Assembly: GCF_016863655.1 (NCBI RefSeq)
Contig: NZ_BOPH01000083.1
Location: forward strand, 29,901 to 93,900
Length of the DNA: 64,000 bases
Origin: Virgisporangium ochraceum
GTDB lineage: Bacteria > Actinomycetota > Actinomycetes > Mycobacteriales > Micromonosporaceae
Direction of reading: 5' to 3'
In this document: positions 1 through 64,000 of the stretch, piece by piece
Layout: every line of letters starts with the position of its first letter
Position numbering within the stretch: position 1 is the first letter of the stretch
Notes under the pieces: model-generated
The model's database searches: none
The model's input: only the letters and a program-made list of their open reading frames with translations
Told to the model about the DNA's origin: nothing
Program-made: the position numbers and the translations under genes

Positions 1-268
1 CGGCGACGTCGTCGGCCAGCAGCGTCGGCCGCAGGTCGTCGACCGGCAGCGTGCCGAGCGGTGGGACACGGGCGCTGCGCCCGCAGCCCCGCAGGTCGAA
101 CATGACCACGTGCGCCACGTCGCCGAGCCGCTCGACGGCCGGCGCCAGGTAGGAGTGGTCCCACGTCGGTCCGCCGTGCACCACCACGAGCGGGGGCAGC
201 GCCGGGTCACCGACCCTGCGGACGAACATGTCGAGACCGTTGACCCGCACCCGCTCGCCGTCGCCCAC
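1..268 (-). CDS. alpha/beta-fold hydrolase (proline-iminopeptidase-like), N-terminal part only; gene runs off the window start
   Basis: Reverse-strand translation from GTG at 266-268 gives MGDGERVRVNGLDMFVRRVGDPALPPLVVVHGGPTWDHSYLAPAVERLGDVAHVVMFDLRGCGRS..., with the HGGP oxyanion-hole motif. An in-frame TAG lies two codons upstream of the GTG. It is absent from the ORF table because no stop falls inside the window. Confidence 0.6.
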   Translation of the reverse strand, partial: MGDGERVRVNGLDMFVRRVGDPALPPLVVVHGGPTWDHSYLAPAVERLGDVAHVVMFDLRGCGRSARVPPLGTLPVDDLRPTLLADDVA

Positions 269-405
269 GCCCGTCCCCTCCCCCGTGACCCGACGACCCT
301 ACCGGGGCGGCGCGACCGCCGGAAGCCGTGCGAGGATCGCCGGATGCCCGGACCCCACGCCGTGACCCCCGACCCGCGCCGCACCGACCGGGACGGGAGC
401 TGACC

Positions 406-852
406 GTGGGCGCCTCGGCGTGGGACTACTACGTCCCCTACCGCACCGACCTGAACGCCGCGCTGCTCGACCTGCAGGCCCGGGTGCTGGCGGAGGGCAC
501 GTACTACTGGGCCGGCGGCGGTGCGGCGTTCGGGGAGGCGAAGCAGTTCCCGAACCGGCCCATGACCATCGACGACCTGTGGGCCGAGGAGATCGTGCAG
601 AGCGAGGGCACGCATTCGATCCTCGACATGAACCGGGTCGTCGGTCCCGGCGAGAAACCCGACTTCGGGACCGTCGAACCGGTGACGCCGGAGGAGGCGC
701 GCCGGTGCGCCGGCACCGAGGTCCTCACCCGTGAGCACGTCCCGCTCCTCGACGACCTGGCGGACCGGCGCTGGTTCGGCCGCTGCGCAATTCTGCACGA
801 CGCCGACGGCCGCCCCACCGAGCTCTACTTCTTCGGCTTCTCCGGCGACTAA
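406..852 (+). CDS. hypothetical protein (family not recognised)
   Basis: ORF 328..852 with non-repetitive, balanced composition (WDYYVPYRTDLNAALLDLQARVLAEGTYYWAGGG...). The likely start is the GTG at 406; the upstream part of the ORF is Arg/Pro-rich. It ends with TAA, which is rare at this GC. Confidence 0.45.
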   Translation: MGASAWDYYVPYRTDLNAALLDLQARVLAEGTYYWAGGGAAFGEAKQFPNRPMTIDDLWAEEIVQSEGTHSILDMNRVVGPGEKPDFGTVEPVTPEEARRCAGTEVLTREHVPLLDDLADRRWFGRCAILHDADGRPTELYFFGFSGD

Positions 853-880
853 GGCCGCCCGGCGCCGGGCCGGGCAAGAC

Positions 881-947
881 CGACAGTGGTGGCGACTTTC
901 TGCTGTTTCGGCCGGGGTGAAACCGCGAAAAGTCGCCACCACTGTCG
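881..947. terminator. 19-bp perfect inverted repeat (CGACAGTGGTGGCGACTTT / AAAGTCGCCACCACTGTCG) with a nested GTTTC/GAAAC hairpin in the 29-nt loop; bidirectional terminator candidate between convergent genes
   Basis: Left arm 881-899, right arm 929-947. It lies between the stop at 852 (+) and the modA stop at 981 (-). Confidence 0.5.
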
Positions 948-980
948 ACCACACCGGCGCTGGTCTGGACGGCCCGGCCT

Positions 981-1805
981 CTAGACGGGAGACAGGCCCG
1001 CGTCGGCGAAGATGTGGCGCGCCAGCGCCGATCCCAGGAACGCGACGAACGCGTCGGCGCCCACGGGGTTGGCGCCGGTGGTCACCCGGAGCGCGGTGTA
1101 CTCGTCGGCGATGCGGTTCGCCTCGGAGAAGTCGACGGCGCGCAGGCCCGCTCCGGCGGCCACGACGTCGGTCCGGTGGACGAGCGCGGCATCGGCGGCG
1201 CCGGACCGCACGCGGGTCAGCGCGGTGGCCGGGTCGGGCTCCACCGACACCGGTCGCACGGCGACGGCCGCGGCGTCGAGGGCGGCACGGCCCGTCCGTC
1301 CACAGGGGATGGTCTCGACGCACAGCGCCACGCGGGCACCGGGAAGGTCCGCGACGCCGGCGATCGCGGTGGAGCCGGGCACGGCGATCACGATCGGGTT
1401 CCGCGCGACCACGGTCGGGCCGCCGCGGACGTGCGCGGCGGTCAGCTGACCGGTGGCGGCCGCGTCCGCGGAGACGAACACGTCGACGGACGCCCCGGCG
1501 ATGATGTGCAACGCGTGCCCGGCGCCGGGACCGTACTCGACCGCGACGCCGATGCCGGGGAACGCCTCCTCGAACCTCGGAACGAGCAGGGTGAGGGTGG
1601 GGCGCAGCTCGTCGGCGGCGTGCACCACGACCGTCCCGTTGGGCGCGCCCGGTGACGGCGGCCCGGCGTCGTGGTGGTGCCCGTGACCGGTGGACGACGG
1701 CGACGCGGAGGCCGGCGCCGCCGCCGGAGCGGCGCCCGGGGACGGGCCGGAACAGGCGGACAGGCACAGGGCCAGCGCGGCGGCGACGGCGAAGCGACGG
1801 ACCAT
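981..1805 (-). CDS. modA: molybdate ABC transporter substrate-binding lipoprotein ModA
   Basis: Within ORF 981..2063. The true start is the ATG at 1803-1805 (MVRRFAVAAALALCLSACSG, lipobox LSAC), preceded by RBS GAGGGAG. Periplasmic-binding-protein fold typical of ModA. No modB or modC is adjacent. Confidence 0.8.
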   Translation of the reverse strand: MVRRFAVAAALALCLSACSGPSPGAAPAAAPASASPSSTGHGHHHDAGPPSPGAPNGTVVVHAADELRPTLTLLVPRFEEAFPGIGVAVEYGPGAGHALHIIAGASVDVFVSADAAATGQLTAAHVRGGPTVVARNPIVIAVPGSTAIAGVADLPGARVALCVETIPCGRTGRAALDAAAVAVRPVSVEPDPATALTRVRSGAADAALVHRTDVVAAGAGLRAVDFSEANRIADEYTALRVTTGANPVGADAFVAFLGSALARHIFADAGLSPV

Positions 1806-1826
1806 CGGGCTCCCTCGTGGTCGGTC

Positions 1827-1861
1827 GGCCCGGCCCGGGGCGGGTGGCCCCGGGCCGGGCC
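1827..1861 (-). terminator. GC-rich hairpin (GGCCCGGCCCGGGG-N7-CCCCGGGCCGGGCC) downstream of the LPMO gene and upstream of modA
   Basis: 14-bp perfect stem. No U-tract follows, as is common in actinomycete terminators. Confidence 0.45.
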
Positions 1862-1884
1862 GTGTGGACGTCACCCGAGGGGTG

Positions 1885-2592
1885 TCAGCAGGGGCCGTTG
1901 TCCGTCCACGGACCCCATTGCCCGCCGGTCCCGGGGGTCTCGCCCTGCGTCCAGTGCCGTGCGGTGTACCTGCGGCCGTTGTGCGAGACGACGGCGCCCG
2001 CGGTGTAGACGGCCGAGGCGTTCCACGCCGGGCCGCACGGGTTGCCACCGCCACCGCCGCCACCGCCGCCGCCGGTGCCGTTGACGTTCACGTCGACGCA
2101 GGCGTAGAAGGCCATCGGGGTGTCGAGGATGTTCCAGACGGCCAGGATCTTGTGCCGTCCACCGGGCAGCCCGGTGAGCTGGTGGCTGAGCTGCGGCGGC
2201 GGCTGGGCATTGCCGTTGGTGAACGTCTGGTGCAGGTTGCCGTCGACGTAGTACTGCCAGTTGAGCGTGCGGTGCATGGCCGTGTTGCGCCAGGTGAACG
2301 ACGCCGAGCTTCCGATCGACTGGACCTGCCAGCCCTTGGACTCGTTGTCGAGCTCCGAGAAGCGGCCGCCGCCGCTGCACAGGCGGGAGCCCTTCTCGGC
2401 CTCGACGCTCTGTGGTTCGTACCGGACGTCGCCGCAGTTGGCGACCGCGCCGGTGGCGCACTGGTCCTGGCGGCTCGCGGGGTTGGTGATCCAGCCGTGC
2501 GCACTGGCCGGCGACGCCGGGAGGATCACGGTGAACAGCGGGGCGGTGAGGATGGCGGCGGCGAGGACCGCCAGCCTGCGTCGGTGGGACAT
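1885..2592 (-). CDS. secreted lytic polysaccharide monooxygenase (AA10, chitin-binding-protein type) with Gly-rich linker and C-terminal CBM5/12-like chitin-binding module
   Basis: ORF 1885..2619 with ATG at 2590-2592 and RBS GAGGAGGG. A signal peptide ends ...PASPASA, and the next residue is His (HGWITNPASRQ), the AA10 His-brace. A G11 linker follows, then an aromatic-rich C-terminal module (AWNASAVYTAGAVVSHNGRRYTARHWTQGETPG...WGPWTDNGPC). Confidence 0.85.
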   Translation of the reverse strand: MSHRRRLAVLAAAILTAPLFTVILPASPASAHGWITNPASRQDQCATGAVANCGDVRYEPQSVEAEKGSRLCSGGGRFSELDNESKGWQVQSIGSSASFTWRNTAMHRTLNWQYYVDGNLHQTFTNGNAQPPPQLSHQLTGLPGGRHKILAVWNILDTPMAFYACVDVNVNGTGGGGGGGGGGNPCGPAWNASAVYTAGAVVSHNGRRYTARHWTQGETPGTGGQWGPWTDNGPC

Positions 2593-2763
2593 GTCCCTCC
2601 TCAGGGAAACGAGGGCCACAGCCGACGTTTGGTCCGCCCACCGACATCGACCTTTGCATTAGGGAACGTCAATGGATTTACGTTTGTCAACACTTCCGGC
2701 CGTACCGGTCCAGTCCGGTTCGGTCCACCCGTTCCGGAGGTCCCGGCCGGTAGGGTCGTCGGT

Positions 2764-3708
2764 GTGGATCTGGACGTCACCGCCGCCCGGCTCGGGGTCC
2801 CCGTCGACGAGGTCGACCGCGTGCACCGGCTCGCCGGCGACCTGCCCTCGGCGCCGCTGCCCGACCGGGCCGACGCGCCCGCGATCCTCGACCGGCTCGC
2901 GGTGCGGCCCGACGACGCCGCCGAGATCATGGCGGGCTGGCCCGACCGCGACTCTCCACTGTGGACGCCCGAGCTGCGGTGGCTGCTCGACCGCTCGACC
3001 GCCCTCGTGGGCGCCGATCTCGGCGGCCACGGCTGGCTGACGCCCGGCCCGGAGCTGCCCCGCGACCGCGGCCCGGCCTGGCGGCACTTCTACGTGTACG
3101 CGTACCTGGCGCTGACCGACGTCGTCCGCGGGTACCACCGCGACCACGGCATCGGCGACGCGGTCACCTGGACGACGCTGGCCGACCTCGGCCGCAACCT
3201 CGCGGTCGACCGGCGGATGAACGGCGAGGGCTGGCCGGTCATGCAGGCCTGGCTGAGCCTGCACTGGCGCGGCGCCGTCTACGAGCTGGGCCGGTTGCAG
3301 CACCACCGCGGCGACGCCGACCTCGGCCTGCACATCCCCGAGTCCGGACCGATGACCCCCGAGGCGGTCACGGCCTCGCTCGACGCCGCCCGCGCGTTCT
3401 TCCCGCGCCACTTCCCCGACGAGCACTACACGCACTTCTCCTGCGGCTCCTGGCTGCTCGACCCGCAGCTGCGGGAGTACCTGCCCGGAGACTCCAACAT
3501 CATCCGGTTCCAGGACCGGTTCGAGCTCAAGCCCTACCAGGAGCCCGAAGGGATCGACTGCGACGTCGAGGTGCTGCGGTTCGTGTTCCGCACCCTGACG
3601 ACGCCGCTCGACCAGCTACCCCGCCGCACCGTTCTCCAGCGGGCGGTCATCGACCACCTGAAGGCCGGCCGCCACTGGCAATGGCGGCACGGCCGCTTCC
3701 CCATGTGA
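2764..3708 (+). CDS. acyltransferase-domain (GNAT-like C-terminal fold) protein, function unknown
   Basis: This is the C-terminal part of ORF 1690..3708; the N-terminal 350 aa of that ORF is Arg/Ala-rich frame artefact. Plausible GTG start at 2764. Conserved-looking motifs include HIPESGPMTPEAV, FFPRHFPDEHYTHFSCGSWLLDPQLREYLP and SNIIRFQDRF. The family assignment is from memory and of low certainty. Confidence 0.5.
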   Translation: MDLDVTAARLGVPVDEVDRVHRLAGDLPSAPLPDRADAPAILDRLAVRPDDAAEIMAGWPDRDSPLWTPELRWLLDRSTALVGADLGGHGWLTPGPELPRDRGPAWRHFYVYAYLALTDVVRGYHRDHGIGDAVTWTTLADLGRNLAVDRRMNGEGWPVMQAWLSLHWRGAVYELGRLQHHRGDADLGLHIPESGPMTPEAVTASLDAARAFFPRHFPDEHYTHFSCGSWLLDPQLREYLPGDSNIIRFQDRFELKPYQEPEGIDCDVEVLRFVFRTLTTPLDQLPRRTVLQRAVIDHLKAGRHWQWRHGRFPM

Positions 3709-4954
3709 CACCCAGCCGGGCGACCTCGGCGGTGTCGCCGCCGCGGGTGGCCAGCTCCAGGTGGTCGGCCACGATGCGCAGCGGGTCGGGCAGCCAGCCC
3801 GACCGCGTCGTCCAGTTCCGGAGGACCTCGGCGCAGCCCGTCTCCCGGCCCGCGAGCGCGCCGAGCACCTGCTCGCGGCGCAGCTGCTCCGGGTCGTGCG
3901 ACAGCGGTTGGAGGCGGCCGGACCGGAGGCCCACGTGGTGGGTCGACCCGCCGCAGTCGACCGCGATCCGCTCCGGCACCCGCGCACCCGGCGGCCGGGT
4001 GTGCGGCTCGTCGGCCCGGTCGGGGAACAACGCCCCGCGTACCAGGGGATGCAGCTCCCCGGGCGGCATCGCCCCGATCCGCAGCGGGCCCATGAACCAC
4101 CGGTCGGAGACGGCCTCGCCCGGCAGGTCCGGTGCCGCCGGCGGCCGGTCGTCGGCCACGTGCAGCAGCGGTTGCCGCCCGGGCCGCAGCGTCAGCGCGA
4201 GCCCGGCGTACACGTGCGGCTCGCGCTCCACGCGGCGCACGACCCCGACGGTGCCGGCGTCGGCGCCCAGCAGGTCGCGGGCGACCGCGACCAGGTAGCT
4301 CCAGCGGACCCCGCGCACGGCGCACTCCGCCAGGATCTCCGCGACGCCCGGGCCGAGGTCGACGCCGGCGGCCCGCCACGCGGTGCGCCAGGTGCGGTCG
4401 TGCCCGGACAGGTCGTGGGGCAGCCGGCACTCCCATTCGGTGAGTGCCGCCCGGTCGCCCGCCGGCGGATCCGCGCCGGGCAGTTCGTCCTCGCCCAGCC
4501 GCCGGCCGTCACGGTGGAAGAACGGCGTGCGGTCGGCGCCTCCCACCTGGACGCGGAACCGGTCGACGTGCCGGACGTCCCACAGGCACCGGCTGAGGTG
4601 CCTACCCGGCAGGGGCGGCGCCGGGTCGACGGCGAGGATCAGCCGCGGCGCGGGGTCGGCGACCGGTGGCGTCGTGACGACGAGCGCGCGGGCCGGCCCG
4701 TCGGTGGCGAGCACCGTCGGGGTGACGGACCGCAGCCGCAGGTCGGCGTCGAACAGGTGCCACCGGACGAGGTCGGGCGCGAGGTGCCGGAGGTCGTCAG
4801 CGAACCGGTCGGCCGCGTCGCCGGTCACCGACGGATGGACCTCGACGCGGGCCGCCGCGCACGCGCCGCGCCAGTCGCCGGCGAGCCGCCGTTCGGTGGC
4901 GGCGCGTACCATGGCGGGGCTCAGGTCGTACCGGCGCCAGATGCCCCACCCCAT
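3647..4954 (-). CDS. hypothetical protein (435 aa), family not recognised
   Basis: Full ORF with an ATG start (MGWGIWRRYDL...), diverse composition and no low-complexity tail. Its 3' end overlaps the convergent gene 2764..3708 by about 60 bp. Confidence 0.5.
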   Translation of the reverse strand: MGWGIWRRYDLSPAMVRAATERRLAGDWRGACAAARVEVHPSVTGDAADRFADDLRHLAPDLVRWHLFDADLRLRSVTPTVLATDGPARALVVTTPPVADPAPRLILAVDPAPPLPGRHLSRCLWDVRHVDRFRVQVGGADRTPFFHRDGRRLGEDELPGADPPAGDRAALTEWECRLPHDLSGHDRTWRTAWRAAGVDLGPGVAEILAECAVRGVRWSYLVAVARDLLGADAGTVGVVRRVEREPHVYAGLALTLRPGRQPLLHVADDRPPAAPDLPGEAVSDRWFMGPLRIGAMPPGELHPLVRGALFPDRADEPHTRPPGARVPERIAVDCGGSTHHVGLRSGRLQPLSHDPEQLRREQVLGALAGRETGCAEVLRNWTTRSGWLPDPLRIVADHLELATRGGDTAEVARLGVTWGSGRAAIASGGRPSGGR

Positions 4955-4963
4955 ACCGGAACG

Positions 4964-5476
4964 CTAACCACCGGCGACAACCGGCAACGCACGCTGCATG
5001 AGCACCGTGTCGACCCAGCGGCCGTGCTTGTGCCCGACGGCGGTGAGCCGGCCGGCGTTGGCGAACCCGAGCCGCCGGTGCAGGGCGGCCGACGCGTCGC
5101 TGCCGGTGTCGGCGATGACGGCCACGACCTGCCGCATCCCGGCCGCCGCGCACCCGTCGAGCACCGCCGCCAGGAGCGCCCGGCCGAGGCCGCGGCCGGT
5201 GAAGCCGGGCGCGAGGTACACCGAGTCCTCCACCGTGTGCCGGTACGCCGGCTTGGGCCGCCACGGGCCGGCGTACGCGTACCCGGCCACCTCGCCGTCG
5301 ACGGTCGCGACCAGGAACGGCAGGCCGCGCGCGGCGAGGTCGTCGTGCCGGGCCCGCCAGTCGGCCACGGTCGGCGGGGTCTCCTCGAACGTCACCACCG
5401 TGTCGGTGACGTAGTGCGCGTAGATGCGGGCGACGGCCCCGAGATCGGCGGGGGCCGCGGGCGAGATGACCGGCAT
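4964..5476 (-). CDS. GNAT family N-acetyltransferase (phosphinothricin-acetyltransferase-like)
   Basis: C-terminal 170 aa of the artefactual 1220-aa ORF 4964..8626, with the ATG at MPVISPAAPADLGAVARIYAHYV. GNAT core motifs present: VATVDGEVAGYAY, RGLGRALLAAVL and RLGF. Confidence 0.8.
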   Translation of the reverse strand: MPVISPAAPADLGAVARIYAHYVTDTVVTFEETPPTVADWRARHDDLAARGLPFLVATVDGEVAGYAYAGPWRPKPAYRHTVEDSVYLAPGFTGRGLGRALLAAVLDGCAAAGMRQVVAVIADTGSDASAALHRRLGFANAGRLTAVGHKHGRWVDTVLMQRALPVVAGG

Positions 5477-5527
5477 ACGACGTCCATCCGTTTCCTCTAT
5501 AGCGGAACGAGGGCCTATTATAGTGAA

Positions 5528-6094
5528 ATGCTCGCGGAACTGGGCGCTCGGATCCAGCGGCTGCGCCTCGACCGCGCGCTGACCCTGCAGGCGCTGGCCG
5601 ACGCCGCGTCGGTGAGCGTCAGCATGCTGTCGTCGGTGGAGCACGGGCAGAAGTCGCCCACGATCACGGTGCTCGCCCGCATCGCCGGCGGCCTCGCCGT
5701 GCCCCTGGCCGACCTCGTCGCCCCGCCGGAGGAGACCCGGGTCGTCGTGCGCCGCAGGGCCGAACAGGACGTCGTCGACGAGCCCGGCGGGTGGCGGCGC
5801 ACGATCCTCACACCCGTGGTGCCCGGGGTGAACTTCGAGTGGGTCCGCACCACGCTGCCGCCGGGCTGCGACGCCGGCGTGTTCCCCGCCTACGCCAGCG
5901 GCTCCCACGAGTTCGTCGTCGTGCGGTCGGGCCGGCTGCGGCTCACGATCGACGACGCGCCCGTCGATCTGGGCGCCGGCGACTCGGTGTACTTCGCGGC
6001 CGACGTTGCGCACGCGTACGCCAATCCCGGCCGCCGGCCGTGCACGTACGACGTGGCCGCGCTCATCATGCGTCCGCGCCGCCCACGCCCCTGA
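5528..6094 (+). CDS. XRE-family HTH transcriptional regulator with C-terminal cupin domain
   Basis: ATG at 5528 inside ORF 3761..6094. HTH_3 signature (LRLDRALTLQALADAASVSVSMLSSVEHGQKSPTITVLARIA) plus a cupin beta-barrel (EFVVVRSGRLRLTIDDAPVDLGAGDSVYF). Divergent from the GNAT gene, with a 50-bp shared promoter region. Confidence 0.8.
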   Translation: MLAELGARIQRLRLDRALTLQALADAASVSVSMLSSVEHGQKSPTITVLARIAGGLAVPLADLVAPPEETRVVVRRRAEQDVVDEPGGWRRTILTPVVPGVNFEWVRTTLPPGCDAGVFPAYASGSHEFVVVRSGRLRLTIDDAPVDLGAGDSVYFAADVAHAYANPGRRPCTYDVAALIMRPRRPRP

Positions 6095-6121
6095 GCCGGC
6101 TCCTACGCCTACGATCGTCGG

Positions 6122-9094
6122 GTGCACGGGGATCAGCGACGGCCCTGGCCGCTTCTGCTCGCGGCCGTGCTCCTGCTCGCGCTGGGAGCCGGGGTCGCGT
6201 GGGGCGTGGGCGACACGCTCGCGCTCACGTCGGCTCCCGCGGCGGTGCCCGTCGAGCGCACGGCCGCGGCGCCGGTCACCCCGATGGTGCCGGCGCCCGC
6301 GTTCGCGGCCGTCGTGGTGACCGGGGACAGACGCGTGACGCTCGCGGCCGAGGCGGTGGCCGACGCCCTGGTGCGACGCGGCCTGCCCCGTCCGGCGGTC
6401 GTACCGGCCGCGACCGTCGCACCGGTGCTCCGGGTCTCGCTGACGCCGGCGGTCGCCGGAGCCGAGGCGTACCGGGTCGTCGACGCCGCCGACGGGCTCA
6501 CCGTGGAGGCGTCCGGACCGGCGGGCGCGGCGGCCGGGCTCTACGCGGTGGCCGACCGGATCCGGTCGGGCCGGGCGATCGAGCGCGGATCCGTGGTGAC
6601 GCCCCGCCTCGGGCTGCGGCTCACCGACGCCGGGTCGGTCGGCCGCGAGCCCGACGCGGCCGCGTTCGCCGCGGGTACCGACTACTCGCTCAACACCGAC
6701 ATCGTCGGCGGCGCGCTGCTGCCGCGGGCGCCGTGGGTCGACGCGGCCGCCGTCGAACGGATCGCGGCCGACTTCCGCCGGTTCGTCGAGCACGCGCTGG
6801 CCCGCGGGTACAACGGGGTCGTCGTGCCGGGCTTCCTCGAGTACGTCACGTTCCGCGGCGTCGACGGCGTGTACCCGGCGGGCGACGACCACGTCGCGCG
6901 GGCCGAGGCGCTCGCCGCCGCGTTCGCACCCGTCTACCGGTACGCCGCCGACCTCGGCATGAGGGTGTACATGCTCACCGACATGCTCGCGGTCTCGCCG
7001 CCGCTCGAGCGGTACCTCGACCCGCTCGACGTCACCAGCCCGCGGCTGTGGTCGGTGTACCGGGCGGGTCTCGCGGAGCTGTTCGACCGGATGCCGTTCC
7101 TCAGTGGACTGATGGTGCGCATCGGCGAGGGCGGCGAGGTGTACGCGCAGGGCGGCTGGGACTACTCGTCCAAGCTCGTGGTCACCACCGGGGACGCGGT
7201 ACGCGCGATGCTGCGGGCGTTCCTGGCGACCGCCGGCGAGAAGGACAAGGACATCATCTTCCGCACCTGGACCGTCGGCGTCGGCGCCGTCGGCGACCTG
7301 CACACCAGTCCCCGGTCCTACGAGAGCGTGCTCGGCGGCATCGACGACCCGCACCTGGTCGTGTCGACCAAGTACACCAACGGCGACTTCTACAGCCATC
7401 TGCCGTTCAACACGACCCTCGGCACCGGCCGGCACCGGCGCATCGTGGAGTTCCAGGCGCGGCGGGAGTTCGAGGCGTTCGGCTCGTTGCCCAACGACCT
7501 CACCGACCTGCACCGGCAGGCGCTGCTGCACGCGCTGGAGCGCAACCCGCACATCGAGGGCGTCTGGACGTGGACGCAGGACGGCGGGCCGCTGCGCGCC
7601 GGTCCCATGACGCTCTATCTCCGGACCGGTTTCTGGCAGCTGTACGACCTGAACGTGTACGCGCTCGGCCGGCTCGCGTGGCGACCCGACAGCGAGCCCG
7701 CGGCGGTGACCGCCGACTGGGCGCGGCAGACGTTCTCCGACGACGACCGGACGGTCGCGGCGGTGACGGAGGTGATGGCGTCCTCGCGCGAAGCGGTGAC
7801 GAAGGGCCTCTACATCGCCCCGTACGCCGACCGGTCGGTGCGCGCGCTCGGCCTCGAACCGCCGCCGATGATGTGGATCTTCGAGTGGGACATCGTCACC
7901 GGCGACTCCGCCGCCCTCGACAGCATCTACGCGATCAGCCGCGGCCGGGTCGACGAGGCGGTCGCCGACGGCGACCGCGCGGTCGCGCTCGCCACCCGCA
8001 TGCGCGAGACGCTCGCCGCCACCGACCCGGCCGCCTGGCGCGATCCCGTTCTGCGCCAACGGTTCCAGGACACCCTCACGTACCAGGCGGACCTGTTCAC
8101 CGCGCTCGGCGCGTACCGCACCACGGTGCTGAGGCACGCCGAGTGGCTCGACACCGGCGACGCGCGCGCCCGTGACGGGTGGCGGGCGGCCGAGCGCCGG
8201 TACCGCGCCGCGCGCGCGTCCCATCTCGCGCGCTACCAAGGGAATCTCGACTTCCCCGCGTTCAACTTCACCGCCGCCGACCTGGGCGCCGCGCGGGCCG
8301 ACCGCGACCCGGCGATGGCGTGGCTGGCGCGGATCCTGCTCGCGGCGGTCGTCGCGGTCCTGGCCGTCGGGGCGCGCCGGCGTCCACTGTGGACACGAGC
8401 ACTGTGGACCGCGGTGAGCAGACCGTGGCGCCTCGCGGCCCTGCCGGCGCCGGCCCGACGGCTCGACCGGGTCCTCGTGTGGCTCGTCCCGGCGGCGGTG
8501 CTGGTGGCCGTCCGCGGGGTGCACACGTGGTTCGCGGCACCGGCGCACCTGCTGGTGACGCTCGGCGCGTGGCTGCTCTTCGCGGTCGTCGTGCGGCTCG
8601 CGGTGCGGCGCGCCGACCCGTTCCACCTGTGGGCCGCGGTCGGCGGCGTGATCCTGCTGCGCGCCGTGATCGTGCTGGTGGCGTTGGTGGCGCGGGGTCC
8701 CGGCCGCTACTGGTTCAACGTCTGGACCGACCCGGCGGCCCGCTTCCTGTACGTGACCGTCGCGTTCGCGGCGTTCGCGTGGCTGTTCGTGGTCACCGCG
8801 CTCGTCCTGCGCGACCGGTACGGCCTCAGCCGGCGCCGGGTGGCGGGAACGCTGCTGTGCGCGGCGGGGGTCCCGCTCGCGGTGCTGGGTGGGCTGGTCG
8901 CCGCGGTCGGCCTGGAACGCGCGCTCACGGTCTGGAACGACCAGCTCGCGCTGCTGCCGTGGGGCCTGTCGCGGATCCTCGGGATCACGGTGTACCTCGG
9001 CATCCCCTCCGGCCTGGCGACCTGGACGGCGACGGCCGGGGCCGTCCTCGTGGCGGCGGGTGTCCTCCTGCGCCCACGCCGGGCGAGCGCCTGA
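6122..9094 (+). CDS. large membrane-anchored protein: N-terminal signal anchor, ~600-aa extracytoplasmic glycoside-hydrolase-like (TIM-barrel-type) region, C-terminal polytopic (7-9 TM) domain
   Basis: ORF 6122..9094 with a GTG start. N-terminal hydrophobic segment PWPLLLAAVLLLALGAG. The central region has GH-like features: GYNGVVVPGFLEYVTF, IVEFQARREFEAF, MMWIFEWDIVTGD, NGDFYSHLPFNTT. The last ~300 aa are strongly hydrophobic helices. It is likely co-transcribed with the upstream XRE-cupin regulator across a 27-bp gap. Confidence 0.7.
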   Translation: MHGDQRRPWPLLLAAVLLLALGAGVAWGVGDTLALTSAPAAVPVERTAAAPVTPMVPAPAFAAVVVTGDRRVTLAAEAVADALVRRGLPRPAVVPAATVAPVLRVSLTPAVAGAEAYRVVDAADGLTVEASGPAGAAAGLYAVADRIRSGRAIERGSVVTPRLGLRLTDAGSVGREPDAAAFAAGTDYSLNTDIVGGALLPRAPWVDAAAVERIAADFRRFVEHALARGYNGVVVPGFLEYVTFRGVDGVYPAGDDHVARAEALAAAFAPVYRYAADLGMRVYMLTDMLAVSPPLERYLDPLDVTSPRLWSVYRAGLAELFDRMPFLSGLMVRIGEGGEVYAQGGWDYSSKLVVTTGDAVRAMLRAFLATAGEKDKDIIFRTWTVGVGAVGDLHTSPRSYESVLGGIDDPHLVVSTKYTNGDFYSHLPFNTTLGTGRHRRIVEFQARREFEAFGSLPNDLTDLHRQALLHALERNPHIEGVWTWTQDGGPLRAGPMTLYLRTGFWQLYDLNVYALGRLAWRPDSEPAAVTADWARQTFSDDDRTVAAVTEVMASSREAVTKGLYIAPYADRSVRALGLEPPPMMWIFEWDIVTGDSAALDSIYAISRGRVDEAVADGDRAVALATRMRETLAATDPAAWRDPVLRQRFQDTLTYQADLFTALGAYRTTVLRHAEWLDTGDARARDGWRAAERRYRAARASHLARYQGNLDFPAFNFTAADLGAARADRDPAMAWLARILLAAVVAVLAVGARRRPLWTRALWTAVSRPWRLAALPAPARRLDRVLVWLVPAAVLVAVRGVHTWFAAPAHLLVTLGAWLLFAVVVRLAVRRADPFHLWAAVGGVILLRAVIVLVALVARGPGRYWFNVWTDPAARFLYVTVAFAAFAWLFVVTALVLRDRYGLSRRRVAGTLLCAAGVPLAVLGGLVAAVGLERALTVWNDQLALLPWGLSRILGITVYLGIPSGLATWTATAGAVLVAAGVLLRPRRASA
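8382..8394. repeat. 13-bp perfect palindrome GTCCACTGTGGAC (copy 1), followed 6 bp later by a second CACTGTGGAC half-site (8400-8409)
   Basis: Read directly from the sequence. Intragenic, within the 990-aa membrane protein gene. Confidence 0.6.
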
Positions 9095-9100
9095 CGCGCG

Positions 9101-9811
9101 TCACGCCCAGACACCGGCGGTGGCGACCCCGACCGCGAGAAACGGGCCGAACGCCAGCCTGCTCCCCCTCGCGAGCCGACCGGACGCGAGCCCGACCAGG
9201 GCGACCACCGCACCGAGCACGGTGGCCACCGCGAGTGCCAGCAGCGCGCCGGGCCACCCGAGCACGATGCCGGCGAACACGCCGAGCTTGGCGTCGCCCA
9301 GCCCCACCCACCGCCCCCGCGACGCCAGGTGCAGCATCGCGTGGAGCCCGCCGAGCAGCGCCACCCCGAGGGCCGTACCGGTGGGATCCCGCTGGCGCAC
9401 CACCGCCTCCACGAGCGCGACGGCGACCAGGGGCAGCACGACCCGGTCCGGGAGCCGGCCCCAGCGGGCGTCGTACACGGCGAGGCCGGCGAGGGCGACC
9501 AGGTATCCCAGCCACAGCACCAGCGCGGCGGTCCCGTCCGTAAAGCGGAGGAAGGACACCGCGAACGCGACCGCCAGCCCCGCCTCGACCACCGGGGCCC
9601 ACGCCCCCACCGGGGCGCCGCAGTGCCGGCACCGTCCACACAGGACGATCCAGCTGACCACCGGTACGAGGTCGCGGACCCCGAGCCGGCTCCCGCAGGT
9701 CTCGCACCGGGACCGGCCGCGCACGACGTCGCCGCCGGTGTGCAGCCGCCATACCAGGGCGTCGAGGAAGCTGCCCAGGGCCGCTCCCAGGACGCCCAGG
9801 TAGACGACCAC
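9101..9811 (-). CDS. prepilin peptidase (A24 family, PilD/TadV-like)
   Basis: N-terminal tetracysteine motif (CETCGSRLGVRDLVPVVSWIVLCGRCRHCGAPV), the catalytic DAKLG segment and multiple TM helices. No pilin, flp or tad genes lie nearby. Confidence 0.8.
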   Translation of the reverse strand: MVVYLGVLGAALGSFLDALVWRLHTGGDVVRGRSRCETCGSRLGVRDLVPVVSWIVLCGRCRHCGAPVGAWAPVVEAGLAVAFAVSFLRFTDGTAALVLWLGYLVALAGLAVYDARWGRLPDRVVLPLVAVALVEAVVRQRDPTGTALGVALLGGLHAMLHLASRGRWVGLGDAKLGVFAGIVLGWPGALLALAVATVLGAVVALVGLASGRLARGSRLAFGPFLAVGVATAGVWA

Positions 9812-9946
9812 CTACAGCAGCACGACCGGGCGGCCGCGGCACTCGCGACGGCGAGCACCACCAGCAGCCCGGTCGCGAAAGGAACAACGGAGGCAACTGA
9901 AATCGCCTTCAGGGTCGCCCGTGGCCGATCTGGCACGCTGACCGGC

Positions 9947-10613
<667 letters not shown>

Positions 10614-10621
<8 letters not shown>

Positions 10622-12101
10622 GCTGTTGGCGCGCCGGTTCGGGTCCGTCCGGGCCCGCGCGGCCATCGGCGCCGCGCTGGCGACGCTCGCCGTCTTCGCC
10701 GCCGGCGGGTACCTGGTCCGTGGTGAGGTGGCGCGGGACCTGGAACGCAGCGACCTCGAGGCGGTGCGCGAGGACGCGAACCTGCTCGCGGTGCGGGTCA
10801 GCCGCGAGTCACACGCGTTGGACGCGGGAACCTCGTACGCCATCGTCGGTGCCGACGGCCACGTCTGGTTCCGCAACGGCATGTTCTCCGGCAACGGTCC
10901 GCTCGGTATGGCGCCGCTGCCACCCGCGCCGGCCGACCACCGCGACTACGACGTGCGCACCGTGCGCCTGGCGTTCCCGGCCTGGGCCAGCGGCCCCGAC
11001 CCGTACTACTCGGGCCTGTCGACGACCCCGCGCCGGCTCGCGGTGGCGGTGTGCGTCACCGAGGAGCTGCCCGCGGGTAGCGTCACCGCGTTCCTGACGC
11101 CGGCCGGCGCGGCCGCACCGGACCAGCCGCCGCTGCCGGCGCAACGCTTCACCGTGTACGTGGTCCGGTCGCCGCAGGCGGCCGACGAGGCGGTCGCGTC
11201 GGTGACCCGCACCGCCGGCTGGATGCTGCCGGCCGCGGTGCTGTTCGTCGCGGTGGTGGCCTGGCTCGTCGCCGGTCGCGCGCTGCGTCCGGTGGAGGCC
11301 ATGCGGGCGCGGATGGCGTCGATCACCGGAAGCGGTGCGGTGCGACGCATCCCGGTGCCGCCGGCGGGTGACGAGCTGACCGACCTCGCGACGACCATCA
11401 ACGCCACCCTCGACCGGTTGCAGAGCGCGCTGGCCGAGCAGCGCCGGTTCGTCTCCGACGCGTCCCACGAGCTGCGCACCCCGCTGACCACGCTGCGCAG
11501 CGCCCTGGAGATCGCGCTCGCCCACCCGGACGGGCGCGACTGGCCGGCCGTGGTGTCCGCCGCGCTCGCCGACACCGGTCGGCTGCAACGCCTCACCGAC
11601 GACCTGCTGCTGCTCGCCCGCCTCGACCACGGCTCCCGCCCACCCGTCACCGACCTGGCGAGCGTCGTCGCCGAGCGTGTCGCCGAACGCCCGCCCACCG
11701 ACGGCCCGACCATCACGGTGAGCACGCTGGAGACCGGCGCCGTACCCGTGCCCGGCACCGAGCTCGACCTCAGCCGGATCGTCGACAACCTGCTGGACAA
11801 CGCCGTCCGGCACGCCCGCGCCCTGGTCGACGTCGGGCTGACCGTCGACGGTGCCGCCGCCGTCCTGACCGTCTCCGACGACGGTCCGGGCATCCCGGTG
11901 GCCGACCGCGAACGCGTCTTCGACCGCTTCGTCCGCCTCGACGAGGCCCGCGACCGCGAACAGGGCGGAACGGGCCTGGGGCTGGCGATCGTCCGCGGGA
12001 TCGCCGTCCGCCTGGGCGGCACCGCCGGGGTCACCGACACGGCGACGGTCACCGTCCGGCTGCCCGTCGACCGCACGGCGCTGGACCGCGCCGCACCGTG
12101 A
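10614..12101 (+). CDS. sensor histidine kinase (TM-HAMP-HisKA-HATPase_c)
   Basis: GTG at 10614 overlapping the RR stop. Two TM segments, an H-box (FVSDASHELRTPLTTL) and N/G1/G2 boxes (DNLLDNAVRHA, SDDGPGIP, GGTGLGLAIV). Confidence 0.85.
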
Positions 12102-12128
12102 CGACGGGCCCGCCGGTGGCGTCGCGGC

Positions 12129-12728
12129 CTACAGGTGCGACCGGGCCTGCTCGTAGGATCCCGCACCGGCCTCGGCCGGACCGTAGACGAGGCTCAGCAC
12201 CCCCGTGGTGAACGTCTCCGACGAGATCAGGCGCAGCGGCACCGTGGACTCCCCCTCGTCGAAGAGCCGGATGCCGTGGCGGACCGCGATCGGGTGCACC
12301 AGCAGGTGCAGCTCGTCGAGCAGCCCCGCGGCGAGCAGCTGGCGGACGACCGACGGAGAGCCGCTCATGCCGATGGCGCCCGTACCCGGCTCCGCCTTCA
12401 GCGCCGTGACCGCCTCCACGAGGTCCCCTCGCAGTTGTTCGGAGTTGCGCCAGGTGAACTCGAGCTCCCGGTGCGACACGACGATCTTGCGGAGGTCGCC
12501 GAGGGTCTTCGCGAAGCCCGCGTCCTCCTCGCCGGCCAGCTCGCGCTCCGGCCAGGCGCCGGCGAAGCTGTCGTAGGTGACGCGGCCGAACAGCATGGTG
12601 TCGGCCGCGCCCAGCGTGGCGCTGACGGCGGCGCCCATCTCGTCGTTGAAGTACGGGAAGTGCCACTGGTCGGGCGCCTCGACGACCCCGTCGAGCGAGA
12701 TGAACATGCCCGCGATGATCTTCTTCAT
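12129..12728 (-). CDS. dihydrofolate-reductase-family protein (RibD C-terminal domain type)
   Basis: ATG at MKKIIAGMFISLDGVVEAP within ORF 12129..12782. Translation is in frame across the whole gene. Confidence 0.8.
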   Translation of the reverse strand: MKKIIAGMFISLDGVVEAPDQWHFPYFNDEMGAAVSATLGAADTMLFGRVTYDSFAGAWPERELAGEEDAGFAKTLGDLRKIVVSHRELEFTWRNSEQLRGDLVEAVTALKAEPGTGAIGMSGSPSVVRQLLAAGLLDELHLLVHPIAVRHGIRLFDEGESTVPLRLISSETFTTGVLSLVYGPAEAGAGSYEQARSHL

Positions 12729-12805
12729 GGTGCTGTCCCTTCGGGTCGGTGACTCGTCCACCGACCCGACGAGCGGCACCACCCGGATTCGACAGCGCCC
12801 CGGAA

Positions 12806-13177
12806 CTATTTCTGGCGGTCTTTGAGGCGCTGTTCCTCGCGGCGCGTCTCGGCGTGGGTCTCACGTTCGCGGACCAGCCACTCCGGCGGATCGGCCGCCA
12901 GCGCCTCGATCGACGCGGTGGTGAGCGCCTCGGTGACCCCGCCGCGGGCCAGCCCGCTGTTCGACACGCGCAGCCGCGCCGCGACGACGTTGCGCGGGTG
13001 GGGACCGTCGCGGCGCAGGTCGACCAGCCACTGCGGCGGGTTGCGCTGGAGCTCGGCGAGCTCCTCGCGGCTGATCTGGCCCTCCTGGAACTCCTTCGGC
13101 GTGGCGGGCAGGTACACGTCGAGCTTCTGCGCCGCCGTGGCGGGCTTCATCAGCTGTGGCTTCTTCGGCTTGCTCAT
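12806..13177 (-). CDS. conserved small actinobacterial protein (DUF5997-like)
   Basis: C-terminal 123 aa of ORF 12806..13564, from MSKPKKPQLMKPATAAQKLDVYLPATPKEFQEGQISREELAELQRNPPQWL. The upstream part of the ORF is Ser/Thr/Arg-rich artefact. Chosen over the overlapping antisense ORF 12749..13192. Confidence 0.55.
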   Translation of the reverse strand: MSKPKKPQLMKPATAAQKLDVYLPATPKEFQEGQISREELAELQRNPPQWLVDLRRDGPHPRNVVAARLRVSNSGLARGGVTEALTTASIEALAADPPEWLVRERETHAETRREEQRLKDRQK

Positions 13178-13208
13178 CGGCGTCCAGGGTAGCGATACCC
13201 TGGTCGCG

Positions 13209-13841
13209 ATGTTCCGCCTGCTGATCGCCGCCGGGGTCACCGTCGACAAGTGGACCCGCATGTGGGCCGAGCGGGTGCCCGGCACCGACCTGGTCCCGGT
13301 GCCCGCCGCGCCCGACGCCACGCTCGACGACGGTGCCGCCAACAGGGCCGACGCCGGGCTGCTGCGGCTGCCCGTCGACCGCGACGTCTTCCACGCCGTG
13401 CCGCTGTACACCGAGGCGACGGTCGTCGTGGTGCCACGCGACCACTTCGTCGCCGCCGGCGACGAGGTCACGCTGGCCGACCTCGCCGACGAACCGCTGC
13501 TGCGGCCGCTGGACGACGTTCTCACCTGGCCCTCCGCCGTGACGGGCGAACGGCCCGCGACCACGGCCGACGCGGTGCCGCTGGTGGCCGCCCACGCCGG
13601 TCTCCTCGTCGTTCCCCAGTCGTTGGCCCGCCTGCACCACCGCCGCGACCTGACCTACCGGACGGTCACCGACGCGCCGACCTCGTCGGTCGGGCTGGTA
13701 TGGCGCCAGGACGGGTACTCCGATCTGGTCGAGGAGCTGATCGGGATCGTGCGCGGCCGCACCGCGAACAGCACCCGGGGACGCGCGAAGCCGGCACCGC
13801 AACCCGCGCCACGGGGGCAAACCGGGCGGCGGCGACGATGA
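13209..13841 (+). CDS. LysR-type substrate-binding-domain protein lacking the N-terminal HTH (orphan domain or gene remnant)
   Basis: ATG (MFRLLIAAGV) within ORF 12822..13841. Periplasmic-binding-type-2 features typical of the LysR C-terminal domain are present, but no HTH is found in any upstream frame. Confidence 0.5.
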   Translation: MFRLLIAAGVTVDKWTRMWAERVPGTDLVPVPAAPDATLDDGAANRADAGLLRLPVDRDVFHAVPLYTEATVVVVPRDHFVAAGDEVTLADLADEPLLRPLDDVLTWPSAVTGERPATTADAVPLVAAHAGLLVVPQSLARLHHRRDLTYRTVTDAPTSSVGLVWRQDGYSDLVEELIGIVRGRTANSTRGRAKPAPQPAPRGQTGRRRR

Positions 13842-13863
13842 CCGACGATCTATCGTCTGCGCC

Positions 13864-14226
13864 ATGCTGCTTCGTCACATCACCATCGACTGCGCCGACC
13901 CGTACGCCCTCGCGACCTTCTGGAGCACGGTCACCGGCTGGCCCGTGTCCGACGAGGACGCACCCGGCGACGACGAGGTGCTCGTGGAGGCACCCGCCCC
14001 GGTGCCCGGGCTGCTGTTCATCCGCGTGCCGGAGGCGAAGAGCGTCAAGAACCGGGTCCACCTCGACTGGAAGCCGACGGAGCGCACGCGTGACGAGGAG
14101 GTGGCGCGGATCCTCGACCTCGGCGCCACCGTGCACGAGGACCACCGCAGGCCCGACGGCCGCGGCTGGGTGACCCTGCTCGACCCGGAGGGCAACGAGT
14201 TCTGCGTCGAGCGCGGGGCGGCCTGA
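13864..14226 (+). CDS. VOC/glyoxalase-family protein
   Basis: Full ORF. Contains the motifs HITIDCADPYALATFW and PEGNEFCV, as in the paralog at 62791..63174. Confidence 0.8.
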   Translation: MLLRHITIDCADPYALATFWSTVTGWPVSDEDAPGDDEVLVEAPAPVPGLLFIRVPEAKSVKNRVHLDWKPTERTRDEEVARILDLGATVHEDHRRPDGRGWVTLLDPEGNEFCVERGAA

Positions 14227-14230
14227 CACC

Positions 14231-15673
14231 ATGACGGTCGAGGTGCCGCAGACGGTACGGGGGCGGCTCGCGACGGTCGGCCGGGAGCCGATGTCGTGGC
14301 TGCCGACGCTGTTCGTGGTGCTGCTCGGCGCGGTGCTGCGGCTGGCCAACCTCGGCCACCCCAACAGGAAGATCTTCGACGAGGTCTACTACGCCACCGA
14401 GGCCCACGAACTCCTGACCTACGGCATCGAGTGGCGCCCGGAGAACAACGCCGGCGACTACGTGGTGCACCCGCCGCTGGGCAAGTGGTGCATCGCGGTC
14501 GGGGAATGGGCCTTCGGCTACAACACGTTCGGGTGGCGGATCTCGTCGGTGGTGGCGGGTGTCGTGTCGATCCTGCTCCTGGTGCGCATCGGCCGGCGGC
14601 TGTTCCGGTCGACCGTCCTGGGCTGCGCGGCGGGTCTGCTGCTCGCGCTGGACGGGCTGCATTTCGTGCTGTCGCGGTCGGCGCTGCTCGACATCTTCCT
14701 CATGCTGTTCGTGCTCGCGGCCTTCGGCTGCGTGGTGCTCGACCGCGACCAGCGCCGCCGCAGGGCGCTGGACTCCTACGGTGCTCTACGGCTGGGCTTC
14801 CCCTGGTGGCGGATCGGGGTGGCGTTCTTCCTCGGCTGCGCGTGCTCGGTGAAGCTCAGCGGCGCGTTCTTCATCCCCGCGATCATCCTGATCATGCTGA
14901 TCTGGGAGGTCGGCATGCGTCGCGCGGTCGGCGGCACGCGGATGGGCGGGCTCCGCAACGTGACGGTGTGGACCGCCGCGATGGGCGTGCTGGTGCTCGC
15001 CGTGTACCTCGCCTCGTGGACCGGGTGGTTCGCCACCGACCGGGGCTGGAACCGCCACGGGCTGGCCATCGCCGGCAAGGACGAGCCGTTCCTCGTCGGC
15101 GCGCTGCGCAACCTGGTCGACTACCACATCGCCGTGTACACGTACCACACCGGCCTCGGCGACCCGCACGCGTACCAGTCCTGGCCGTGGCAGTGGCTGC
15201 TGATGGGCCGGCCGGTGCTGTTCGAGTGGGTCGAGAACACCGGCTGCGACGCCGACCGGTGCGTCACGACGGTGCTGCTGCTCGGCAACCCGGTCCTGTG
15301 GTGGTCGTTCGTCCCGGCCCTCGCGGCCCTCGTGTGGTTCGGGATCGCCCAGCGCGACAAGCGCGCCGGGGTCCTCGGCCTCATGGTCGCCGCCGGACTC
15401 CTGCCCTGGTTCTGGTACCACTACGACGGCGGCCGCACCATGTACGTCTTCTACGCGCTGCCGGCGCTGCCGTACCTCATCCTGGCCGTGCTGTACGTGC
15501 TCGGCTCGATCTTGAGACCGCCCGACCGCCGGATGGTCGGCGCGGTCGCGCTCGGCGCCTACGTCCTGCTGGTCGCGGCGTGCTTCGCGTACCTGCATCC
15601 GATCTACGTCGGTGAGTCAATTCCGTACGACGCCTGGTGGGACCGCCTGTTCCTCGGCCGGAGGTGGGTCTGA
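14231..15673 (+). CDS. pmt: dolichyl-phosphate-mannose--protein mannosyltransferase (GT39, Pmt)
   Basis: Full ORF. Carries the catalytic DE motif in loop 1 (KIFDEVYYATEAHE) and about 10 TM helices, the typical actinobacterial Pmt architecture. Confidence 0.85.
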   Translation: MTVEVPQTVRGRLATVGREPMSWLPTLFVVLLGAVLRLANLGHPNRKIFDEVYYATEAHELLTYGIEWRPENNAGDYVVHPPLGKWCIAVGEWAFGYNTFGWRISSVVAGVVSILLLVRIGRRLFRSTVLGCAAGLLLALDGLHFVLSRSALLDIFLMLFVLAAFGCVVLDRDQRRRRALDSYGALRLGFPWWRIGVAFFLGCACSVKLSGAFFIPAIILIMLIWEVGMRRAVGGTRMGGLRNVTVWTAAMGVLVLAVYLASWTGWFATDRGWNRHGLAIAGKDEPFLVGALRNLVDYHIAVYTYHTGLGDPHAYQSWPWQWLLMGRPVLFEWVENTGCDADRCVTTVLLLGNPVLWWSFVPALAALVWFGIAQRDKRAGVLGLMVAAGLLPWFWYHYDGGRTMYVFYALPALPYLILAVLYVLGSILRPPDRRMVGAVALGAYVLLVAACFAYLHPIYVGESIPYDAWWDRLFLGRRWV

Positions 15674-15687
15674 CCTTCGGCACAACA

Positions 15688-15716
15688 TTGATCGGCGTCA
15701 AGATTTCGCCTAACGT
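15688..15716 (+). promoter_or_regulatory. candidate sigma70-type promoter TTGATC-N17-TAACGT upstream of the secreted hydrolase gene
   Basis: Hexamer pair with a 17-bp spacer, 18 bp upstream of the ATG at 15734. Confidence 0.4.
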
Positions 15717-15733
15717 CGTCGGCGGGAGGCGCC

Positions 15734-17074
15734 ATGCGACGGATACGGATCCTGATCCCCCTCGTGGTCGTGCTCGGTGCCGTGCTGGTCGCGGCGCCGC
15801 CCGCGTCGGCCGCCACCAGCTACACGGGCTCGCTGCCCAACGGCACGACCTGGAAGGCCGACATCCCGGCCAACTGGAACGGGACGCTGCTGCTGTACAG
15901 CCACGGCTACCTGCCCACGTTCGCCGGCGCGCCGAACCTGCCGCAGAACGCGCCCGACCCGCAGACCGCCGCCGCGCTGCTCGCCGCCGGCTACGGCCTG
16001 ACCGGGTCGTCGTACGCGGCGGCCGGATGGGCCCTCAATACGGCGCCGAAGGACCAGCTCGACACCCTCGCGGCCACGGTCGACGCGATCGGCCGCCGGC
16101 CGAAGCGGGTCCTGGCGGTCGGCACGTCGATGGGCGGCCTGGTGACGGCCCGGCTCGCCGAGACCGGCGGCGGCATCCACGGCGCGCTGTCGACCTGCGG
16201 CATCGTCGCCGGCGGCGCGGCCCTGAACAACTACCAGCTCGACGCCGAGCACGCGATCGCCCGCCTGCTGGCGCCCGCCCAGCCGATCAGGCTCGCCGGG
16301 TACGCCACGCTCGCCGAGGCGTTCGTCACCACGTCGGCCCTGGTCACGGCCGTCACCCAGGGGCAGACAACGGCGGCGGGACGGGCGCGCGTGGCGCTCG
16401 CGGCCGCGTTCCACCACGCGCCCTCCTGGCTGCCCGACCAGCCTCCGCCGGCCGACGTCGACGCCGTCCAGCGCGGCCAGTACGAGTGGCTGCGGCAGAG
16501 CCTGCAGTTCACCACCCCGGGGCGCTTCGACATAGAGACCGCGGTGGGCGGCAACGCCGCCTGGAACCGGGGGGTGGACTACCGCCGGCTGCTCGCCCAC
16601 TCGTCCGACCGCGACACGGTGACGGCGATGTACCGGCGCGCCGGCCTCGACCTCGACGCCGACCTCGACCTCCTCACCCGCACCGCCGACGTGACCGCCG
16701 ACCCGGCGGCCGTCGGGCGGATCTTCGCCACGTCGGTGCCCTTCGGCCGGCTGCGGATGCCCGTGCTCACCGTGCACACCACCGACGACCAGCTCGTTCC
16801 GGTGCAGCAGGAGCACGCGTACGCCAACGCCGTGCGGCGGGCCGGCCGATCGGGGCTGCTGCGGCAGGCCTACGTGGCGCGTCCGGGCCACTGCGCGTTC
16901 ACGCCGGCCGAGCTCGTCGCCGCGGTGCGGGCCCTCGACCACCGGGTCGCGACCGGCCGGTGGGACGGGCGCACCTCGGCCGATGCCCTGCAACGCGCCG
17001 CCCTGAACCTCGACCTGGGCCCCGCCGCCTACGTCCGTTACACCCCCGGCCCCCTACTACGCGACTCCTTCTAG
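15734..17074 (+). CDS. secreted alpha/beta-hydrolase (esterase/lipase-like)
   Basis: Signal peptide (MRRIRILIPLVVVLGAVLVAAPPASAAT), a GTSMGG nucleophile elbow and a C-terminal HC pair. A candidate promoter lies upstream. Confidence 0.75.
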   Translation: MRRIRILIPLVVVLGAVLVAAPPASAATSYTGSLPNGTTWKADIPANWNGTLLLYSHGYLPTFAGAPNLPQNAPDPQTAAALLAAGYGLTGSSYAAAGWALNTAPKDQLDTLAATVDAIGRRPKRVLAVGTSMGGLVTARLAETGGGIHGALSTCGIVAGGAALNNYQLDAEHAIARLLAPAQPIRLAGYATLAEAFVTTSALVTAVTQGQTTAAGRARVALAAAFHHAPSWLPDQPPPADVDAVQRGQYEWLRQSLQFTTPGRFDIETAVGGNAAWNRGVDYRRLLAHSSDRDTVTAMYRRAGLDLDADLDLLTRTADVTADPAAVGRIFATSVPFGRLRMPVLTVHTTDDQLVPVQQEHAYANAVRRAGRSGLLRQAYVARPGHCAFTPAELVAAVRALDHRVATGRWDGRTSADALQRAALNLDLGPAAYVRYTPGPLLRDSF

Positions 17075-17091
17075 CCCGCCGATGACCCGGG

Positions 17092-18315
17092 CTAGCGCAC
17101 GCGGCGGCGGCTGAGGGCGGCCACGCCGGCGAGGAGCACCACGAGCACCGCGGCGAACCAGGTCATCGCGGTGGTCGTGGTCACCGCGCGGGTCGCGACG
17201 CCGATCGCGACGGCCGGCAGGCTGAGACCCAGGTAGGAGACCAGGAACAGGCCGGCCAGCGCCTCGCCGCGGCGGGCCGGTGCGGCGGTCGTCACCACCG
17301 CGCCGACCGCGGCCTTGAACAGCATCCCGGCGCCCACGCCGGCGACCACCCCACCGACGAGGAACGCCGCCAGGTTCGCGGCGTGCATGCCGGCGACGAG
17401 GACGAGCACGCCGGCGACCTGCGCGAGCAGGCCGGCGGCCAGCCTGGTGCCCGCCGCGAGGCCGTTGGTCAGCGTCTGCGCGGCGGCCGCAGCGGCGAAG
17501 ACCGCGAACACGACGGCACCGGCCAGCGCCCGCGACGGGTGGTGCAACGCGCCGGCGACGAAGCCCGAGGCGACGGACGTGAACAGGCCGAAGACCGCGA
17601 ACGACGCGAAGCCGGCCACGGTCGCGACGAGGTAGCCGTCGCCGTGGTCGGCGCTGACCCGCTGCGGGCGGTAGGCCGGCCGGTCGGCCCGCACCTCGAC
17701 CGTCTCGGGCGTCGCCGCGACGGCGACGATGGCGGCGGTCAGCAGCACCGCGAACACCAGGTACGGGGTGCGCAGCGGGGCGTCGACGTACTGGGCGAGG
17801 AACCCGGCCACGAGCGGGCCGAACCCGACGCCACCGAGGTTGGCCGCGGTGGACACGATCTCGAAGCGCTGCCGGGACGCGCCGGGCCGGTGCGCGGTGT
17901 GCAGGTCGAGCAGGTACGCCGTGGCGGTGGCCGTGATCATGCCGACGCCGAGACCGGTGACCAGCCGGGCCACGAGCAGCACCGGCAGCGACGGGTCGGC
18001 GAGGAACAGCACCGCGGCCACCAGCTCCAGCGCGAGCGCCGGAACGAGGACGCGCCGGCGTCCCACCCGGTCGGAGATGTGCCCGGCCAGCAGGAGGCTG
18101 ATCACCACGCCGACGGCGTAGACGGCGAACACCACGGTGACCATGAACGTCGAGAACCCGTCGCGGGCCTGGTAGAGCGGGTACAGCGGGGTCGGCACGG
18201 TCGAGAACGCCATCGCGACGAGGAACGCGCCGCTGACCGCCCAGAAGCCGATGCCGTGCCGGCTCGAACCGCTCACGGCGGGTGGGGCGGGTCGAACGGC
18301 CGAGGTGATGGTCAT
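17092..18315 (-). CDS. MFS transporter
   Basis: C-terminal 407 aa of ORF 17092..18924, starting at MTITSAV. Contains 12 predicted TM helices and the MFS motif GHISDRVGRRRV. Confidence 0.8.
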   Translation of the reverse strand: MTITSAVRPAPPAVSGSSRHGIGFWAVSGAFLVAMAFSTVPTPLYPLYQARDGFSTFMVTVVFAVYAVGVVISLLLAGHISDRVGRRRVLVPALALELVAAVLFLADPSLPVLLVARLVTGLGVGMITATATAYLLDLHTAHRPGASRQRFEIVSTAANLGGVGFGPLVAGFLAQYVDAPLRTPYLVFAVLLTAAIVAVAATPETVEVRADRPAYRPQRVSADHGDGYLVATVAGFASFAVFGLFTSVASGFVAGALHHPSRALAGAVVFAVFAAAAAAQTLTNGLAAGTRLAAGLLAQVAGVLVLVAGMHAANLAAFLVGGVVAGVGAGMLFKAAVGAVVTTAAPARRGEALAGLFLVSYLGLSLPAVAIGVATRAVTTTTAMTWFAAVLVVLLAGVAALSRRRVR

Positions 18316-18384
18316 GGACCCACTGTCCACGCGCCAGCGATCGCGTCCAACGAGAGTTCTCGCTCCCAGCGATCTGGATGTGCG

Positions 18385-19401
18385 ATGGTTGGATGCGTGG
18401 AGCTCCGTCATCTCGAGTACTTCGTCGCGGTCGCGGAGGAGCGGAACTTCACCCGGGCCGCGGCGCGGCTGCACATCGTGCAGTCGGCGGTGTCGGCCGC
18501 GGTCAAGGCGCTGGAGCGCGACCTCGGCGCGGCGCTGCTCGACCGCAACTCCAAGCGCGTGCTCCTCACCGACGCCGGCGAGGCCCTCCTGCCCCGGGCG
18601 CGCATCGCGCTCGACGCCGCCCGCGACGCCGCCGACGCCGTCGCCGAGGTGCGCGGCGGCCTGCGCGGCACGCTGCGCCTGGGCACGATGACGTCGGTCG
18701 GGCTCATCGACGTGCCGGCGCTCCTCGGCGAGTTCCACCGCCACCACCCGGGTGTGCTCGTGCGGACCAGCGCCGCGCCGTCCGGGTCGCGTGGGCTCCT
18801 CGACGCGCTCGTTGAGCGGCGGCTGGACGTCGCGTTCGTCTCCTGGCCGGGACCCGCGCCCGCCGGGATCGACCTGACCGACCTGGCCCACTCGGTGATC
18901 GACCTCGTCGTGCCGGCCGGGCACCCGTTCGCCGGCCGGGCCGCGGTGCCGATCGACGACCTGGCCGGCCTGGACTTCATCGACTCACCCGTCGGCTTCG
19001 GCAACCGCACGGTCATCGACCGCGCCTTCGCCGCGGCGGGCCTGCGCCGCCGCGTCACCATCGAGATCACCGACATCGCGACCGGGGTCGCCTACGTCCG
19101 GCACGGCCTGGGCGTCGCGCTGCTCCCCCGCTTCATCCTCGGTGGCGCCGGGGGCGTCGCCACGCTGACGGTCACCGGCGCAGACCTGCGCTGGCCCCTG
19201 TCGCTGGCGACCCCGACCGACCGCCCACCCGCCGCACCGGCCCGCGCCCTGATCGCCCTCGTCCGCGACGTGCTCGCTGACCCGGTCACGCGTTCCGGCG
19301 TAGCCAGTCGGCCTTTGCCTGATCCCGCGGCACCGGCGCGGTCCGGTCGAAGGAGTCGAGCAGCGCCGCCAACGCGGCACCGGGACCCTGGTCGCCGATG
19401 A
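18385..19401 (+). CDS. LysR-family transcriptional regulator (divergent from MFS transporter)
   Basis: Within ORF 17383..19401. N-terminal HTH (ELRHLEYFVAVAEERNFTRAAARLHIVQSAVSAAVKALE) plus a substrate-binding domain. The start is either the ATG at ~18385 or the GTG four codons later. Long Pro/Arg-rich C-terminal tail. Confidence 0.8.
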   Translation: MVGCVELRHLEYFVAVAEERNFTRAAARLHIVQSAVSAAVKALERDLGAALLDRNSKRVLLTDAGEALLPRARIALDAARDAADAVAEVRGGLRGTLRLGTMTSVGLIDVPALLGEFHRHHPGVLVRTSAAPSGSRGLLDALVERRLDVAFVSWPGPAPAGIDLTDLAHSVIDLVVPAGHPFAGRAAVPIDDLAGLDFIDSPVGFGNRTVIDRAFAAAGLRRRVTIEITDIATGVAYVRHGLGVALLPRFILGGAGGVATLTVTGADLRWPLSLATPTDRPPAAPARALIALVRDVLADPVTRSGVASRPLPDPAAPARSGRRSRAAPPTRHRDPGRR

Positions 19402-20026
19402 CGTAGGCCCGCGCGAGGTCGACCGGTTCGGTGACCCACCACCCGGGCGCCCCGCCGGCGATGAAGCCGAGCAGGTGGTCCCGGTCGAGCAGCGCCGCCA
19501 ACTCGGGGACGGCGACGTGGTCGAGCCGGTGACCCAACGCCCGGCCACACACCTCGGCGGAGGCGGCGTCGTGCAGCTGCCATCCGGCGCCGTCGGCGGG
19601 ATCGAGCCTGCGGCGCAGCAGCCCGTGAGACTCCTGCGGAGCGGCAGGGACCCGATCCCACTCCTCCCGGATGTACCGCCACCGCGCGGCGGGCAGCACG
19701 GCAAGGTTCACGTAGAACGTAACCCGGTCACCGGCCTCCCACCGCGATCTCTGCAGGTTGACCACGGCGAGGTCGCCGCGCGGCGACTGCCGGCGCCAGG
19801 TCGAGGCCGCCCGGGCGTAGCCGGCCGCGCGCAGCGACGGATGGACGTGCTGACGCAGCATCTCCGTGTAGGCGGTCACTTCCTGATCGAACCAGGTCGT
19901 CGGGAACGGAGCGGCACGGACCCGTGATACCGATCGCTGCCGGCGCCGGTGCTCGAAAGCGAGGACCGGCACCTTCACCACGGTGTCGACGGTGTACCGG
20001 AACCGACGCCGGCCGGAGACGTCCAT
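19286..20026 (-). CDS. DUF4304-like hypothetical protein
   Basis: ORF 19286..20134. The likely start is the internal ATG (MDVSGRRRFRY). Its 3' end overlaps the LysR gene tail convergently. Confidence 0.5.
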   Translation of the reverse strand: MDVSGRRRFRYTVDTVVKVPVLAFEHRRRQRSVSRVRAAPFPTTWFDQEVTAYTEMLRQHVHPSLRAAGYARAASTWRRQSPRGDLAVVNLQRSRWEAGDRVTFYVNLAVLPAARWRYIREEWDRVPAAPQESHGLLRRRLDPADGAGWQLHDAASAEVCGRALGHRLDHVAVPELAALLDRDHLLGFIAGGAPGWWVTEPVDLARAYVIGDQGPGAALAALLDSFDRTAPVPRDQAKADWLRRNA

Positions 20027-20105
20027 GAGCACGGCCGCCGCCTCCTCCCGCCGCCGGTCGCGGTGCGCGGGCGGCAGGATGACAGATCCCAGGCGCAGCA
20101 ACAGG

Positions 20106-20453
20106 TCACGACGCGCCGCCCGGCAGTGCGTCACCGGGGAGTGCGCCGCCGACCGCGCGCCGACCGCGCCGACCGCGGCGGCGGGCGTCGCTCGCGGCGA
20201 GCGCCTCCCGCGCCCGCGCCACGCCGTCGGCGGTCAGGCGGTAGTAGCGGCGCCGCGGGCGTCCCATGGCTTCGGGACCGGTCTCCTCCCAGCGGCTGGT
20301 GACCCAGCCGGCCCCCTCCAGCCTCGCCATGATCGGGTAGATCGTGCCGGGTGGCAGGCCGGTGGCGTCGACGAGCTCGAGCCCGTACAGCTCCCCGTCG
20401 GGCTCGCCGAGCAGCACGCGCATGGTGAGCTGAACCTGCAGCGTTAGTCGCAT
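20106..20453 (-). CDS. PadR-family transcriptional regulator
   Basis: Winged-helix segment (LLGEPDGELYGLELVDATGLPPGTIYPIMARLEGAGWV...RRRYYRLTADG), typical of PadR. Confidence 0.7.
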   Translation of the reverse strand: MRLTLQVQLTMRVLLGEPDGELYGLELVDATGLPPGTIYPIMARLEGAGWVTSRWEETGPEAMGRPRRRYYRLTADGVARAREALAASDARRRGRRGRRAVGGALPGDALPGGAS

Positions 20454-20462
20454 TATCGAACT

Positions 20463-21428
20463 CTATATAGCCCCCTCGCCACCCCGCAACCTCCGGAACG
20501 CCGCGCGGTAGGCCTGCGGGTTCGTGCCGACGACCCGCCGGAAGCGGTCACGGAACGCCGTCGGCGAGCCGAAACCGGCGTCGGCGGCGATGCGGTCGAC
20601 GGGGTGGTCGGTCGCCTCGAGCAGGTGCTGTGCCCGCCGCACCCGGGCGCGCAGCAGCCACTGCAGCGGTGTCGTGCCGGTCTGTTCGCGGAAGCGCCGG
20701 TTGAGCGTGCGGCTGCTCATCCCGGCGTGGGCGGCGATGTCGTCGAGGGTGAGGTCGCGTGCGGCGTTGTCGCGCATCCAGGTCAGCACCGGTTCGAGCA
20801 GCGAGCCGCGCGGGGTCGGCGGCTGGTCGTGGACGATGAACTGCGCCTGCCCGCCCTCGCGCTCCAGCGGCACCACGGAGATCCGGGCGGCGTCGGCGGC
20901 CACCGCGGAGCCGTGGTCGCGGCGCACCAGGTGCAGGCACAGGTCCAGCCCCGCGGCGGCACCGGCCGAGGTGAGGAACTGGCCGTCGTCGACGTAGAGC
21001 ACGGCCGGGTCGACGTCGATGTCGGGGTGACGCTCGGCGAGCAGGCCGGCGGCCAGCCAGTGGGTCGTCACGCGCCGGCCGTCGAGCAGCCCGGTGGCCG
21101 CGAGGATGAACGCGCCGGCACAGATCGAGGCGATGCGGGTGCCCGCGGCGGCGGCGCGGCGCAGGGCGTCGAGGACCTCGCCGGGCACCGGTGCCGTGAC
21201 GTCGGCGCAGCCGGGCAGGACGATCGTGTCCGCGGTGGCGAGCCCGTCGAGGCCCCACGGCGGCCGGAGGGTGAACAGCCCGGCGTCGACGGTCGGGGTC
21301 GGGCCGCACACACGGACCTCGTAGGCGCGGCCGCCGTCGGGCAGCCGGGTGCGGGTGAACACCTCGATCGGCGTGGAGAGATCGAACGGGACCACGGTGT
21401 TCAGCGCGAGCACGGCCACGGTGTGCAT
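20463..21428 (-). CDS. GlxA-family transcriptional regulator (DJ-1/PfpI domain + AraC HTH)
   Basis: Full ORF. DJ-1/PfpI Cys elbow (IASICAGAFILA) and a C-terminal AraC HTH (DIAAHAGMSSRTLNRRFREQTGTTPLQWL). Confidence 0.85.
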   Translation of the reverse strand: MHTVAVLALNTVVPFDLSTPIEVFTRTRLPDGGRAYEVRVCGPTPTVDAGLFTLRPPWGLDGLATADTIVLPGCADVTAPVPGEVLDALRRAAAAGTRIASICAGAFILAATGLLDGRRVTTHWLAAGLLAERHPDIDVDPAVLYVDDGQFLTSAGAAAGLDLCLHLVRRDHGSAVAADAARISVVPLEREGGQAQFIVHDQPPTPRGSLLEPVLTWMRDNAARDLTLDDIAAHAGMSSRTLNRRFREQTGTTPLQWLLRARVRRAQHLLEATDHPVDRIAADAGFGSPTAFRDRFRRVVGTNPQAYRAAFRRLRGGEGAI

Positions 21429-21519
21429 GGCGCCGACCCTATGCGCTGTGGCGAGAACCCGTTGGAGGGTGGCATTCCAGCCACTTCCCGGTGCCCGGAG
21501 GCGCGACTAGCGTCGCCAC

Positions 21520-21936
21520 GTGACCAAGATCCTCCTCTCGGTTCACGTGCTCGCGGCGATCCTTACGGTCGGTCCGGTGACCGTGGCCGCCAGCATGTTC
21601 CCGGCCGTCGCGCGCCGCGGCGACGCCGCCGCCCTGCGCACGTTGCACCGCATCTGCCGCGTCTACGCGGCACTCGGCATCGTGGTTCCGGTGTTCGGCC
21701 TGGCGACCGCGGGCAGCCTCGGTGTGCTCGGCGACGCGTGGCTGATCACCTCGATCGCGTTGACCGCGGCGGCCGCGGGTGTGCTCGTGCTGCTCCTGCT
21801 CCCCCGGCAGGCGCGGGTGCTCGCGGACGGGCCGCCGGACCGGTCGCTGCCCGTGTGGACCGGCACGTTCAACCTGCTGTGGGCGGTGGTCACCGTGCTG
21901 ATGATCGTCCGCCCCGGCTCGACGACGGGGGCGTGA
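21520..21936 (+). CDS. small integral membrane protein (DUF2269-like)
   Basis: Full ORF with four hydrophobic helices. The stop overlaps the next start (ATGA). Confidence 0.6.
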   Translation: MTKILLSVHVLAAILTVGPVTVAASMFPAVARRGDAAALRTLHRICRVYAALGIVVPVFGLATAGSLGVLGDAWLITSIALTAAAAGVLVLLLLPRQARVLADGPPDRSLPVWTGTFNLLWAVVTVLMIVRPGSTTGA

Positions 21937-22205
21937 TGCTCGCCCTGCGGACCGCGGCCGTCGTGGAACTGGCCAGCCTGGTGGCGCTGCTGGCCAACCT
22001 GGCCACCGTGCACTGGGAACCGGTGTCGTCGGCGGTGGGGCCGGTGCACGGGTGCGCCTACCTGTTCGTCATCGTGCTCGCGTTCCGGCACGCGGCCGAC
22101 CGGTGGACCCGGGCCGCCGCCCTGGTGCCCGCCGTCGGCGGGCTGCTTGTCCTGCGCCGGATCGCCGCCGCGCGGCTACCCGGTGCCGCAGGATCGCCCG
22201 TTCGA
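21936..22205 (+). CDS. DUF3817-like small membrane protein; 3' end undetermined (no in-frame stop before 22886)
   Basis: ATG at 21936 (MLALRTAAVVELASLVALLANLATVHWEPVSSAVGPVHGCAYLFVIVLAFRHAADRW) with two TM helices. Beyond ~22200 the frame is Arg/Pro-rich and runs antisense through the SARP gene, which suggests a frameshift or sequencing error. The end coordinate is an estimate. Confidence 0.35.
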
Positions 22206-22857
22206 GCCCGACGAGCTCCGCGCCCGGGTCGACGCCCAGCTCGGCGTGCAGGAGCGCACGGACGCGACGCAGGCTCGCGAGCGACTCGCTCTGCTGACCG
22301 CAGCGGTACTGCGCCCGGGCGAGCAGCGCCCACCGCCGTTCCCGCAGGGGGGCCTCGTCGGCGCGGGCCTGCGCCTCGGCCAGGATCTCCACGTGCCGGC
22401 CGGCCCGCAGGGCCGCCTCCAGCCGCAGCTCCTGCGCGTCGAGGCGCGACTCGGTCAGCCGGCCGGCCTCGGTGCGACCCGGCTCCCAGCTCTCGACGTC
22501 GGCCAGCGGGCGGCCGCGCCACAGGGCGAGCGCCTCGTCGACCAGGAACAGCGCCCGGTCGGGCGCTCCGAGGTCGAGCTGCTCGCGGCACCGGCGCAGC
22601 AGCAGGCCGAACCGGCGGGCGTCGATCTCGTCGGCGGCCACGGCGAGGCGGTAGCCGGTCGCCACGGTCTCGACCGACCCCGGTCCCAGCGCCCGGCGCA
22701 GCCGGGCGACGCAGCCGTGCACCACCTTGCGCCACGACACGGGCGGCTCAGCGCCCCACACCGCCTCGGCGAGCTGGTCGAGGGTCAGCGCCTCGTCGCC
22801 GCCGACCACGAGTGCCGCGAGCACGCTGCGGTCGCGCGGCCCGAGCCGGGAGCCGAC
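22069..22857 (-). CDS. SARP/AfsR-family transcriptional regulator (winged-helix DNA-binding + BTAD domain), short form
   Basis: ORF 22069..22947. Features: LTLDQLAEAVWG, a wHTH (VARLRRALGPGSVETVATGYRL) and a BTAD domain (ALALWRGRPLADV...ELRLEAALRAGRH). The start is probably the GTG near 22857, because starting at 22947 would overlap the divergent gene at 22893. Confidence 0.65.
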   Translation of the reverse strand, partial: VGSRLGPRDRSVLAALVVGGDEALTLDQLAEAVWGAEPPVSWRKVVHGCVARLRRALGPGSVETVATGYRLAVAADEIDARRFGLLLRRCREQLDLGAPDRALFLVDEALALWRGRPLADVESWEPGRTEAGRLTESRLDAQELRLEAALRAGRHVEILAEAQARADEAPLRERRWALLARAQYRCGQQSESLASLRRVRALLHAELGVDPGAELVGLERAILRHRVAARRRSGAGQAARRRRAPGRRPGSTGRPRAGTRAR

Positions 22858-22892
22858 ACCGCGTTCCCGTTCCCCCGAAGGAGTGACCCGAG

Positions 22893-23309
22893 ATGCACAA
22901 GGGCCTGATCGTTCCCGTACTGGTGGCGACCCTCGCGTTCGTCCCAACGCCGGAAGCCGCGCCGGCCGCGCCGCAGGCCGCCTCCCGCGCCGAACCGCCG
23001 CGACTGGTCGCGCCGGGCTTCGCCAGCGCCGGTGAACGGATCCCCGTGCTCGCGTTCGCCTACCGCGGCCGGTGCGGGCCCACCGGGCTGAGGTTCGACG
23101 ACGCCCCCGTGGCGCACCGGCTCACCCGGTACGCCGGATCACCGCCGTCGGACCGGGTCGAGATGTTCATGACCCTCGACGTGCCCGCCACGGCGACGCG
23201 CGGCCGCCACGAGATCCAGCTGTACGGGCCGGGCCCGCAGGCGCGCTGCCCCGCCGGCTCCGCGACGCCCACGCGGCTCGCGGTCGGCACCGTCATCCTC
23301 GGGCCGTGA
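22893..23309 (+). CDS. secreted hypothetical protein
   Basis: Strong RBS (GAAGGAGTG) 8 nt before the ATG. Signal peptide (MHKGLIVPVLVATLAFVPTPEAAPAAPQA) and conserved Cys residues. Confidence 0.6.
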   Translation: MHKGLIVPVLVATLAFVPTPEAAPAAPQAASRAEPPRLVAPGFASAGERIPVLAFAYRGRCGPTGLRFDDAPVAHRLTRYAGSPPSDRVEMFMTLDVPATATRGRHEIQLYGPGPQARCPAGSATPTRLAVGTVILGP

Positions 23310-23369
23310 ACGCGAGCGGGCCCGGCCGATCTCGTGAATCGGCCGGGCCCGTCGTGGAACGGGGTCAGC

Positions 23370-26046
<2,677 letters not shown>

Positions 26047-26052
26047 TCGATC

Positions 26053-26082
26053 AACCTAGACCAGTTATCTGGAATAGTTCAA
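26053..26082 (-). promoter_or_regulatory. furA promoter with Fur-box-like near-palindrome in the spacer (minus strand: TTGAAC-N18-TAGGTT; operator CCAGATAACTGG)
   Basis: On the furA strand, -35 TTGAAC and -10 TAGGTT are separated by 18 bp. The -10 ends 6 nt before the GTG, implying a leaderless transcript. The 12-bp near-palindrome CCAGTTATCTGG (10 of 12 symmetric) sits in the spacer, in an AT-rich island within a 73% GC background. Confidence 0.5.
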
Positions 26083-26121
26083 GTTTTGGTCGCGCTCCCA
26101 CGAACGGGTATGCGGGTTGGC

Positions 26122-26597
26122 ATGCACTGGCTCTTCGACGGCTGGATCGCCGGCGTCGGCACCACCAGCGGCACCCGCCTCGTGCTGGGCCACTGGCCGC
26201 GGTCGCGTTCGGACCGGTCAGCGACGTCATGGTCGAGCATGCCGACGGCCGCCGGCTGCTGCTCGTGGACACGCCGGACCTGGGACGGTTCGTCGCTGAC
26301 ACGTACGCCTTCGACGCGGTCCGGGTGACGCCGGTCACCGTCCGTCGGGAGGGCTTTGTGTGGACCGTGACAGCGCCGCCCCTCGAACTCCGGTTCACGG
26401 TGGGCGGGCGGGGTGCGCTCGGGTGGCTGCTGCACGCGGGACCTGCGCCGGATCACCGCCGCGACGGCCTCCTGGGACGGCGCGGGCCTCGGCCGCCTCA
26501 CCGGCGTGGACCCGCCGGTGCGGTTCGGGTTCGGCTCTACGCCGCGGACGCCAGCTCTGGTGCGGGTGACGACGACGGTCGCGCTTCCCGTCCGTGA
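26122..26597 (+). pseudogene. decayed gene: ATG at 26122 (MHWLFDGWIAGVGTTSGTRLVLGHWPRS) continues in another frame (...FGPVSDVMVEHADGRRLLLVDTPDLGRFVADTYAFDAVRVTPVTVRREGFVWTV...) after a 1-nt frameshift near 26206, with a further probable shift near 26440
   Basis: Two overlapping table ORFs (25405..26328 and 26229..26597) each carry half of a coherent protein, joined only by a -1 frameshift. The tails are Arg/Pro-rich. The 3' end is overlapped by the DUF817 gene. Confidence 0.4.
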
Positions 26598-27445
26598 CGG
26601 ATCGCCGCCGCCAGGACGAAGCTGACGCTCACCAGCAGTGTCCAGGAGCCCAGCTTCGACAGGTGCACCAGGCGCCACACGTCGGCCTGGTCGGGGTAGC
26701 GCCAGGCGCCGAGGAACGTGGCGGTGTTCTCCGCGATCCACAGGAACGTGCCGATGAGCCCGAACGACACCGCCAGCGGCATCCGGTACTGCGTGCCGCC
26801 GACCGTGTAGTGCACCCACGTGCGCCACGTCGCGGCGACCAGGCCGGCGGCGGCGAGCAGCCGCAGGTCGGGCAGGAAGTGGTGGGTGAAGAAGTTCAGG
26901 TAGACGGCCGCCGCCGCGACGGCGGTGAGCACCGGCCGGTAGCCGACCAGCCGCAGGTCCAGGTGCCGCCAGGCGGCGCAGATGTAGCTGCCGACGGCCG
27001 CGTACATGAAGCCGCTGTAGAGCGGCACGCCGGCGACCTTGGTCAGCGCCTCCTCCGGGTAGCTCCACGAGCCCATGCGGATCTTGAACAGCTCCAGGGC
27101 CAGCCCCACCAGGTGGAACACACAGATCACGAGCACCTCGCGGCGCGTCTCGACGCCCGTGAGCCACAGGACGGCCGTGAGCGCGAGGCAGCCGAGCAGG
27201 AGCGCGTCGTAGCGGGCGACCGGCAACGGCACGACCGACGACACCGCCAGCAACCCGAACACCCCGACGGCGAACAGGCAGCTTCGCGCCTCCAGCCACG
27301 CGAACCGCAGCAACTGCCCGACGAACCTCCGCACGATCACGCCCGCAGACGCTAGTGCGACCGGTCGGGGCCGCGACTCCCCAAAGCGTGCCTCAGGCTC
27401 GGCGGACGCGAGGGCATGGGAGCTCGGTGGCAGAGTGATCGTCAT
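26537..27445 (-). CDS. DUF817-family integral membrane protein
   Basis: ORF 26537..27514 with 8 TM helices and the motif LLRFAWLEARSCLFAV. The start is uncertain. The ATG at 27443-27445 shares the tetranucleotide CATG with the divergent GNAT start, so the real start may be the GTG near 27340 (VIVRRFVGQLL). Confidence 0.65.
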   Translation of the reverse strand: MTITLPPSSHALASAEPEARFGESRPRPVALASAGVIVRRFVGQLLRFAWLEARSCLFAVGVFGLLAVSSVVPLPVARYDALLLGCLALTAVLWLTGVETRREVLVICVFHLVGLALELFKIRMGSWSYPEEALTKVAGVPLYSGFMYAAVGSYICAAWRHLDLRLVGYRPVLTAVAAAAVYLNFFTHHFLPDLRLLAAAGLVAATWRTWVHYTVGGTQYRMPLAVSFGLIGTFLWIAENTATFLGAWRYPDQADVWRLVHLSKLGSWTLLVSVSFVLAAAIRHGREARPSSSPAPELASAA

Positions 27446-27929
27446 GGCTGAACTGCTGACGCTCGTACGCCCCGGCCTGCCACCACCGGCCGTGCGGGTG
27501 CCGGCCGGGTACACGCTGCGCGCCTGCTCCCCCGACGACGTCGAGCCTCTCGGTGACCTGTACTTCGCCAGCTACGACCCGGGCGTGGCGAGCGCCACCC
27601 GGGAGGAGGCGGTCGCCGACATCCGGGCGGCGTTCGCCGGCGAGTACGGCGAGTTGTGGCCCGAGGCGTCGCTCGTCGTGGAGACCGGGGCAGGGGGCCT
27701 CGTCGGCGCCGTCCAGGTGGTGCGGCGGGCGCCGTGGCCCGACACGCCGAACTGCCCGTTCGTCATCGAGCTGTTCACGGACCGGGCGCACCGCCGGCGT
27801 GGGCTGGGCCGCACGCTGATCGCGGCGGCACTGGACGTCACGCGGTCAAGAATGGCGCTGCGCGTCGCGGACGGCAACGGGGCCGCCCTGAACCTGTACC
27901 GGGGCCTGGGCTTCGAACCCGTCGGCTAG
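27444..27929 (+). CDS. GNAT family N-acetyltransferase
   Basis: ATG at MAELLTL within ORF 27435..27929. GNAT motif A present (RRRGLGRTLIAAAL...LGF). Confidence 0.75.
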   Translation: MAELLTLVRPGLPPPAVRVPAGYTLRACSPDDVEPLGDLYFASYDPGVASATREEAVADIRAAFAGEYGELWPEASLVVETGAGGLVGAVQVVRRAPWPDTPNCPFVIELFTDRAHRRRGLGRTLIAAALDVTRSRMALRVADGNGAALNLYRGLGFEPVG

Positions 27930-27937
27930 AACGCAAC

Positions 27938-27992
27938 GGGTGGGAGGTCATCAACGTCAACCAGGCGCTGTGAGGTTGATAACCTCCCACCC
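27938..27992. repeat. 18-bp near-perfect inverted repeat (GGGTGGGAGGTCATCAAC ... GTTGATAACCTCCCACCC, 1 mismatch) with a 19-nt spacer
   Basis: In the 129-bp gap between the GNAT stop and the Gfo/Idh/MocA start. Confidence 0.4.
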
Positions 27993-28058
27993 GACGGGCG
28001 AGCGAGCCGTCGGAGACGGTGAGACGTTCACCGGCGTGCCCAGGGGGACGGACTGAAC

Positions 28059-29069
28059 GTGATCGCATTCGGAGTCGTCGGCATCGAGCACCCGCACGCG
28101 ATGAACATGATCGCCGGCCTGCTCGCGGCCGGTGCGCGCTGCGCCGGCCTGTACACCGCCGAGCCCGGACCGGTGTTCGCGCAGTGCCGGGCCCGGTTCC
28201 CCGACCTGCCCGTCGTCGACGACGCGCGGCGGCTGATCGAGAGCGTGGCCTTAGTCGTCAGCGCCGACGTTCCGGACCGGCGCGCGGCGGTGGCGGTCTC
28301 CGCGTTGCGCGCCGGCAGGGACGTTCTCGTCGCGAAGCCGGGATGCACGACGCCCGGGCAGCTCGCGGAGATCCGGGCCGCGGTCGAGGAGACGGGACGC
28401 CGGTGGGTGGTCGCGTTCTCGGAACGGCTGCACGTGCGGTCGGCCGTGCGCGCGGGGGACCTCGTGCACGCCGGTGCCATCGGCACGGTGGTCCAGACGA
28501 TCGGACTGGGACCGCACCAGCTGAAGCTGCCGACGCGTCCCGGCTGGTTCTTCGACGTGGAACGCAACGGCAGCATCCTCACCGACCTCGCCTCGCACCA
28601 GATCGACCAGTTCCTCTACTACACCGGATCGACCGACGCCGAGATCGTGGCGAGCACCGTCGCCAACTACGGGATGCCGGAGCGCCCGTCGTTCGAGGAC
28701 TTCGGCGAGGTGCTGCTCCGGGCGGAGCGTGCACACGGGTACGTCCGCGTCGACTGGTACAGCCCCGACGGGTTGAAGACCTGGGGTGACGGGCGGCTGA
28801 CGATCCTCGGCACCGCCGGCTACATCGAGCTACGCAAGTACGTGGATCCCGCCGGACGGGCGGGCGGCGACCACCTGTTCCTCGTGGACGGCCAGGAGAC
28901 CCGGTACGTCGACTGCTCCGACGTGCGGCTGCCGTTCTACCCCGACCTCGTCCGCGACGTGGAGGAGCGTACGGAGACGGCGATCGGCCAGGAGCACACG
29001 TTCACGGTCTCCGAGCTGTCGATCCGCGCGGCGGAACAGGCGCACCGGGCCGGGCACCTCACGGGGTGA
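28059..29069 (+). CDS. Gfo/Idh/MocA-family oxidoreductase
   Basis: GTG start. N-terminal Rossmann fold (IAFGVVGIEHPHAMNMIAGL) followed by a C-terminal alpha/beta domain. Confidence 0.85.
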   Translation: MIAFGVVGIEHPHAMNMIAGLLAAGARCAGLYTAEPGPVFAQCRARFPDLPVVDDARRLIESVALVVSADVPDRRAAVAVSALRAGRDVLVAKPGCTTPGQLAEIRAAVEETGRRWVVAFSERLHVRSAVRAGDLVHAGAIGTVVQTIGLGPHQLKLPTRPGWFFDVERNGSILTDLASHQIDQFLYYTGSTDAEIVASTVANYGMPERPSFEDFGEVLLRAERAHGYVRVDWYSPDGLKTWGDGRLTILGTAGYIELRKYVDPAGRAGGDHLFLVDGQETRYVDCSDVRLPFYPDLVRDVEERTETAIGQEHTFTVSELSIRAAEQAHRAGHLTG

Positions 29070-30198
29070 CCTCGGGCCAGTCGAGCATCCGCGCGCCGAG
29101 AACGGCCGTCTCCACCGTGTAGCGGTGGTCGGGGTTCGACGGGTCGTACCCGGTGAGCCGGTGGATGCGGGCCAGCCGGTAGGTCAGCGCGCGCACGCTC
29201 AGGTGCAGGTCACGCGCGGCGGCCGTCGCGTTGCCCGCGCGGAAGTACGCGGTGAGCGTGTCGAGCAGGGGACGCGCGCCGCCGCGGGCGTCCTGCAACG
29301 GCGACAGCACGGTCTCGACGAGGTCGACGATCGCCGCCCGGTCGCGCCCGAGCACCTGGTACACAAGGAGATCCGCGCCGAGCAGGTGGTCGGCCGCGAC
29401 GCCGAGGCGCGACGACAGCTCCAGCGCCGTACGCGCCTCGTCGTAGGAGCGGGCCACCCCGCCGGGACCGGGATGCGGCCGGCCGACCCCGACCGTGCCG
29501 GGACGCTCGTGCCCCACCGCCGCACGGACGTCGGCGAGCACCGCACCGCTGTCGGTGCTCTGCACGACGCACACGAGCAGCCCCTCCTTGGTGGCGATCA
29601 GCACACCGGTGCCGCCCAGCCGGCCCCGTACCGCGTCGGCGACACTCCGCGTGCGGTCGTCGGCGTCGGTGAACGCGTTGCCTCCGTTGAGGACCGCGAC
29701 GACGTGGTGCGCCACGAGGTACAGCCCGAAGCCGCCGGCCCGTTCCGCCAGCCGGCCGGGGTCGGCACCGTGGAGCAGGTCGTCGATGAACTCCCGGCGC
29801 AGCGCCTCCTCCGCGCGGATGGCCGAGCGGTGCGCGTCGTCGTAGCCGTCGGCGAGCGCGACGACCGCCTCGTTCGCGGCGCGCAGCACGGCCGCGGTGA
29901 CGTCGTGCCGGCGCGGCGTGCCGGTGTCGGGAAGGTCGGTCCACGCGAGCCGGGTGGCGCCGAGGTACACGTCGACGAGCGTGCCGAGCGGAACGTTGTT
30001 CTCGGCCGCCCGCCGGCCGAGCAGCCGCCGGTCGTCGCGCTCCTTACGGGTCAGGCCCCGGCCGGTGCGCCGTACATCGCGCACGATCTCCAGGTACCCC
30101 TCCAGCAGACCGGGGTCGGTGCCGCTCGACGCGGCGGCGCGGCGGGCGATCGCCGCGATGGTCTCGGCCAGCGCGGCGCGGCTCGGTGAACGGGGCAC
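29059..30198 (-). CDS. PucR/CdaR-family transcriptional regulator
   Basis: C-terminal PucR HTH (LDTLTAYFRAGNATAAARDLHLSVRALTYRLARIHRLTG). Convergent with the oxidoreductase gene, overlapping it by 11 bp. Confidence 0.8.
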   Translation of the reverse strand: MPRSPSRAALAETIAAIARRAAASSGTDPGLLEGYLEIVRDVRRTGRGLTRKERDDRRLLGRRAAENNVPLGTLVDVYLGATRLAWTDLPDTGTPRRHDVTAAVLRAANEAVVALADGYDDAHRSAIRAEEALRREFIDDLLHGADPGRLAERAGGFGLYLVAHHVVAVLNGGNAFTDADDRTRSVADAVRGRLGGTGVLIATKEGLLVCVVQSTDSGAVLADVRAAVGHERPGTVGVGRPHPGPGGVARSYDEARTALELSSRLGVAADHLLGADLLVYQVLGRDRAAIVDLVETVLSPLQDARGGARPLLDTLTAYFRAGNATAAARDLHLSVRALTYRLARIHRLTGYDPSNPDHRYTVETAVLGARMLDWPEVTP

Positions 30199-30314
30199 CC
30201 CTTACCTCCTTCGTTGCCGGGAACCGGCAGTGAACGCACCGCCACCGTAGCCGAGCCGCGCTCTATCCCGGTCATACATCTTCCACGATCATGTAGGCGA
30301 CGACAGAGGCGGAG

Positions 30315-30941
30315 GTGGGAACGGTGGCGGAATTCATCGAGGCGACACTGGCCTTTCCGACCGCTCTGTTCTCGTTCCTGCTCGTGGTGGCCGTCGGCTA
30401 CTGGGTCGTGGTTCTGCTCAGTCTCCTCGACCTCGATCTCTTCGACGCGGCGGGCGTCGACGCCGACGGCGTCGCCGCGGCCGACAGCGGGATCGCCTCC
30501 GCCATGACCGCCGCCGGGCTCGGTGGCGTGCCCGTCACCGTGGTTCTCACGGTGCTGATCGCGTTCGCGTGGTTCTTCAGCCTCGCCGGGAACGCTTTCG
30601 TGGGCGGCATTCCGCTGGCGCGCGCCGTGGTGCTTCCGGTCGCGCTCGGTGGTGCGTATCTCGGCACCCGGTCGATCGTCGTGCCGGTCCGGCGCCTGCT
30701 CCCGCACCGGCCCGCACCGTCCAGGATGGACTTCGTCGGCCGGCACTGCGTGGTGCGCACCGGCCAGGTGGGTCCCGACTTCGGCCAGGCCGAGGTGACC
30801 GCCGACGACGGGTCCACCGCGATCATCCAGGTGCGCCTGGCCGCGTACTCGCTGGCCGATGCCGGCTGGACCGCGCTGATCTACGACTACGACGCCGAGA
30901 CCGAGGCGTTCTGGATCACGCCGGCCGAACCGGCCATCTGA
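30315..30941 (+). CDS. NfeD/YqiJ-like membrane protein (3 TM + C-terminal OB-fold beta-barrel)
   Basis: GTG start with RBS GAGGCGGAG. Three hydrophobic helices, then a C-terminal domain GRHCVVRTGQVGPDFGQAEVTADDGSTAIIQVRL typical of NfeD short forms. It is the first gene of the flotillin operon. Confidence 0.7.
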   Translation: MGTVAEFIEATLAFPTALFSFLLVVAVGYWVVVLLSLLDLDLFDAAGVDADGVAAADSGIASAMTAAGLGGVPVTVVLTVLIAFAWFFSLAGNAFVGGIPLARAVVLPVALGGAYLGTRSIVVPVRRLLPHRPAPSRMDFVGRHCVVRTGQVGPDFGQAEVTADDGSTAIIQVRLAAYSLADAGWTALIYDYDAETEAFWITPAEPAI

Positions 30942-31033
30942 AAACCCTTTCTCCGTAAGCCCTTTCTTCGACGGGTGCCACGCGTTGACCGTGGCCCCCG
31001 ACGACTCGCGCGCCCATAAACAGGAGGTGTCCG

Positions 31034-32968
31034 GTGGACGAAATCACCGTGGGAATCGGTGTACTGCTCGCTGTGCTGCTCATGGCCGGGTTCGGCCTCG
31101 CTGTCTTCGTCACGCGGCTGTTCCGCAAGGTGCCGCAGGGCAAGGCGCTGATCATTTCCAAGGTACGCAAGGTCGACGTGACGTTCACCGGCGCCGTCGT
31201 GCTCCCGGTGCTGCACAAGGCCGAGGTCATGGACATCGCGGTCAAGACCATCGACATCGAGCGGACCGGCCGCGAGGGCCTGATCTGCCGCGACAACATC
31301 CGGGCCGACATCCGCATCACGTTCTTCGTCCGGGTCAACAAGACCGCCGAGGACGTCGTGAAGGTGGCACAGGCCATCGGCACCGACCGGGCCAGCGACC
31401 GGGAGACGCTGCAGGAGCTGTTCAACGCCAAGTTCTCCGAGGCGCTCAAGACCGTCGGCAAGCAGCTCGACTTCGTCGACCTCTACACCAAGCGCGAGGA
31501 GTTCCGCGACCGCATCATCCGGGTCATCGGCACCGACCTCAACGGCTACAGCCTCGAGGACGCGGCCATCGACTTCCTCGAGCAGACCCCGATGAACCGG
31601 CTCGATCCGGCGAACATCCTCGACGCGCAGGGGATCCGGAAGATCACCGAGCTCACCACGATCGAGCACGTCAACACCAACGAGTTCCAGCGCACCGAGG
31701 AGAAGGAGATCACCCGCCAGAACGTCGAGGCGCGGGAGGCGATCCTCGAGCTGCAGCGGCGGCAGGCCGATGCCGAGATCCGGCAGCATCGGGAGGTCGA
31801 GATCGTCCGGGCCCGCGAGGAGGCGGAGATCCAGCGGGTGCAGGCCGAGGAGCGGCTGCGCGCGCAGACGGCCCAGCTGCGCACCGACGAGCACCTGAGC
31901 GTCCAGCGGGAGAACCGCGACCGCGAGATCGCCGTCGCGGCGAAGAACCGCGAGCGGGTCATCGCGATCGAGACCGAGCGCATCGAGAAGGACCGGCTGC
32001 TGGAGGTCGTGCAGCGCGACCGCGACGTGGAGCTGTCGACGATCGCCAAGGACAAGGAGGTCGAGGCCGAGAAGCGGGACATCGCGAACGTCATCCGCGA
32101 GCGGATCGCCGTGCAGAAGACGGTTGCCGAGCAGGAGGAGGCGATCAAGCGGCTGCGCGCCGTCGAGGAGGCCGAGCGCACCCGGCAGACCGTCATCATC
32201 CAGGCCGAGGCGCAGGCGCAGGAGAAGCTCGTCAAGGACATCAAGGCGGCCGAGGCCGCCGAGCAGGCAGCCGCGCACAAGGCCCGCGAGTCGGTGGTGC
32301 TCGCACAGGCCCGGCGCGAGGCCGCCGAGCTCGACGCCGCCGCGAAGGCCCGGCTGGCCGACGGCATCCGCGCCGAGACCGCCGCACCGGGGCTCGCCGC
32401 GGTGGAGGTCAAGGAGCGCGAGGCCGACGCGATCGCGAAGGTGGGCCGGGCCGAGGCGGCCGCCGCGGCCGAGCACGCACGGGTCGCCGCCGACGCGGTC
32501 CGCGACCGGATGAAGGCGGAGGCCGAGGGCCTCACCGACAAGGCCGCGGCGATGGCCGCCCTCGACGAGGCGAGCCGGGAGCACGAGGAGTACCGGCTGC
32601 GGCTGGAGCAGGAGACGAAGGTCCGCCTCGCGGGCATCGAGGTGCAGCGGTCGGTGGCGGAGTCGCAGGCGCGGGTGCTGTCGGCGGCGCTGGAGAACGC
32701 CAACGTCGACATCGTCGGCGGCGACAGCCAGTTCTTCGACAAGCTCGTCGGCGCGGTGTCGCTGGGCAAGAGCGTGGACAGGTTCGTCGACCACTCGGCG
32801 GTCGCGCGCAGCCTCGCGGGGCCGTGGCTGGAGGGGTCCGCGAACCCGGTCGAGGACCTGGCGAAGCTGCTCGGTTCGGTCAACTCCGGTGACGTGTCGA
32901 ACGCGGCCCTGTCGGCGCTGCTGCTCCAGCAGATGCGCCACAACGGGTCGGAGAAGGCGGCGGCGTGA
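31034..32968 (+). CDS. flotillin-family SPFH/band-7 protein (YqiK/FloT-like)
   Basis: GTG start with RBS AGGAGGTG. N-terminal TM hairpin, an SPFH domain (KVDVTFTGAVVLPVLHKAEVMDIAVKTIDIERTGREGLICRDNIRADIRITFFVRV), and a long Glu/Ala/Arg-rich coiled-coil flotillin domain. Confidence 0.9.
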   Translation: MDEITVGIGVLLAVLLMAGFGLAVFVTRLFRKVPQGKALIISKVRKVDVTFTGAVVLPVLHKAEVMDIAVKTIDIERTGREGLICRDNIRADIRITFFVRVNKTAEDVVKVAQAIGTDRASDRETLQELFNAKFSEALKTVGKQLDFVDLYTKREEFRDRIIRVIGTDLNGYSLEDAAIDFLEQTPMNRLDPANILDAQGIRKITELTTIEHVNTNEFQRTEEKEITRQNVEAREAILELQRRQADAEIRQHREVEIVRAREEAEIQRVQAEERLRAQTAQLRTDEHLSVQRENRDREIAVAAKNRERVIAIETERIEKDRLLEVVQRDRDVELSTIAKDKEVEAEKRDIANVIRERIAVQKTVAEQEEAIKRLRAVEEAERTRQTVIIQAEAQAQEKLVKDIKAAEAAEQAAAHKARESVVLAQARREAAELDAAAKARLADGIRAETAAPGLAAVEVKEREADAIAKVGRAEAAAAAEHARVAADAVRDRMKAEAEGLTDKAAAMAALDEASREHEEYRLRLEQETKVRLAGIEVQRSVAESQARVLSAALENANVDIVGGDSQFFDKLVGAVSLGKSVDRFVDHSAVARSLAGPWLEGSANPVEDLAKLLGSVNSGDVSNAALSALLLQQMRHNGSEKAAA

Positions 32969-35900
32969 CGGGGGGCACGTCGACGACGGTCGGGCCGGAC
33001 ACGGGTGCCTACGCGGTGCTCCGTGCCCGGCTCGCCCGGCACGGCCGGGATCTGGCGAAGGCCGCGGAGAAGCTCGACGCTCAAAGAGCGACCACGTTCG
33101 CGTCAACCGCGCTGCGCGTGCTCGGATTGGAACGTGTCCGAACCCCGGCACCGACCGTCGCGCGGGATGTGGTCTGGGTAGGCGGCAGACTCGTCGTCGG
33201 CTTCGAGGGGACGCTCGCCGCGTACACGTTCCACCGCGAGGGCGAGACGTTCCACCTCACGCCGTCGGGCGCGGCGTGGCTGCGCGACGAGCGGCTGCAC
33301 GCCGACCTCGCCGAGCTGTTCCGGTACCACCGGCACACCCGGCTGCTCCGGCTGCGCGTGTTCGACGACCGGCTGCTGGCGACGTTCCAGGTCGGCCCGC
33401 GCCCCACCGACATCCGGGTGCTGCGGTGGGCGGTCGCGGCCGACGGCTCGGTGTCCTATGTGGACAACCAGGGTGAGCGGGAGCGCGCGGCGCCGCCGCC
33501 GGCCGACGTCGGATGGACGCCCGCCGGCCGGGAGGACCAGGTGCTGGTCGACCGGCGGCCGGTGCTCCTCGTCGACGGCGCCATACACGTGTCGACCACC
33601 GGTGGTGCGCTGACCGTCACGCCGGCTGACGACCGGGACCCGGTCTTCAGCGAGCCGGTCGACGAGCCGTTGCAGAGCCTCGCGGACGCCGACGTGGCGT
33701 ACGCCCGCGTCGGTGCGCTGGTGCTGCTGCGGGTGCGGCCCTACCGCGAGGAGTCCGACCGGTACCTCGCCTACAACACCCACACCCGCGAGGTCGTGCG
33801 CCTCGACGGGCTCGGCCGCGCCGTCCGGCGCCTTCCCGACGACCGCGGCGTCGTCTTCCCCGGCGGCTACTGCCTCAGCGCCGGCCCGGCCCGCGGGTTC
33901 GACGTCGACGACGAGGGGATGGAGTTCGAGCGCGTCGTGCGGCCGGCGGGCGGTGCCGACCTGCTGTACGTGTTCCACGCCCGGACCACTGGACGCTCGT
34001 TGCTGGTGCCCTACGACGTGGTGCGCGACGAGGTGGTCGCGCCGATCGAGGGCACCGGCCACGCGCTGACCGACGACGGCATCCTGCTGGTGCTGAAGGA
34101 CTCCGGCGCTGAGCCGACCCGCACGCACACCGTGCAGGCGTGGCACACCCCGTACGTCGACGAGGCCGCCGGCCCGGCCGGCGAGGGTCCGCTGGCGCGC
34201 ATCGGCAACGCCGACCTCGTCCGCGCGGTCTCCGACTGTCTGGCGCTGGCCCGGTCGGCGCGCGACGTTCCGGAGTCCACGGCGGCGATCGAGGCGCTCG
34301 CGGCCGCCGGCAACCGGCTGCTCGACCGGCACCACTGGCTCGGCGACGCGGCGCTCGCCGAGGCCGGCGTAGGCGATCTCCGTACGCCGGTCGCGGCCGT
34401 CCGCGACGCGGCCGTGCGGCTGCTGGACGAGTACGAGCGGACCCGGGTGGCCGTCGCCGCCTCCCGTGCGGCGGAGGACGAGGCCGCCGAGCAGGTGACG
34501 GCGCTCGTGCGGCGGGCCGAGGGCGAGCGGCCGGACAGCACGGCCGGCTGGGTCGGGCGGCTGGCCGAGCTGCGGGCGGCGCACGGTCTCCTCGCGGGCG
34601 TCCGCGAGCGGCCGCACGTCCGTCCACAGAGGATCGACGACCTGGCCGCGGCGCTCGACGCGGCCACCGCCGACGCGGGCCGGCGGGCCGTGGAGTTCCT
34701 CGCGGCGCCGGACGCGTTCGCGCCGTACCACGCGCGGCTCGACGGTCTCGACGCGGCCGCGCGCGAGGTCGCCACGGGCGCTGACGCCGACGCCTTCGCC
34801 GAGCGCCTCACCGCGGAGGTCGACGCCCTGCGCGCGGTGACCGACGTCGTCGGGACCCTGGACGCCGCTGACACGGGGCAGCGGGCCCGGATCCTGGAGC
34901 AGGTCGGCACCGTCCTGGGTGGACTGAACCGGACCCGCGCGACGCTGGACGCGCGGGTCCGGGAGGTCCGCTCGGCCGAGAGCCGGGCGGCGTTCGCCGC
35001 CGAGTCGACGCTGCTGCAGCAGTCGGTGACGGCCGCTCTCGCGCTGGCCGACACACCGCGGCGGTGCGACGCCGAGGTCGCCTCGCTCCTGGTACGGCTG
35101 GAGGACCTGGAGGCGCGGTTCGGCAGCAACGACTGGTTTGTCGCCGGGGGAGGCGACGAAGAGGACCAGCAGGCCACGCTGGCGGCCACCCGCGCCGCGG
35201 TCACCGACGCGTTCGCGGCCCGCAAGCAGGCGCTGCTCGACGAGCGGGCGCGCCGCGTCGACCGGGTCGCCGCGTCGTGCGAGCGGGTCTTCGCGGCCAT
35301 CGCGCACCGCTCTGCCGCGCTGTCCACAGTGGAGGAGGTGCGTGCGTACTTCGCCGGCGACCCGCTCGTCGGCCGCCTGCGCGCGCTCGCCGAGGAGCTG
35401 CGCGGGCTCGACGAGCCGGTGCGGGCCGTCGACGTGGCCGCCCGTCTGGTCGCCGCCCGCCAGGACGCCAACCGCACGGTCCGCGACCGGGCCGACCTGT
35501 ACGACGACGGCGGCGCGACGATCCGGCTGGGCGCGCACCGGTTCGCGGTCACCACGGAGCCGGTCGAGGTCGCGGTGCTCCCCCACGGCGACGACCTCGC
35601 CGTCACGGTCACCGGCACCGGCTACCGCCGCCCGGTCCGTGACGACGGGCTCGCCACGACGCGGCGGTTCTGGGACCGGCCCGTGGTGTCCGAGTCGCCG
35701 ACGGTGTACCGGGGCGAGTACCTCGCCGCGTCCCTGCTCCCCGCCTGCGGGCCGGGCACGGACCTCGCCGCGCTCGTCCGGGAGGCCGCCGCGGCCCGGC
35801 ACGACGAGGGGTACGTGACGGGCGTGCACGACCACGACGCCACCGCGATCCTCGGCGCGCTCGTCGACGCGCGCGCCGCCGCCGGCCTGCTGCGGTACCC

Positions 35901-37668
35901 GCCCGACGCGCGTGCCGCCGCCCAGCTCTACTGGGGCCTGGCCGACCCCGACCCGCGGCTGGCCCACCGGGCGGCGGCCCTGGTGCGCGCCCGCGACACC
36001 GTCGGCGCGGTCGAGGCGGTGCGCGCGTTCGCCGACGACCTGCGCGTGGCGGCACACCGGTTCCTCGCGGACGCGGGGCTGCCCACCGGCGGCGACCTCG
36101 TCGGCGAGTACCTGGTGGAGGAGCTCGCGACCGGACCGTCGTTTGTGGCCAGCGTCGAGGCGCTCGACCTTCTCGAGCGCTTCCGCGCGGACCACGGCGA
36201 CGTGGTCGACCCCGACGACGGTCCCGGCGCCCGGCACCAGATCGCGTCGGCGTGGCTCACCGGGCTCGGCCCGTTCGTCCCCGAGGCGGTGGCGATGCTG
36301 GTGTGCGACGTCGAGCGCGTCCGCGTCGACGCGCCCGTCGTGTCCACAGTGGAGGGTCTGCTCGGCGCGCACCCCCGCGTCGTCGACGGCCGGCTGGAGT
36401 TCCGGCTCGACGACCTGCTCGCCCGCACCCGGGAGCACGAGGTTCACGAGGTGCCGGCCTACCGCGCGTACCGGTCCGCCCGTGCCGAACTGGTCGAGCG
36501 CGAGCGCGACCGGCTGCGCATCGACGAGCACCGGCCGGCGGTGCCGGACTCGTTCGTCCGCAACCGGCTCATCGACGAGGTGTACCTGCCGCTGATCGGT
36601 GACAACCTCGCCCGCCAGCTCGGTACCACCGACCCGGCCGGCGCCACCGAGCGGTCCGGACTACTCGTTCTCGTCTCCCCACCCGGGTACGGCAAGACGA
36701 CGCTCGTCGAGTACGTGGCGAGCCGGCTGGGTCTGCTCCTGGTCACCGTGAACGGTCCCGCGCTCGGCACCGGCACGACGTCGCTCGACCCCGACGGCGC
36801 CCCCGACGCCGCGGCGCGGCAGGAGGTGGAGAAGATCAACCTGGCGCTGGAGCTCGGCACCAACGTGATGCTCTACATCGACGACATCCAGCACACGTCG
36901 CCGGAGCTGCTGCAGCGGTTCGTCCCGCTGTGCGACGCCGGCCGGCGCATCGAGAGCGTCCGTGACGGGCGCGCGGTCACCGTCGACCTGCGCGGTACGC
37001 GGTTCGCGGTGTGCCTGGCCGGCAACCCGTACACCTCGGCCGGACAGCGGTTCCGGCTGCCCGACATGCTCGCCAACCGCGCCGACGTGCTCGACCTCGG
37101 CGAGGTCCTGTCGGGCCGCGACGACCTGTTCGAGGAGAGCTACCTGGAGAACGCCCGGGCCGCACTGTCCACAGAGGACACATCGGCGCTCCTGACGCAC
37201 GTGCGCGACGTGATGCTCGCGGTCAACCGCGCCTACATCGACTCGGCCGCGCAGACCGACGCCAGCCGCACCGAGCCGCCGTTCCTGCTGCAGGGCTCCT
37301 ACCGCGACATGAACGCGATCGCGCGGCGCGTCCACCCCACCATGGACACGGCCGACGTCGACGCGCTCGTCGACGACCACTACGCCGGCGAGGCGCGGAC
37401 GCTCGGCCCCCACGCCGAGGCGAACCTGCTCAAGCTGGCGCTCCTGCGCGGCGGTCACACGCCGGCGCAGGCGGAGCGGTGGGACCACGTGACAGCGGCC
37501 TACCGCCGCCAGCAGCTGCTGGGCGGCTCCGACGACGACCCGGTCGCCCGGGCGGTGGGCGCCATCACCACCCTGACCGACCGCCTGGAGGCGGCGATCC
37601 TGCGGGCGGCGGCCGTCCCACCACCCAACGGCCACCGTATCTACCTCGAGTCCCTGGGCAGCCCGTGA
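32965..37668 (+). CDS. 1567-aa flotillin-associated protein with C-terminal AAA+ ATPase (MoxR/dynein-related AAA_5-like); annotated in databases, if at all, as a 'DNA repair ATPase'-like protein
   Basis: The start overlaps the flotillin stop (GTGA). There is no Arg/Pro low-complexity anywhere in the 1567 aa. The N-terminal ~420 aa is beta-rich and repetitive, the middle ~700 aa is Ala/Glu/Arg helical, and the C-terminus is an AAA+ domain. AAA+ motifs: Walker A LLVLVSPPGYGKTTLVEY, Walker B VMLYIDDIQH, sensor-1 VCLAGNPYT, Arg finger RFRLPDMLANRADVL. Confidence 0.8.
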   Translation: MTGGTSTTVGPDTGAYAVLRARLARHGRDLAKAAEKLDAQRATTFASTALRVLGLERVRTPAPTVARDVVWVGGRLVVGFEGTLAAYTFHREGETFHLTPSGAAWLRDERLHADLAELFRYHRHTRLLRLRVFDDRLLATFQVGPRPTDIRVLRWAVAADGSVSYVDNQGERERAAPPPADVGWTPAGREDQVLVDRRPVLLVDGAIHVSTTGGALTVTPADDRDPVFSEPVDEPLQSLADADVAYARVGALVLLRVRPYREESDRYLAYNTHTREVVRLDGLGRAVRRLPDDRGVVFPGGYCLSAGPARGFDVDDEGMEFERVVRPAGGADLLYVFHARTTGRSLLVPYDVVRDEVVAPIEGTGHALTDDGILLVLKDSGAEPTRTHTVQAWHTPYVDEAAGPAGEGPLARIGNADLVRAVSDCLALARSARDVPESTAAIEALAAAGNRLLDRHHWLGDAALAEAGVGDLRTPVAAVRDAAVRLLDEYERTRVAVAASRAAEDEAAEQVTALVRRAEGERPDSTAGWVGRLAELRAAHGLLAGVRERPHVRPQRIDDLAAALDAATADAGRRAVEFLAAPDAFAPYHARLDGLDAAAREVATGADADAFAERLTAEVDALRAVTDVVGTLDAADTGQRARILEQVGTVLGGLNRTRATLDARVREVRSAESRAAFAAESTLLQQSVTAALALADTPRRCDAEVASLLVRLEDLEARFGSNDWFVAGGGDEEDQQATLAATRAAVTDAFAARKQALLDERARRVDRVAASCERVFAAIAHRSAALSTVEEVRAYFAGDPLVGRLRALAEELRGLDEPVRAVDVAARLVAARQDANRTVRDRADLYDDGGATIRLGAHRFAVTTEPVEVAVLPHGDDLAVTVTGTGYRRPVRDDGLATTRRFWDRPVVSESPTVYRGEYLAASLLPACGPGTDLAALVREAAAARHDEGYVTGVHDHDATAILGALVDARAAAGLLRYPPDARAAAQLYWGLADPDPRLAHRAAALVRARDTVGAVEAVRAFADDLRVAAHRFLADAGLPTGGDLVGEYLVEELATGPSFVASVEALDLLERFRADHGDVVDPDDGPGARHQIASAWLTGLGPFVPEAVAMLVCDVERVRVDAPVVSTVEGLLGAHPRVVDGRLEFRLDDLLARTREHEVHEVPAYRAYRSARAELVERERDRLRIDEHRPAVPDSFVRNRLIDEVYLPLIGDNLARQLGTTDPAGATERSGLLVLVSPPGYGKTTLVEYVASRLGLLLVTVNGPALGTGTTSLDPDGAPDAAARQEVEKINLALELGTNVMLYIDDIQHTSPELLQRFVPLCDAGRRIESVRDGRAVTVDLRGTRFAVCLAGNPYTSAGQRFRLPDMLANRADVLDLGEVLSGRDDLFEESYLENARAALSTEDTSALLTHVRDVMLAVNRAYIDSAAQTDASRTEPPFLLQGSYRDMNAIARRVHPTMDTADVDALVDDHYAGEARTLGPHAEANLLKLALLRGGHTPAQAERWDHVTAAYRRQQLLGGSDDDPVARAVGAITTLTDRLEAAILRAAAVPPPNGHRIYLESLGSP

Positions 37669-37823
37669 CCGCGTTCCGGCCGAGAATGCACGAGCGTTTC
37701 CTCTGGCAGGGCCGGCCGGGTCAGCCGGACCAGCCCGTGTTCCGGGACGTGGCGCACGTCCGGAGAGGGCGCGCCCGGGTGGCGAAGGCACGCCCCCGGG
37801 CCCGCCGGGCGTGGCTGTCCGCC

Positions 37824-37859
37824 TGAGCGGTGCCGGCCGCCGCCGGCCGGCACCGCTCA
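37824..37859. terminator. 16-bp perfect hairpin (TGAGCGGTGCCGGCCG-CCGC-CGGCCGGCACCGCTCA) between convergent genes
   Basis: Lies between the giant ATPase stop (37668) and the stop of the minus-strand gene, which it overlaps at 37857. Confidence 0.5.
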
Positions 37860-38204
37860 GGTCTTCATGAGGTGCAGCAGCCAGTCGGAGCCGGTGCGGA
37901 TCAGGGCGTAGGTCCTCGGGACGCCGCGACCGTGGAGGGTGAAGACGATGCGGCGTTCGTTGCGGTCGACCTCCTCCCACCAGCCGATGTCGGCGATGTC
38001 CTTGTCGGCGTCGGTGTAGGTCAGGTGGTCGAGGTCGTGGTCGGGCACCGCGACCGCCAGCCGGTTGCGCCCGGGGTCGTCGGGAAGGCCGCGCGGCACC
38101 GCCCACGACCGGAGGACGCCGTCCTCCTCCAGGCGCAGGTCGAAGTGGTGCCGCGGCTTGCGGTGCTCGTGCAGCACGAACGTCGTCCGGCCCTGGTCGT
38201 CCAC
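37857..38204 (-). CDS. DNA-ligase-D 3'-phosphoesterase-like (DNA polymerase ligase N-terminal domain) small protein
   Basis: Motifs HHFDLRLE..VLRSWAVPRGLP and GRGV characteristic of standalone LigD_PE-like proteins. Convergent with the giant ATPase gene, separated by a hairpin. Confidence 0.6.
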   Translation of the reverse strand: MDDQGRTTFVLHEHRKPRHHFDLRLEEDGVLRSWAVPRGLPDDPGRNRLAVAVPDHDLDHLTYTDADKDIADIGWWEEVDRNERRIVFTLHGRGVPRTYALIRTGSDWLLHLMKT

Positions 38205-38262
38205 GGCTCCCAGTCTGCCCCCTCGCGGAGGGGCGGAACCGGCATGGTAGAAAGTATCGATA

Positions 38263-39090
38263 ATGGGCGATCAGCGTAGGCTCGACCCGTCGCGGCCGCA
38301 CGCGGCGCGGCGGTACAACTACTGGCTGGGCGGCAAGGACCACTTCCAGGCCGACCGCGACTCCGCGGCGATGATCGAGCAGTTCATGCCGTCGGTGGCC
38401 ATCGGGGCCCGCGAGAACCGCAGGTTCCACGGCCGGGCGGTGCGGTACCTCGCCGACGCCGGGATCCGCCAGTTCCTCGACATCGGCTGCGGCCTGCCGG
38501 CACCCGACAACACCCACGAGATCGCCCAGGCGGTCGACCCGACGGCGCGGGTCGTCTACGTCGACAACGACCCGCTCGTGCTGGCCCACGCGCGTGCCCT
38601 GCTCCAGGGGACCCCGGAGGGCCGCACCGCGTACATCGACGCCGATCTGCGGCAGCCCGAACGGATCATCAACAGCCCCGAGGTCTTCGCGACGCTCGAC
38701 CTCGACCAGCCGGTCGGCATCCTGCTGGTGGCGGTGCTCCACTTCATGCTCGACGAGGACGAGCCGTACGAGATCGTGCGGCGCCTCGTCGACGCGGTCC
38801 CCCCGGGCAGCTACCTGGTGCTCAGCAACGCGACCACCGACTTCATGCCACCCGAGCACGTCGCGATGTACGACGCGGCGAACGCCCGGGCCGAGCGGCG
38901 GGAGGACCGGGCGCAGTTGCGGTCGAAGGAGGAGGTCGCGCGCTTCTTCGACGGCCTCGACCTGGTGCCACCGGGAATCTGCTGCCCGGTCGACTGGCGC
39001 CCGACCGACCCGCAGGCCCCGCGGCCCGGCCCTACCGAGGTCTTCGCGCACGCCGGCGTAGCGAGGATCCCTCAGCGCAGCGCCTCGTAG
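38263..39090 (+). CDS. SAM-dependent methyltransferase (DUF574 family)
   Basis: Motifs YNYWLGGKDHF, IRQFLDIGCGLP and VVYVDNDP. Confidence 0.75.
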   Translation: MGDQRRLDPSRPHAARRYNYWLGGKDHFQADRDSAAMIEQFMPSVAIGARENRRFHGRAVRYLADAGIRQFLDIGCGLPAPDNTHEIAQAVDPTARVVYVDNDPLVLAHARALLQGTPEGRTAYIDADLRQPERIINSPEVFATLDLDQPVGILLVAVLHFMLDEDEPYEIVRRLVDAVPPGSYLVLSNATTDFMPPEHVAMYDAANARAERREDRAQLRSKEEVARFFDGLDLVPPGICCPVDWRPTDPQAPRPGPTEVFAHAGVARIPQRSAS

Positions 39091-39551
39091 TACGCCTTCA
39101 TCGACGGGTAGTAGTCGTCGAAGACGGGTGCCGGCCCGCCCTCGCGCGAGGCGACCAGCGCGTCGAGGTAGAACTCCCAGCCCGGTCCGAACTCGCCGAC
39201 GCCCTCGGTGTCGGTGAGGTGCTGGGTGAACCGCAGCTCGGTGACGCCCGCGGACCCGGTGAGCTCCAGCGACAGGTGCCAGCTGCCGTAGTCGTTCACC
39301 GCCGACAGCGCCAGCCGGTGCGGCGGCTCGCACGCGTCGATCGTCATGGCCTCCCAGGGCTGGCCCTCCTCCTGGACCAGCTGGACCTCGATCTTGCCGC
39401 CCGGAGCCGCGTCGCCCCGCCAGGGGCCGTACCAGCGGGCCGTGCGGTCGGACTCGGTGAGGCTCGCCCAGACGTCCTCGACGGGCGCGCGGAACGTGCG
39501 GGTCAGCACGAGGTCGCGGCCGAGCAGCCGGCCGGTGGGTGTCAGGGTCAT
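39072..39551 (-). CDS. SRPBCC-family protein (AHSA1/activator-of-Hsp90-ATPase-like)
   Basis: ATG at MTLTPTGRLLGRDLVLTRTF within ORF 39072..39680. Motif FRAPVEDVWASLTESDRTARWYGPW. Overlaps the ArsR stop (ATGA). Confidence 0.75.
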   Translation of the reverse strand: MTLTPTGRLLGRDLVLTRTFRAPVEDVWASLTESDRTARWYGPWRGDAAPGGKIEVQLVQEEGQPWEAMTIDACEPPHRLALSAVNDYGSWHLSLELTGSAGVTELRFTQHLTDTEGVGEFGPGWEFYLDALVASREGGPAPVFDDYYPSMKAYYEALR

Positions 39552-39910
39552 GCGGTCTTCTCCTGTCGTTCGGAACCCGGTGCGGCGGCGCGCCGCTCGC
39601 GACGGGTGCGGTAGACCTCGGTCTCCAGGGCGTCGAAGGCCCGTTCCCAGGCCGACGGGGCGGTGAGCCGCTCCAGCCAACCGGCCAGCTCGGCGAGCGG
39701 CCCGGTGACCAGGGTGTAGACCCGGTGCCGGCCGTCGACCGTGTCACGCACCAGGCCGGCCTCGCGCAGCACCCGCAGGTGCCGGCTGACGGCGGGCCGG
39801 CTGATGTCGAACCGGTCGGCGATCTCGCCGGCCGACAGCCGCTCCCCGTGCAGCATCTGCAGGATCTCGCGCCGTACCGGGTCGGCGATCGCGCCCGCCA
39901 CCTCGTCCAC
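39548..39910 (-). CDS. ArsR/SmtB-family transcriptional regulator
   Basis: GTG start. HTH (LSAGEIADRFDISRPAVSRHLRVLREAGLV). A perfect 16-bp palindrome lies 11 bp upstream. Confidence 0.85.
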   Translation of the reverse strand: MDEVAGAIADPVRREILQMLHGERLSAGEIADRFDISRPAVSRHLRVLREAGLVRDTVDGRHRVYTLVTGPLAELAGWLERLTAPSAWERAFDALETEVYRTRRERRAAAPGSERQEKTA

Positions 39911-39920
39911 GCCGGAAAGC

Positions 39921-39936
39921 GTAACCTATAGGTTAC
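39921..39936. promoter_or_regulatory. ArsR/SmtB-type operator: perfect 16-bp palindrome GTAACCTATAGGTTAC
   Basis: The sequence equals its reverse complement. It lies 11 bp upstream of the ArsR GTG, inside a 29-bp intergenic gap. Confidence 0.6.
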
Positions 39937-39939
39937 ACG

Positions 39940-40356
39940 TCAGGCCAGCCCGGACCCGGAGAACGTCGACCGGAACTCCGGCCAGGCGTCGCGCAGGTAG
40001 AGCGCGAACGGCACCCACCACACCAGGTCGTTGGTGATGATCATGATGACCGTGTCGGCCGGCCAGGTTCCCGTGGCGATCAGCCACGCCAGTCCCACCG
40101 GTCCGAGGATCTTGCCCGTGAGCCCGACGGCCGCGACCGGCCAGCCGGCCTCTGGCCGGCGGGCCACCTCCAGGTACAGCAGGCCGTACAGGCCCAGCAC
40201 CATGCCGAGACACGCGAAGATCTGCGGCGAGTTCGACAGCGGCAGGCCCGTGACCCGGTGGAACCACTGCGGGTCGAGCACCGCGTAGCAGCCCCAGGCG
40301 ATGTTGTACGCCCCGGCCAGGGCGAACGTGACCCGGTGCAGGCGCCGGCGCCGCAT
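39940..40356 (-). CDS. small integral membrane protein (DUF, 3-4 TM)
   Basis: C-terminal 138 aa of ORF 39940..40737, from MRRRRLHRVTFALAGAYNIAWG. The upstream portion of the ORF is Arg-rich artefact. Confidence 0.5.
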   Translation of the reverse strand: MRRRRLHRVTFALAGAYNIAWGCYAVLDPQWFHRVTGLPLSNSPQIFACLGMVLGLYGLLYLEVARRPEAGWPVAAVGLTGKILGPVGLAWLIATGTWPADTVIMIITNDLVWWVPFALYLRDAWPEFRSTFSGSGLA

Positions 40357-40682
40357 CAGTACGCGATCCCGATGTCGCGGTGGAACGTCTCCGGCCGGTC
40401 GAGCACGGCCAGCATGTGGTGCGCGACGTCGGCGCGCGCGATGAACGCGCCACCGCGGACGTTGCGCCCGACGGCGGTCCGGTAGCCGCGGCACAGCCGC
40501 ACCTCCAGCAGCCGGGGCGGGCGCGACACGGTCCAGTCGAGGTCGCTGTCGCGCAGCACGTCCTCCATCAGCGTGCCGCGGCGGGTCCGCACGACGACAG
40601 TCACGTCGTGACCGGCCGCGACGGCCTGCCGCAGCAGGTGCCGGCCGACGCCGCCGGTCGCGGCCAGGATGGTGAGCTTCAC
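40356..40682 (-). pseudogene. NAD(P)H-binding (NmrA/SDR-like) protein remnant with an internal deletion of ~90 aa
   Basis: GTG at VKLTILAATGGVGRHLLRQAVAAGHDVTVVVR gives an N-terminal Rossmann fold that joins directly to C-terminal motifs (LDWTVSRPPRL...RADVAHHMLAVL). The product is 108 aa against ~210 aa for intact homologs. Confidence 0.45.
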
Positions 40683-40764
40683 GCGGCCCAGTCTGCGAGG
40701 TGCGTTCAACGCCGTCGTGGCGGCCGCATCCCGACAACCGGCCCGATATGGGACGCTGCGGTAC

Positions 40765-41595
40765 ATGCCGCTACATCCTGCAGACAGCCACGTGCACAGC
40801 GAATGGTCCTGGGACGCGCGTGCGGGCGCGATGGAGAGCACCTGCGCCCGCGCGGTCGAGCTCGGGCTGCCGGCCATCGCGTTCACCGAGCACCTCGACC
40901 ACACCGTCTGGATCCCCGAGGCCATCGACGACGGGTTCCCGGTGTCGCTGCTGGCACCCGACGGGTCGCTGACGCCGCCGAGGTTCGACGCGGTGGGCTA
41001 CCTCGAGGCCATCGAGCGGTGCCGGCACCTGTTCCCGGACCTGCGGATCCTCAGCGGTCTCGAGGTCGGCGAGCCGCACCGGCACGCCGACGCGCTCGCC
41101 GCCGTGCTCGCCGTCGGCGACTTCGACCGGGTGCTGGGCTCGCTGCACTGCCTGCCGGTCGGCGACGTCTATTTCGAGCCGCCCGGGCTGCTGCGCCGGA
41201 TGACGGCCGGGGACATGGTGCGGCGGTACCTGGCGGAGGTGGCGCGGGCGGTCTCCGGCAGCCACCCCTTCGCGGTGCTGGCGCACGTCGACTACCCGTT
41301 CCGGTACTGGACCGGTCCCGTCGACATCACCCCGTTCGAGGAGGAGTTCCGGCACGCGTTGCGGGCCACCGCCGACTCCGGGCGGGTGCTGGAGGTCAAC
41401 TCGTGCCTCCCGTCGCTGCAGCCGACGATCCTGCGGTGGTGGCGCGAGGAGGGCGGCACCGCGATCACCATCGGCAGCGACGCGCACGAGCCCGACGAGC
41501 TCGCGCGGAACTTCCGCGAGGTGGCCGCGACGGCCGAGGCGCACGGGTTCCGTCCCGGCCAGAAGCTCTACGAACCGTGGACACACACCGGATGA
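40765..41595 (+). CDS. PHP-domain (histidinol-phosphatase-type) metal-dependent phosphoesterase
   Basis: Likely start at MPLHPADSHVHSEWSWDA within ORF 40669..41595. PHP motifs: His pairs and GSDAHEP. Confidence 0.75.
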   Translation: MPLHPADSHVHSEWSWDARAGAMESTCARAVELGLPAIAFTEHLDHTVWIPEAIDDGFPVSLLAPDGSLTPPRFDAVGYLEAIERCRHLFPDLRILSGLEVGEPHRHADALAAVLAVGDFDRVLGSLHCLPVGDVYFEPPGLLRRMTAGDMVRRYLAEVARAVSGSHPFAVLAHVDYPFRYWTGPVDITPFEEEFRHALRATADSGRVLEVNSCLPSLQPTILRWWREEGGTAITIGSDAHEPDELARNFREVAATAEAHGFRPGQKLYEPWTHTG

Positions 41596-41644
41596 CGATC
41601 ATGGCTGTGCCCGCCGGGCGGTAGGACGTCGGATAACCGCGGCG

Positions 41645-42310
41645 TCAGGAGGGCGGCGGCACCGTCCACGCGTGGACGTCGCCGACCGGGCGGTACAGCA
41701 CCATCGTCGGTCGCTTGCCCTTCGGGACCGGCAGCGTGATCCAGCCCCGCGCGCACTGGCCGGCCGGAACGGCGGCTCCGTCGGGGTACCGCGGCTCCTC
41801 GAAACCGGGGAACGTGCGCGTTCCGATGCTGGCCGTCGTCCCGTCTGCGAACGCCACCGACCACACCGACCACCCGGCGACGTACTCGAGCCCGCGCGGC
41901 AGCGTCCGGGGGCACGTCCGCACCTCGGCCGCCGCCCACTCGTGGCCGGGTCGGTCGGGGTCCGGGCAGGCCGACCCGGCCGGCTGCTTGTAGTCGAAGA
42001 CCGTGACCTCCAGGTCGAACCCGGTGCCGACGGTCGACCGGGGCTGGCCGAACGCGACCGGCGCCGGCAGACCGGCGGGTGCCGGGTCGGTGTTCGCGGG
42101 TGGTCCTCCGGTGCCCTCCGGCGCGGGGCAGGTGCCGGTCGACGCGGCCGCGCCGGGTCCGGACGCGCCGGACCCCGCCGCATTGGGCCGCGCCGCATGG
42201 GGCCCCGCCGCGTCGGACCCGCCCCCGTCGCAGGCCGCCAGCGCGGTCGCGACCAGCGCGGTGACGGCGGCGAACGCCACCCGCCATCCATCTGCTCCAC
42301 TCGATGCCAC
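41645..42310 (-). CDS. lipoprotein, function unknown
   Basis: C-terminal 221 aa of ORF 41645..43201. GTG start with lipobox (ATALAAC) and a Gly/Ala/Pro linker, followed by a beta-rich domain. Lies 11 bp downstream of the esterase gene. Confidence 0.5.
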   Translation of the reverse strand: MASSGADGWRVAFAAVTALVATALAACDGGGSDAAGPHAARPNAAGSGASGPGAAASTGTCPAPEGTGGPPANTDPAPAGLPAPVAFGQPRSTVGTGFDLEVTVFDYKQPAGSACPDPDRPGHEWAAAEVRTCPRTLPRGLEYVAGWSVWSVAFADGTTASIGTRTFPGFEEPRYPDGAAVPAGQCARGWITLPVPKGKRPTMVLYRPVGDVHAWTVPPPS

Positions 42311-42321
42311 GGACGGGCAGC

Positions 42322-43452
42322 CTAGCGGGGTGCGACCTCCCTGACGAACACGACCGCGTCGGTCGTGGGCAGGCCGGCCGGGTCGAGGGCGGAGTAGCCG
42401 TGGTACGGCGACGTCCGCGGCACCAGCCCCGGGCCGGCCACGGAGCGGGCGTCCACCACGAAGCTGTCGCCGGGACGGGCGTACAGCAGGCCCTCCACCG
42501 TGTCCGGGGGCGGGGCGTCGACACCGTGGTGGCGCAGCGTGCCGATCGCCGTCGCCAGGAACGCGTACCGCTCCCCCAGCCGGTCGGCGACCAGCGCGCC
42601 GGCGCCCCACCACGCCACCTCCTGCTCGCCCATGCGCATCGTGCTCCTCGCCCGCTGCAGGTGGCCGTTGTGCGCGTGCACCAGGGTCGGGCCCTCCCCG
42701 GCGAGGGCGAGCAGGTTGGCGGCCATCATCGCGGCGCGCGCGGTCACCAGCCGGGTCAGCCGGGCGGGCGAGTCGTCGGCGAGCCAGCGGTGGTACCGCA
42801 GGAGACCGGTGGCTGTGCGGGCGTACAGGTCGTCCTCCGGTGAGACCGGTAGCTGCGCGTGGAGCAGGGTCACCAGGTCGTCGGCGAGCAGCCGCAGCCG
42901 GTCGGCCTCCGGCGAGCGCCCCACCGACCGGGACGGGTCGCGCATCGCACCGGGGTCGGCCCAGCGGTCGTCGGCGCCGAGGAGGTCGTCGAGGTCGCCG
43001 GCGGTGCACGGAAGGGAGTCGACCCGGTCGGCGAGGCTCGCGTGCAGGGCCATCAACGCGTGGCGCGGGCTCTGCGCGCCGGTCATCTCCAGCGGGCCGT
43101 CGAACCCGGCGAACCGCACGTGCTCCGCCGGAGGCCGGGCCTCGTTGTGCGACCGCATCCAGCGGACCAGGTCGCGGTTGCCCGCGGACGCGTTGAACCA
43201 CCGGTGGCTGAAGCCGCGCTCCATCACGTCGTCGAGGTCGCCGTCGCCGGTCCGGACGTAGTCGTCGACGATCCCGGCCAGCAGGCAGTCGCTCTCGATC
43301 GCGACCGTGCGGTAGCCCTCCCGCTCCACGAGCTGGCGGAAGAGCCCGTTGCGCACGTCGAGGAGGGTCCCCTCGCCGTGCACCGGCTCACCGAGGGCGA
43401 GCATTCGCGGTGGGACCGGCAGCAGCGCGGTCACGGCAGCGGCGTCGACCAT
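42322..43452 (-). CDS. erythromycin-esterase-family (EreA-like) protein
   Basis: 376-aa ORF with EreA/ChaN-like motifs: HGEGTLLDVRNGLFRQLVEREGYRTVAIESD and LVHAHNGHLQR. Confidence 0.8.
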   Translation of the reverse strand: MVDAAAVTALLPVPPRMLALGEPVHGEGTLLDVRNGLFRQLVEREGYRTVAIESDCLLAGIVDDYVRTGDGDLDDVMERGFSHRWFNASAGNRDLVRWMRSHNEARPPAEHVRFAGFDGPLEMTGAQSPRHALMALHASLADRVDSLPCTAGDLDDLLGADDRWADPGAMRDPSRSVGRSPEADRLRLLADDLVTLLHAQLPVSPEDDLYARTATGLLRYHRWLADDSPARLTRLVTARAAMMAANLLALAGEGPTLVHAHNGHLQRARSTMRMGEQEVAWWGAGALVADRLGERYAFLATAIGTLRHHGVDAPPPDTVEGLLYARPGDSFVVDARSVAGPGLVPRTSPYHGYSALDPAGLPTTDAVVFVREVAPR

Positions 43453-43462
43453 GCCCTGAACG

Positions 43463-44647
43463 CTATCGTTGAACCTCCGGTTGAACCTTTCGTACGGCGT
43501 GCACCGGTCGGTACCGGTCGTCGAGCAGCGTGATCAGGCACAGCAGCAGTACGAAGAACAGCGCTGCCTTCACGTCGAAGTCACCGTCGTCGCGGCCGAG
43601 CAGCGCTGACGCGGTCACCACGAGCACGACATTCACCAGCACCCGGCCGACGAACGCCGCCACCGACGACTGGATGCTGTGCCACCGGCGCGCGACCAGC
43701 ACCGTGATCGCGGCATTGACCACCACGAACACGGCGGTGCCGACGAACAGTTCCGTCCCGCTCGACCGGAGGCCCGGCAGCACCTGGCTGAAGACGACGC
43801 TGAGACCGCCGACGAGCGCCACCTTCTCGACGGTGCCGCGCGACCCGATGGTCCCGTTGGTGGCGAACCACCGGTCACGCTCGGCGGCGGAGTCCATCTC
43901 CTCGGGAAGCGGGTCGGCGCGCACCGCCCACCGGCGGCTCGGCGCGGGCAGCCGGGGCCGCAGCCCGAACCACAGGCCGGCGACCACGCCGAGCACCAGC
44001 CCTCCGAGCACCAGCCACAGCCACGGCTTGTCGCTCAGTTGGTCGGTCAGGTCGAGCTGCGCGATGTGGATCCAGTACTCCTGCGGCAGCTTCACCCCGA
44101 TCCAGATCACGGCGGCGACGATCACCCAGGCCCGGAAGCCGACCCGGGCGGGGTCGCGGCGCAGCCGGTACGCCTCGTAGGCGATGAAGAAGTACTCGAA
44201 CACGTTCGGGAAGATCAGGAGGAACGGGCGCCACTGCGTCTCCTCGAACGCGATCACGCCGACGAGCCGGTAGAAGTAGAGGAACCCGGCCACCCGGACG
44301 GCCGCCTCGCTGGTCCAGTTCCGCAGTGTCGCGAGGTAGGCGATGGCCAGGTAGTAGACGTCCATGGCCTTGTCGTAGCCCTGGTAGCCGGGCGGGTCGT
44401 ACCCGAACGCCTGGAAGATCGTCTGGTCGACACCGTCGAGCACCAGCGCGCCGAGGATGGCGGGCAGGGGGAAGCGGGGAATCAGCAGCGGCAGGACGAA
44501 CCGGGCACCGACGACGACCAGGAAGACGGCGGCGTCCACGCGAGCCTCCGGGGGATCGATGGGTCGCACAGACTCTACGCACGCACGCGTGTCGAGAACG
44601 TCCCCGCGGCTGCGTCCCGGCACCGTCGCACACATCGGAGGAGACAC
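43463..44647 (-). CDS. polytopic integral membrane protein, family not recognised
   Basis: 394-aa ORF with about 9 hydrophobic helices and aromatic-rich loops (FLYFYRLVGVIAFEETQWRPFLLIFPNVFEYFFIAYEAY). Confidence 0.55.
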   Translation of the reverse strand: MSPPMCATVPGRSRGDVLDTRACVESVRPIDPPEARVDAAVFLVVVGARFVLPLLIPRFPLPAILGALVLDGVDQTIFQAFGYDPPGYQGYDKAMDVYYLAIAYLATLRNWTSEAAVRVAGFLYFYRLVGVIAFEETQWRPFLLIFPNVFEYFFIAYEAYRLRRDPARVGFRAWVIVAAVIWIGVKLPQEYWIHIAQLDLTDQLSDKPWLWLVLGGLVLGVVAGLWFGLRPRLPAPSRRWAVRADPLPEEMDSAAERDRWFATNGTIGSRGTVEKVALVGGLSVVFSQVLPGLRSSGTELFVGTAVFVVVNAAITVLVARRWHSIQSSVAAFVGRVLVNVVLVVTASALLGRDDGDFDVKAALFFVLLLCLITLLDDRYRPVHAVRKVQPEVQR

Positions 44648-44649
44648 AC

Positions 44650-45090
44650 ATGGCCGTTCAACGCATGGACAACGTTCTCATCGTGGTCGAGGACCTCGAC
44701 GCCGTCGTCTCGTTCTTCGTCGAGATCGGCCTGGAGCTCGAGGGCAGGGGGCCGGTCGAGGGGGCGTGGGTCGACAGCGTCATCGGCATCGAGGGTGCCC
44801 GGCAGGAGGTCGCGATGCTGCGCACCCCGGACGGCCACGGCCGCGTCGAGCTGGCGTCGTTCCACACGCCGACGGCGATCCGCCCCGAGCCGGCCGACGC
44901 GCCGGCGAACACGCTGGGCATCCGGCGCGTCATGTTCGCCGTCGACGACCTCGACGACACCGTCGCCCGGCTGCGTGCCCGCGGCGCCGACCTCGTGGGC
45001 GCGGTCGCGCGGTACGAGGACCTGTACCTCCTCTGCTACGTCCGCGGGCCCGAGGGCCTCATCGTCGGGCTGGCCCAGGAGCTCGGATGA
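44650..45090 (+). CDS. VOC/glyoxalase-family protein
   Basis: ATG at 44650 (MAVQRMDNVLIVVEDLDAVVSFF) within ORF 44326..45090. Confidence 0.8.
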   Translation: MAVQRMDNVLIVVEDLDAVVSFFVEIGLELEGRGPVEGAWVDSVIGIEGARQEVAMLRTPDGHGRVELASFHTPTAIRPEPADAPANTLGIRRVMFAVDDLDDTVARLRARGADLVGAVARYEDLYLLCYVRGPEGLIVGLAQELG

Positions 45091-45117
45091 GGCGGGGCGC
45101 CGGGCCGGCTCTGGGCC

Positions 45118-45903
45118 TCAGGCGAGGTAGGCGAGCGCCGCGCGGTGCAGGTCGGGGTCGCGGGAGTACAGCGCCGGTCCGGAGTGGGGGTGCTGCTGGC
45201 CCGCGAGGCCGCTGAAGCACCCGCCGGCCTCGGTGACGATCAGCGACGGTGCCGCGAAGTCCCACACCTTGCCGCGGGTCTGCACGGCGAGGTCCAGGTC
45301 GCCGCGGGCGACCAGCAGGCCCGGGTGGTCGGGCCACGGCAGCGGCGCGGTCACCGCCGACAGGCGCGAGACCACGTGCGCGTCCGCCGGCAACGGGACC
45401 GGGCCGGGCACGACTCCGAGGCGGCTGGCCGCCACGTCGGTGGTCGGCCCGGTGCCGACCCGGATGCGCTCGGCCCCACCCGTGCCGCCGTCGGTGAGGT
45501 CGGCGACGTAGGCACCGGCGCCCCGCTGGGCCCACCACACGCGGTGCTGCGCCGGCTCCGCCGCCACGGCGGCCACCACCTGACCGTCGGACTCCAGCGC
45601 GACGAGCACCAGCCACACGTCCAGTCCCCCGGCGAACGACACCGTCCCGTCGATCGGGTCGACGATCCAGCGGCGGCGGTCGTCGCCGCGCTGGCCGCCC
45701 TCCTCGCCCAGGATCGCGTCGGTCGGCCGGGCACCGGCGAGCACACCGACGATCGCCGCCTCGACCGCGCGGTCGGCCTCGGTCACCAGGCTGCCGTCGG
45801 GCTTGTGTTCCCGGCCGAGGTCGGCGAGGCGGGCGAAGTGCTCCATGGCCAGCCGGGCACCGGTGGTCGCGGCGGTGATCGCCAGCTCGAGGTCGTCGCT
45901 CAC
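45118..45903 (-). CDS. inositol-monophosphatase-family protein (IMPase/HisN-like)
   Basis: Motifs WIVDPIDGT, AVAAEPAQHRVWWA and WDFAAPSLIVTEAGG. Confidence 0.85.
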   Translation of the reverse strand: MSDDLELAITAATTGARLAMEHFARLADLGREHKPDGSLVTEADRAVEAAIVGVLAGARPTDAILGEEGGQRGDDRRRWIVDPIDGTVSFAGGLDVWLVLVALESDGQVVAAVAAEPAQHRVWWAQRGAGAYVADLTDGGTGGAERIRVGTGPTTDVAASRLGVVPGPVPLPADAHVVSRLSAVTAPLPWPDHPGLLVARGDLDLAVQTRGKVWDFAAPSLIVTEAGGCFSGLAGQQHPHSGPALYSRDPDLHRAALAYLA

Positions 45904-45942
45904 GCGTCCATCTTCGCCGACGGCCCTCGCACCGGACGGCGA

Positions 45943-46611
45943 TCAGCGGGCGGCGAGGGCGCGGAACCGGTCGGCGGCCCTCGCGGTGACCGCGCCGCCG
46001 TGGCCGAACACCGCGACCTCGAACCGCAGCTCCGCGAGCCGGGCCACGCTGGCCCGCGCCGCGGCCACGTCGGACGTCATCAGGCGCGGCGTCGACCGGA
46101 CCTTCGTGCCGGCGCCCGCGGCCGCGTCACCGGCGAACAGCACGCCGCCGTCGCGGTCGAGCAGGTAGGACACGTGACCGGCGGTGTGGCCGGGCGTATG
46201 CACCGCCGTGAACCCCGGTACGGAGAAGGGCCCGTCGGCGCCGAGCACCTCGTCGACCGCCACGGGTTCCGGTGTGCCGGTGAGGAACCGGGTGACCTTC
46301 TGCAGCGGCGTCAACGGCATCGGCACCGCGCCGCTGATGACCGGCGCGTCGAGCGTGTGTGCGACGGTCCGGGCACCCGAGCGGCGGACCAGGTCGGCGC
46401 CGCCGCCGGTGTGGTCGGCGTGCCAGTGCGTGAACAGCACGGCCCGCACGTCACCGACGGTGCGCCGGGCCTCGTGCAGCGCCCGCTCGACCTTCGCCGA
46501 CCGCCGCGGCAGCCCGGTGTCGACGAGCACCACCCCGTCGTCGGTGACGACGAGATGCGCGTGCACGAAGGAGATTCCGATCTCGAAGACGCCGTCGGCG
46601 ACCTGACGCAT
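45943..46611 (-). CDS. MBL-fold metallo-hydrolase
   Basis: HxHxDH motif (FTHWHADHTGG) and a downstream His. Confidence 0.8.
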   Translation of the reverse strand: MRQVADGVFEIGISFVHAHLVVTDDGVVLVDTGLPRRSAKVERALHEARRTVGDVRAVLFTHWHADHTGGGADLVRRSGARTVAHTLDAPVISGAVPMPLTPLQKVTRFLTGTPEPVAVDEVLGADGPFSVPGFTAVHTPGHTAGHVSYLLDRDGGVLFAGDAAAGAGTKVRSTPRLMTSDVAAARASVARLAELRFEVAVFGHGGAVTARAADRFRALAAR

Positions 46612-46615
46612 GCCC

Positions 46616-47071
46616 TCACTGTAAGCGCGGATCGGCGGGGTAGGTGGTCCGACCGGTGACGCGCGCCGCCGCCGCGAGGGTCAGTCGACGCAGGGTCGCG
46701 GCCGTCACCAGGGCCGCGACCGCTTCCCTCGGCACGAACGCGTGCTGTCGCACCTCGCCCGGCTCCGTGACGACCGACGGCTCCGAGACCGTTCCGCAGT
46801 CGAACAGGAAGTAGGCCATCGGCCAGGGTCGGTGCCCGTGCGGTGGCAACCAGTCCACGACCAGGAGACCGGCGGGCCGGACGACCAGGCCCACCTCCTC
46901 GCGGACCTCCCGGACGCACGCCGCCTCCGGCGTCTCACCGGGTTCGAGGTCGCCGCCCGGCGGCACCCAGTCGGACCGGTACGTCGGCAACGTGAGCAGG
47001 ACCCGACCCGCCCCGTCGGTGATGAACGCGTCCGCCACCACGAGCACCGGCGCGGCCGGTCCGGCGGTCAC
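46616..47071 (-). CDS. NUDIX hydrolase
   Basis: C-terminal 151 aa of ORF 46616..48001 with a GTG start. Nudix box GGDLEPGETPEAACVREVREEVGL. Confidence 0.7.
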   Translation of the reverse strand: MTAGPAAPVLVVADAFITDGAGRVLLTLPTYRSDWVPPGGDLEPGETPEAACVREVREEVGLVVRPAGLLVVDWLPPHGHRPWPMAYFLFDCGTVSEPSVVTEPGEVRQHAFVPREAVAALVTAATLRRLTLAAAARVTGRTTYPADPRLQ

Positions 47072-48063
47072 GCCGCTGCGGGCGTACGGCCGCCGGGGAG
47101 CGTGCGGCCACCCAGGAGGGCCACCAGTTCCCCGCTCCCCGCGCGCACGGTCCGGCCAGCTCCCCACGACCAGCCGGTGTCGGTCGCTTCGAGGCGCAGG
47201 CCCGTGAGGTCGACGCCGAACCAGGCGCCGTTCGCCGCGGTGAGCGCGTCGAGCACGGCCGCCACCGCCTCGCCGGGTACGACCGCCGGCCGGCCCAGCG
47301 CGAGCGTCACGTCGAGGGAGTGGATGACGGCGTGGCTCAGCGCGCCGACGGCGCCTCCGCCCGGCGGCTGCCACGCGTGCAGCTCGGGCGAGCGGAGCTG
47401 GTCGAGGAGGTCGGCGGGCGGCAGCGCGGCGTCGCGGACGGCGACGGTGTCCGACAGCACGGTGAAGTCGCCGCCGGCCGCGGCCAGCTCCGCCCCGAAC
47501 CGCTCGGGGGTCAGCCGCACCGGCATCGTCACGTGCGCGACCACGTGGCGCACGAGCCACTTCTCGCACAGCGTCGGCGCGTCCCAGGCGTCGACGGACC
47601 CGAGCAGCCCGGCGAGCCCGCCGTAGGTCGACGCCACCCACGTTCTCACCATCAGGTGGGCCTCCAGCTTGTCGAGGGACGTGGCGAAGCCGGCGCGGGC
47701 CTCGGGCCGGCGCATCGCCTCGGGCACGTGCCGCTGGTGGATGGCGACCTCGGTGGTGCCGTCGCCGAGGTCGGTCAGCGTGCTGGTGGTGTGCATGCCG
47801 CTGGCCGGCTCGACCCAGGCCAGCAGCCCGGGCGGCACCACATCGGTGAACGTGGCGACCATGCGGTGGCTGCCGTGGTCGCCGACCATCAGGGTCTCGA
47901 AGCGGCCGCCGGGCCGCAGGTCGACGACGATGCCGTCGACCGGTGTGGTCATGCCGGCCGGTCCCCAGAACCGCGCCAGCTCGGCGGGCTCGGTGAGGCA
48001 CCGCCAGACCAGCTCGCGGGGTGCGCGGAGGACCCGCCGGTACACCAGCTCGTCAGCGGTCAC
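47068..48063 (-). CDS. fusion protein: SRPBCC (AHSA1-like) domain + maleylpyruvate-isomerase/mycothiol-dependent (MDMPI_N, DinB_2-like) domain
   Basis: GTG at VTADELVYRRVLRAPRELVWRCLTEPAELARFWGP, overlapping the ArsR stop. The second half carries MVRTWVASTYGGLAGLLGSVDAWDAPTLCEKWLVRHVVAHV. Confidence 0.7.
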   Translation of the reverse strand: MTADELVYRRVLRAPRELVWRCLTEPAELARFWGPAGMTTPVDGIVVDLRPGGRFETLMVGDHGSHRMVATFTDVVPPGLLAWVEPASGMHTTSTLTDLGDGTTEVAIHQRHVPEAMRRPEARAGFATSLDKLEAHLMVRTWVASTYGGLAGLLGSVDAWDAPTLCEKWLVRHVVAHVTMPVRLTPERFGAELAAAGGDFTVLSDTVAVRDAALPPADLLDQLRSPELHAWQPPGGGAVGALSHAVIHSLDVTLALGRPAVVPGEAVAAVLDALTAANGAWFGVDLTGLRLEATDTGWSWGAGRTVRAGSGELVALLGGRTLPGGRTPAAA

Positions 48064-48389
48064 CGGTCCTCCTGCAGGTGGGCGAGGTGCGTCTCCAGCC
48101 GGTCCATGCGCTCGGACCACGTGCGGCGGCTCTGCTCGATCCACGACCCCGCGACCTCCAGCGCCGCCGGCTCCAGCCGGCACGGCCGGGTCTGCCGGTG
48201 CCGGCCCCGGCTGATCAGGCCGGACCGTTCGAGCACGCGGAGGTGCTGCGACACGGCCTGCATGCTCATCGCGTACCGCTCGGCCAGCTCCGTGACGGTC
48301 GCTTCGCCGGCGCTGAGCCGGGCCACGATGTCGCGCCGGGTGCGGTCGCTGAGCGCGGTGAAGACGGCGTCCAGCTGCGTAGCTTCCAT
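48060..48389 (-). CDS. ArsR/SmtB-family transcriptional regulator
   Basis: HTH (EATVTELAERYAMSMQAVSQHLRVLERSGLI). It is the first gene of a five-gene minus-strand operon. Confidence 0.85.
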   Translation of the reverse strand: MEATQLDAVFTALSDRTRRDIVARLSAGEATVTELAERYAMSMQAVSQHLRVLERSGLISRGRHRQTRPCRLEPAALEVAGSWIEQSRRTWSERMDRLETHLAHLQEDR

Positions 48390-48520
48390 GCGGGCTACTC
48401 AACCATCCACTTTATCAAGCGTCAAGTTGAACTACTGAGTGAAGTCGACCTATCCACCGAGAGCAATCTGTCGTATTGTCAGAGAGTGATGCCTCAATCG
48501 ACGCAGGGTCATGTTGACTG

Positions 48521-49654
48521 GTGGAAGCGGTGACCGCCACCGGCTGGGTCGCGCTGGGAATGGCCCTCTTCGGGGCCCTCAGCTACGGGGTCGGTTCGAT
48601 CCTCCAGGCCATCGGCGCCATGCGCAGCACCAGCACGGTGCGCACGCTCGGCCATCCGCTGTACCTGCTGGGCGTGGGGTGCGACCTGCTCGCCTGGGGC
48701 GCGTCGATGGTCGCGTTGCGGGAGCTGGCGGTCTACCAGGTCCAGTCGATCCTCGCCGGGTCGCTCGCGGTCACGGTCGTCGCCGCCCGGCTGGTGCTGG
48801 CGTCCCGGCTGCGCGGCCGCGACGTGGCCGCCGTCATGGTGACGATCGCCGCGCTGACGGTCCTGGCGATGTCCGCCGGGCCGCAGGAGGCGGTGCCGCC
48901 GTCGGGTCCGCTGCGGCTGGGGTTCTGCGTGGCTGCGGTGGCGGTCGCGGCCGGCGGCTGGGTCGCGACGAAGGTCGGCTCCCCCGGCGTCGTGGCCGCG
49001 CTGGCGGGCACGGCGTTCGGTGGCGCGGCGCTGAGTGGACGCGCGTTGCCGATGCCCGAGGAGTCGGCGAACACGGCCGCGTTCCTGCTGGCACTGATCA
49101 TGGAGCCGATGACGCTGGCACTGCTCGTCTTCGCGGCGTCCGGCATGCTCCTGTACACGAACGCGCTGCAGCACGGCCAGGTCGGCCCGGTCACCGCGGT
49201 GCTGTGGATCGGCGAGGTCGTCGCGCCGTCGGCGGTCGGGCTGCTCCTGCTCGGCGACTCGGTGCGGGCCGGTTGGCAGGTACCCGCCGCGCTGGCGGGC
49301 GTCGTCGTCATCGGCGCGGCGGTGGTGTTGGCGACCGCTCCGGCCTCGTCCACCACGTCCGCCGAGACCGCCGTCGTGCCGAAGCCGGCCGCGCCGGTCC
49401 CGGCCCTGTCGGCGCCGCTGTCGGCGCCGCTGTGGCCGTCGCTGGACGCCTCGACGCAGCTCCGGCCGTTCCTCGACCAGGAGTCGGGCGTGATCCGGTG
49501 GTGGGGGCCGCCGGTGGTCGACCGGTACGCCGGAACGTTCTGGTGGTGGGGCCCTCCGACGAGCCCGCAGCTGGTCTGGGTTCCGGCCGGCCGCCGGGTC
49601 GGCACCCGCTTCCGCGGCACGGCGCGGGTGCCCCGTCCGGAGGCGTATTTCTAG
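48521..49654 (+). CDS. integral membrane protein (~9 TM) with Pro-rich C-terminal tail
   Basis: GTG start. Hydrophobic N-terminal 280 aa, then APVPALSAPLSAPLWPSL...WWGPPVVDRYAGTFWWWGPP. An AT-rich 118-bp promoter region lies upstream. Confidence 0.55.
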   Translation: MEAVTATGWVALGMALFGALSYGVGSILQAIGAMRSTSTVRTLGHPLYLLGVGCDLLAWGASMVALRELAVYQVQSILAGSLAVTVVAARLVLASRLRGRDVAAVMVTIAALTVLAMSAGPQEAVPPSGPLRLGFCVAAVAVAAGGWVATKVGSPGVVAALAGTAFGGAALSGRALPMPEESANTAAFLLALIMEPMTLALLVFAASGMLLYTNALQHGQVGPVTAVLWIGEVVAPSAVGLLLLGDSVRAGWQVPAALAGVVVIGAAVVLATAPASSTTSAETAVVPKPAAPVPALSAPLSAPLWPSLDASTQLRPFLDQESGVIRWWGPPVVDRYAGTFWWWGPPTSPQLVWVPAGRRVGTRFRGTARVPRPEAYF

Positions 49655-49663
49655 ACTGCGCTC

Positions 49664-51277
49664 ATGCTGTACCGGTCCGGTGACCTCGAGGTCGACACCG
49701 ACGCGTTCGAGGTGCGCGCGGCGGGCCGGCCGGTCGACGTCGAGCCCAAGGTGTTCGACGTCCTCGTCCTCCTGATGGCGAACCCCAGCCGGGTGCTGTC
49801 CAAGGAGGAGCTGCTCGACGCGGTGTGGGGCAACCGTTTCGTCTCCGAGTCCGCGTTGACGACGGCGATCAAGCTCGCGCGCCAGGCCATCGGCGACAGC
49901 GGCCGGAAGCAACGGCTCATCCGCACGGTGCACGGCCGCGGCTACCGTTTCGTCGGCCCACTCGACGAGGTGGCCGACGGCACGTCGCCGGACCCGGACG
50001 TCGACCTCCACCCGGTCCCACCGACCCGGTACGTCGTGAGCGACGGCGCCTCGATCGCCTACCAGTGCTTCGGCGACGGCCCGAACCTCGTTCTCATCCT
50101 CGGCTTCGCCACCAACCTCGAGGTGCAGTGGGAGCACCCGGCGATCGCGCGGTTCCTGCACGGGCTCGGCGGGTTCTGCCGCGTCGTCGTGCTCGACAAG
50201 CGCGGCACCGGGCTGTCCGACCGGCTCGGCCGCGACGAGGCGCCGCCGCTCGACCAGCGGGTCGACGACGTCCGCGTCGTGATGGACGCCGTCGGCATGG
50301 AACGGGCCAGTGTCTTCGGCTCGTCCGAGGGCGGTTCGCTGTCGGTCCTGCTGGCCGCCACGCACCCGGAGCGGGTCGAACGGCTTGTCCTGCACGGCAC
50401 CTGGGCCCGCCATCCCTGGCTCGACCGGCCCCACGACCGCGACCTGGCGGCGGTGGAACGGCGCTGGGGCAGCGGCCGCGTCTACTCCTGGCTCGCCTCG
50501 TCGATGGGCGCCACGGCGGCCGGCCGCCGTTTTCTCGGCCGGCTGGAGCGCCAGGGCGCCACGCCCGGCACCGCGCGCCGGCTCGTCGAGCTGATGAGCG
50601 CGATCGACGTGACCGCGCTGCTGCCGAGCATCCACGTGCCCGCGCTCGTCATGCACCGCAGCGAGGACGCGGTGTACGGGATCGGGCACGCGCACGACCT
50701 CGTCCGCGGGATGCCACACGCCGAGCTGGTCGAGCTTCCCGGCAGCGACCACTTCCTGTTCAGCGGCGACACGGCGCCGATCCTGGCCGCGGTCGAGCGG
50801 TTCGTCGCCGGCTCGGCGCCGGCGCCCGTCGAGGACCGGTTCCTCGCCACCGTCGTGTTCGTCGGGGTCGCGGACACCGGCGGCTTCACGCCGGTCCCGG
50901 ACGATCTGGTCGCCGTGGTGCGCGACGGCGTGCGGCGCCACCGCGGCGAGCTCGTCAGCGTGACCGGCGACGGCCTCCTCGCCACGTTCGACGGGCCGGG
51001 CCGCGCGGTGCGGGCCGCCTGCGACCTGCGCGACGCGCTCGCTCCGCTCGGCACCGCCGTCCGGATCGGCGTGCACACCGGCGAGGTGGCGCGGCGTGGC
51101 GGGCACCTGTCCGGGATGGCGGTCAGCGTCGCCGGTGGGCTGGCCCGGGCGGCCGATCCCGGCTCGGTGCTCGCGTCGCGGACGGTCACCGAGCTCGTCG
51201 CCGGGTGGGGTCTGGCGTTCGCGGCGCGCAACGGGCCGACCGTCGCGGGGCTGCCGGTGTTCGAGGTCGTCGTCTGA
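49664..51277 (+). CDS. multidomain regulator: OmpR/CadC-type winged-helix DNA-binding domain + alpha/beta-hydrolase + class III adenylyl/guanylyl cyclase domain
   Basis: ATG start. trans_reg_C domain (KVFDVLVLLMANPSRVLSKEELLDAVWG...TVHGRGYRF), an alpha/beta-hydrolase domain (GSSEGG elbow, HG, DH), and a cyclase homology domain with metal-binding Asps (FVGVADTGGFT, TGDGLLATF). Confidence 0.8.
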   Translation: MLYRSGDLEVDTDAFEVRAAGRPVDVEPKVFDVLVLLMANPSRVLSKEELLDAVWGNRFVSESALTTAIKLARQAIGDSGRKQRLIRTVHGRGYRFVGPLDEVADGTSPDPDVDLHPVPPTRYVVSDGASIAYQCFGDGPNLVLILGFATNLEVQWEHPAIARFLHGLGGFCRVVVLDKRGTGLSDRLGRDEAPPLDQRVDDVRVVMDAVGMERASVFGSSEGGSLSVLLAATHPERVERLVLHGTWARHPWLDRPHDRDLAAVERRWGSGRVYSWLASSMGATAAGRRFLGRLERQGATPGTARRLVELMSAIDVTALLPSIHVPALVMHRSEDAVYGIGHAHDLVRGMPHAELVELPGSDHFLFSGDTAPILAAVERFVAGSAPAPVEDRFLATVVFVGVADTGGFTPVPDDLVAVVRDGVRRHRGELVSVTGDGLLATFDGPGRAVRAACDLRDALAPLGTAVRIGVHTGEVARRGGHLSGMAVSVAGGLARAADPGSVLASRTVTELVAGWGLAFAARNGPTVAGLPVFEVVV

Positions 51278-51339
51278 TCCTCAGAACCTCCTCAGGCTCC
51301 CACCAAGTCTCGCCGCGCGGTCCGCCGGATCGTGGTGGC

Positions 51340-52494
51340 ATGACAACTCACGACGTGGTCGTCGTCGGGGCCCGCGCCGCCGGTTCCGCGGTGGCGGGGC
51401 TGCTCGCCCGGCTCGGCCACGACGTGGCCGTCGTCGACCGCGCCGATCCCCGCGGCGACACCGTGTCGACGCACCACATCAGCCGGACCGGCATGGTCGC
51501 GCTGCACCGCTGGGGTCTGCTCGACGAGCTGCGGGCGACCGGCGCACCGGAGCTGCGCGAGCTCACCTTCCACCGTCCTGAGGGGACGGTCACCCGGCCG
51601 CTGCGGCCGTCGCAGGGCATCGACCACCTGCTGGCGCCCCGCCGGTACGTGCTCGACGGCCTGCTGGCGGAGGCGGCCGTGCGGTCCGGCGCGCGGCTGC
51701 GCACCGGCCTGACCGTCGCCGGCGTGCGGCGCGACGGCAGCGGCCGCGTCACCGGGGTGCACGGACCCGGCGTGGAGCTGAGCGCGCGGTTCGTCGTCGG
51801 TGCGGACGGGCTGCACTCGCGGATCGCCCGCTCCGTCGGTGCCGCGATGGTCGGCCGCCGCCCGGACGGCGGGCAGTCGCGCTACGCGTACTACGCCGGG
51901 CTCAGCCGGTCCGGTATCGAGTTCTTCCTGACCGACGGCGCGCTCGCCGGCATCTTCCCCACCCACGACGGCGAGGCGTGCGTGTGGATCTGCACGCCGG
52001 CCGGTACCGGTGACCGCGACCTCGACGCTCTCGTGCGGCGGTTCGCACCGGGCCTCGCGCGACGGCTGCGTGACGGCCGGCGGACGTCGCCGGTCAGCGG
52101 CATGATGCGCTCGCCGAACCACCTGCGCGCCGCGTGGGGCGCGGGGTGGGCGCTGATCGGGGACGCCGGCTTCCACCGGGACCCCATCAGCGCCCACGGC
52201 ATCAGCGACGCATTCCGCGACGCCGACATCCTCGCCGGCCACCTGGACGCCGTGCTCCGCGGCCGGGCGGACGAGCGGGCCGCACTGGGCGCGTTCCAGC
52301 AATACCGGGACGCGGCCGTCGCCGACATCTTCGACGTCACCTGTGCCCTCGGCACCTTTCCGCCCGTCACCGGGCTCGCCGACCTGATGCGCCGGCTCGG
52401 CCGGGCGGTCGACACCGAGGCGGCCGCGCTGGCCGCCGCGGGCAACCCCGAGGCGGCCGCGCCGGCCGCCGGGACAGAAATGGAGAACTCATGA
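51340..52494 (+). CDS. FAD-dependent monooxygenase/oxidoreductase
   Basis: ATG at 51340. GxGxxG motif (VVVVGARAAGSAVAG), GADGLHSRIA and GDAGFHRDP. Confidence 0.8.
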   Translation: MTTHDVVVVGARAAGSAVAGLLARLGHDVAVVDRADPRGDTVSTHHISRTGMVALHRWGLLDELRATGAPELRELTFHRPEGTVTRPLRPSQGIDHLLAPRRYVLDGLLAEAAVRSGARLRTGLTVAGVRRDGSGRVTGVHGPGVELSARFVVGADGLHSRIARSVGAAMVGRRPDGGQSRYAYYAGLSRSGIEFFLTDGALAGIFPTHDGEACVWICTPAGTGDRDLDALVRRFAPGLARRLRDGRRTSPVSGMMRSPNHLRAAWGAGWALIGDAGFHRDPISAHGISDAFRDADILAGHLDAVLRGRADERAALGAFQQYRDAAVADIFDVTCALGTFPPVTGLADLMRRLGRAVDTEAAALAAAGNPEAAAPAAGTEMENS

Positions 52495-53051
52495 CCACGA
52501 CGACGAACGACAGCATGCGCAACGGGGTCGACACCGCGACCCTGTTCGCCACCCTCGACGCGGTGAAGGCCGCTCCGGCGGCCGCCAGGTTCCAGTTCCG
52601 CGCGACGAACGAGTGGCTCACGGGTACCCACAACCGCAGCACGATCCACGGCTTCTTCGGCGTCGGCGAGGAGCGCGCCCACGAGCGCGCCTTCGACCTC
52701 GACGCCGACCATCCGGCCGTGCTCGTCGGCGGGGACAACGCGCCGACGCCGGTCGAGCACCTGCTGCACGCGCTCGCCGCCTGTCTCACCGCCGGTCTGG
52801 TCAACATCGCGGCGGCGCGCGGTGTGCGGCTCACGGAGGTGCGCTCCACCGTGACCGGCGACATCGACCTCAACGGGATCCTGGGGCCGGATCCCGCCGT
52901 CCGCAACGGTTTCGAGCGCGTCTCGGTGCGGTTCAGCGTGGCCGGCGACGCACCGGACGAGGTGCTGCGGGCGATCGTCGAGCAGTCACGGGAGCGGTCG
53001 GCCGTGTTCGACATGCTGACCAACCACGTACCGGTCGACGTCGAGGTCTGA
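52491..53051 (+). CDS. OsmC/Ohr-family peroxiredoxin-like protein
   Basis: The start overlaps the monooxygenase stop (ATGA). The conserved Cys pair lies in LHALAACL. Confidence 0.85.
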   Translation: MTTTTNDSMRNGVDTATLFATLDAVKAAPAAARFQFRATNEWLTGTHNRSTIHGFFGVGEERAHERAFDLDADHPAVLVGGDNAPTPVEHLLHALAACLTAGLVNIAAARGVRLTEVRSTVTGDIDLNGILGPDPAVRNGFERVSVRFSVAGDAPDEVLRAIVEQSRERSAVFDMLTNHVPVDVEV

Positions 53052-53052
53052 G

Positions 53053-53808
53053 CTATCCGCGGGTCGCGCGGAACACCAGCAGCCGTCCCGCGCCCGCGCC
53101 GCCCTGCCAGTCACCGGCCCACGTGACGTCGGTGAACCCGGCCGCCTCCAGCTCCGCCCGGAACTCCTCCGCGGTGCGGAAGTACAGCGTGTTGGTGTAG
53201 ACGCGGTCGGTCCCGTCGGGGAACACGTTGTGGGCGTCGAACACCACCCGCCCGTCGCGGACCTCGGTGACCTCCATCCACTCGCGGAGTCGCCCGACCG
53301 GGGTGTCGCGCTCGGTGACCCCGGTCGTCCAGTGCTCCCACTCCCGGAAGGCGGGGTCGCGGGTCTCGAAGCCGAGGGTTCCACCCGGTCGCAGCGCCCC
53401 CGCGAGCGACCGGAGGGTGGCCGGAAGGTCGGCGGGTGCGATCTGCATGATGGCGTTGCCGGTGCAGATCGCGAGGTCGACCGTCGCGGTCGGTTCGAGC
53501 ACGGACGCGTCGCCGAGGATCCACGTCACCGCGTCGCTGCCCGGCTGGCGGCGGGCGTGGTCGAGCATCGTGCGGCTCGGGTCGATGCCGGTGACGGTGC
53601 GGCCCGGGCCCGTCAGCGAGCGGGTCAGCAGACCGGTGCCGCAGCCGAGGTCGACGATCGAGCGGGCGCCGGTCTCGTCGGCCAGCGCGCGGTAGTGGGC
53701 GTGGTCGGGGCCGGCCGGGTTGTCGAGGTCGTACAGCTCGACGAGGTCGGTGTCGCGGAAGGGATCGTCGGTCACCGACGGACCGTAACGACCGCGCGGG
53801 CCGCGCAC
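53053..53808 (-). CDS. class I SAM-dependent methyltransferase
   Basis: Motif I VDLGCGTGLL plus downstream motifs II and III. Confidence 0.75.
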   Translation of the reverse strand: MRGPRGRYGPSVTDDPFRDTDLVELYDLDNPAGPDHAHYRALADETGARSIVDLGCGTGLLTRSLTGPGRTVTGIDPSRTMLDHARRQPGSDAVTWILGDASVLEPTATVDLAICTGNAIMQIAPADLPATLRSLAGALRPGGTLGFETRDPAFREWEHWTTGVTERDTPVGRLREWMEVTEVRDGRVVFDAHNVFPDGTDRVYTNTLYFRTAEEFRAELEAAGFTDVTWAGDWQGGAGAGRLLVFRATRG

Positions 53809-53815
53809 GAGCCAA

Positions 53816-55738
53816 TTAGCCGAGCCACCGGTCGAACCAGGACCGCGTGCGGCGCAGCACGTCCAGCTGGTGCGTGCGTTCGCGGATCGGGTGTCCCTCC
53901 CGGGGATACACGACGTACTCGTGCGTCACCCCGAACCGCCGCAGCGCGCGGTGGAGGAACTCCGCCTGCGACAGGGGGACGTTCGTGTCGTTCTCGCCGT
54001 GCAGGATCAGCACCGGCGCCCGGATGCGGGAGGCGTACGAGATCGGGCTGAGCCGGTGGTGCGGGTGCGGACCCGGTCCGTCCCAGCCGTTGCCGCCACC
54101 GAGCGCGGCCTCGAACGGTCCCCATTCGCCGGTCGCGGCGAGCATCCCCCAGTCGCTGATTCCGGCGCCCACCACCGCGGCCCGGAACCGGTCGGTGCGC
54201 GCGACCGCCCACGCGGCCATGAAACCGCCGTGGCTCCACCCGCCGATGCCGAGCCGCCGCGGGTCGGCGACGCCCTCGTCGACGAGCAGGTCGACGCCCG
54301 CGCAGATGTCGCCGAACTCGTCGAGGCCGACGGCTCCGGCGACCCGCGCCGCGAACTCGTGGCCGTATCCGGTGCTGCCACGCGGGTTCGGCAGGAACAC
54401 GGCGTAGCCCACGGCCGCCAGCCACTGCGCCGACGGGTACCAGTCGAGCATGAGCCGGTCGGTGTAGCGGCCGTACGGTCCGCCGTGCACCAGGGTCACG
54501 AGGGGGAACGGCCCGTCGGCGCGGGTCAGCCCGGGCGGCAGCACGAGCAGCCCGTCGAGGTCGAGCCCGTCGGCTGCCTTGTACCGCAGGCGTTCCTGCG
54601 TTCCCCACCGCACGTCACGCAGTTCCGGCCGCAGATCGGTCCGTCGCGTGAGAGGTCCGCGCGTCGGTCCCGCGTAGACGTTCCAGGGTTCGGGTGACGC
54701 GCTGAGCACCGTCGCCACTCGTGCGCCGGGCCGGTCGGCTGTCAGGCTCCTCGCCTCGCCGCGGAGGCGGCAGACCTCGACGAGGCCCGCGTCGAGCCGG
54801 TGCACCGCGGTGTCGAGCCCGTCGGCGACCAGCACGAGCGGCTGTCCACTGTGGACCTGCACCAGCTCCGTCGGGCAGACCGTCGCGCCGGCGGTGAGGA
54901 CGCGGTGCTCCCCCGCCGGCGCGTCGACCGCGACGTCGAGGACGACGGTGCCGCCCACCGGGGCGGTCTGACCGAGGTACGCGAGATGCCAGCCGTCGTC
55001 GGCGTTCCACCAGGCCGGCGACGACGCGTCGAGCGCGGCCGGCCCGAGGTCGCGCACCGCGCCGGTGCGCGGGTCGAAGACGTGCAGCGCCGTGTTCAGC
55101 ATCCCCGGGTCGATCTCGGGGGTCGACCAGGTCAGCACCGCGAGCGGTCCCCCGTCGGGGTGCTCGACGACGTCCACGACGTGCCGGTCGCCGAAGCCGT
55201 CCGGCGTGCGCACCTCGCCCGTCCGCACATCGAGCAGCCGCAACCGGTCCGGGCGGACGTGCTCGCTCCACACCCGGGCGTCGTCACGCTCGTCCCGGCG
55301 CCGTCTGTCCTCAGTGGACGGCTCGTCGGCCGCGAGAAACGCGACGGAGCCGGCGAGCGGACGGTGGCCCGACACCCCGCCGTCCCACGCCGTGACCGCC
55401 GAGACCACGCCGCTGACCGGGTCGACCTGGTGCACCTGGGCGGTTCCCCGCTCCACCCGGTCGGAGAGGAAGTACACGACGGACGAATCGGCGTCCCACC
55501 GCGGCGCCGCGTCGTCCGAGTTGCCCGACGTCAACCGCCTCGGCGTCCCGTCGCTCCCGCTCCCGCCGTCGACCCCGCTGTCGACGGCCACCAGCCACAG
55601 GTCACCGACCGGGTGGTCGCCCACCCGGCCGCAGGCGGCGACGGAGTACACGGCCCACCGGCCGTCCGGCGACAGGGCCACCTCCCGCGGCACCGGACCG
55701 TCGACCACCGCCTCGGCGGCAAGCTGCGTTTCGGTCAC
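53816..55738 (-). CDS. S9-family serine peptidase (prolyl-oligopeptidase/acylaminoacyl-peptidase-like)
   Basis: N-terminal beta-propeller and a C-terminal catalytic domain with GGWSHGG (Ser), the D in ENDTNV and the H in REGHP. Confidence 0.85.
   Translation of the reverse strand: MTETQLAAEAVVDGPVPREVALSPDGRWAVYSVAACGRVGDHPVGDLWLVAVDSGVDGGSGSDGTPRRLTSGNSDDAAPRWDADSSVVYFLSDRVERGTAQVHQVDPVSGVVSAVTAWDGGVSGHRPLAGSVAFLAADEPSTEDRRRRDERDDARVWSEHVRPDRLRLLDVRTGEVRTPDGFGDRHVVDVVEHPDGGPLAVLTWSTPEIDPGMLNTALHVFDPRTGAVRDLGPAALDASSPAWWNADDGWHLAYLGQTAPVGGTVVLDVAVDAPAGEHRVLTAGATVCPTELVQVHSGQPLVLVADGLDTAVHRLDAGLVEVCRLRGEARSLTADRPGARVATVLSASPEPWNVYAGPTRGPLTRRTDLRPELRDVRWGTQERLRYKAADGLDLDGLLVLPPGLTRADGPFPLVTLVHGGPYGRYTDRLMLDWYPSAQWLAAVGYAVFLPNPRGSTGYGHEFAARVAGAVGLDEFGDICAGVDLLVDEGVADPRRLGIGGWSHGGFMAAWAVARTDRFRAAVVGAGISDWGMLAATGEWGPFEAALGGGNGWDGPGPHPHHRLSPISYASRIRAPVLILHGENDTNVPLSQAEFLHRALRRFGVTHEYVVYPREGHPIRERTHQLDVLRRTRSWFDRWLG
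54844..54856. repeat. 13-bp perfect palindrome GTCCACTGTGGAC (copy 2)
   Basis: Read directly from the sequence. Intragenic, within the S9 peptidase gene. Confidence 0.6.
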
Positions 55739-55757
55739 ACCGCACGATAGCGGACCC

Positions 55758-56135
55758 TCAGCTGATGCGGCGGCTGTCCACCACGCACGTCAGCACGGGG
55801 TCGGACCCGATCGGCACGAGCGGGAACCAGCAGATCGACACCTCGACGCGGTCGATCGACGTGAGCGCGCCGGTGAGGTCGAAGCTCCGCGCGACCACCG
55901 AGTTGTCGGCCTCGATCTCCATCGTGTCGACGACCGTCGTTCCCGAGTACGCGGTGTAGACGGCGTCGGTGTCGGGGAAGTTGTCGCAGCCGCCGGTCTC
56001 GTCGTCGGTCACCACGGCCGTGACCCGCACCGACCGCACGAGGCTCTCCGGTGCCCAGGTGAGCCGGCCCTCCGCGGAGCCTTCGCGGCAGGTGCCGGCA
56101 CCGGCGACCGAGATGGTCCCCGTCCGGCTCGGCAC
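55758..56135 (-). CDS. hypothetical protein; possible N-terminal extension
   Basis: 125-aa ORF from a GTG, with diverse composition. The frame stays open upstream to a TGA and there encodes a signal-peptide-like segment (RFPTLVGAATLLPAAPAAAVPTPVP), but it has no ATG, GTG or TTG start. Confidence 0.4.
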   Translation of the reverse strand: MPSRTGTISVAGAGTCREGSAEGRLTWAPESLVRSVRVTAVVTDDETGGCDNFPDTDAVYTAYSGTTVVDTMEIEADNSVVARSFDLTGALTSIDRVEVSICWFPLVPIGSDPVLTCVVDSRRIS

Positions 56136-56211
56136 CGGCGTCGGTACGGCCGCGGCCGGCGCGGCGGGGAGCAGCGTCGCGGCGCCAACCAGCGTCGGAA
56201 ACCGGACGCAC

Positions 56212-56715
56212 TCAGGTCGACGCCCTCAGCCGTGCCTTGAAGTCGTCGTAGGCCACCTCGACCGGGTGCAGGCCGTCCGTGCTCCCGCTCAGCTCGGACC
56301 GCGGGATGGGCGGCCGTGGCGGCCACCGCCCGGCCGCGCCGGGATCGCCGGCGAGCACGCGCCACGGCGGCGCCAGCCGGATCCCGCTGGTCGCCTCGCC
56401 GAGAAGCACCTCGACGAGCACGGCGTCGGCGGTCAGCCACTTGTGGGTCCCGGCGCCCTTCGACCCGTCGTGCCAGTGGTCCCAGCCGTACAGCGCGCCG
56501 GTCACGCGCAGCCGCTCCCGGTCGCGCCACGCCGCGGCGAACGCTCCCTTGTGGACGCCCACCAGCAGATCGACGTCGCTCACCCCATCGGCCCGGCCGG
56601 ACGCCAACGACCCGATGACGACGACCACCTCGACCCACGGCAACGCCGTCACCCGTTCCCGCAACAGGTCGAGGTACCGCTGCTGCCGCTCGGGCCGACC
56701 CAGTGCCGCCACCAC
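56212..56715 (-). CDS. minimal nucleotidyltransferase-domain protein (MNT/ANT-like)
   Basis: Nucleotidyltransferase-fold motif (VVVIGSLASGRADGVSDVDLLV). Confidence 0.7.
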   Translation of the reverse strand: MVAALGRPERQQRYLDLLRERVTALPWVEVVVVIGSLASGRADGVSDVDLLVGVHKGAFAAAWRDRERLRVTGALYGWDHWHDGSKGAGTHKWLTADAVLVEVLLGEATSGIRLAPPWRVLAGDPGAAGRWPPRPPIPRSELSGSTDGLHPVEVAYDDFKARLRAST

Positions 56716-56719
56716 GCTC

Positions 56720-57199
56720 CTATCTCAGTGCGGTTCGTTCGTCGACCAGCCGGGTGGGTGTGCCGGCGAACAGGTCGGGCCCGGCCGGCCCGTAGGCGAG
56801 GTTGAGGGTGTCGAGGCGGTAGGACCACGCGCCGCCGAGGGCGACCGGCATCGAGAAACGGTAGTTGATGTGCCAGCGGACCCACTCGCCGGCGCGCAGC
56901 CACACCGCCGGCGGGCGGCGACGGCGGTCCGGCATGCCGAAGGTGGCGGGCGTCAGCCGGACCCGCAGCCGGCCGTCGACCTCGGCCAGTGTGACCCGCC
57001 CGCGGTCCGGAAGCGCCGACGCGCAGGTCTCCCGCGGCGCGAAGCCGGTGGCCTCGTCGAGCAGCACCTCGTGCCACAGCGGCAATGGTCCGCGCGGCAC
57101 GGGGAACCCCACCGGCACGGCGTTGCGACGGGCCGCCGCGGCGCCGCCCCGCGAGGCCTTCGTCCACGACGTGCGGACCCACTGCGCGATCACGTCCAT
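56720..57199 (-). CDS. hypothetical protein (partner of the nucleotidyltransferase)
   Basis: C-terminal 159 aa of ORF 56720..57979, from the ATG at MDVIAQWVRTSW. It lies 4 bp upstream of the NTase gene. Confidence 0.45.
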   Translation of the reverse strand: MDVIAQWVRTSWTKASRGGAAAARRNAVPVGFPVPRGPLPLWHEVLLDEATGFAPRETCASALPDRGRVTLAEVDGRLRVRLTPATFGMPDRRRRPPAVWLRAGEWVRWHINYRFSMPVALGGAWSYRLDTLNLAYGPAGPDLFAGTPTRLVDERTALR

Positions 57200-57225
57200 C
57201 CCGCCATCATCGGCCCGGCGCGGCG

Positions 57226-58245
57226 TCACGGCTCGACGATCACCTTCAGCCCGGGACGGGTGACCGCCGCCTCGAACGCCTCCCGTACCGCGGTGAGCGG
57301 GAACCGGTGCGTCACCAGTCCGCGCACGTCGACCAGGCCCGCCAGCACCAGCGCCGTCGCCCGCGGGTAGACCTCCTTCATCCGGCGGACCATCACGATC
57401 GTCAGCCCCTTGCGCCGCGCGACGCTCGCCGGGAACGCCGACGTCTCGGTGCCGGGGATCCCGGCCAGCACGACGCGTCCGCCCGGGCGGACGGCGTCCA
57501 TCGCGGCGGCGATCGCCGGGTCGGTGCCGGCGATCTCGAACGCGACGTCGACGCCGAGGCCGGCGGTGAACGCCGCGAGCCCCGACACGTACGCGCCGTC
57601 GGCCGGGTCGAGCACCTCGTCGGCGCCGCGCTCCGTGGCGGCGAGGCGGCGGTGCTCCAGGGGGTCGGCGGCCACGATCCGGGCGGCGCCGGCGGCCCGG
57701 GCGACCTGGATCAGCAGCAGCCCGATGGGCCCGCATCCGATGACCGCGACCGACCCGCCCAGCGGGATGTGCCCGAGGTCCACGGCGTGCACGGCGACGC
57801 CGAGCGGCTCCAGCATCGCCCCGTCGGCGTCGGTGAGCGCGTCGGGCAGCGGGTGCAGCCGCGCGGTCGGCCAGGCCAGGTAGCGCTGGAGCCCGCCGTC
57901 GCGGGTGGAGTGGCCGGAGAAGACCAGCGCGCGGCACAGGTTCGGGTGCCCCCGCAGGCACAGGTCGCACGCGAGGCACGGCACCGCCGGGTCCACCGCG
58001 ACCCGGACGCCGTCGAGGCTTCCACCCTCGACGACGCCGGCCAGTTCGTGACCGCCGACGAGCGGGTGCGTGATGCGGGCGTCGCCGATGCCCCCGTCCT
58101 CGTACCAGTGCAGGTCCGACCCGCAGAGCCCGACGGCGGTGACGCGGACGAGGCTCTCGCCGTCGACCGGCACCGGTGCCGGCTCCTCCGCGAGGCGCAG
58201 GTCACGGGCGGCGTGGAACCGCGCGGCGAGGTTGAGGGTCGTCAT
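57226..58245 (-). CDS. zinc-dependent alcohol dehydrogenase (MDR family; threonine/sorbitol-dehydrogenase-like)
   Basis: Catalytic-zinc motif (GLCGSDLHWY...GHELAG), structural-zinc Cys cluster (CLACDLCLRGHPNLC) and GxGxxG (VIGCGPIG). Confidence 0.85.
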   Translation of the reverse strand: MTTLNLAARFHAARDLRLAEEPAPVPVDGESLVRVTAVGLCGSDLHWYEDGGIGDARITHPLVGGHELAGVVEGGSLDGVRVAVDPAVPCLACDLCLRGHPNLCRALVFSGHSTRDGGLQRYLAWPTARLHPLPDALTDADGAMLEPLGVAVHAVDLGHIPLGGSVAVIGCGPIGLLLIQVARAAGAARIVAADPLEHRRLAATERGADEVLDPADGAYVSGLAAFTAGLGVDVAFEIAGTDPAIAAAMDAVRPGGRVVLAGIPGTETSAFPASVARRKGLTIVMVRRMKEVYPRATALVLAGLVDVRGLVTHRFPLTAVREAFEAAVTRPGLKVIVEP

Positions 58246-58813
58246 CGGGCCAGGTTACCGAGTCGAACGTCGGCGCTCCGGGCTCGCCGGGGAGCCGGGC
58301 GGCCCGCACCACGTAGGAGATCGCGTGGTACCAGCCGCAGATGAGCATGAGGTCGACGACGCCGTCGGGTCCGACCGCCGCGGTCAGCGCGTCCCACTCG
58401 TCGTCGGTGAGGTCGTGCCGGGTGTGCAGGGCGTCGACGGCGGCGAGCACCGCCCGGTCGGCCGGGTCGGTCCAGCAGGCGTCGGTGGCGGCTCCGCCGG
58501 TCACGGAGCGGAGCTGCGCGTCGGTGAGGCCGGCCTTCGCCGCCAGGAGCGCGATGTGGACGCCCCACTCGTACTCGGCGCCGCAGAGTGCCGTCGTGCG
58601 GTCGATGACCAGTTCCCGGTGCCGCAGCGACAGCGCGCACCGGCGGGAGAGGTAGTAGCTGCCCCAGCCCTGGATGGCGCGGGCCCGGTCGGGGCGGCGG
58701 GCGAGCGCGCGGAACAGGGCGAGCGGTGGGCCCAGTGCCTCCAGGGCCGCGGCGGTGTCGTCGTCGTACGGCGGTTCGGTGTCCACCCGCGGCTGGTTCG
58801 ATTTCCGAAGCAT
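58202..58813 (-). CDS. carboxymuconolactone-decarboxylase-family (AhpD-like) protein
   Basis: CMD-domain Cys/His motif (ALCGAEYEWGVHIALL...MLICGWYHA). Divergent from the HxlR regulator. Confidence 0.75.
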   Translation of the reverse strand: MLRKSNQPRVDTEPPYDDDTAAALEALGPPLALFRALARRPDRARAIQGWGSYYLSRRCALSLRHRELVIDRTTALCGAEYEWGVHIALLAAKAGLTDAQLRSVTGGAATDACWTDPADRAVLAAVDALHTRHDLTDDEWDALTAAVGPDGVVDLMLICGWYHAISYVVRAARLPGEPGAPTFDSVTWPDDDPQPRRAVPRRP

Positions 58814-58851
58814 GGCGGCACGCTATCATCAGTGCTTCGGAAACAAAAGCA

Positions 58852-59199
58852 ATGGGACGGAGTGAGCACGTGTCGACTCCCCTGCCGGGCCGCCCGGTAC
58901 GCGGGTCCCGCTCCGGGCGGCCCGTGATGGCGATCCTCGACCTGCTGGGCCGCCGCTGGACGCTGCGTGTCCTGTGGGAACTGCGCGCCGACCCGGTTCC
59001 GACGTTCCGGACCCTGCAGCACCGGTGCGACGGCGTCTCGTCGAGCGTGCTGGCCGAGCGCCTGTCCGAGCTACGCGAAGCCGCCCTCGTGGAACGCACC
59101 GAGGACGGCTACCGCCTCACCGACCAGGGCCGGACCCTGCTCGACACGCTCGCGCCGCTGGAGACCTGGGCGCGGACCTGGCACCCGACCCCTCCGTGA
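58852..59199 (+). CDS. HxlR-family winged-helix transcriptional regulator
   Basis: Motif ILDLLGRRWTLRVLWEL...FRTLQHRCDGVSSSVLAERLSELREAALVER. Start at the ATG at 58852, or possibly the GTG at 58870. Confidence 0.8.
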   Translation: MGRSEHVSTPLPGRPVRGSRSGRPVMAILDLLGRRWTLRVLWELRADPVPTFRTLQHRCDGVSSSVLAERLSELREAALVERTEDGYRLTDQGRTLLDTLAPLETWARTWHPTPP

Positions 59200-59277
59200 C
59201 CCGGCCCACTTCCAGCCCAGCCGCCCCCTTACCCGGTCCCCAGACGCGCCGCGCCGCCGCCCCTCACGTGGCGATCG

Positions 59278-59334
59278 ACGACGCTCGATCCAGTGCAGGA
59301 AGCGCGCCGAAAACCACACTGGATCGAGCGTCGT
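59278..59334. terminator. 18-bp perfect inverted repeat (ACGACGCTCGATCCAGTG ... CACTGGATCGAGCGTCGT) with a 21-nt loop, followed by TTTATGT
   Basis: Sits in the 175-bp convergent gap between the HxlR and AraC genes. The following T-rich tract is rare for this genome. Confidence 0.4.
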
Positions 59335-59374
59335 TTATGTAAGCCCGCGGCGCGCGTCAGCCGGCGGCGCCGCG

Positions 59375-60313
59375 TCAGCCGGCGGCGAGTGCCCGGCGGC
59401 GCCATTCGCCCGGGGCGCAGCCGACCTCGCGGCGGAACGCCGCCGCGAACGCCACGTCCGAGGAGTAGCCGACCCGGGCCGCCACCGACGCGACCGTGGC
59501 GCGCTCCGCGCGGAGCAGCGTGCGCGCCCGTTGCATCCGTGCCGCCTGCAGGTACCGGATGACCGGCTCGCCGACCCGCTCGGTGAAGCGGGCCGCGAAC
59601 GCCGCCCGCGACAGGCCGGCCGTGCGCGCCAGCCCGGCGACCGTCCACTGTCGACCGAGGTCGGCGTGCAGGGCACCCAGCGCGGCCGACACATACGGGT
59701 CGCGCAGGCCGGCGAGCCAGCCGGGACGGTCGACGGTCATGGCGTGGTACCGCAGCGCCCGCACGAGCAACGCGTCGGACAGCCGCGCCATCACCAGGTC
59801 GCTGCCCGGCCCGCCCTCGAACGCCTCGGCGCTCAGCGCGTCGATGTACGGACCGAGGCCGCTGCCGCCGGGCACGTGCAGCACGTCGGGCAGTCCGCGC
59901 AGGGCCGGATGCCCGCTCTCGCCTACCAGGAACGCGCCGCACACCACCACGGTGTCCACTGTGGACCCGCCGATGCGCAGCCGCGTGCCGGGCGTCCGCG
60001 CCGCCACCTCGATGCCCGACACCACCGGCCCGGTGCGCGGCGTGGAGCACAGCTCGTGCGCGTCGCCGCCCGGCAGGATCACGAGGTCGCCGGTGTCGAG
60101 CGCGGTCACGGTCCCATTGGCCTGGACCAACGTGCAGCGCCCCCGCGCGACGATGTGGACCCCGCGCACGCCCGCCTGGTCGAACCCGACGCGGAACGGG
60201 GTGCCGAGCTCGAGCCACCGGTACGCGGCGGTCTCGAGGCGGAGTTCCCGCAGCAGCGTGCTGAGGACGTCGACCGGCGGCTGGACGGACGCTGTGGTTT
60301 CCCGGACGGTCAC
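59375..60313 (-). CDS. AraC-family transcriptional regulator (cupin sensor + AraC HTH)
   Basis: C-terminal 312 aa of ORF 59375..60796 with a GTG start. Cupin domain (GDLVILPGGDAHEL) and AraC HTH (LARTAGLSRAAFAARFTERVGEPVIRYL). Confidence 0.8.
   Translation of the reverse strand: MTVRETTASVQPPVDVLSTLLRELRLETAAYRWLELGTPFRVGFDQAGVRGVHIVARGRCTLVQANGTVTALDTGDLVILPGGDAHELCSTPRTGPVVSGIEVAARTPGTRLRIGGSTVDTVVVCGAFLVGESGHPALRGLPDVLHVPGGSGLGPYIDALSAEAFEGGPGSDLVMARLSDALLVRALRYHAMTVDRPGWLAGLRDPYVSAALGALHADLGRQWTVAGLARTAGLSRAAFAARFTERVGEPVIRYLQAARMQRARTLLRAERATVASVAARVGYSSDVAFAAAFRREVGCAPGEWRRRALAAG
59947..59959. repeat. 13-bp perfect palindrome GTCCACTGTGGAC (copy 3)
   Basis: Read directly from the sequence. 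Intragenic, within the AraC regulator gene. Confidence 0.6.
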
Positions 60314-60352
60314 GCATGGATTGTCCGACCAGCCGGTCCTACCGTCGATCGC

Positions 60353-60844
60353 ATGAGCGACATTCTCGGCTTTCTCCAGGTCAAGCTGCCCGTCACCGAT
60401 CTCGCCCGCAGCGTCGACTTCTACTCCCGGCTCCTCGACCTGCGCCTGTGGGTGGAGATAGTCGAGCGCGACGTGGTGCGCGGCGCCGGTCTCATCGACC
60501 GCGACGGCCGGTTCAACATCGCGCTGCGCGACCGCGAGGTGTGCGCGTCGACGCCCGACCTCACCGGTTTCGACGTGGCCGCGTTCCGGCCCGCCGACCG
60601 CGACGCCCTGGTACGGCTGGCCGAACGGTGCGACCGCGAGGGCTTCCCGCACAGCGGCGTCACAGACGGACCCACCGGCGCGGTGCTCGACGTCACCGAC
60701 CCCGACGGCACGGTGCTGCGCTTCTACCACTTCACCCTGCCGACCGAGGGATTCACCGGCGTCGTCTTCGGCGACGGTGGCGTCGAGACCGGTCACTACG
60801 CGTCTCCGCGCCTGGCCGCCAACGTCTCGGCGTACGGTTCGTAG
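60353..60844 (+). CDS. VOC/glyoxalase-family protein
   Basis: ATG at 60353 (MSDILGFLQVKLPVTDLARSVDFY). Divergent from the AraC regulator. Confidence 0.75.
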   Translation: MSDILGFLQVKLPVTDLARSVDFYSRLLDLRLWVEIVERDVVRGAGLIDRDGRFNIALRDREVCASTPDLTGFDVAAFRPADRDALVRLAERCDREGFPHSGVTDGPTGAVLDVTDPDGTVLRFYHFTLPTEGFTGVVFGDGGVETGHYASPRLAANVSAYGS

Positions 60845-60874
60845 AAAGGAACGACCCGAGCCGAAGGAGCACCC

Positions 60875-61282
60875 ATGCCCGTCGAGCTGATCAATCCGGA
60901 CGGCCTTCCCGCACCCGAGAACTTCGCCCAGATCGGCCTTGCCACCGGCAGCCGCACGGCCTACATCTCCGGGCAGGTCGCCCGCGACGCGGCCGGGAAC
61001 CCGGTCGGCGCCGGCGATCTGGCGGCCCAGGTCGAGCAGGCGTTGACGAACATCAACATCGCGGTGGAGGCGGTCGGCGGCACGTTCGCCGACGTGGCGA
61101 AGCTGACCGCGTTCGTCGTCGACTGGACGCCCGACAAGCTCGACCTGGTGATCGCCGGCGCGGTGCGGGCGGCGGAGAAGCTGGGCATCGACCCGGTGAA
61201 GCCGGTGACGCTCGTCGGGGTCGCCGCGCTCACCGAGCCGGACATGCTCGTCGAGATCGAGGCCGTCGCCGTCCTCGTGTGA
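60875..61282 (+). CDS. RidA/YjgF-family reactive-intermediate deaminase
   Basis: Motifs AYISGQVARD and VKPVTLVGVAAL. Strong RBS GAAGGAG. Confidence 0.85.
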   Translation: MPVELINPDGLPAPENFAQIGLATGSRTAYISGQVARDAAGNPVGAGDLAAQVEQALTNINIAVEAVGGTFADVAKLTAFVVDWTPDKLDLVIAGAVRAAEKLGIDPVKPVTLVGVAALTEPDMLVEIEAVAVLV

Positions 61283-61418
61283 TCGATATTCGCTTGACCG
61301 GGACCGCGGGCGCTGGTTCGCTGGCGCCCGTCCGGCCCCGGTGTGGGGCCCGTTCGAGGAAGGAGGCGAGATCGATGTTCGCCCGGTGTGTCACCTGTTC
61401 CTCGAAAGGCTTCCAGGC

Positions 61419-61784
61419 ATGTCCTTCGCCCGCTCCTTCCGCTGCGGCCACTGCGGTGTAGACGTCTCACTCGACGCGCCGGGTACGTCGCACCGCAACC
61501 ACTGTCCACACTGTCTCTGGTCCCGCCATCTCGACCGCAACGTCCCCGGCGACCGCAGGGCCGGCTGCTCCGGCGCCATGGAACCGATCGCGGTCACCGT
61601 ACGCGGCGAGCGTCGATGGGTGCTGATCCATCGATGCACCGGCTGCGGACGCCTGCGGCTCAACCGCACCGCCGGCGACGACAACGTGCTCCTGCTGATG
61701 CAGCTGGCCGCGATGCCGCTGGCGATGCCGCCGGTCCCGTACGCCATGGCTGTCCCGGTCGTCGGGGAGGTCACGCACTCCTGA
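61419..61784 (+). CDS. RNHCP-domain zinc-ribbon protein
   Basis: Literal RNHCPHC motif (FRCGHCGVDVSLDAPGTSHRNHCPHCLWSRHLD...CTGCG). ATG at MSFARSF within ORF 61341..61784. Confidence 0.7.
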   Translation: MSFARSFRCGHCGVDVSLDAPGTSHRNHCPHCLWSRHLDRNVPGDRRAGCSGAMEPIAVTVRGERRWVLIHRCTGCGRLRLNRTAGDDNVLLLMQLAAMPLAMPPVPYAMAVPVVGEVTHS

Positions 61785-62181
61785 AGTCCGCCTCGGTCAT
61801 GCCGGCCGGGTGGCCGGGCGGCCACTGCACGAGCTCGATCCGGTACCCGTCGGGGTCGGTGAGCCATGACGTGCGCATGCCCGGCCCCAGGTCGGCCGGC
61901 GGCTCGGCCGTGACATCGTTGGCCGCGAACCCGGCGATCGCCGCGTCCAGGTCGTCGACCTGGATGACCAGGTGGTTGACGGCGCCGATGTCGGTGACCG
62001 GCCGGGCCGCGTCGTGCACGAGTTCGAGGCTGGCGAACGGGTCGTCGGGCAGCTTCAGCATGGTGAGGCTGCCGAACCCGGTCTCGGGCACGGTGCCGAG
62101 CACGGTGTAGCCGACCGCGGTGTAGAAGGCGAGCGACCGGTCCAGGTCGGTGACCCGCAGGCCCAGGTGCAGCGTGCGCAT
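61771..62181 (-). CDS. VOC/glyoxalase-family protein
   Basis: Motifs HLGLRVTDLDRSLAFY and DPDGYRIELVQ. Confidence 0.8.
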   Translation of the reverse strand: MRTLHLGLRVTDLDRSLAFYTAVGYTVLGTVPETGFGSLTMLKLPDDPFASLELVHDAARPVTDIGAVNHLVIQVDDLDAAIAGFAANDVTAEPPADLGPGMRTSWLTDPDGYRIELVQWPPGHPAGMTEADFRSA

Positions 62182-62190
62182 GGCAGGAGC

Positions 62191-62772
62191 CTAGGTCCAG
62201 GCGCGGGCGGCCCGCTCGACCGTCGCGTGGCGGGTCGCCCAGAAGGCGGCGTCGCGGGGTGGTGCGGCGGCCGTCCGGCCGTCGAGGGTCTCGCGCAGGA
62301 TGTCGGCGTGTCCGGCGTGCCGGGTGGTCTCGGTGAGCAGGTGCACCAGCACCCCGAACAGCGTCACGTCGGGGCGCGGCCACCAGGGGACGTGGCCGGG
62401 CGCGTCCAGGGCAAGCGCGCCGACCGTCGCGTCGGAGTGGGCCCACACGCGGCGGTACCGGTCGACGATCTCCTCGCGGGTCTCCGTCCCGGTGGCCCAC
62501 AGGTCGGTGCCGCGCTGCCCGACGTCGTCCCAGCGGGGCAGGGGCTCGGGGAACGGCCGGTCGAAGACCTCGCCGAGGTACCGCGACTCCCAGAGTGCCA
62601 GGTGCTTCACCAGGCCCAGCAGGTTGGTTCCGGTGGGCGTCAGGGGCCGGCGCACGTCGTACTCGCCGAGGCCGTCGAGCGTCGCGACCATCTCCTTCCG
62701 CACGTCGGCCAGGTCGGTGTAGAGGTGGTCCTTGGCGGCCCTGGCCGCGTCGTCCAGCACGGGCCCGATCAT
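62191..62772 (-). CDS. DinB-family (DinB_2/DUF664) protein
   Basis: C-terminal 193 aa of ORF 62191..63129, from MIGPVLDD. His triad in a four-helix bundle (VKHLALWE...LVHLLTETTRHAGHADIL). Confidence 0.8.
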   Translation of the reverse strand: MIGPVLDDAARAAKDHLYTDLADVRKEMVATLDGLGEYDVRRPLTPTGTNLLGLVKHLALWESRYLGEVFDRPFPEPLPRWDDVGQRGTDLWATGTETREEIVDRYRRVWAHSDATVGALALDAPGHVPWWPRPDVTLFGVLVHLLTETTRHAGHADILRETLDGRTAAAPPRDAAFWATRHATVERAARAWT

Positions 62773-62790
62773 GCCCGTAGGGTCCGCGGC

Positions 62791-63174
62791 ATGGCAACGC
62801 ACTGGACGCTCGGCTGCGACGCGGCCGACCCGCACCTGCTCGCCCGGTTCTGGGCCCACGCGCTCGGCTACGTGCCGGAGCCCGGCTACGACGACCCCGA
62901 CGGTGCCTCGATCGTCGACCCGGACGGGAAGGGACCGGCGATCAGCTTCCTCCGGGTACCCGAGGGCAAGGTCGCCAAGAACCGGGTGCACGTCGACCTC
63001 CGGGTGGCGGGCGAACCGCCGTGGGACCCGGACGAACGCGAGCGGCTGGCCCGGGCGAAGGCGGCCGACCTCGTCGAGGCCGGTGCGACGGTGACCGGCG
63101 AACAGCTGTACGGCGGGCAGTTCGGCCACCTCGTGATGCGTGACCCGGAGGGCAACGAGTTCTGCGTGGCGTGA
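62791..63174 (+). CDS. VOC/glyoxalase-like-domain protein (paralog of 13864..14226)
   Basis: ATG at MATHWTLGCDAADPHLLARFW. The C-terminal PEGNEFCV is identical to that of the 13864 gene. Confidence 0.75.
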   Translation: MATHWTLGCDAADPHLLARFWAHALGYVPEPGYDDPDGASIVDPDGKGPAISFLRVPEGKVAKNRVHVDLRVAGEPPWDPDERERLARAKAADLVEAGATVTGEQLYGGQFGHLVMRDPEGNEFCVA

Positions 63175-63183
63175 GCCGGACGC

Positions 63184-64000
63184 TCAGCCGGTCCCCTTGA
63201 CGCTGCCCGTGACCTCGCCCTTGTCGTGCCAGGCGTAGCAGCGTACGTAGTGGTCGCCGCGGTTCCACACCCGTTGGCTGCCCAGCGAGGCCATGTAGCC
63301 GAGGCGGCTCGAGCCGGTGACGTAGCGGTCGATGACGTCGTAGCACTGCTTGTAGAGCCCGGAGCCCTTCGGGTCGGTGGGCCGCTGGGTACCGGGCACC
63401 TTGAACGCACCCGCGTACTCGGCGTCGTGCGGCTGGGTGCAGTCGGTGGGGTTCAGGTAGTCCCATCTGCCGTCCGACTGCAGGCCCACGGCGGTGAAGC
63501 AGCGACGGGCCACGGCCGCGTCGGCCTTCGCCAGGTTGCGGACGGTGCCGCGGCGCCGGGAGACGGCGTCGGAGGTGTTGACGGTCTCCATCAGGTCGCA
63601 CCGGAACCACCGGCCGCCGCCCTCCCACTGCAGCGACGACGGGACGGTGACGCCGAGCCCGACCCGGGCGTCGAACCACTGCCCGCCCAGGAACTCGACC
63701 GCGAGGCCCTCGCACGCCTCGAAGAGGCGCACGTAGTCGGCGCTGCCCTCGCTCGGGCTGGCGGTCAGGGCGTCCGGGACCTGCCCGACGTGGAACGTCT
63801 CGATCGTGTGCGCCTCGTCGCACGAGATCGGTGGCCGCGTCACGGTGTTGGTCTCGTAGATGAACCGCACCGGCGCGTCGTGGCAGCCGACGCCCGGCAC
63901 CTTCGCCTTCGCGTCGACCATCGCCGTCCAGTCGTCGACGAGGTCGCCGTCACCCGGTGTGCCGCAGCCACCCACCGTCACCGTGATGACCGCAGCGACG
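63184..64000 (-). CDS. septum-formation-family secreted or lipoprotein (Cys-rich), 5' end beyond window
   Basis: ORF 63184..63981 stays open to the window edge (…AAVITVTVGGCGTPGDGD suggests a lipobox). Carries conserved Cys pairs and W/H motifs. Confidence 0.55.
   Translation of the reverse strand, partial: VAAVITVTVGGCGTPGDGDLVDDWTAMVDAKAKVPGVGCHDAPVRFIYETNTVTRPPISCDEAHTIETFHVGQVPDALTASPSEGSADYVRLFEACEGLAVEFLGGQWFDARVGLGVTVPSSLQWEGGGRWFRCDLMETVNTSDAVSRRRGTVRNLAKADAAVARRCFTAVGLQSDGRWDYLNPTDCTQPHDAEYAGAFKVPGTQRPTDPKGSGLYKQCYDVIDRYVTGSSRLGYMASLGSQRVWNRGDHYVRCYAWHDKGEVTGSVKGTG

Follow-up and report, generated by a model that had tools for sequence, protein, structure and literature searches.

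The 64-kb stretch of Virgisporangium ochraceum DNA analysed here (the window; 74% GC), the part of the genome from which all window counts are taken, contains a 13-bp palindrome, GTCCACWGTGGAC, in 3 perfect copies, 9 copies at ≤1 mismatch and 15 at ≤2. All copies are intragenic, as the initial annotation had stated. Two perfect copies lie where it had placed them, at 8382..8394 (GTCCACTGTGGAC) in a GH67C-like gene (6122-9094, +) and at 54844..54856 in an S9 peptidase gene (53816-55738, -); the third, in an AraC/Cupin_6 gene (-), lies at 59954..59966 and had been given as 59947-59959, 7 positions off. The first encodes PLWT in a hypervariable linker 3' of a transmembrane helix, and 15 bp downstream of it is an arm-only copy with two mismatches (GAGCACTGTGGAC; 8397..8409, +) that corresponds to RALW, a peptide conserved across the family. 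The second encodes VHSG, with the rare codons AGT and GGA, in place of the VD[TAS]G of orthologs, and the third gives STVD and uses the rare codon ACA. The one-mismatch copies include CTCCACTGTGGAC (2954..2966, +) in a GNAT-like gene, 25 nt past the putative ATG (2929) and encoding SPLWT. Three others belong to a DUF3686 AAA-ATPase gene (32965-37668, +): GTCCACAGTGGAG at 35322..35334 (-), which encodes STVE and has the perfect form in the ortholog of relative B (L209); the same sequence at 36342..36354 (-), at the conserved peptide xTV[ED]GLLG; and GTCCACAGAGGAC at 37167..37179 (-), encoding STED. GTCCTCAGTGGAC (55307..55319, +) lies in the S9 peptidase gene, and its mismatch retains the Glu of the conserved PS[AT]ED. 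These five had been listed correctly, but a sixth, GTCCACTGTCGAC in the AraC gene (59643..59655, -; conserved in L202), had been overlooked.

Apart from the arm-only one at 8397, the two-mismatch copies are members of a broader, gapped family. Those already recorded are found at 1298..1310 (-; GTCCACAGGGGAT on the + strand) in a solute-binding-protein gene, at 9634..9646 (-; GTCCACACAGGAC on the + strand) in a prepilin-peptidase gene and at 34622..34634 (-; GTCCACAGAGGAT on the + strand) in the DUF3686 gene, the last with rare codons CGT, CCA and AGG and conserved 13/13 in relative B. The list was incomplete, more being present at 8397, at 7097..7109 (+; TTCCTCAGTGGAC) in the GH67C-like gene and at 33453..33465 (+; GTCCTATGTGGAC) in the DUF3686 gene. 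The 33453 copy encodes SYVD with the rare codon TAT, and its 13-mer is identical at the orthologous position in relative B and three Amycolatopsis species. A further gapped member, CTCCCTTGTGGAC (56544..56556, +), lies in a small ORF (56212-56724, -). TGCCCGTGTGGAC (21848..21860, +) matches CCNNWGTGGAC only; it is isolated and may be due to chance.

The palindrome is real and occurs far more often than chance or codon usage can explain; the over-representation first claimed for it survives dinucleotide, Markov and synonymous-codon nulls. Dinucleotide shuffles of the window expect 0.01 perfect copies and 0.18 at ≤1 mismatch, while Markov models of orders 1 to 5 put the number of perfect copies at 0.001 to 0.02, against the 3 observed. 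When synonymous codons are shuffled within each gene, keeping proteins and codon usage, the expectations are 0.007 perfect copies, 0.23 at ≤1 mismatch and 3.2 at ≤2 (observed 3, 9 and 15), and none of 1000 shuffles reaches the observed counts. Enrichment drops stepwise with mismatches, from about 430-fold (perfect copies) through 27-fold (one mismatch) to 2-fold (two). Among all 9- to 13-mers of the window, motif words have the highest ratio of observed to expected counts, by about 40-fold, and 6 of the 7 CACWGTG heptamers lie inside TCCACWGTGGA. A further 1.88 Mb of high-GC actinomycete DNA has neither a perfect copy nor the 11-mer core.

The perfect palindrome had been taken as the unit. However, it is the symmetric extreme, with the highest match, of a gapped bipartite word, (G)TCC-NN-W-GTGGAC, which is also found beyond this genome. 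The window has 15 such sites, spread through coding DNA at about one per 4 kb and in part locally clustered, although the clustering is only moderately significant (P ~0.01 to 0.03). The observed count of the gapped word, 18, compares with 4.2 +/- 1.6 under a null that keeps proteins and codon usage and with 1.7 in dinucleotide shuffles. CC stands exactly 2 nt upstream of WGTGGAC in 18/29 cases in the window, 20/31 in Phytohabitans and 31/37 in Amycolatopsis, against 16/199 in Streptomyces and 5/60 in Nonomuraea, while CC at other offsets is at background level. Similarly, the spacing of GTCC-Nn-GGAC peaks at n=5 only. With the bipartite sites removed, lone arms (TGTCCACA among them) are left at background level, which suggests that both arms are needed for recognition; the hexamer GTCCAC is even under-represented (72 observed, 102 expected). 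The centre base on the side of the full arm is preferentially T (15/21 and 14/20), and a purine adjoins the arm in 76 to 80% of sites, giving Y at DnaA box position 2. In Phytohabitans orthologs the central W switches between A and T.

Virgisporangium, Phytohabitans and Amycolatopsis carry the gapped word at 10 to 30 times its density in the control loci (53 from Streptomyces, 16 from Nonomuraea), where it is unenriched, and it is absent from the loci of Actinoplanes auranticolor and Micromonospora auratinigra. Its distribution is patchy: a small number of actinomycete genera have it, as do some of their viruses. On the viral contigs L032, L058 and L044 the sites form arrays, 3 to 6 of them in ≤150 bp of DNA without coding periodicity. 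In L032 and L058 they are flanked by outer arms, GTTCGG...CCGAAC; in L044, lone TGTGGAC arms in direct orientation accompany the palindromes, with AT-rich DNA adjoining. By their resemblance to operator, centromere or iteron arrays, they look like protein-binding arrays. Across 42 high-GC viral loci, 56 extra sites were counted in 369 kb, whereby one copy tends to mean several more, and a viral contig of 49% GC has 5 sites in 9.5 kb.

Several observations bear out the proposal that what is maintained is the motif's DNA sequence itself, not a peptide that the copies have in common: the codon-aware shuffles, the use of rare codons (ACA, ACT, AGT, GGA, CCA), the occurrence on both strands, a lineage-specific D-to-H replacement and conservation in relatives. 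Although 2.9% of Thr codons are ACA, 6 of the 32 ACA codons fall in motif copies, and in the S9 peptidase a conserved residue is replaced at the site (QVHSG, against QVD[TAS]G in orthologs). The use of different reading frames had been overstated: all three occur, but 5/9 copies are read as TCC ACW GTG GAx, giving STV[DE] or STED, and PLWT comes from two copies. For the gapped word the cheapest frame, N TCC NNW GTG GAC, is likewise preferred (10/21, 9/13 and 8/8), on either strand, and sites favour variable or tolerant protein positions. Sites arose by point substitution, not insertion, where the protein tolerates change; no indels relative to orthologs were seen at the sites examined, although the linker around the 8382 site is rich in indels and does not allow an insertion origin to be judged. 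Sites are kept above background 13-mers in relatives, in tests that each cover few sites (P ~0.01 to 0.04). In L202, 4/4 sites are 13/13 identical (P ~0.012 from background 13-mers); in L209 (78% nucleotide identity), 2/5 are 13/13 and one 12/13; in Amycolatopsis, 9/12 and 7/12 are unchanged over their full length (background 13-mers: 41% and 30%).

A search of the available literature found no description of this word, and its general architecture is, as first suggested, that of dispersed gene-internal families such as matS, NBS or HIP1. HIP1 (GCGATCGC) of Cyanobacteria is a short, strongly over-represented palindrome, gene-internal in all frames, conserved in orthologs beyond codon usage, lineage-restricted with variant forms by taxon, and argued to have a chromosomal role (PMC5861425; PMC4390886). 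Its enrichment is 15- to 300-fold, compared here with 10- to 30-fold over control taxa for the gapped word and several hundred-fold for the perfect form. However, HIP1 has 8 bp and occurs about once per kb, whereas the actinomycete word has 13 bp, an odd centre, unequal arms, about one site per 4 kb, no known cognate methyltransferase and tight arrays on viral contigs. The sites matS/MatP, Noc-NBS, SlmA-SBS and parS/ParB are dimer-bound palindromes of 13 to 16 bp, dispersed, mostly gene-internal and selected at the DNA level, and matS (GTGACRNYGTCAC) shares the 13-bp length and the odd centre. The density of perfect copies in the window, 1 per 21 kb, resembles that of matS or Streptomyces parS inside their domains. 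The word nevertheless differs from all four in sequence, its full form is much more abundant, and they have cognate proteins whereas none is known for it; canonical parS is absent from the window even at 3 mismatches. Many short dyad-symmetric sites, intra- and intergenic, also occur in actinobacteriophages, as the 17-bp repeat of Cluster O (TGTTCGGNNNCCGAACA; PMC4351075), which has the same outer arms as those flanking the L032 and L058 arrays, and as Cluster A stoperators. These are features of phage genomes with 3-bp spacers or asymmetric 13-mers, whereas the actinomycete word, with its core TCCACWGTGGA, is carried mainly by a bacterial chromosome.

An origin in composition, codon usage, shared peptides or mobile-element footprints is barely conceivable and is refuted as far as the data allow. 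The favoured codons do include GTC, CAC, GTG and GAC, the short peptides STV[DE] and PLWT recur across several copies, and a few near-copies follow conserved peptides (RALW at 8397, PS[AT]ED at 55307, SY[VIM]D at 33453). However, the codon-order shuffles, too, never attain the observed counts, the 1.88 Mb of further high-GC DNA lack perfect copies and the core, and the host proteins are mutually unrelated. The lack of indels, the 8382 site excepted, argues against insertion footprints, and the same sites in two independent sequencing runs against an assembly artefact. A molecular drive without structural function, in which a sequence-biased process accumulates the word and genes accommodate it where this is cheapest, would yield many of the same patterns, but we regard it as unlikely. 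It could operate, as has been put forward for HIP1, through biased mismatch repair tied to a modification enzyme, or, as with USS and DUS, through preferential uptake or transfer of word-carrying DNA and its subsequent recombination. The preference for cheap frames with preferred codons and for poorly conserved positions, with local alteration of the peptide, is the pattern of uptake sequences in proteomes (PMC2817400), though these are asymmetric, occur about once per kb and are linked to known competence machinery. The stepwise drop in enrichment with mismatches, the patchy distribution, the word's presence on viral contigs, presumably of such hosts, and, as a weak hint only, the type IV prepilin peptidase gene in the window also favour drive. 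Against it, one-mismatch copies remain one-mismatch copies in V. ochraceum as well as in its relative, giving no sign of efficient conversion, and sites are conserved at orthologous positions, which for HIP1 was argued to indicate selection over replenishment (Xu et al.; PMC5861425). Moreover, 13 bp is long for methyltransferase-linked repair, and the tight arrays on mobile elements are left unexplained. Uptake sequences are not palindromic, and Virgisporangium, Phytohabitans and Amycolatopsis are not known to be competent.

The palindrome had originally been read as two DnaA boxes, and the word might bind one or two DnaA molecules, with dispersed copies titrating the initiator and the mobile-element arrays serving as origins. 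The full arm and centre, GTCCACA, equal positions 3 to 9 of the actinobacterial box TTGTCCACA, known from S. coelicolor and M. tuberculosis (PMC4285127), so that arms match it at 7/9. Given the T-preferred centre and the flanking purine, about one third of copies also conform at positions 1 and 2 to the relaxed form of the box, [T/C][T/C][G/A]TCCAC[A/C], whose CCAC core is required (PMC3583192). The L044 array, with direct lone arms and palindromes beside AT-rich DNA, resembles an origin, and these lone arms and the unequal arms of the word (one full, one partial) also fit a monomer binder such as DnaA. Yet enrichment is confined to the bipartite arrangement, and the background level of lone arms argues against single boxes. 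The under-represented GTCCAC, the weaker arm, which retains GTCC and not the CCAC core, and the single full 9-mer box in the window also speak against DnaA, as does the lack of enrichment in Streptomyces, which shares the box, and in Nonomuraea, A. auranticolor and M. auratinigra, whose box is assumed to be the same; we consider this reading improbable. A mark of resident DNA, either a Chi-like nuclease-taming signal or a modification target accumulated by host and phages, would suit the lineage-specific distribution and the viral contigs on which one copy tends to be joined by several more. Chi and KOPS are strand-skewed, however, whereas asymmetric copies of the word are not (6 vs 6 in the window, 4 vs 4 in Phytohabitans); eleven specified positions are long for Chi, restriction or modification targets; and PADLOC has no defence model that fits either the motif-rich DUF3686 gene or the gene next to it. 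Such a mark seems a poor candidate.

The explanation we favour, tentatively, is that the word constitutes the site family of a putative DNA-binding factor that is probably dimeric and acts at the level of the chromosome. Such a factor would contact the two inverted arms sequence-specifically, most simply as a dimer, and would be present in some actinomycete lineages only; no candidate gene for it was found within the 64-kb window. The sites themselves arose by point substitution where the protein permits and then stayed conserved. They show no preference for promoters, and if the window density holds, there are thousands per genome, from which we infer that a chromosome-level role is more likely than gene regulation. 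Candidates for this role would be nucleoid organisation, the loading or titration of a factor, or the marking of resident DNA, and mobile elements carrying tight arrays of the same site may use the factor or a relative of it.

The palindrome GTCCACWGTGGAC (13 bp) occurs in the window in three perfect copies, at 8382, 54844 and 59954-59966, and in nine copies when one mismatch is allowed and 15 when two are allowed. The initial annotation had located the first two perfect copies correctly but placed the third 7 bp away, at 59947, and had overlooked a one-mismatch copy at 59643. The surrounding DNA (74% GC) has an ordinary chromosomal gene content, with katG-furA, two-component systems, transporters and hydrolases, and encodes a 640-aa S9 peptidase, a 975-aa GH67C-like protein and a 1567-aa DUF3686 ATPase. 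Dinucleotide shuffles of the window predict 0.01 perfect copies and Markov models of orders 1 to 5 predict 0.001 to 0.02. When codons are shuffled synonymously within each gene, which preserves every protein and the codon usage of each gene, the expectation is 0.007 perfect copies, 0.23 when one mismatch is allowed and 3.2 when two are, against 3, 9 and 15 observed, numbers that were matched in 0 of 1000 shuffles; the over-representation proposed earlier thus holds under a codon-aware null. No other 9- to 13-mers in the window come within ~40-fold of the observed/expected ratio of the motif words, and six of the seven CACWGTG heptamers lie within the 11-mer core TCCACWGTGGA. As had been claimed, the copies are all in coding sequence, and their host genes are unrelated (GNAT-like, GH67C-like, DUF3686 AAA ATPase, S9 peptidase and AraC). 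They had also been said to fall in different reading frames; all three frames do occur among the nine copies, but five of the nine share the phase G TCC ACW GTG GAx. No Rfam family was matched in the window. Another palindrome, the 10-bp TCCGCGCGGA, is found at 25913, 29810, 36182 and 59505 (four copies versus 0.86 expected; 2 of 100 shuffles reach four); it has TCC...GGA ends in common with the motif, which may be chance.

Near-copies in Phytohabitans and Amycolatopsis revealed a broader unit, CC-NN-W-GTGGAC or, more fully, (G)TCC-NN-W-GTGGAC, in which a full arm, GTGGAC, faces a weaker arm, (G)TCC. CC lies exactly 2 nt upstream of WGTGGAC in 18 of 29 instances in the window (density ~2.5 per 10 kb), 20 of 31 at three Phytohabitans loci (2.8 per 10 kb) and 31 of 37 at three Amycolatopsis loci (4.2 per 10 kb), compared with 16 of 199 at 53 Streptomyces loci and 5 of 60 at 16 Nonomuraea loci (0.13 per 10 kb each). 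Overall, the density of this gapped word is 2.3 to 4.2 per 10 kb in the enriched genera versus 0.13 in Streptomyces, Nonomuraea and other loci. At the remaining offsets between 0 and 8 nt, CC stays at background, and the spacing of GTCC-Nn-GGAC in the three enriched genera has its sole peak at n=5. The 18 occurrences in the window represent 15 distinct sites, and compare with 1.7 expected from dinucleotide shuffles and 4.2 ± 1.6 from synonymous shuffles. WGTGGAC arms without a CC partner are at control density; GTCCACA/TGTGGAC occurs 20 times in the window, 8 of them within palindromes, which leaves 12 where 12.1 are expected, and the hexamer GTCCAC is under-represented. Therefore, all of the excess resides in the two-armed arrangement.

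The weaker arm differs between genera, being (G)TCC[A/T]C in Virgisporangium, NNCCA[A/C/T] in Phytohabitans and GTCC-NN in Amycolatopsis, and the perfect palindrome is a Virgisporangium speciality. Neither GTCCACWGTGGAC nor its 11-mer core is present in 1.88 Mb of loci around the DUF3686 gene from 80 other actinomycete species (~20-kb samples per genome). A feature common to all Micromonosporaceae is ruled out, as Actinoplanes auranticolor and Micromonospora auratinigra have no copy within two mismatches in 44 kb, and one private to V. ochraceum is ruled out by the gapped word in Phytohabitans and Amycolatopsis. Two soil-metagenome contigs, which encode a GH67C-like protein (61% identical), are as rich in the word as Amycolatopsis (8 and 6 sites, each in 16 kb), and further uncultured lineages therefore have it. 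Taken together, this is a real, specific, two-armed DNA word that is enriched 10- to 30-fold in a patchy set of actinomycete genera.

The copies impose a measurable cost on the genes that contain them. They use rare codons (ACA and ACT, 2.9% and 0.8% of Thr codons; AGT, 2.3% of Ser; GGA, 7% of Gly; CCA, 5% of Pro), and the copies account for 6 of the window's 32 ACA codons. The perfect copy in the S9 peptidase gene encodes QVHSG with two rare codons, where ~40 orthologs have QVD(T/A/S)G, and this Asp-to-His change is lineage-specific; in a nearby one-mismatch copy of the same gene, the mismatch falls exactly where the conserved Glu of PS(A/T)ED is required. The copy at 8382 occupies a hypervariable linker. 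It is followed after 15 bp by a second CACTGTGGAC (8382-8409; combined peptide PLWT-RA-LWT), and the second arm, near 8397-8409, is encoded by the family-conserved RALW, while the first copy is missing in the 84% and 76% relatives; the pair resembles the outcome of duplicating or extending the motif locally, with a new perfect site as the result. The frame N TCC NNW GTG GAC, which costs a single non-preferred codon, prevails, with 10 of 21, 9 of 13 and 8 of 8 sites in it. Relative to the gene, sites lie on both strands in Virgisporangium and Phytohabitans, which argues against an mRNA or translational signal, and no strand or coding-strand bias is seen in the window or in Phytohabitans. The alignments of the S9 peptidase and DUF3686 genes have no indels at the sites, and the copies therefore arose by substitution and not by insertion of an element; with all copies intragenic and their flanks not conserved, insertion and transposon footprints, MITEs and REP elements are ruled out. 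The word is thus created by substitution inside genes, at the expense of codon choice and sometimes of residues. An origin in codon usage or a shared peptide is ruled out by synonymous-codon and codon-order shuffles and by the 1.88 Mb of control actinomycete DNA, and the rare codons, the Asp-to-His change and the codon-aware shuffles bear out the earlier suggestion that the motif is a DNA-level one.

Sites are also conserved in relatives above background, in small samples. In a syntenic contig from a close relative (~90% nucleotide identity), all four sites of the 54.8-60 kb region are identical (52 of 52 bases; P ~0.012 versus fully conserved background 13-mers, 0.26 and 0.42 in the same alignments). 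Across three orthologous Amycolatopsis loci (92% and 89% nucleotide identity), 9 of 12 and 7 of 12 sites are conserved at 13 of 13 positions, compared with 41% and 30% of background 13-mers (binomial P ~0.018 and 0.036). Phytohabitans orthologs retain sites though the central base switches between A and T. A more distant relative ('relative B') has a DUF3686 ortholog with 71% amino-acid and 78% nucleotide identity to that of V. ochraceum; there, one of the one-mismatch copies of V. ochraceum is perfect and two of the two-mismatch copies are kept at 13 of 13 positions, rare codons included; two others are missing.

The 15 window sites lie mainly in three patches, at 1.3-9.6 kb, 33.4-37.2 kb and 54.8-60 kb, and the gap statistics (P ~0.01) and a nearest-neighbour test on the nine best copies (P = 0.035) make this clustering suggestive, not strong. 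The DUF3686 gene is unusually site-rich, with five sites in V. ochraceum and six in Amycolatopsis. This gene, annotated as a DUF3686/AAA 'DNA repair ATPase' (window 32965-37668; 10001-14815 in the Amycolatopsis locus L126; 1509-6170 in the relative B locus L209), has 4 to 6 times the site density of its surroundings in both V. ochraceum and Amycolatopsis. All six Amycolatopsis sites are in one frame, and Amycolatopsis, V. ochraceum and relative B have an identical GTCCTATGTGGAC (SYVD, with the rare codon TAT) at the orthologous position. The V. ochraceum protein is unusually divergent: its two nearest relatives, from uncultured contigs, are 71% and 65% identical to it, and those of every other genus ~51%; the motif-rich gene pair has no match in PADLOC or NCBIfam.

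The same word is found on viral contigs, which were fetched using one perfect copy as the seed and frequently have additional sites: the 42 with at least 62% GC contain 56 extra sites in 369 kb. A contig pair of ~49% GC (L043 and L038) contains five (G/A/C)TCC-NN-W-GTGGAC copies in 9.5 kb versus ~0.15 expected, so the word extends beyond high-GC DNA; against INPHARED, this pair gave only a trivial 54-nt match. Three contigs contain arrays of the word, tightly packed in DNA without coding periodicity. The array of L032 (897-1035) has five copies of GAGTTCGGTCCACAGTGG(A/T)CC within 140 bp; that of L058 (490-665) has six repeats, among them the perfect 23-bp palindrome GTTCGGTCCACAGTGGACCGAAC; that of L044 (997-1077) combines, within 81 bp, a pair of perfect 13-mers separated by 1 nt with three lone TGTGGAC arms and one gapped copy. 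The L044 array adjoins AT-rich DNA and, with its mixture of lone arms and palindromes, looks origin-like. Arrays of this kind resemble operators, centromeres and iterons, and so support protein binding. Their outer arms, GTTCGG...CCGAAC, are those of the 17-bp repeat TGTTCGGNNNCCGAACA of Cluster O mycobacteriophages (PMC4351075). The arrays have no match among INPHARED phages or PLSDB plasmids, and the neighbouring ORFs are uninformative. On a further viral contig, L053, a 63-bp tandem repeat of at least eight units (466-919) encodes 21-aa repeats with PLWT(T)(F/Y)V; there, CCACTGTGGAC-like words have a peptide-level cause and are unrelated to the chromosomal sites.

In architecture the motif is like matS, NBS and parS. 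The matS sites are confined to the terminus macrodomain, with MatP present, and ParB recognizes parS as a 16-bp site, TGTTNCACGTGAAACA, near oriC. Direct comparison with matS (GTGACRNYGTCAC) gives only length, an odd centre and GT...AC ends in common. The motif differs from parS in its odd centre and shorter arms, and identity with parS is ruled out, as the window has no match to the canonical site at up to three mismatches. Among known kinds of motif, HIP1, the highly iterated palindrome of cyanobacteria, comes closest: it is over-represented, lies inside genes, is conserved and has been argued to act on chromosome structure (PMC5861425; PMC4390886). Like HIP1, the motif is a short palindrome whose frequency exceeds expectation by one to two orders of magnitude and which is conserved between orthologs beyond background (small samples, P ~0.01 to 0.04 each). 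A HIP1-like system would have a cognate orphan methyltransferase for the core; no DNA methyltransferase gene was recognized in the window. It also shows the frame and position biases, minimizing coding cost, that have been described for uptake sequences in proteomes (Findlay and Redfield, PMC2817400). By sequence or known cognate factor, it belongs to none of HIP1, matS, NBS, parS or the uptake sequences, and no description of the word or its variants was found in the literature searched, where only unrelated primers matched.

With a little less than an even chance, the word is a putative site for a sequence-specific factor that would read both inverted arms and would have its role at the level of the chromosome instead of at promoters. 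The initial annotation had instead read the palindrome as two overlapping DnaA boxes. The full arm does agree with the actinobacterial DnaA box TTGTCCACA at 7 of 9 positions (PMC4285127), about a third of the copies also fit positions 1 and 2 of the relaxed consensus [T/C][T/C][G/A]TCCAC[A/C], and the origin-like array of L044 would suit a DnaA site. However, the exact 9-mer occurs once in the window, single boxes outside the palindromes show no enrichment, the second arm is without CCAC (its GTCC-NN departs from the consensus), and the word is missing from the loci of Streptomyces, which has the same DnaA box, and from those of Nonomuraea and other taxa, which presumably share it. The two-box claim is not upheld, and a DnaA site in any form is improbable.

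Accumulation by a drive like that of HIP1 or uptake sequences accounts for the frame and position biases and for the patchy distribution, but leaves the stable one-mismatch copies, the orthologous conservation and the viral arrays unexplained, and is unlikely. Uptake sequences imply natural competence with sequence-biased uptake, for which the only hint, a weak one and relevant to nothing else, is a type IV prepilin peptidase (A24) gene with one site (9101-9811), flanked by the GH67C-like gene and a two-component system. As for a mark of defence or modification, it fits the co-occurrence in phages, but there is no strand skew in the window and no supporting gene, and this reading is slightly less probable still than a DnaA site. 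An artefact of composition, peptide or insertion footprint is effectively excluded.

The reading as a protein-binding site can be extended, tentatively, to a previously undescribed genome-wide site system shared by Virgisporangium, Phytohabitans, Amycolatopsis and some uncultured Micromonosporaceae-like lineages. Inside genes, selection would keep (G)TCC-NN-W-GTGGAC sites in their thousands for a putative, horizontally distributed factor, as an actinomycete counterpart of HIP1 or matS, and the same site would form the tight arrays of phages and other mobile elements. To our knowledge, over-represented words kept by selection inside genes are rare, and each one that is understood (Chi, KOPS, matS, NBS, USS, HIP1) has revealed chromosome biology. 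The present word is strong, cleanly defined and easily counted, and as a signal at the DNA level it prevails over codon preference and even over conserved residues. Its distribution among taxa is patchy, so profiling across the phylogeny could lead straight to the cognate protein, and the arrays on viral contigs offer a second route to it. For Amycolatopsis, whose members produce antibiotics, knowledge of such a genome-wide system could have a bearing on the engineering of strains.

Follow-up and report, generated by a model that had tools for sequence, protein, structure and literature searches.

A conserved operon of a YqiK-type flotillin and a MoxR-like AAA+ ATPase in Virgisporangium ochraceum and other bacteria, with a possible role in ATP-driven scaffold remodelling

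How SPFH/flotillin scaffolds form, turn over and release their clients is a question at stake in both bacteria and eukaryotes, and to our knowledge no dedicated energy-consuming remodeller has been described for them. A locus of Virgisporangium ochraceum raises the question anew. At positions 30315-37668 of the stretch of DNA analysed here (64 kb, called the window), three co-directional genes encode a YqiJ/DUF1449-like membrane protein, a YqiK-type flotillin and a soluble AAA+ protein of 1567 aa. A genetically simple and widely conserved flotillin-ATPase pair, translationally coupled in many genomes, suits testing of the remodeller idea, and the operon is found in tractable hosts, namely Streptomyces, Vibrio, Proteus and the Pseudomonas plasmid pQBR103. 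The features of the locus are as follows.

29059..30198, minus strand: PucR-family regulator, with a GGDEF_2-like domain and the PucR C-terminal HTH (Pfam)
30214..30229, no strand: operator-like inverted repeat TTGCCGG-GAA-CCGGCA (exact match, divergent promoter region)
30315..30941, plus strand: gene 1, YqiJ/DUF1449-like (NfeD-like) membrane protein, 205-208 aa (GC3, hydrophobic segments, orthologue names, profile alignment)
31034..32968, plus strand: gene 2, flotillin (YqiK-type SPFH), 644 aa (GC3, anchor, hhalign to YqiK, pQBR103 alignment)
32965..37668, plus strand: gene 3, soluble AAA+ ATPase, 1567 aa (GC3, no hydrophobic segment, NCBI identity)
33049..34335, plus strand: gene 3 aa 29-457, N-terminal helix and beta-propeller-like domain (DUF3686)
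34711..34965, plus strand: gene 3 aa 583-667, DUF7902, within the long helical middle (aa about 409-1190)
36547..37164, plus strand: gene 3 aa about 1195-1400, AAA+ alpha/beta core
36676-36702, plus strand: Walker A SPPGYGKTT, aa 1238-1246
36871-36894, plus strand: Walker B LYIDDIQH, aa 1303-1310
gene 3 aa about 1328-1341: pre-sensor-1 beta-hairpin
37024-37026, plus strand: sensor-1 N1354 (GNPYT)
37078-37080, plus strand: Arg finger R1372 (MLANRAD)

The three genes are a genuine operon. By codon position, each of the three ORFs shows the GC distribution expected of a real gene at the 73% GC of this genome (GC3 of 0.90, 0.97 and 0.95 for gene 1, the flotillin and the ATPase), which the overlapping antisense and shifted ORFs do not. 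For gene 1, the GTG at 30324 is a likelier start than 30315, given that the NCBI product is 205 aa long and that GGAGG lies upstream. Gene 1 is separated by 92 bp from gene 2, whose GTG at 31034 is preceded by an AGGAGG ribosome-binding site 8 nt upstream. The GTG start of the ATPase (32965) overlaps the flotillin stop TGA (32966-32968) by 4 nt, in the form GTGA, and by our own ORF calls the same -4 overlap occurs in 17 other loci. An earlier, sequence-only reading of this DNA had described the co-directional genes, the GTGA overlap, the 116-bp gap upstream, which separates gene 1 from the divergent PucR-type gene, and a convergent LigD-phosphoesterase-like gene downstream; all of these were confirmed, the last as a stand-alone LigD_N phosphoesterase domain (37857-38204, minus strand; E 1.5e-20).

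Over its entire length, the third product matches an NCBI protein of V. ochraceum with 100% identity; it has no predicted hydrophobic segment. DUF3686 (PF12458) matches aa 29-457 (452 bits against a cut-off of 25, E 1.8e-135) and DUF7902 matches aa 583-667. The Pfam AAA matches around aa 1235-1330 are weak; for AAA_5, which has a cut-off of 22 bits, the window ATPase scores 19.4 and the MAG orthologues 24.1 and 29.2 bits. AlphaFold models (pLDDT 87.6 and 82.6) predict strands between aa 51 and 394, helical stretches spanning 409 to about 860 and then about 900 to 1190, and, at about aa 1230-1380, the alpha/beta core of an AAA+ module. The beta-rich N-terminus, helical middle and C-terminal AAA+ module of the sequence-only reading thus correspond to DUF3686, DUF7902 and the AAA+ core. 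Clustered at 50% identity, proteins of this architecture form 466 clusters, whose full-length members are 1550-2036 aa long. No close structural relative was found for the beta-propeller.

The closest solved folds to the AAA+ module are the MoxR ATPases NorQ and CbbQ and midasin, and also dynein. Together with the pre-sensor-1 beta-hairpin, these neighbours place the module in the MoxR/midasin/dynein clade, as the earlier description of a MoxR/dynein-like protein had it. NorQ and CbbQ work with separate VWA adaptors, NorD and CbbO, whereas no VWA/MIDAS partner gene was found in the inspected flanks of the window locus or of the non-actinomycete loci, and no VWA gene among the gene families common to 80 genome loci. 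Therefore, the ATPase is termed MoxR-like, without assignment to a MoxR subfamily. The Walker A, Walker B, sensor-1 and Arg finger quoted from the translation are all present; checked for degeneracy on alignment, the GYGKT, DD, GNPYT and ANRAD motifs are intact and conserved in 81 orthologues. These catalytic motifs hardly differ between phyla, and activity of the ATPase is therefore very probable. In all members, the Walker B motif has D-D in place of the usual D-E, such that the kinetics of hydrolysis may be unusual.

Database names for these proteins, "DNA repair ATPase" or "ATPase involved in DNA repair", suggest a different function, and in V. ochraceum a stand-alone LigD phosphoesterase gene does adjoin the operon. 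The names are otherwise all that speaks for a repair enzyme. The LigD_N gene is convergent and is absent beside the operon in all 80 related loci; the protein, with a single C-terminal AAA+ module of the MoxR clade, showed no feature of a DNA-binding protein, a nuclease or an SMC/ABC-type ATPase, and its similarity to RuvB is confined to the common AAA+ core. Its conserved partners are membrane proteins. A role in DNA repair is hardly credible, and the label is without support. "DNA repair ATPase" seems to be the COG label of SbcC/RecN, presumably transferred via similar long Ala/Glu/Arg helices. The operon corrects this misleading annotation, which has spread to thousands of proteins.

The assignment of gene 2 as an SPFH/flotillin protein was upheld by profile comparison. 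A profile of 13 orthologues aligns with E. coli YqiK over aa 9-290 (hhalign, probability 99.7%, E 2.5e-26). Pfam Band_7 has no match to the window flotillin itself at E <= 0.1, and does match 3 of the 13 orthologues (best E 1.2e-7) as well as the orthologue in the Vibrio operon; NCBIfam FloT matches the window protein with E 7.6e-5, far below its cut-off. A single hydrophobic segment (aa 1-31) forms an N-terminal membrane anchor. Translation and alignment show a Glu/Ala/Arg-rich coiled-coil region at aa about 220-560, and the C-terminal region is conserved. The alignment with the flotillin of the pQBR103 operon is full-length (E 7e-102, 44% identity), whereas only the N-terminal 290 aa align with canonical E. 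coli YqiK. Judged by these alignments, the operon flotillin is a distinct subfamily, set apart from YqiK by its C-terminal half, and the pattern of conservation fits a C-terminal region adapted to a partner.

Gene 1 had been called NfeD/YqiJ-like, of which the second half probably stands. Its product has hydrophobic segments at about aa 7-49 and 60-114 and a soluble, OB-like C-terminal part, with a conserved block (VGR..V.RT..V...FGQAEV....G....V.VR) consistent with a predicted OB-fold domain. Orthologues are named "DUF1449 family", "YqiJ family" or "OB-fold-containing" protein. The family profile aligns full-length with the Flammeovirga operon protein (probability 97.7%, E 1.5e-12), which itself exceeds the cut-off of Pfam YqiJ_N (PF21001; 26.9 against 23 bits). 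Neither the gene 1 product nor 12 orthologues match PF21001, and the alignment with the highly divergent E. coli YqiJ is weak but collinear (E 0.0049, probability 7%). The NfeD model (PF01957) has no match at E <= 1 in the same 13 proteins, and therefore "NfeD-like" is only a loose functional label. Positively charged residues follow both the flotillin anchor (TRLFRKVPQGK) and the last hydrophobic segment of the YqiJ-like protein, which by the positive-inside rule would put the soluble parts of both in the cytoplasm, alongside the ATPase.

The synteny of the large gene with flotillin, which the earlier reading had left to be checked in relatives, is essentially universal. The flotillin gene lies directly upstream of the ATPase gene in all 77 related loci, actinomycete and other, with enough upstream DNA, and the order is identical in Vibrio, Flammeovirga, Deinococcus and pQBR103; the operon is found as a unit in at least five bacterial phyla. 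A full-length YqiJ-like gene directly precedes the flotillin gene in the window and in 58 of 75 loci; of the others, 11 lack the gene and 6 have a truncated copy. With 17 of 75 loci without an intact copy, the mechanism cannot depend on the YqiJ-like protein. No other gene is consistently conserved beside the pair among the gene families of 80 genome loci. The invariant core is thus a YqiK-type flotillin with its dedicated AAA+ ATPase, and the YqiJ-like protein is a frequent third partner. The canonical pairs yqiJ-yqiK of E. coli and yuaF-floT of Bacillus subtilis likewise have a membrane protein with an OB-like tail followed by an anchored SPFH/coiled-coil flotillin, but lack the third gene.

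The association itself has been published, and the novelty implied by the sequence-only reading was overstated. Ravi et al. (mSystems 2024, PMC11237479) describe an operon of YqiJ/YuaF, a band-7/flotillin protein and an ATPase with beta-propeller, coiled coil and AAA+ module, and connect it, in Bacteroidetes and Proteobacteria, to PspA membrane-stress systems. Their Table S3 gives as an example Dokdonia donghaensis (YqiJ-YuaF, then Band-7, coiled coil and flotillin, then beta-propeller, coiled coil and AAA-ATPase), which has the three components in the same order as the window; the Dokdonia protein is taken as a DUF3686 member from its architecture and context. The YqiJ/flotillin context of DUF3686 proteins was confirmed here in Bacteroidota, Pseudomonadota and Deinococcota. 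The window operon is an abbreviated form compared to those of Ravi et al., without the CesT/Tir-PspA dyad and without phospholipase D, and abbreviated operons without PspA are widely distributed according to the same paper (PMC11237479). The PspA link was missing from the sequence-only reading. No literature was found that connects DUF3686/PF12458 or "DNA repair ATPase" with flotillin or SPFH.

We favor the reading, with a probability of about 0.5, that the ATPase is an ATP-driven remodeller acting on or with flotillin assemblies at the cytoplasmic face of the membrane, in a PucR-regulated membrane module. This is argued by the flotillin gene being the upstream neighbour of the ATPase gene in 77 of 77 loci and in distant phyla, by the nearest folds (NorQ, CbbQ and midasin) being adaptor-dependent remodelling ATPases, and by the 4-nt overlap (GTGA in the window, the same length in 17 other loci) and a soluble ATPase that would share the cytoplasmic side of the flotillin. 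It is also argued by the SPFH-AAA+ partnerships established elsewhere and by the triad of pQBR103, which follows a PspA/IM30 operon. The earlier proposal of an ATP-driven machine on a flotillin scaffold fits the synteny, motifs and folds, and what the machine does stays at the level of inference. Operon linkage implies a functional connection; that flotillin is the substrate does not follow from it.

We infer a physical interaction, a hexamer, a substrate and a physiological role for the ATPase along these lines. The N-terminal helix of the flotillin would serve as anchor, with the SPFH domain and coiled coil forming an oligomeric scaffold in the cytoplasm, and translational coupling would keep synthesis of the ATPase in step with that of the flotillin. 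The ATPase would assemble, presumably as a hexamer, via its C-terminal AAA+ module, and the beta-propeller and long helical arms may be a built-in adaptor that replaces the separate VWA adaptors of NorQ and CbbQ. Docked on the flotillin assembly, it would spend ATP on the assembly, disassembly or turnover of that scaffold or, alternatively, on loading or extracting client proteins. Membrane stress or maintenance is the likely setting.

SPFH proteins partner AAA+ machines in HflK/C with FtsH and in prohibitin with the m-AAA protease, where likewise an SPFH scaffold is functionally coupled to a membrane AAA+ machine. However, FtsH and m-AAA are membrane-embedded proteases of the classical clade, whereas the window ATPase is soluble, belongs to another clade and has no protease domain; the HflK/C cage is periplasmic, whereas the soluble part of the window flotillin is predicted to be cytoplasmic. 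The resemblance is therefore one of logic, not homology. A bolder and tentative proposal is that the DUF3686 AAA+ protein might be the first dedicated ATP-driven assembly/disassembly machine for a flotillin scaffold, with the propeller recognizing the subfamily-specific flotillin C-terminus. If so, it would be for flotillin cages the counterpart of Vps4 for ESCRT-III or NSF for SNAREs.

The real substrate could instead be PspA/IM30, the bacterial ESCRT-III, with the ATPase as Vps4 analogue and with flotillin and YqiJ-like protein only recruiting it to damaged membrane. The triad of pQBR103 lies directly after a co-directional PspA/IM30 operon, and Ravi et al. (PMC11237479) report CesT/Tir-PspA operons with all three genes and suggest that abbreviated operons act with PspA encoded elsewhere. 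We consider this doubtful, given that flotillin is the only invariant partner and that PspA was not found among 23 scanned window proteins, among the gene families common to 80 genome loci, or, in two MAG loci and in Flammeovirga and Deinococcus, among the inspected neighbours; in Vibrio, the ORFs that precede the triad in the same direction are without a Pfam match. In addition, the AAA+ module groups with MoxR and not with Vps4 in the classical clade, and the ATPase shows no sign of an MIT-like domain. Somewhat less likely still is a MoxR-style maturation chaperone for another membrane complex, with the flotillin as a platform that concentrates the client. NorQ and CbbQ serve specific enzymes as dedicated factors for maturation or activation, and bacterial flotillins are generally regarded as scaffolds for client complexes, but in no lineage does a conserved gene beside the operon encode a candidate client, and no VWA/MIDAS adaptor was found in the inspected flanks.

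The distribution of the module also bears on whether the membrane scaffold and large NTPase could sense phage infection, or another conflict, and trigger a response. Large multi-domain NTPases combined with membrane proteins would suit such a system, as would low between-phylum sequence identity and occasional carriage on megaplasmids (Streptomyces, Pseudomonas, Hymenobacter and Deinococcus). Yet a relative is encoded in at least 594 of 600 pattern-matching stretches from a species-representative genome collection, and actinomycete genera widely carry the module in a stable gene order and with a regulator of its own, which sets it apart from defence islands with their patchy occurrence. Against PADLOC-DB 2.0, the ATPase matches only IetA (E 0.0015) over its P-loop (aa 1233-1263), and the YqiJ-like protein and flotillin have no match. 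No nuclease, protease, TIR or pore-forming effector domain was found, 50,697 phage records hold zero homologues, and the window neighbours are ordinary metabolic and stress genes. Phage defence, once thought conceivable, gains nothing from these searches and is improbable.

The PucR-family protein encoded divergently is a candidate regulator of the operon, with Pfam matches to GGDEF_2 (E 5.1e-19) and HTH_30 (E 6.6e-15). Alignments to PucR homologues begin near residue 30, suggesting that the true start may be downstream of the first start codon. In 31 of 77 related loci, chiefly of Streptomyces and Embleya, the operon is directly preceded by a gene for such a homologue. The palindrome TTGCCGG-GAA-CCGGCA in the intervening gap, which the PucR protein may bind, is the sole exact match in the 64-kb window, where 0.31 matches with at most one mismatch are expected by chance. 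Neither feature was part of the sequence-only reading, and the passages of Ravi et al. on the operon are silent on both; to that extent, regulator and operator-like palindrome are newly noted here. As a candidate regulator-operator pair, they offer a route to the inducing signal of the operon. The form TTGCCGG-N3-CCGGCA recurs upstream of the operon in Streptomyces, and 38 of 86 loci have the consensus ATTGCCGG-N3-CCGGCAAT, nearly always a short way upstream of the operon and in many cases as two copies, 33 or 76 bp apart.

The three genes of the operon, here called the triad, were told from shadow ORFs by codon-position GC in a window of 73% GC, and the long overlapping ORFs in other frames are without the coding GC pattern of the three:

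30315-30941, + strand: gene 1, YqiJ-like membrane protein (208 aa, GC3 0.90)
31034-32968, + strand: gene 2, flotillin (644 aa, GC3 0.97)
32965-37668, + strand: gene 3, AAA+ ATPase (1567 aa, GC3 0.95)

The junctions are as the sequence-only reading gave them: the stop codon of the flotillin gene and the start codon of the ATPase gene share a GTGA, and a 116-bp gap lies upstream, separating gene 1 from its divergent neighbor. An AGGAGG is found 5' of the flotillin GTG start codon. Given that the NCBI product of gene 1 has 205 aa, its start is probably three codons further in, at 30324. Simple scans for sigma-70 promoters and intrinsic terminators across 29900-38400, which are uninformative in an actinomycete of 73% GC, gave no match.

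The soluble ATPase is 100% identical to a V. ochraceum NCBI protein annotated "DNA repair ATPase". It matches DUF3686 (PF12458), an N-terminal beta-propeller-like domain, at E 1.8e-135, together with DUF7902, which covers part of the helical middle, and has weak AAA matches. AlphaFold, given alignments of 36 sequences, modeled aa 1-720 and aa 840-1567 with confidence (pLDDT 87.6 and 82.6, respectively), and predicts an N-terminal helix, long helical bundles, and, in the C-terminal AAA+ core, a beta-hairpin ahead of sensor 1. The protein is MoxR-like, has its catalytic motifs intact (Walker A with K1244, Walker B with D1306/D1307) and carries a large, adaptor-like N-terminal region, in which the loop at aa 230-241 is conserved. 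Given that no VWA partner was found in the flanking genes inspected and that the AAA_5 score of the window protein is below threshold, the AAA+ module is a non-canonical MoxR. Two segments present in 13/13 aligned orthologues are missing from the Virgisporangium ATPase, one of 12 aa in the first blade of the propeller (after aa 80) and one of 36 aa in the helical region directly past the AAA+ core (after aa 1409); because the reading frame is intact, both gaps are regarded as lineage-specific shortening. The DUF3686 family is small, comprising 466 clusters at 50% identity, with a uniform architecture and full-length members of 1550-2036 aa, and has distant members in Vibrio, Niabella, Flammeovirga and Thermoanaerobaculia. 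The annotation would make the ATPase a DNA repair protein, which is highly improbable, and this identity was rejected since the name is without basis in the sequence. The name, which we take to be the COG label of SbcC/RecN, probably spread via the similarity of long charged helices.

The flotillin by itself has no Pfam match, and its match to NCBIfam FloT is sub-threshold. Direct searches of the PDB and Pfam with the flotillin and YqiJ-like sequences were likewise empty, so homology was established by comparing a profile with E. coli YqiK and via the Flammeovirga orthologue. A profile of 13 flotillin orthologues, in some of which Band_7 is detected, aligns with YqiK at a probability of 99.7% (E 2.5e-26) from the membrane anchor through the SPFH domain into the beginning of the coiled coil. 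There is one hydrophobic segment, N-terminal and followed by basic residues, such that the positive-inside rule would place the bulk of the protein in the cytoplasm. The flotillin of the operon on pQBR103, a Pseudomonas plasmid, aligns end to end with the window protein (44% identity, E 7e-102), whereas only the first 290 residues of the latter align with YqiK; the window protein belongs to a distinct flotillin subfamily. A C-terminal block of the flotillin, DIVGGD..FFD..GK.VD, is conserved. The Streptomyces stomatin-like protein StlP (SCO2834, PMC11920096) was ruled out as gene 2 by its other architecture and other locus.

Hydrophobic segments fall within the first 114 residues of the gene 1 product, whose soluble C-terminal block is conserved. 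The protein has no Pfam match, and it matches E. coli YqiJ weakly, though collinearly. Its orthologues are named DUF1449, YqiJ-family or OB-fold protein in the sources. With the Flammeovirga operon counterpart, which is itself above the Pfam YqiJ_N threshold, the family profile gives a full-length alignment (97.7% probability, E 1.5e-12). Because of these names, the profile alignment and the YqiJ_N score, the YqiJ-like half of the earlier "NfeD/YqiJ-like" call was accepted; NfeD proper was rejected in favor of the YqiJ/DUF1449 assignment. The Shewanella genes SO1376/SO1377 (PMC1468410) differ from the triad in being merely a two-gene yqiJK pair.

A pattern scan with one genome per species returned at least 594 confirmed relatives, of which the best 80 loci were analyzed. 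The sequence-only reading had staked the operon on synteny of the large gene with flotillin in related genomes. Among the best 80 of at least 594, the flotillin gene lies directly upstream of the ATPase gene on the same strand in 77/77 loci with enough upstream DNA, and the order of a ~200-aa protein, a ~650-700-aa SPFH protein and the ATPase also occurs in four distant lineages, namely Vibrio, Flammeovirga, a Deinococcus megaplasmid and pQBR103. The refuting condition, a lack of such synteny, thus did not come true, and these loci show an obligate genomic pairing of a specific flotillin subfamily with a soluble MoxR-like AAA+ protein. The 4-nt stop/start overlap recurs, by ORF calls, in 17 other loci of the best 80 of at least 594, and the pair appears to be coupled at the level of translation in many genomes. 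That the ATPase is instead a maturation chaperone for some other client is unlikely.

Strict all-against-all clustering within the best 80 of at least 594 loci recovered the ATPase in 80 loci, flotillin in 74, the YqiJ-like protein in 39 and a PucR-type regulator in 31, and no further conserved gene. By profile search, the YqiJ-like protein is full-length in 58/75 loci, present as the membrane part alone in 6 and absent in 11. The loci with an absent or truncated gene are all Streptomyces, a subset of which keeps flotillin and ATPase having lost the YqiJ-like gene or its C-terminal soluble block; this partner is dispensable. In Vibrio sp. D431a, several small co-directional ORFs without family assignment precede the triad, and genes for TelA-like, ClpX-like AAA+ and Dam-type methyltransferase proteins lie downstream (15502-18754).

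The PucR-family regulator and a palindrome beside it are new in this analysis:

29059-30198, divergent from the operon: PucR-family regulator
30214-30229, between the PucR-family gene and the operon: inverted repeat TTGCCGG-GAA-CCGGCA

This is the sole exact copy in the 64-kb window. Across 38 loci, most of them from Streptomyces or Embleya, the palindrome ATTGCCGG-N3-CCGGCAAT precedes the operon, often twice, with paired copies 33 or 76 bp apart; in the form (A)TTGCCGG-N3-CCGGCA(AT) it is common to Virgisporangium and the majority of Streptomyces/Embleya loci, standing ~100-400 bp upstream in the related loci. It is absent from actinomycete loci without an adjacent PucR gene. Since it is common to different orders (Virgisporangium, Streptomyces), it looks like a conserved operator and is likely to be one; the PucR-family protein would bind it, and the regulator seems to be dedicated to the operon in some lineages.

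Literature searches on DUF3686 and PF12458, on MoxR together with flotillin, and on "DNA repair ATPase" combined with flotillin or SPFH returned no study of the ATPase; in the literature searched, neither DUF3686 nor PF12458 is named in any paper. The same operon type is described by Ravi et al. (mSystems 2024, PMC11237479; bioRxiv 2020) in a survey of PspA systems, with a YuaF/YqiJ-type membrane protein and sometimes a CesT/Tir-PspA dyad or phospholipase D; Table S3 contains a Dokdonia entry with matching gene order. On this account, the triad association is already published as a computational observation, and no experimental work on the triad was found in the literature searched. The triad is real and the sequence-only reading had it right, but it is less novel than was thought, being a member of an operon type described earlier. 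It is still a good target for experiment.

On pQBR103 (NC_009444.1 85112-97641), the triad closes a cluster of nine co-directional genes that opens with PspA/IM30, followed by a rhomboid protease, DUF2491, DUF350, DUF1190 and glutathionylspermidine synthase, the last four being yjfK/L/M/C-like. The link to PspA operons is recurrent in other phyla. In contrast to this extended form, the window operon is the abbreviated form, and PspA was not found among 23 scanned window proteins. PspA as the true substrate of the ATPase, which the extended form would favor, is unlikely, if the least unlikely of the alternatives. The preferred reading, to which a probability of roughly one half is given for the mechanism as a whole, is that the ATPase oligomerizes via its AAA+ module, that the propeller and helical arms would dock it on the cytoplasmic flotillin assembly, and that ATP may be spent to remodel the flotillin scaffold or its clients in membrane stress or maintenance.

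Other genes noted in the window around the operon:

1885-2619, - strand: LPMO_10 with CBM5/12 module
9101-9811, - strand: type IV prepilin peptidase
23370-26046, - strand: catalase-peroxidase (KatG-type, 749 aa) with a Fur-family regulator (144 aa) just upstream
37857-38204, - strand: stand-alone LigD 3'-phosphoesterase domain gene (115 aa), convergent to the ATPase gene
42322-43452, - strand: erythromycin-esterase-family protein
43463-44647, - strand: ORF of 394 aa, coding statistics good (GC3 0.89), no Pfam match
63184-63981, - strand: Septum_form domain protein

The LPMO_10, prepilin peptidase, erythromycin-esterase and Septum_form neighbors are ordinary chromosomal context and form no defense island. 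A defense role had been called conceivable and unsupported; checks with PADLOC and against a phage collection came back negative, and a defense or conflict role is improbable. The LigD-like gene is stand-alone and convergent downstream as first read; a LigD_N gene adjoins the operon in 0/80 related loci (best 80 of at least 594), so the adjacency is unrelated to the operon and a coincidence of the V. ochraceum genome. Lying ~4 kb from the operon, the two genes at 23370-26046 make up a furA-katG pair of the kind typical for oxidative stress.
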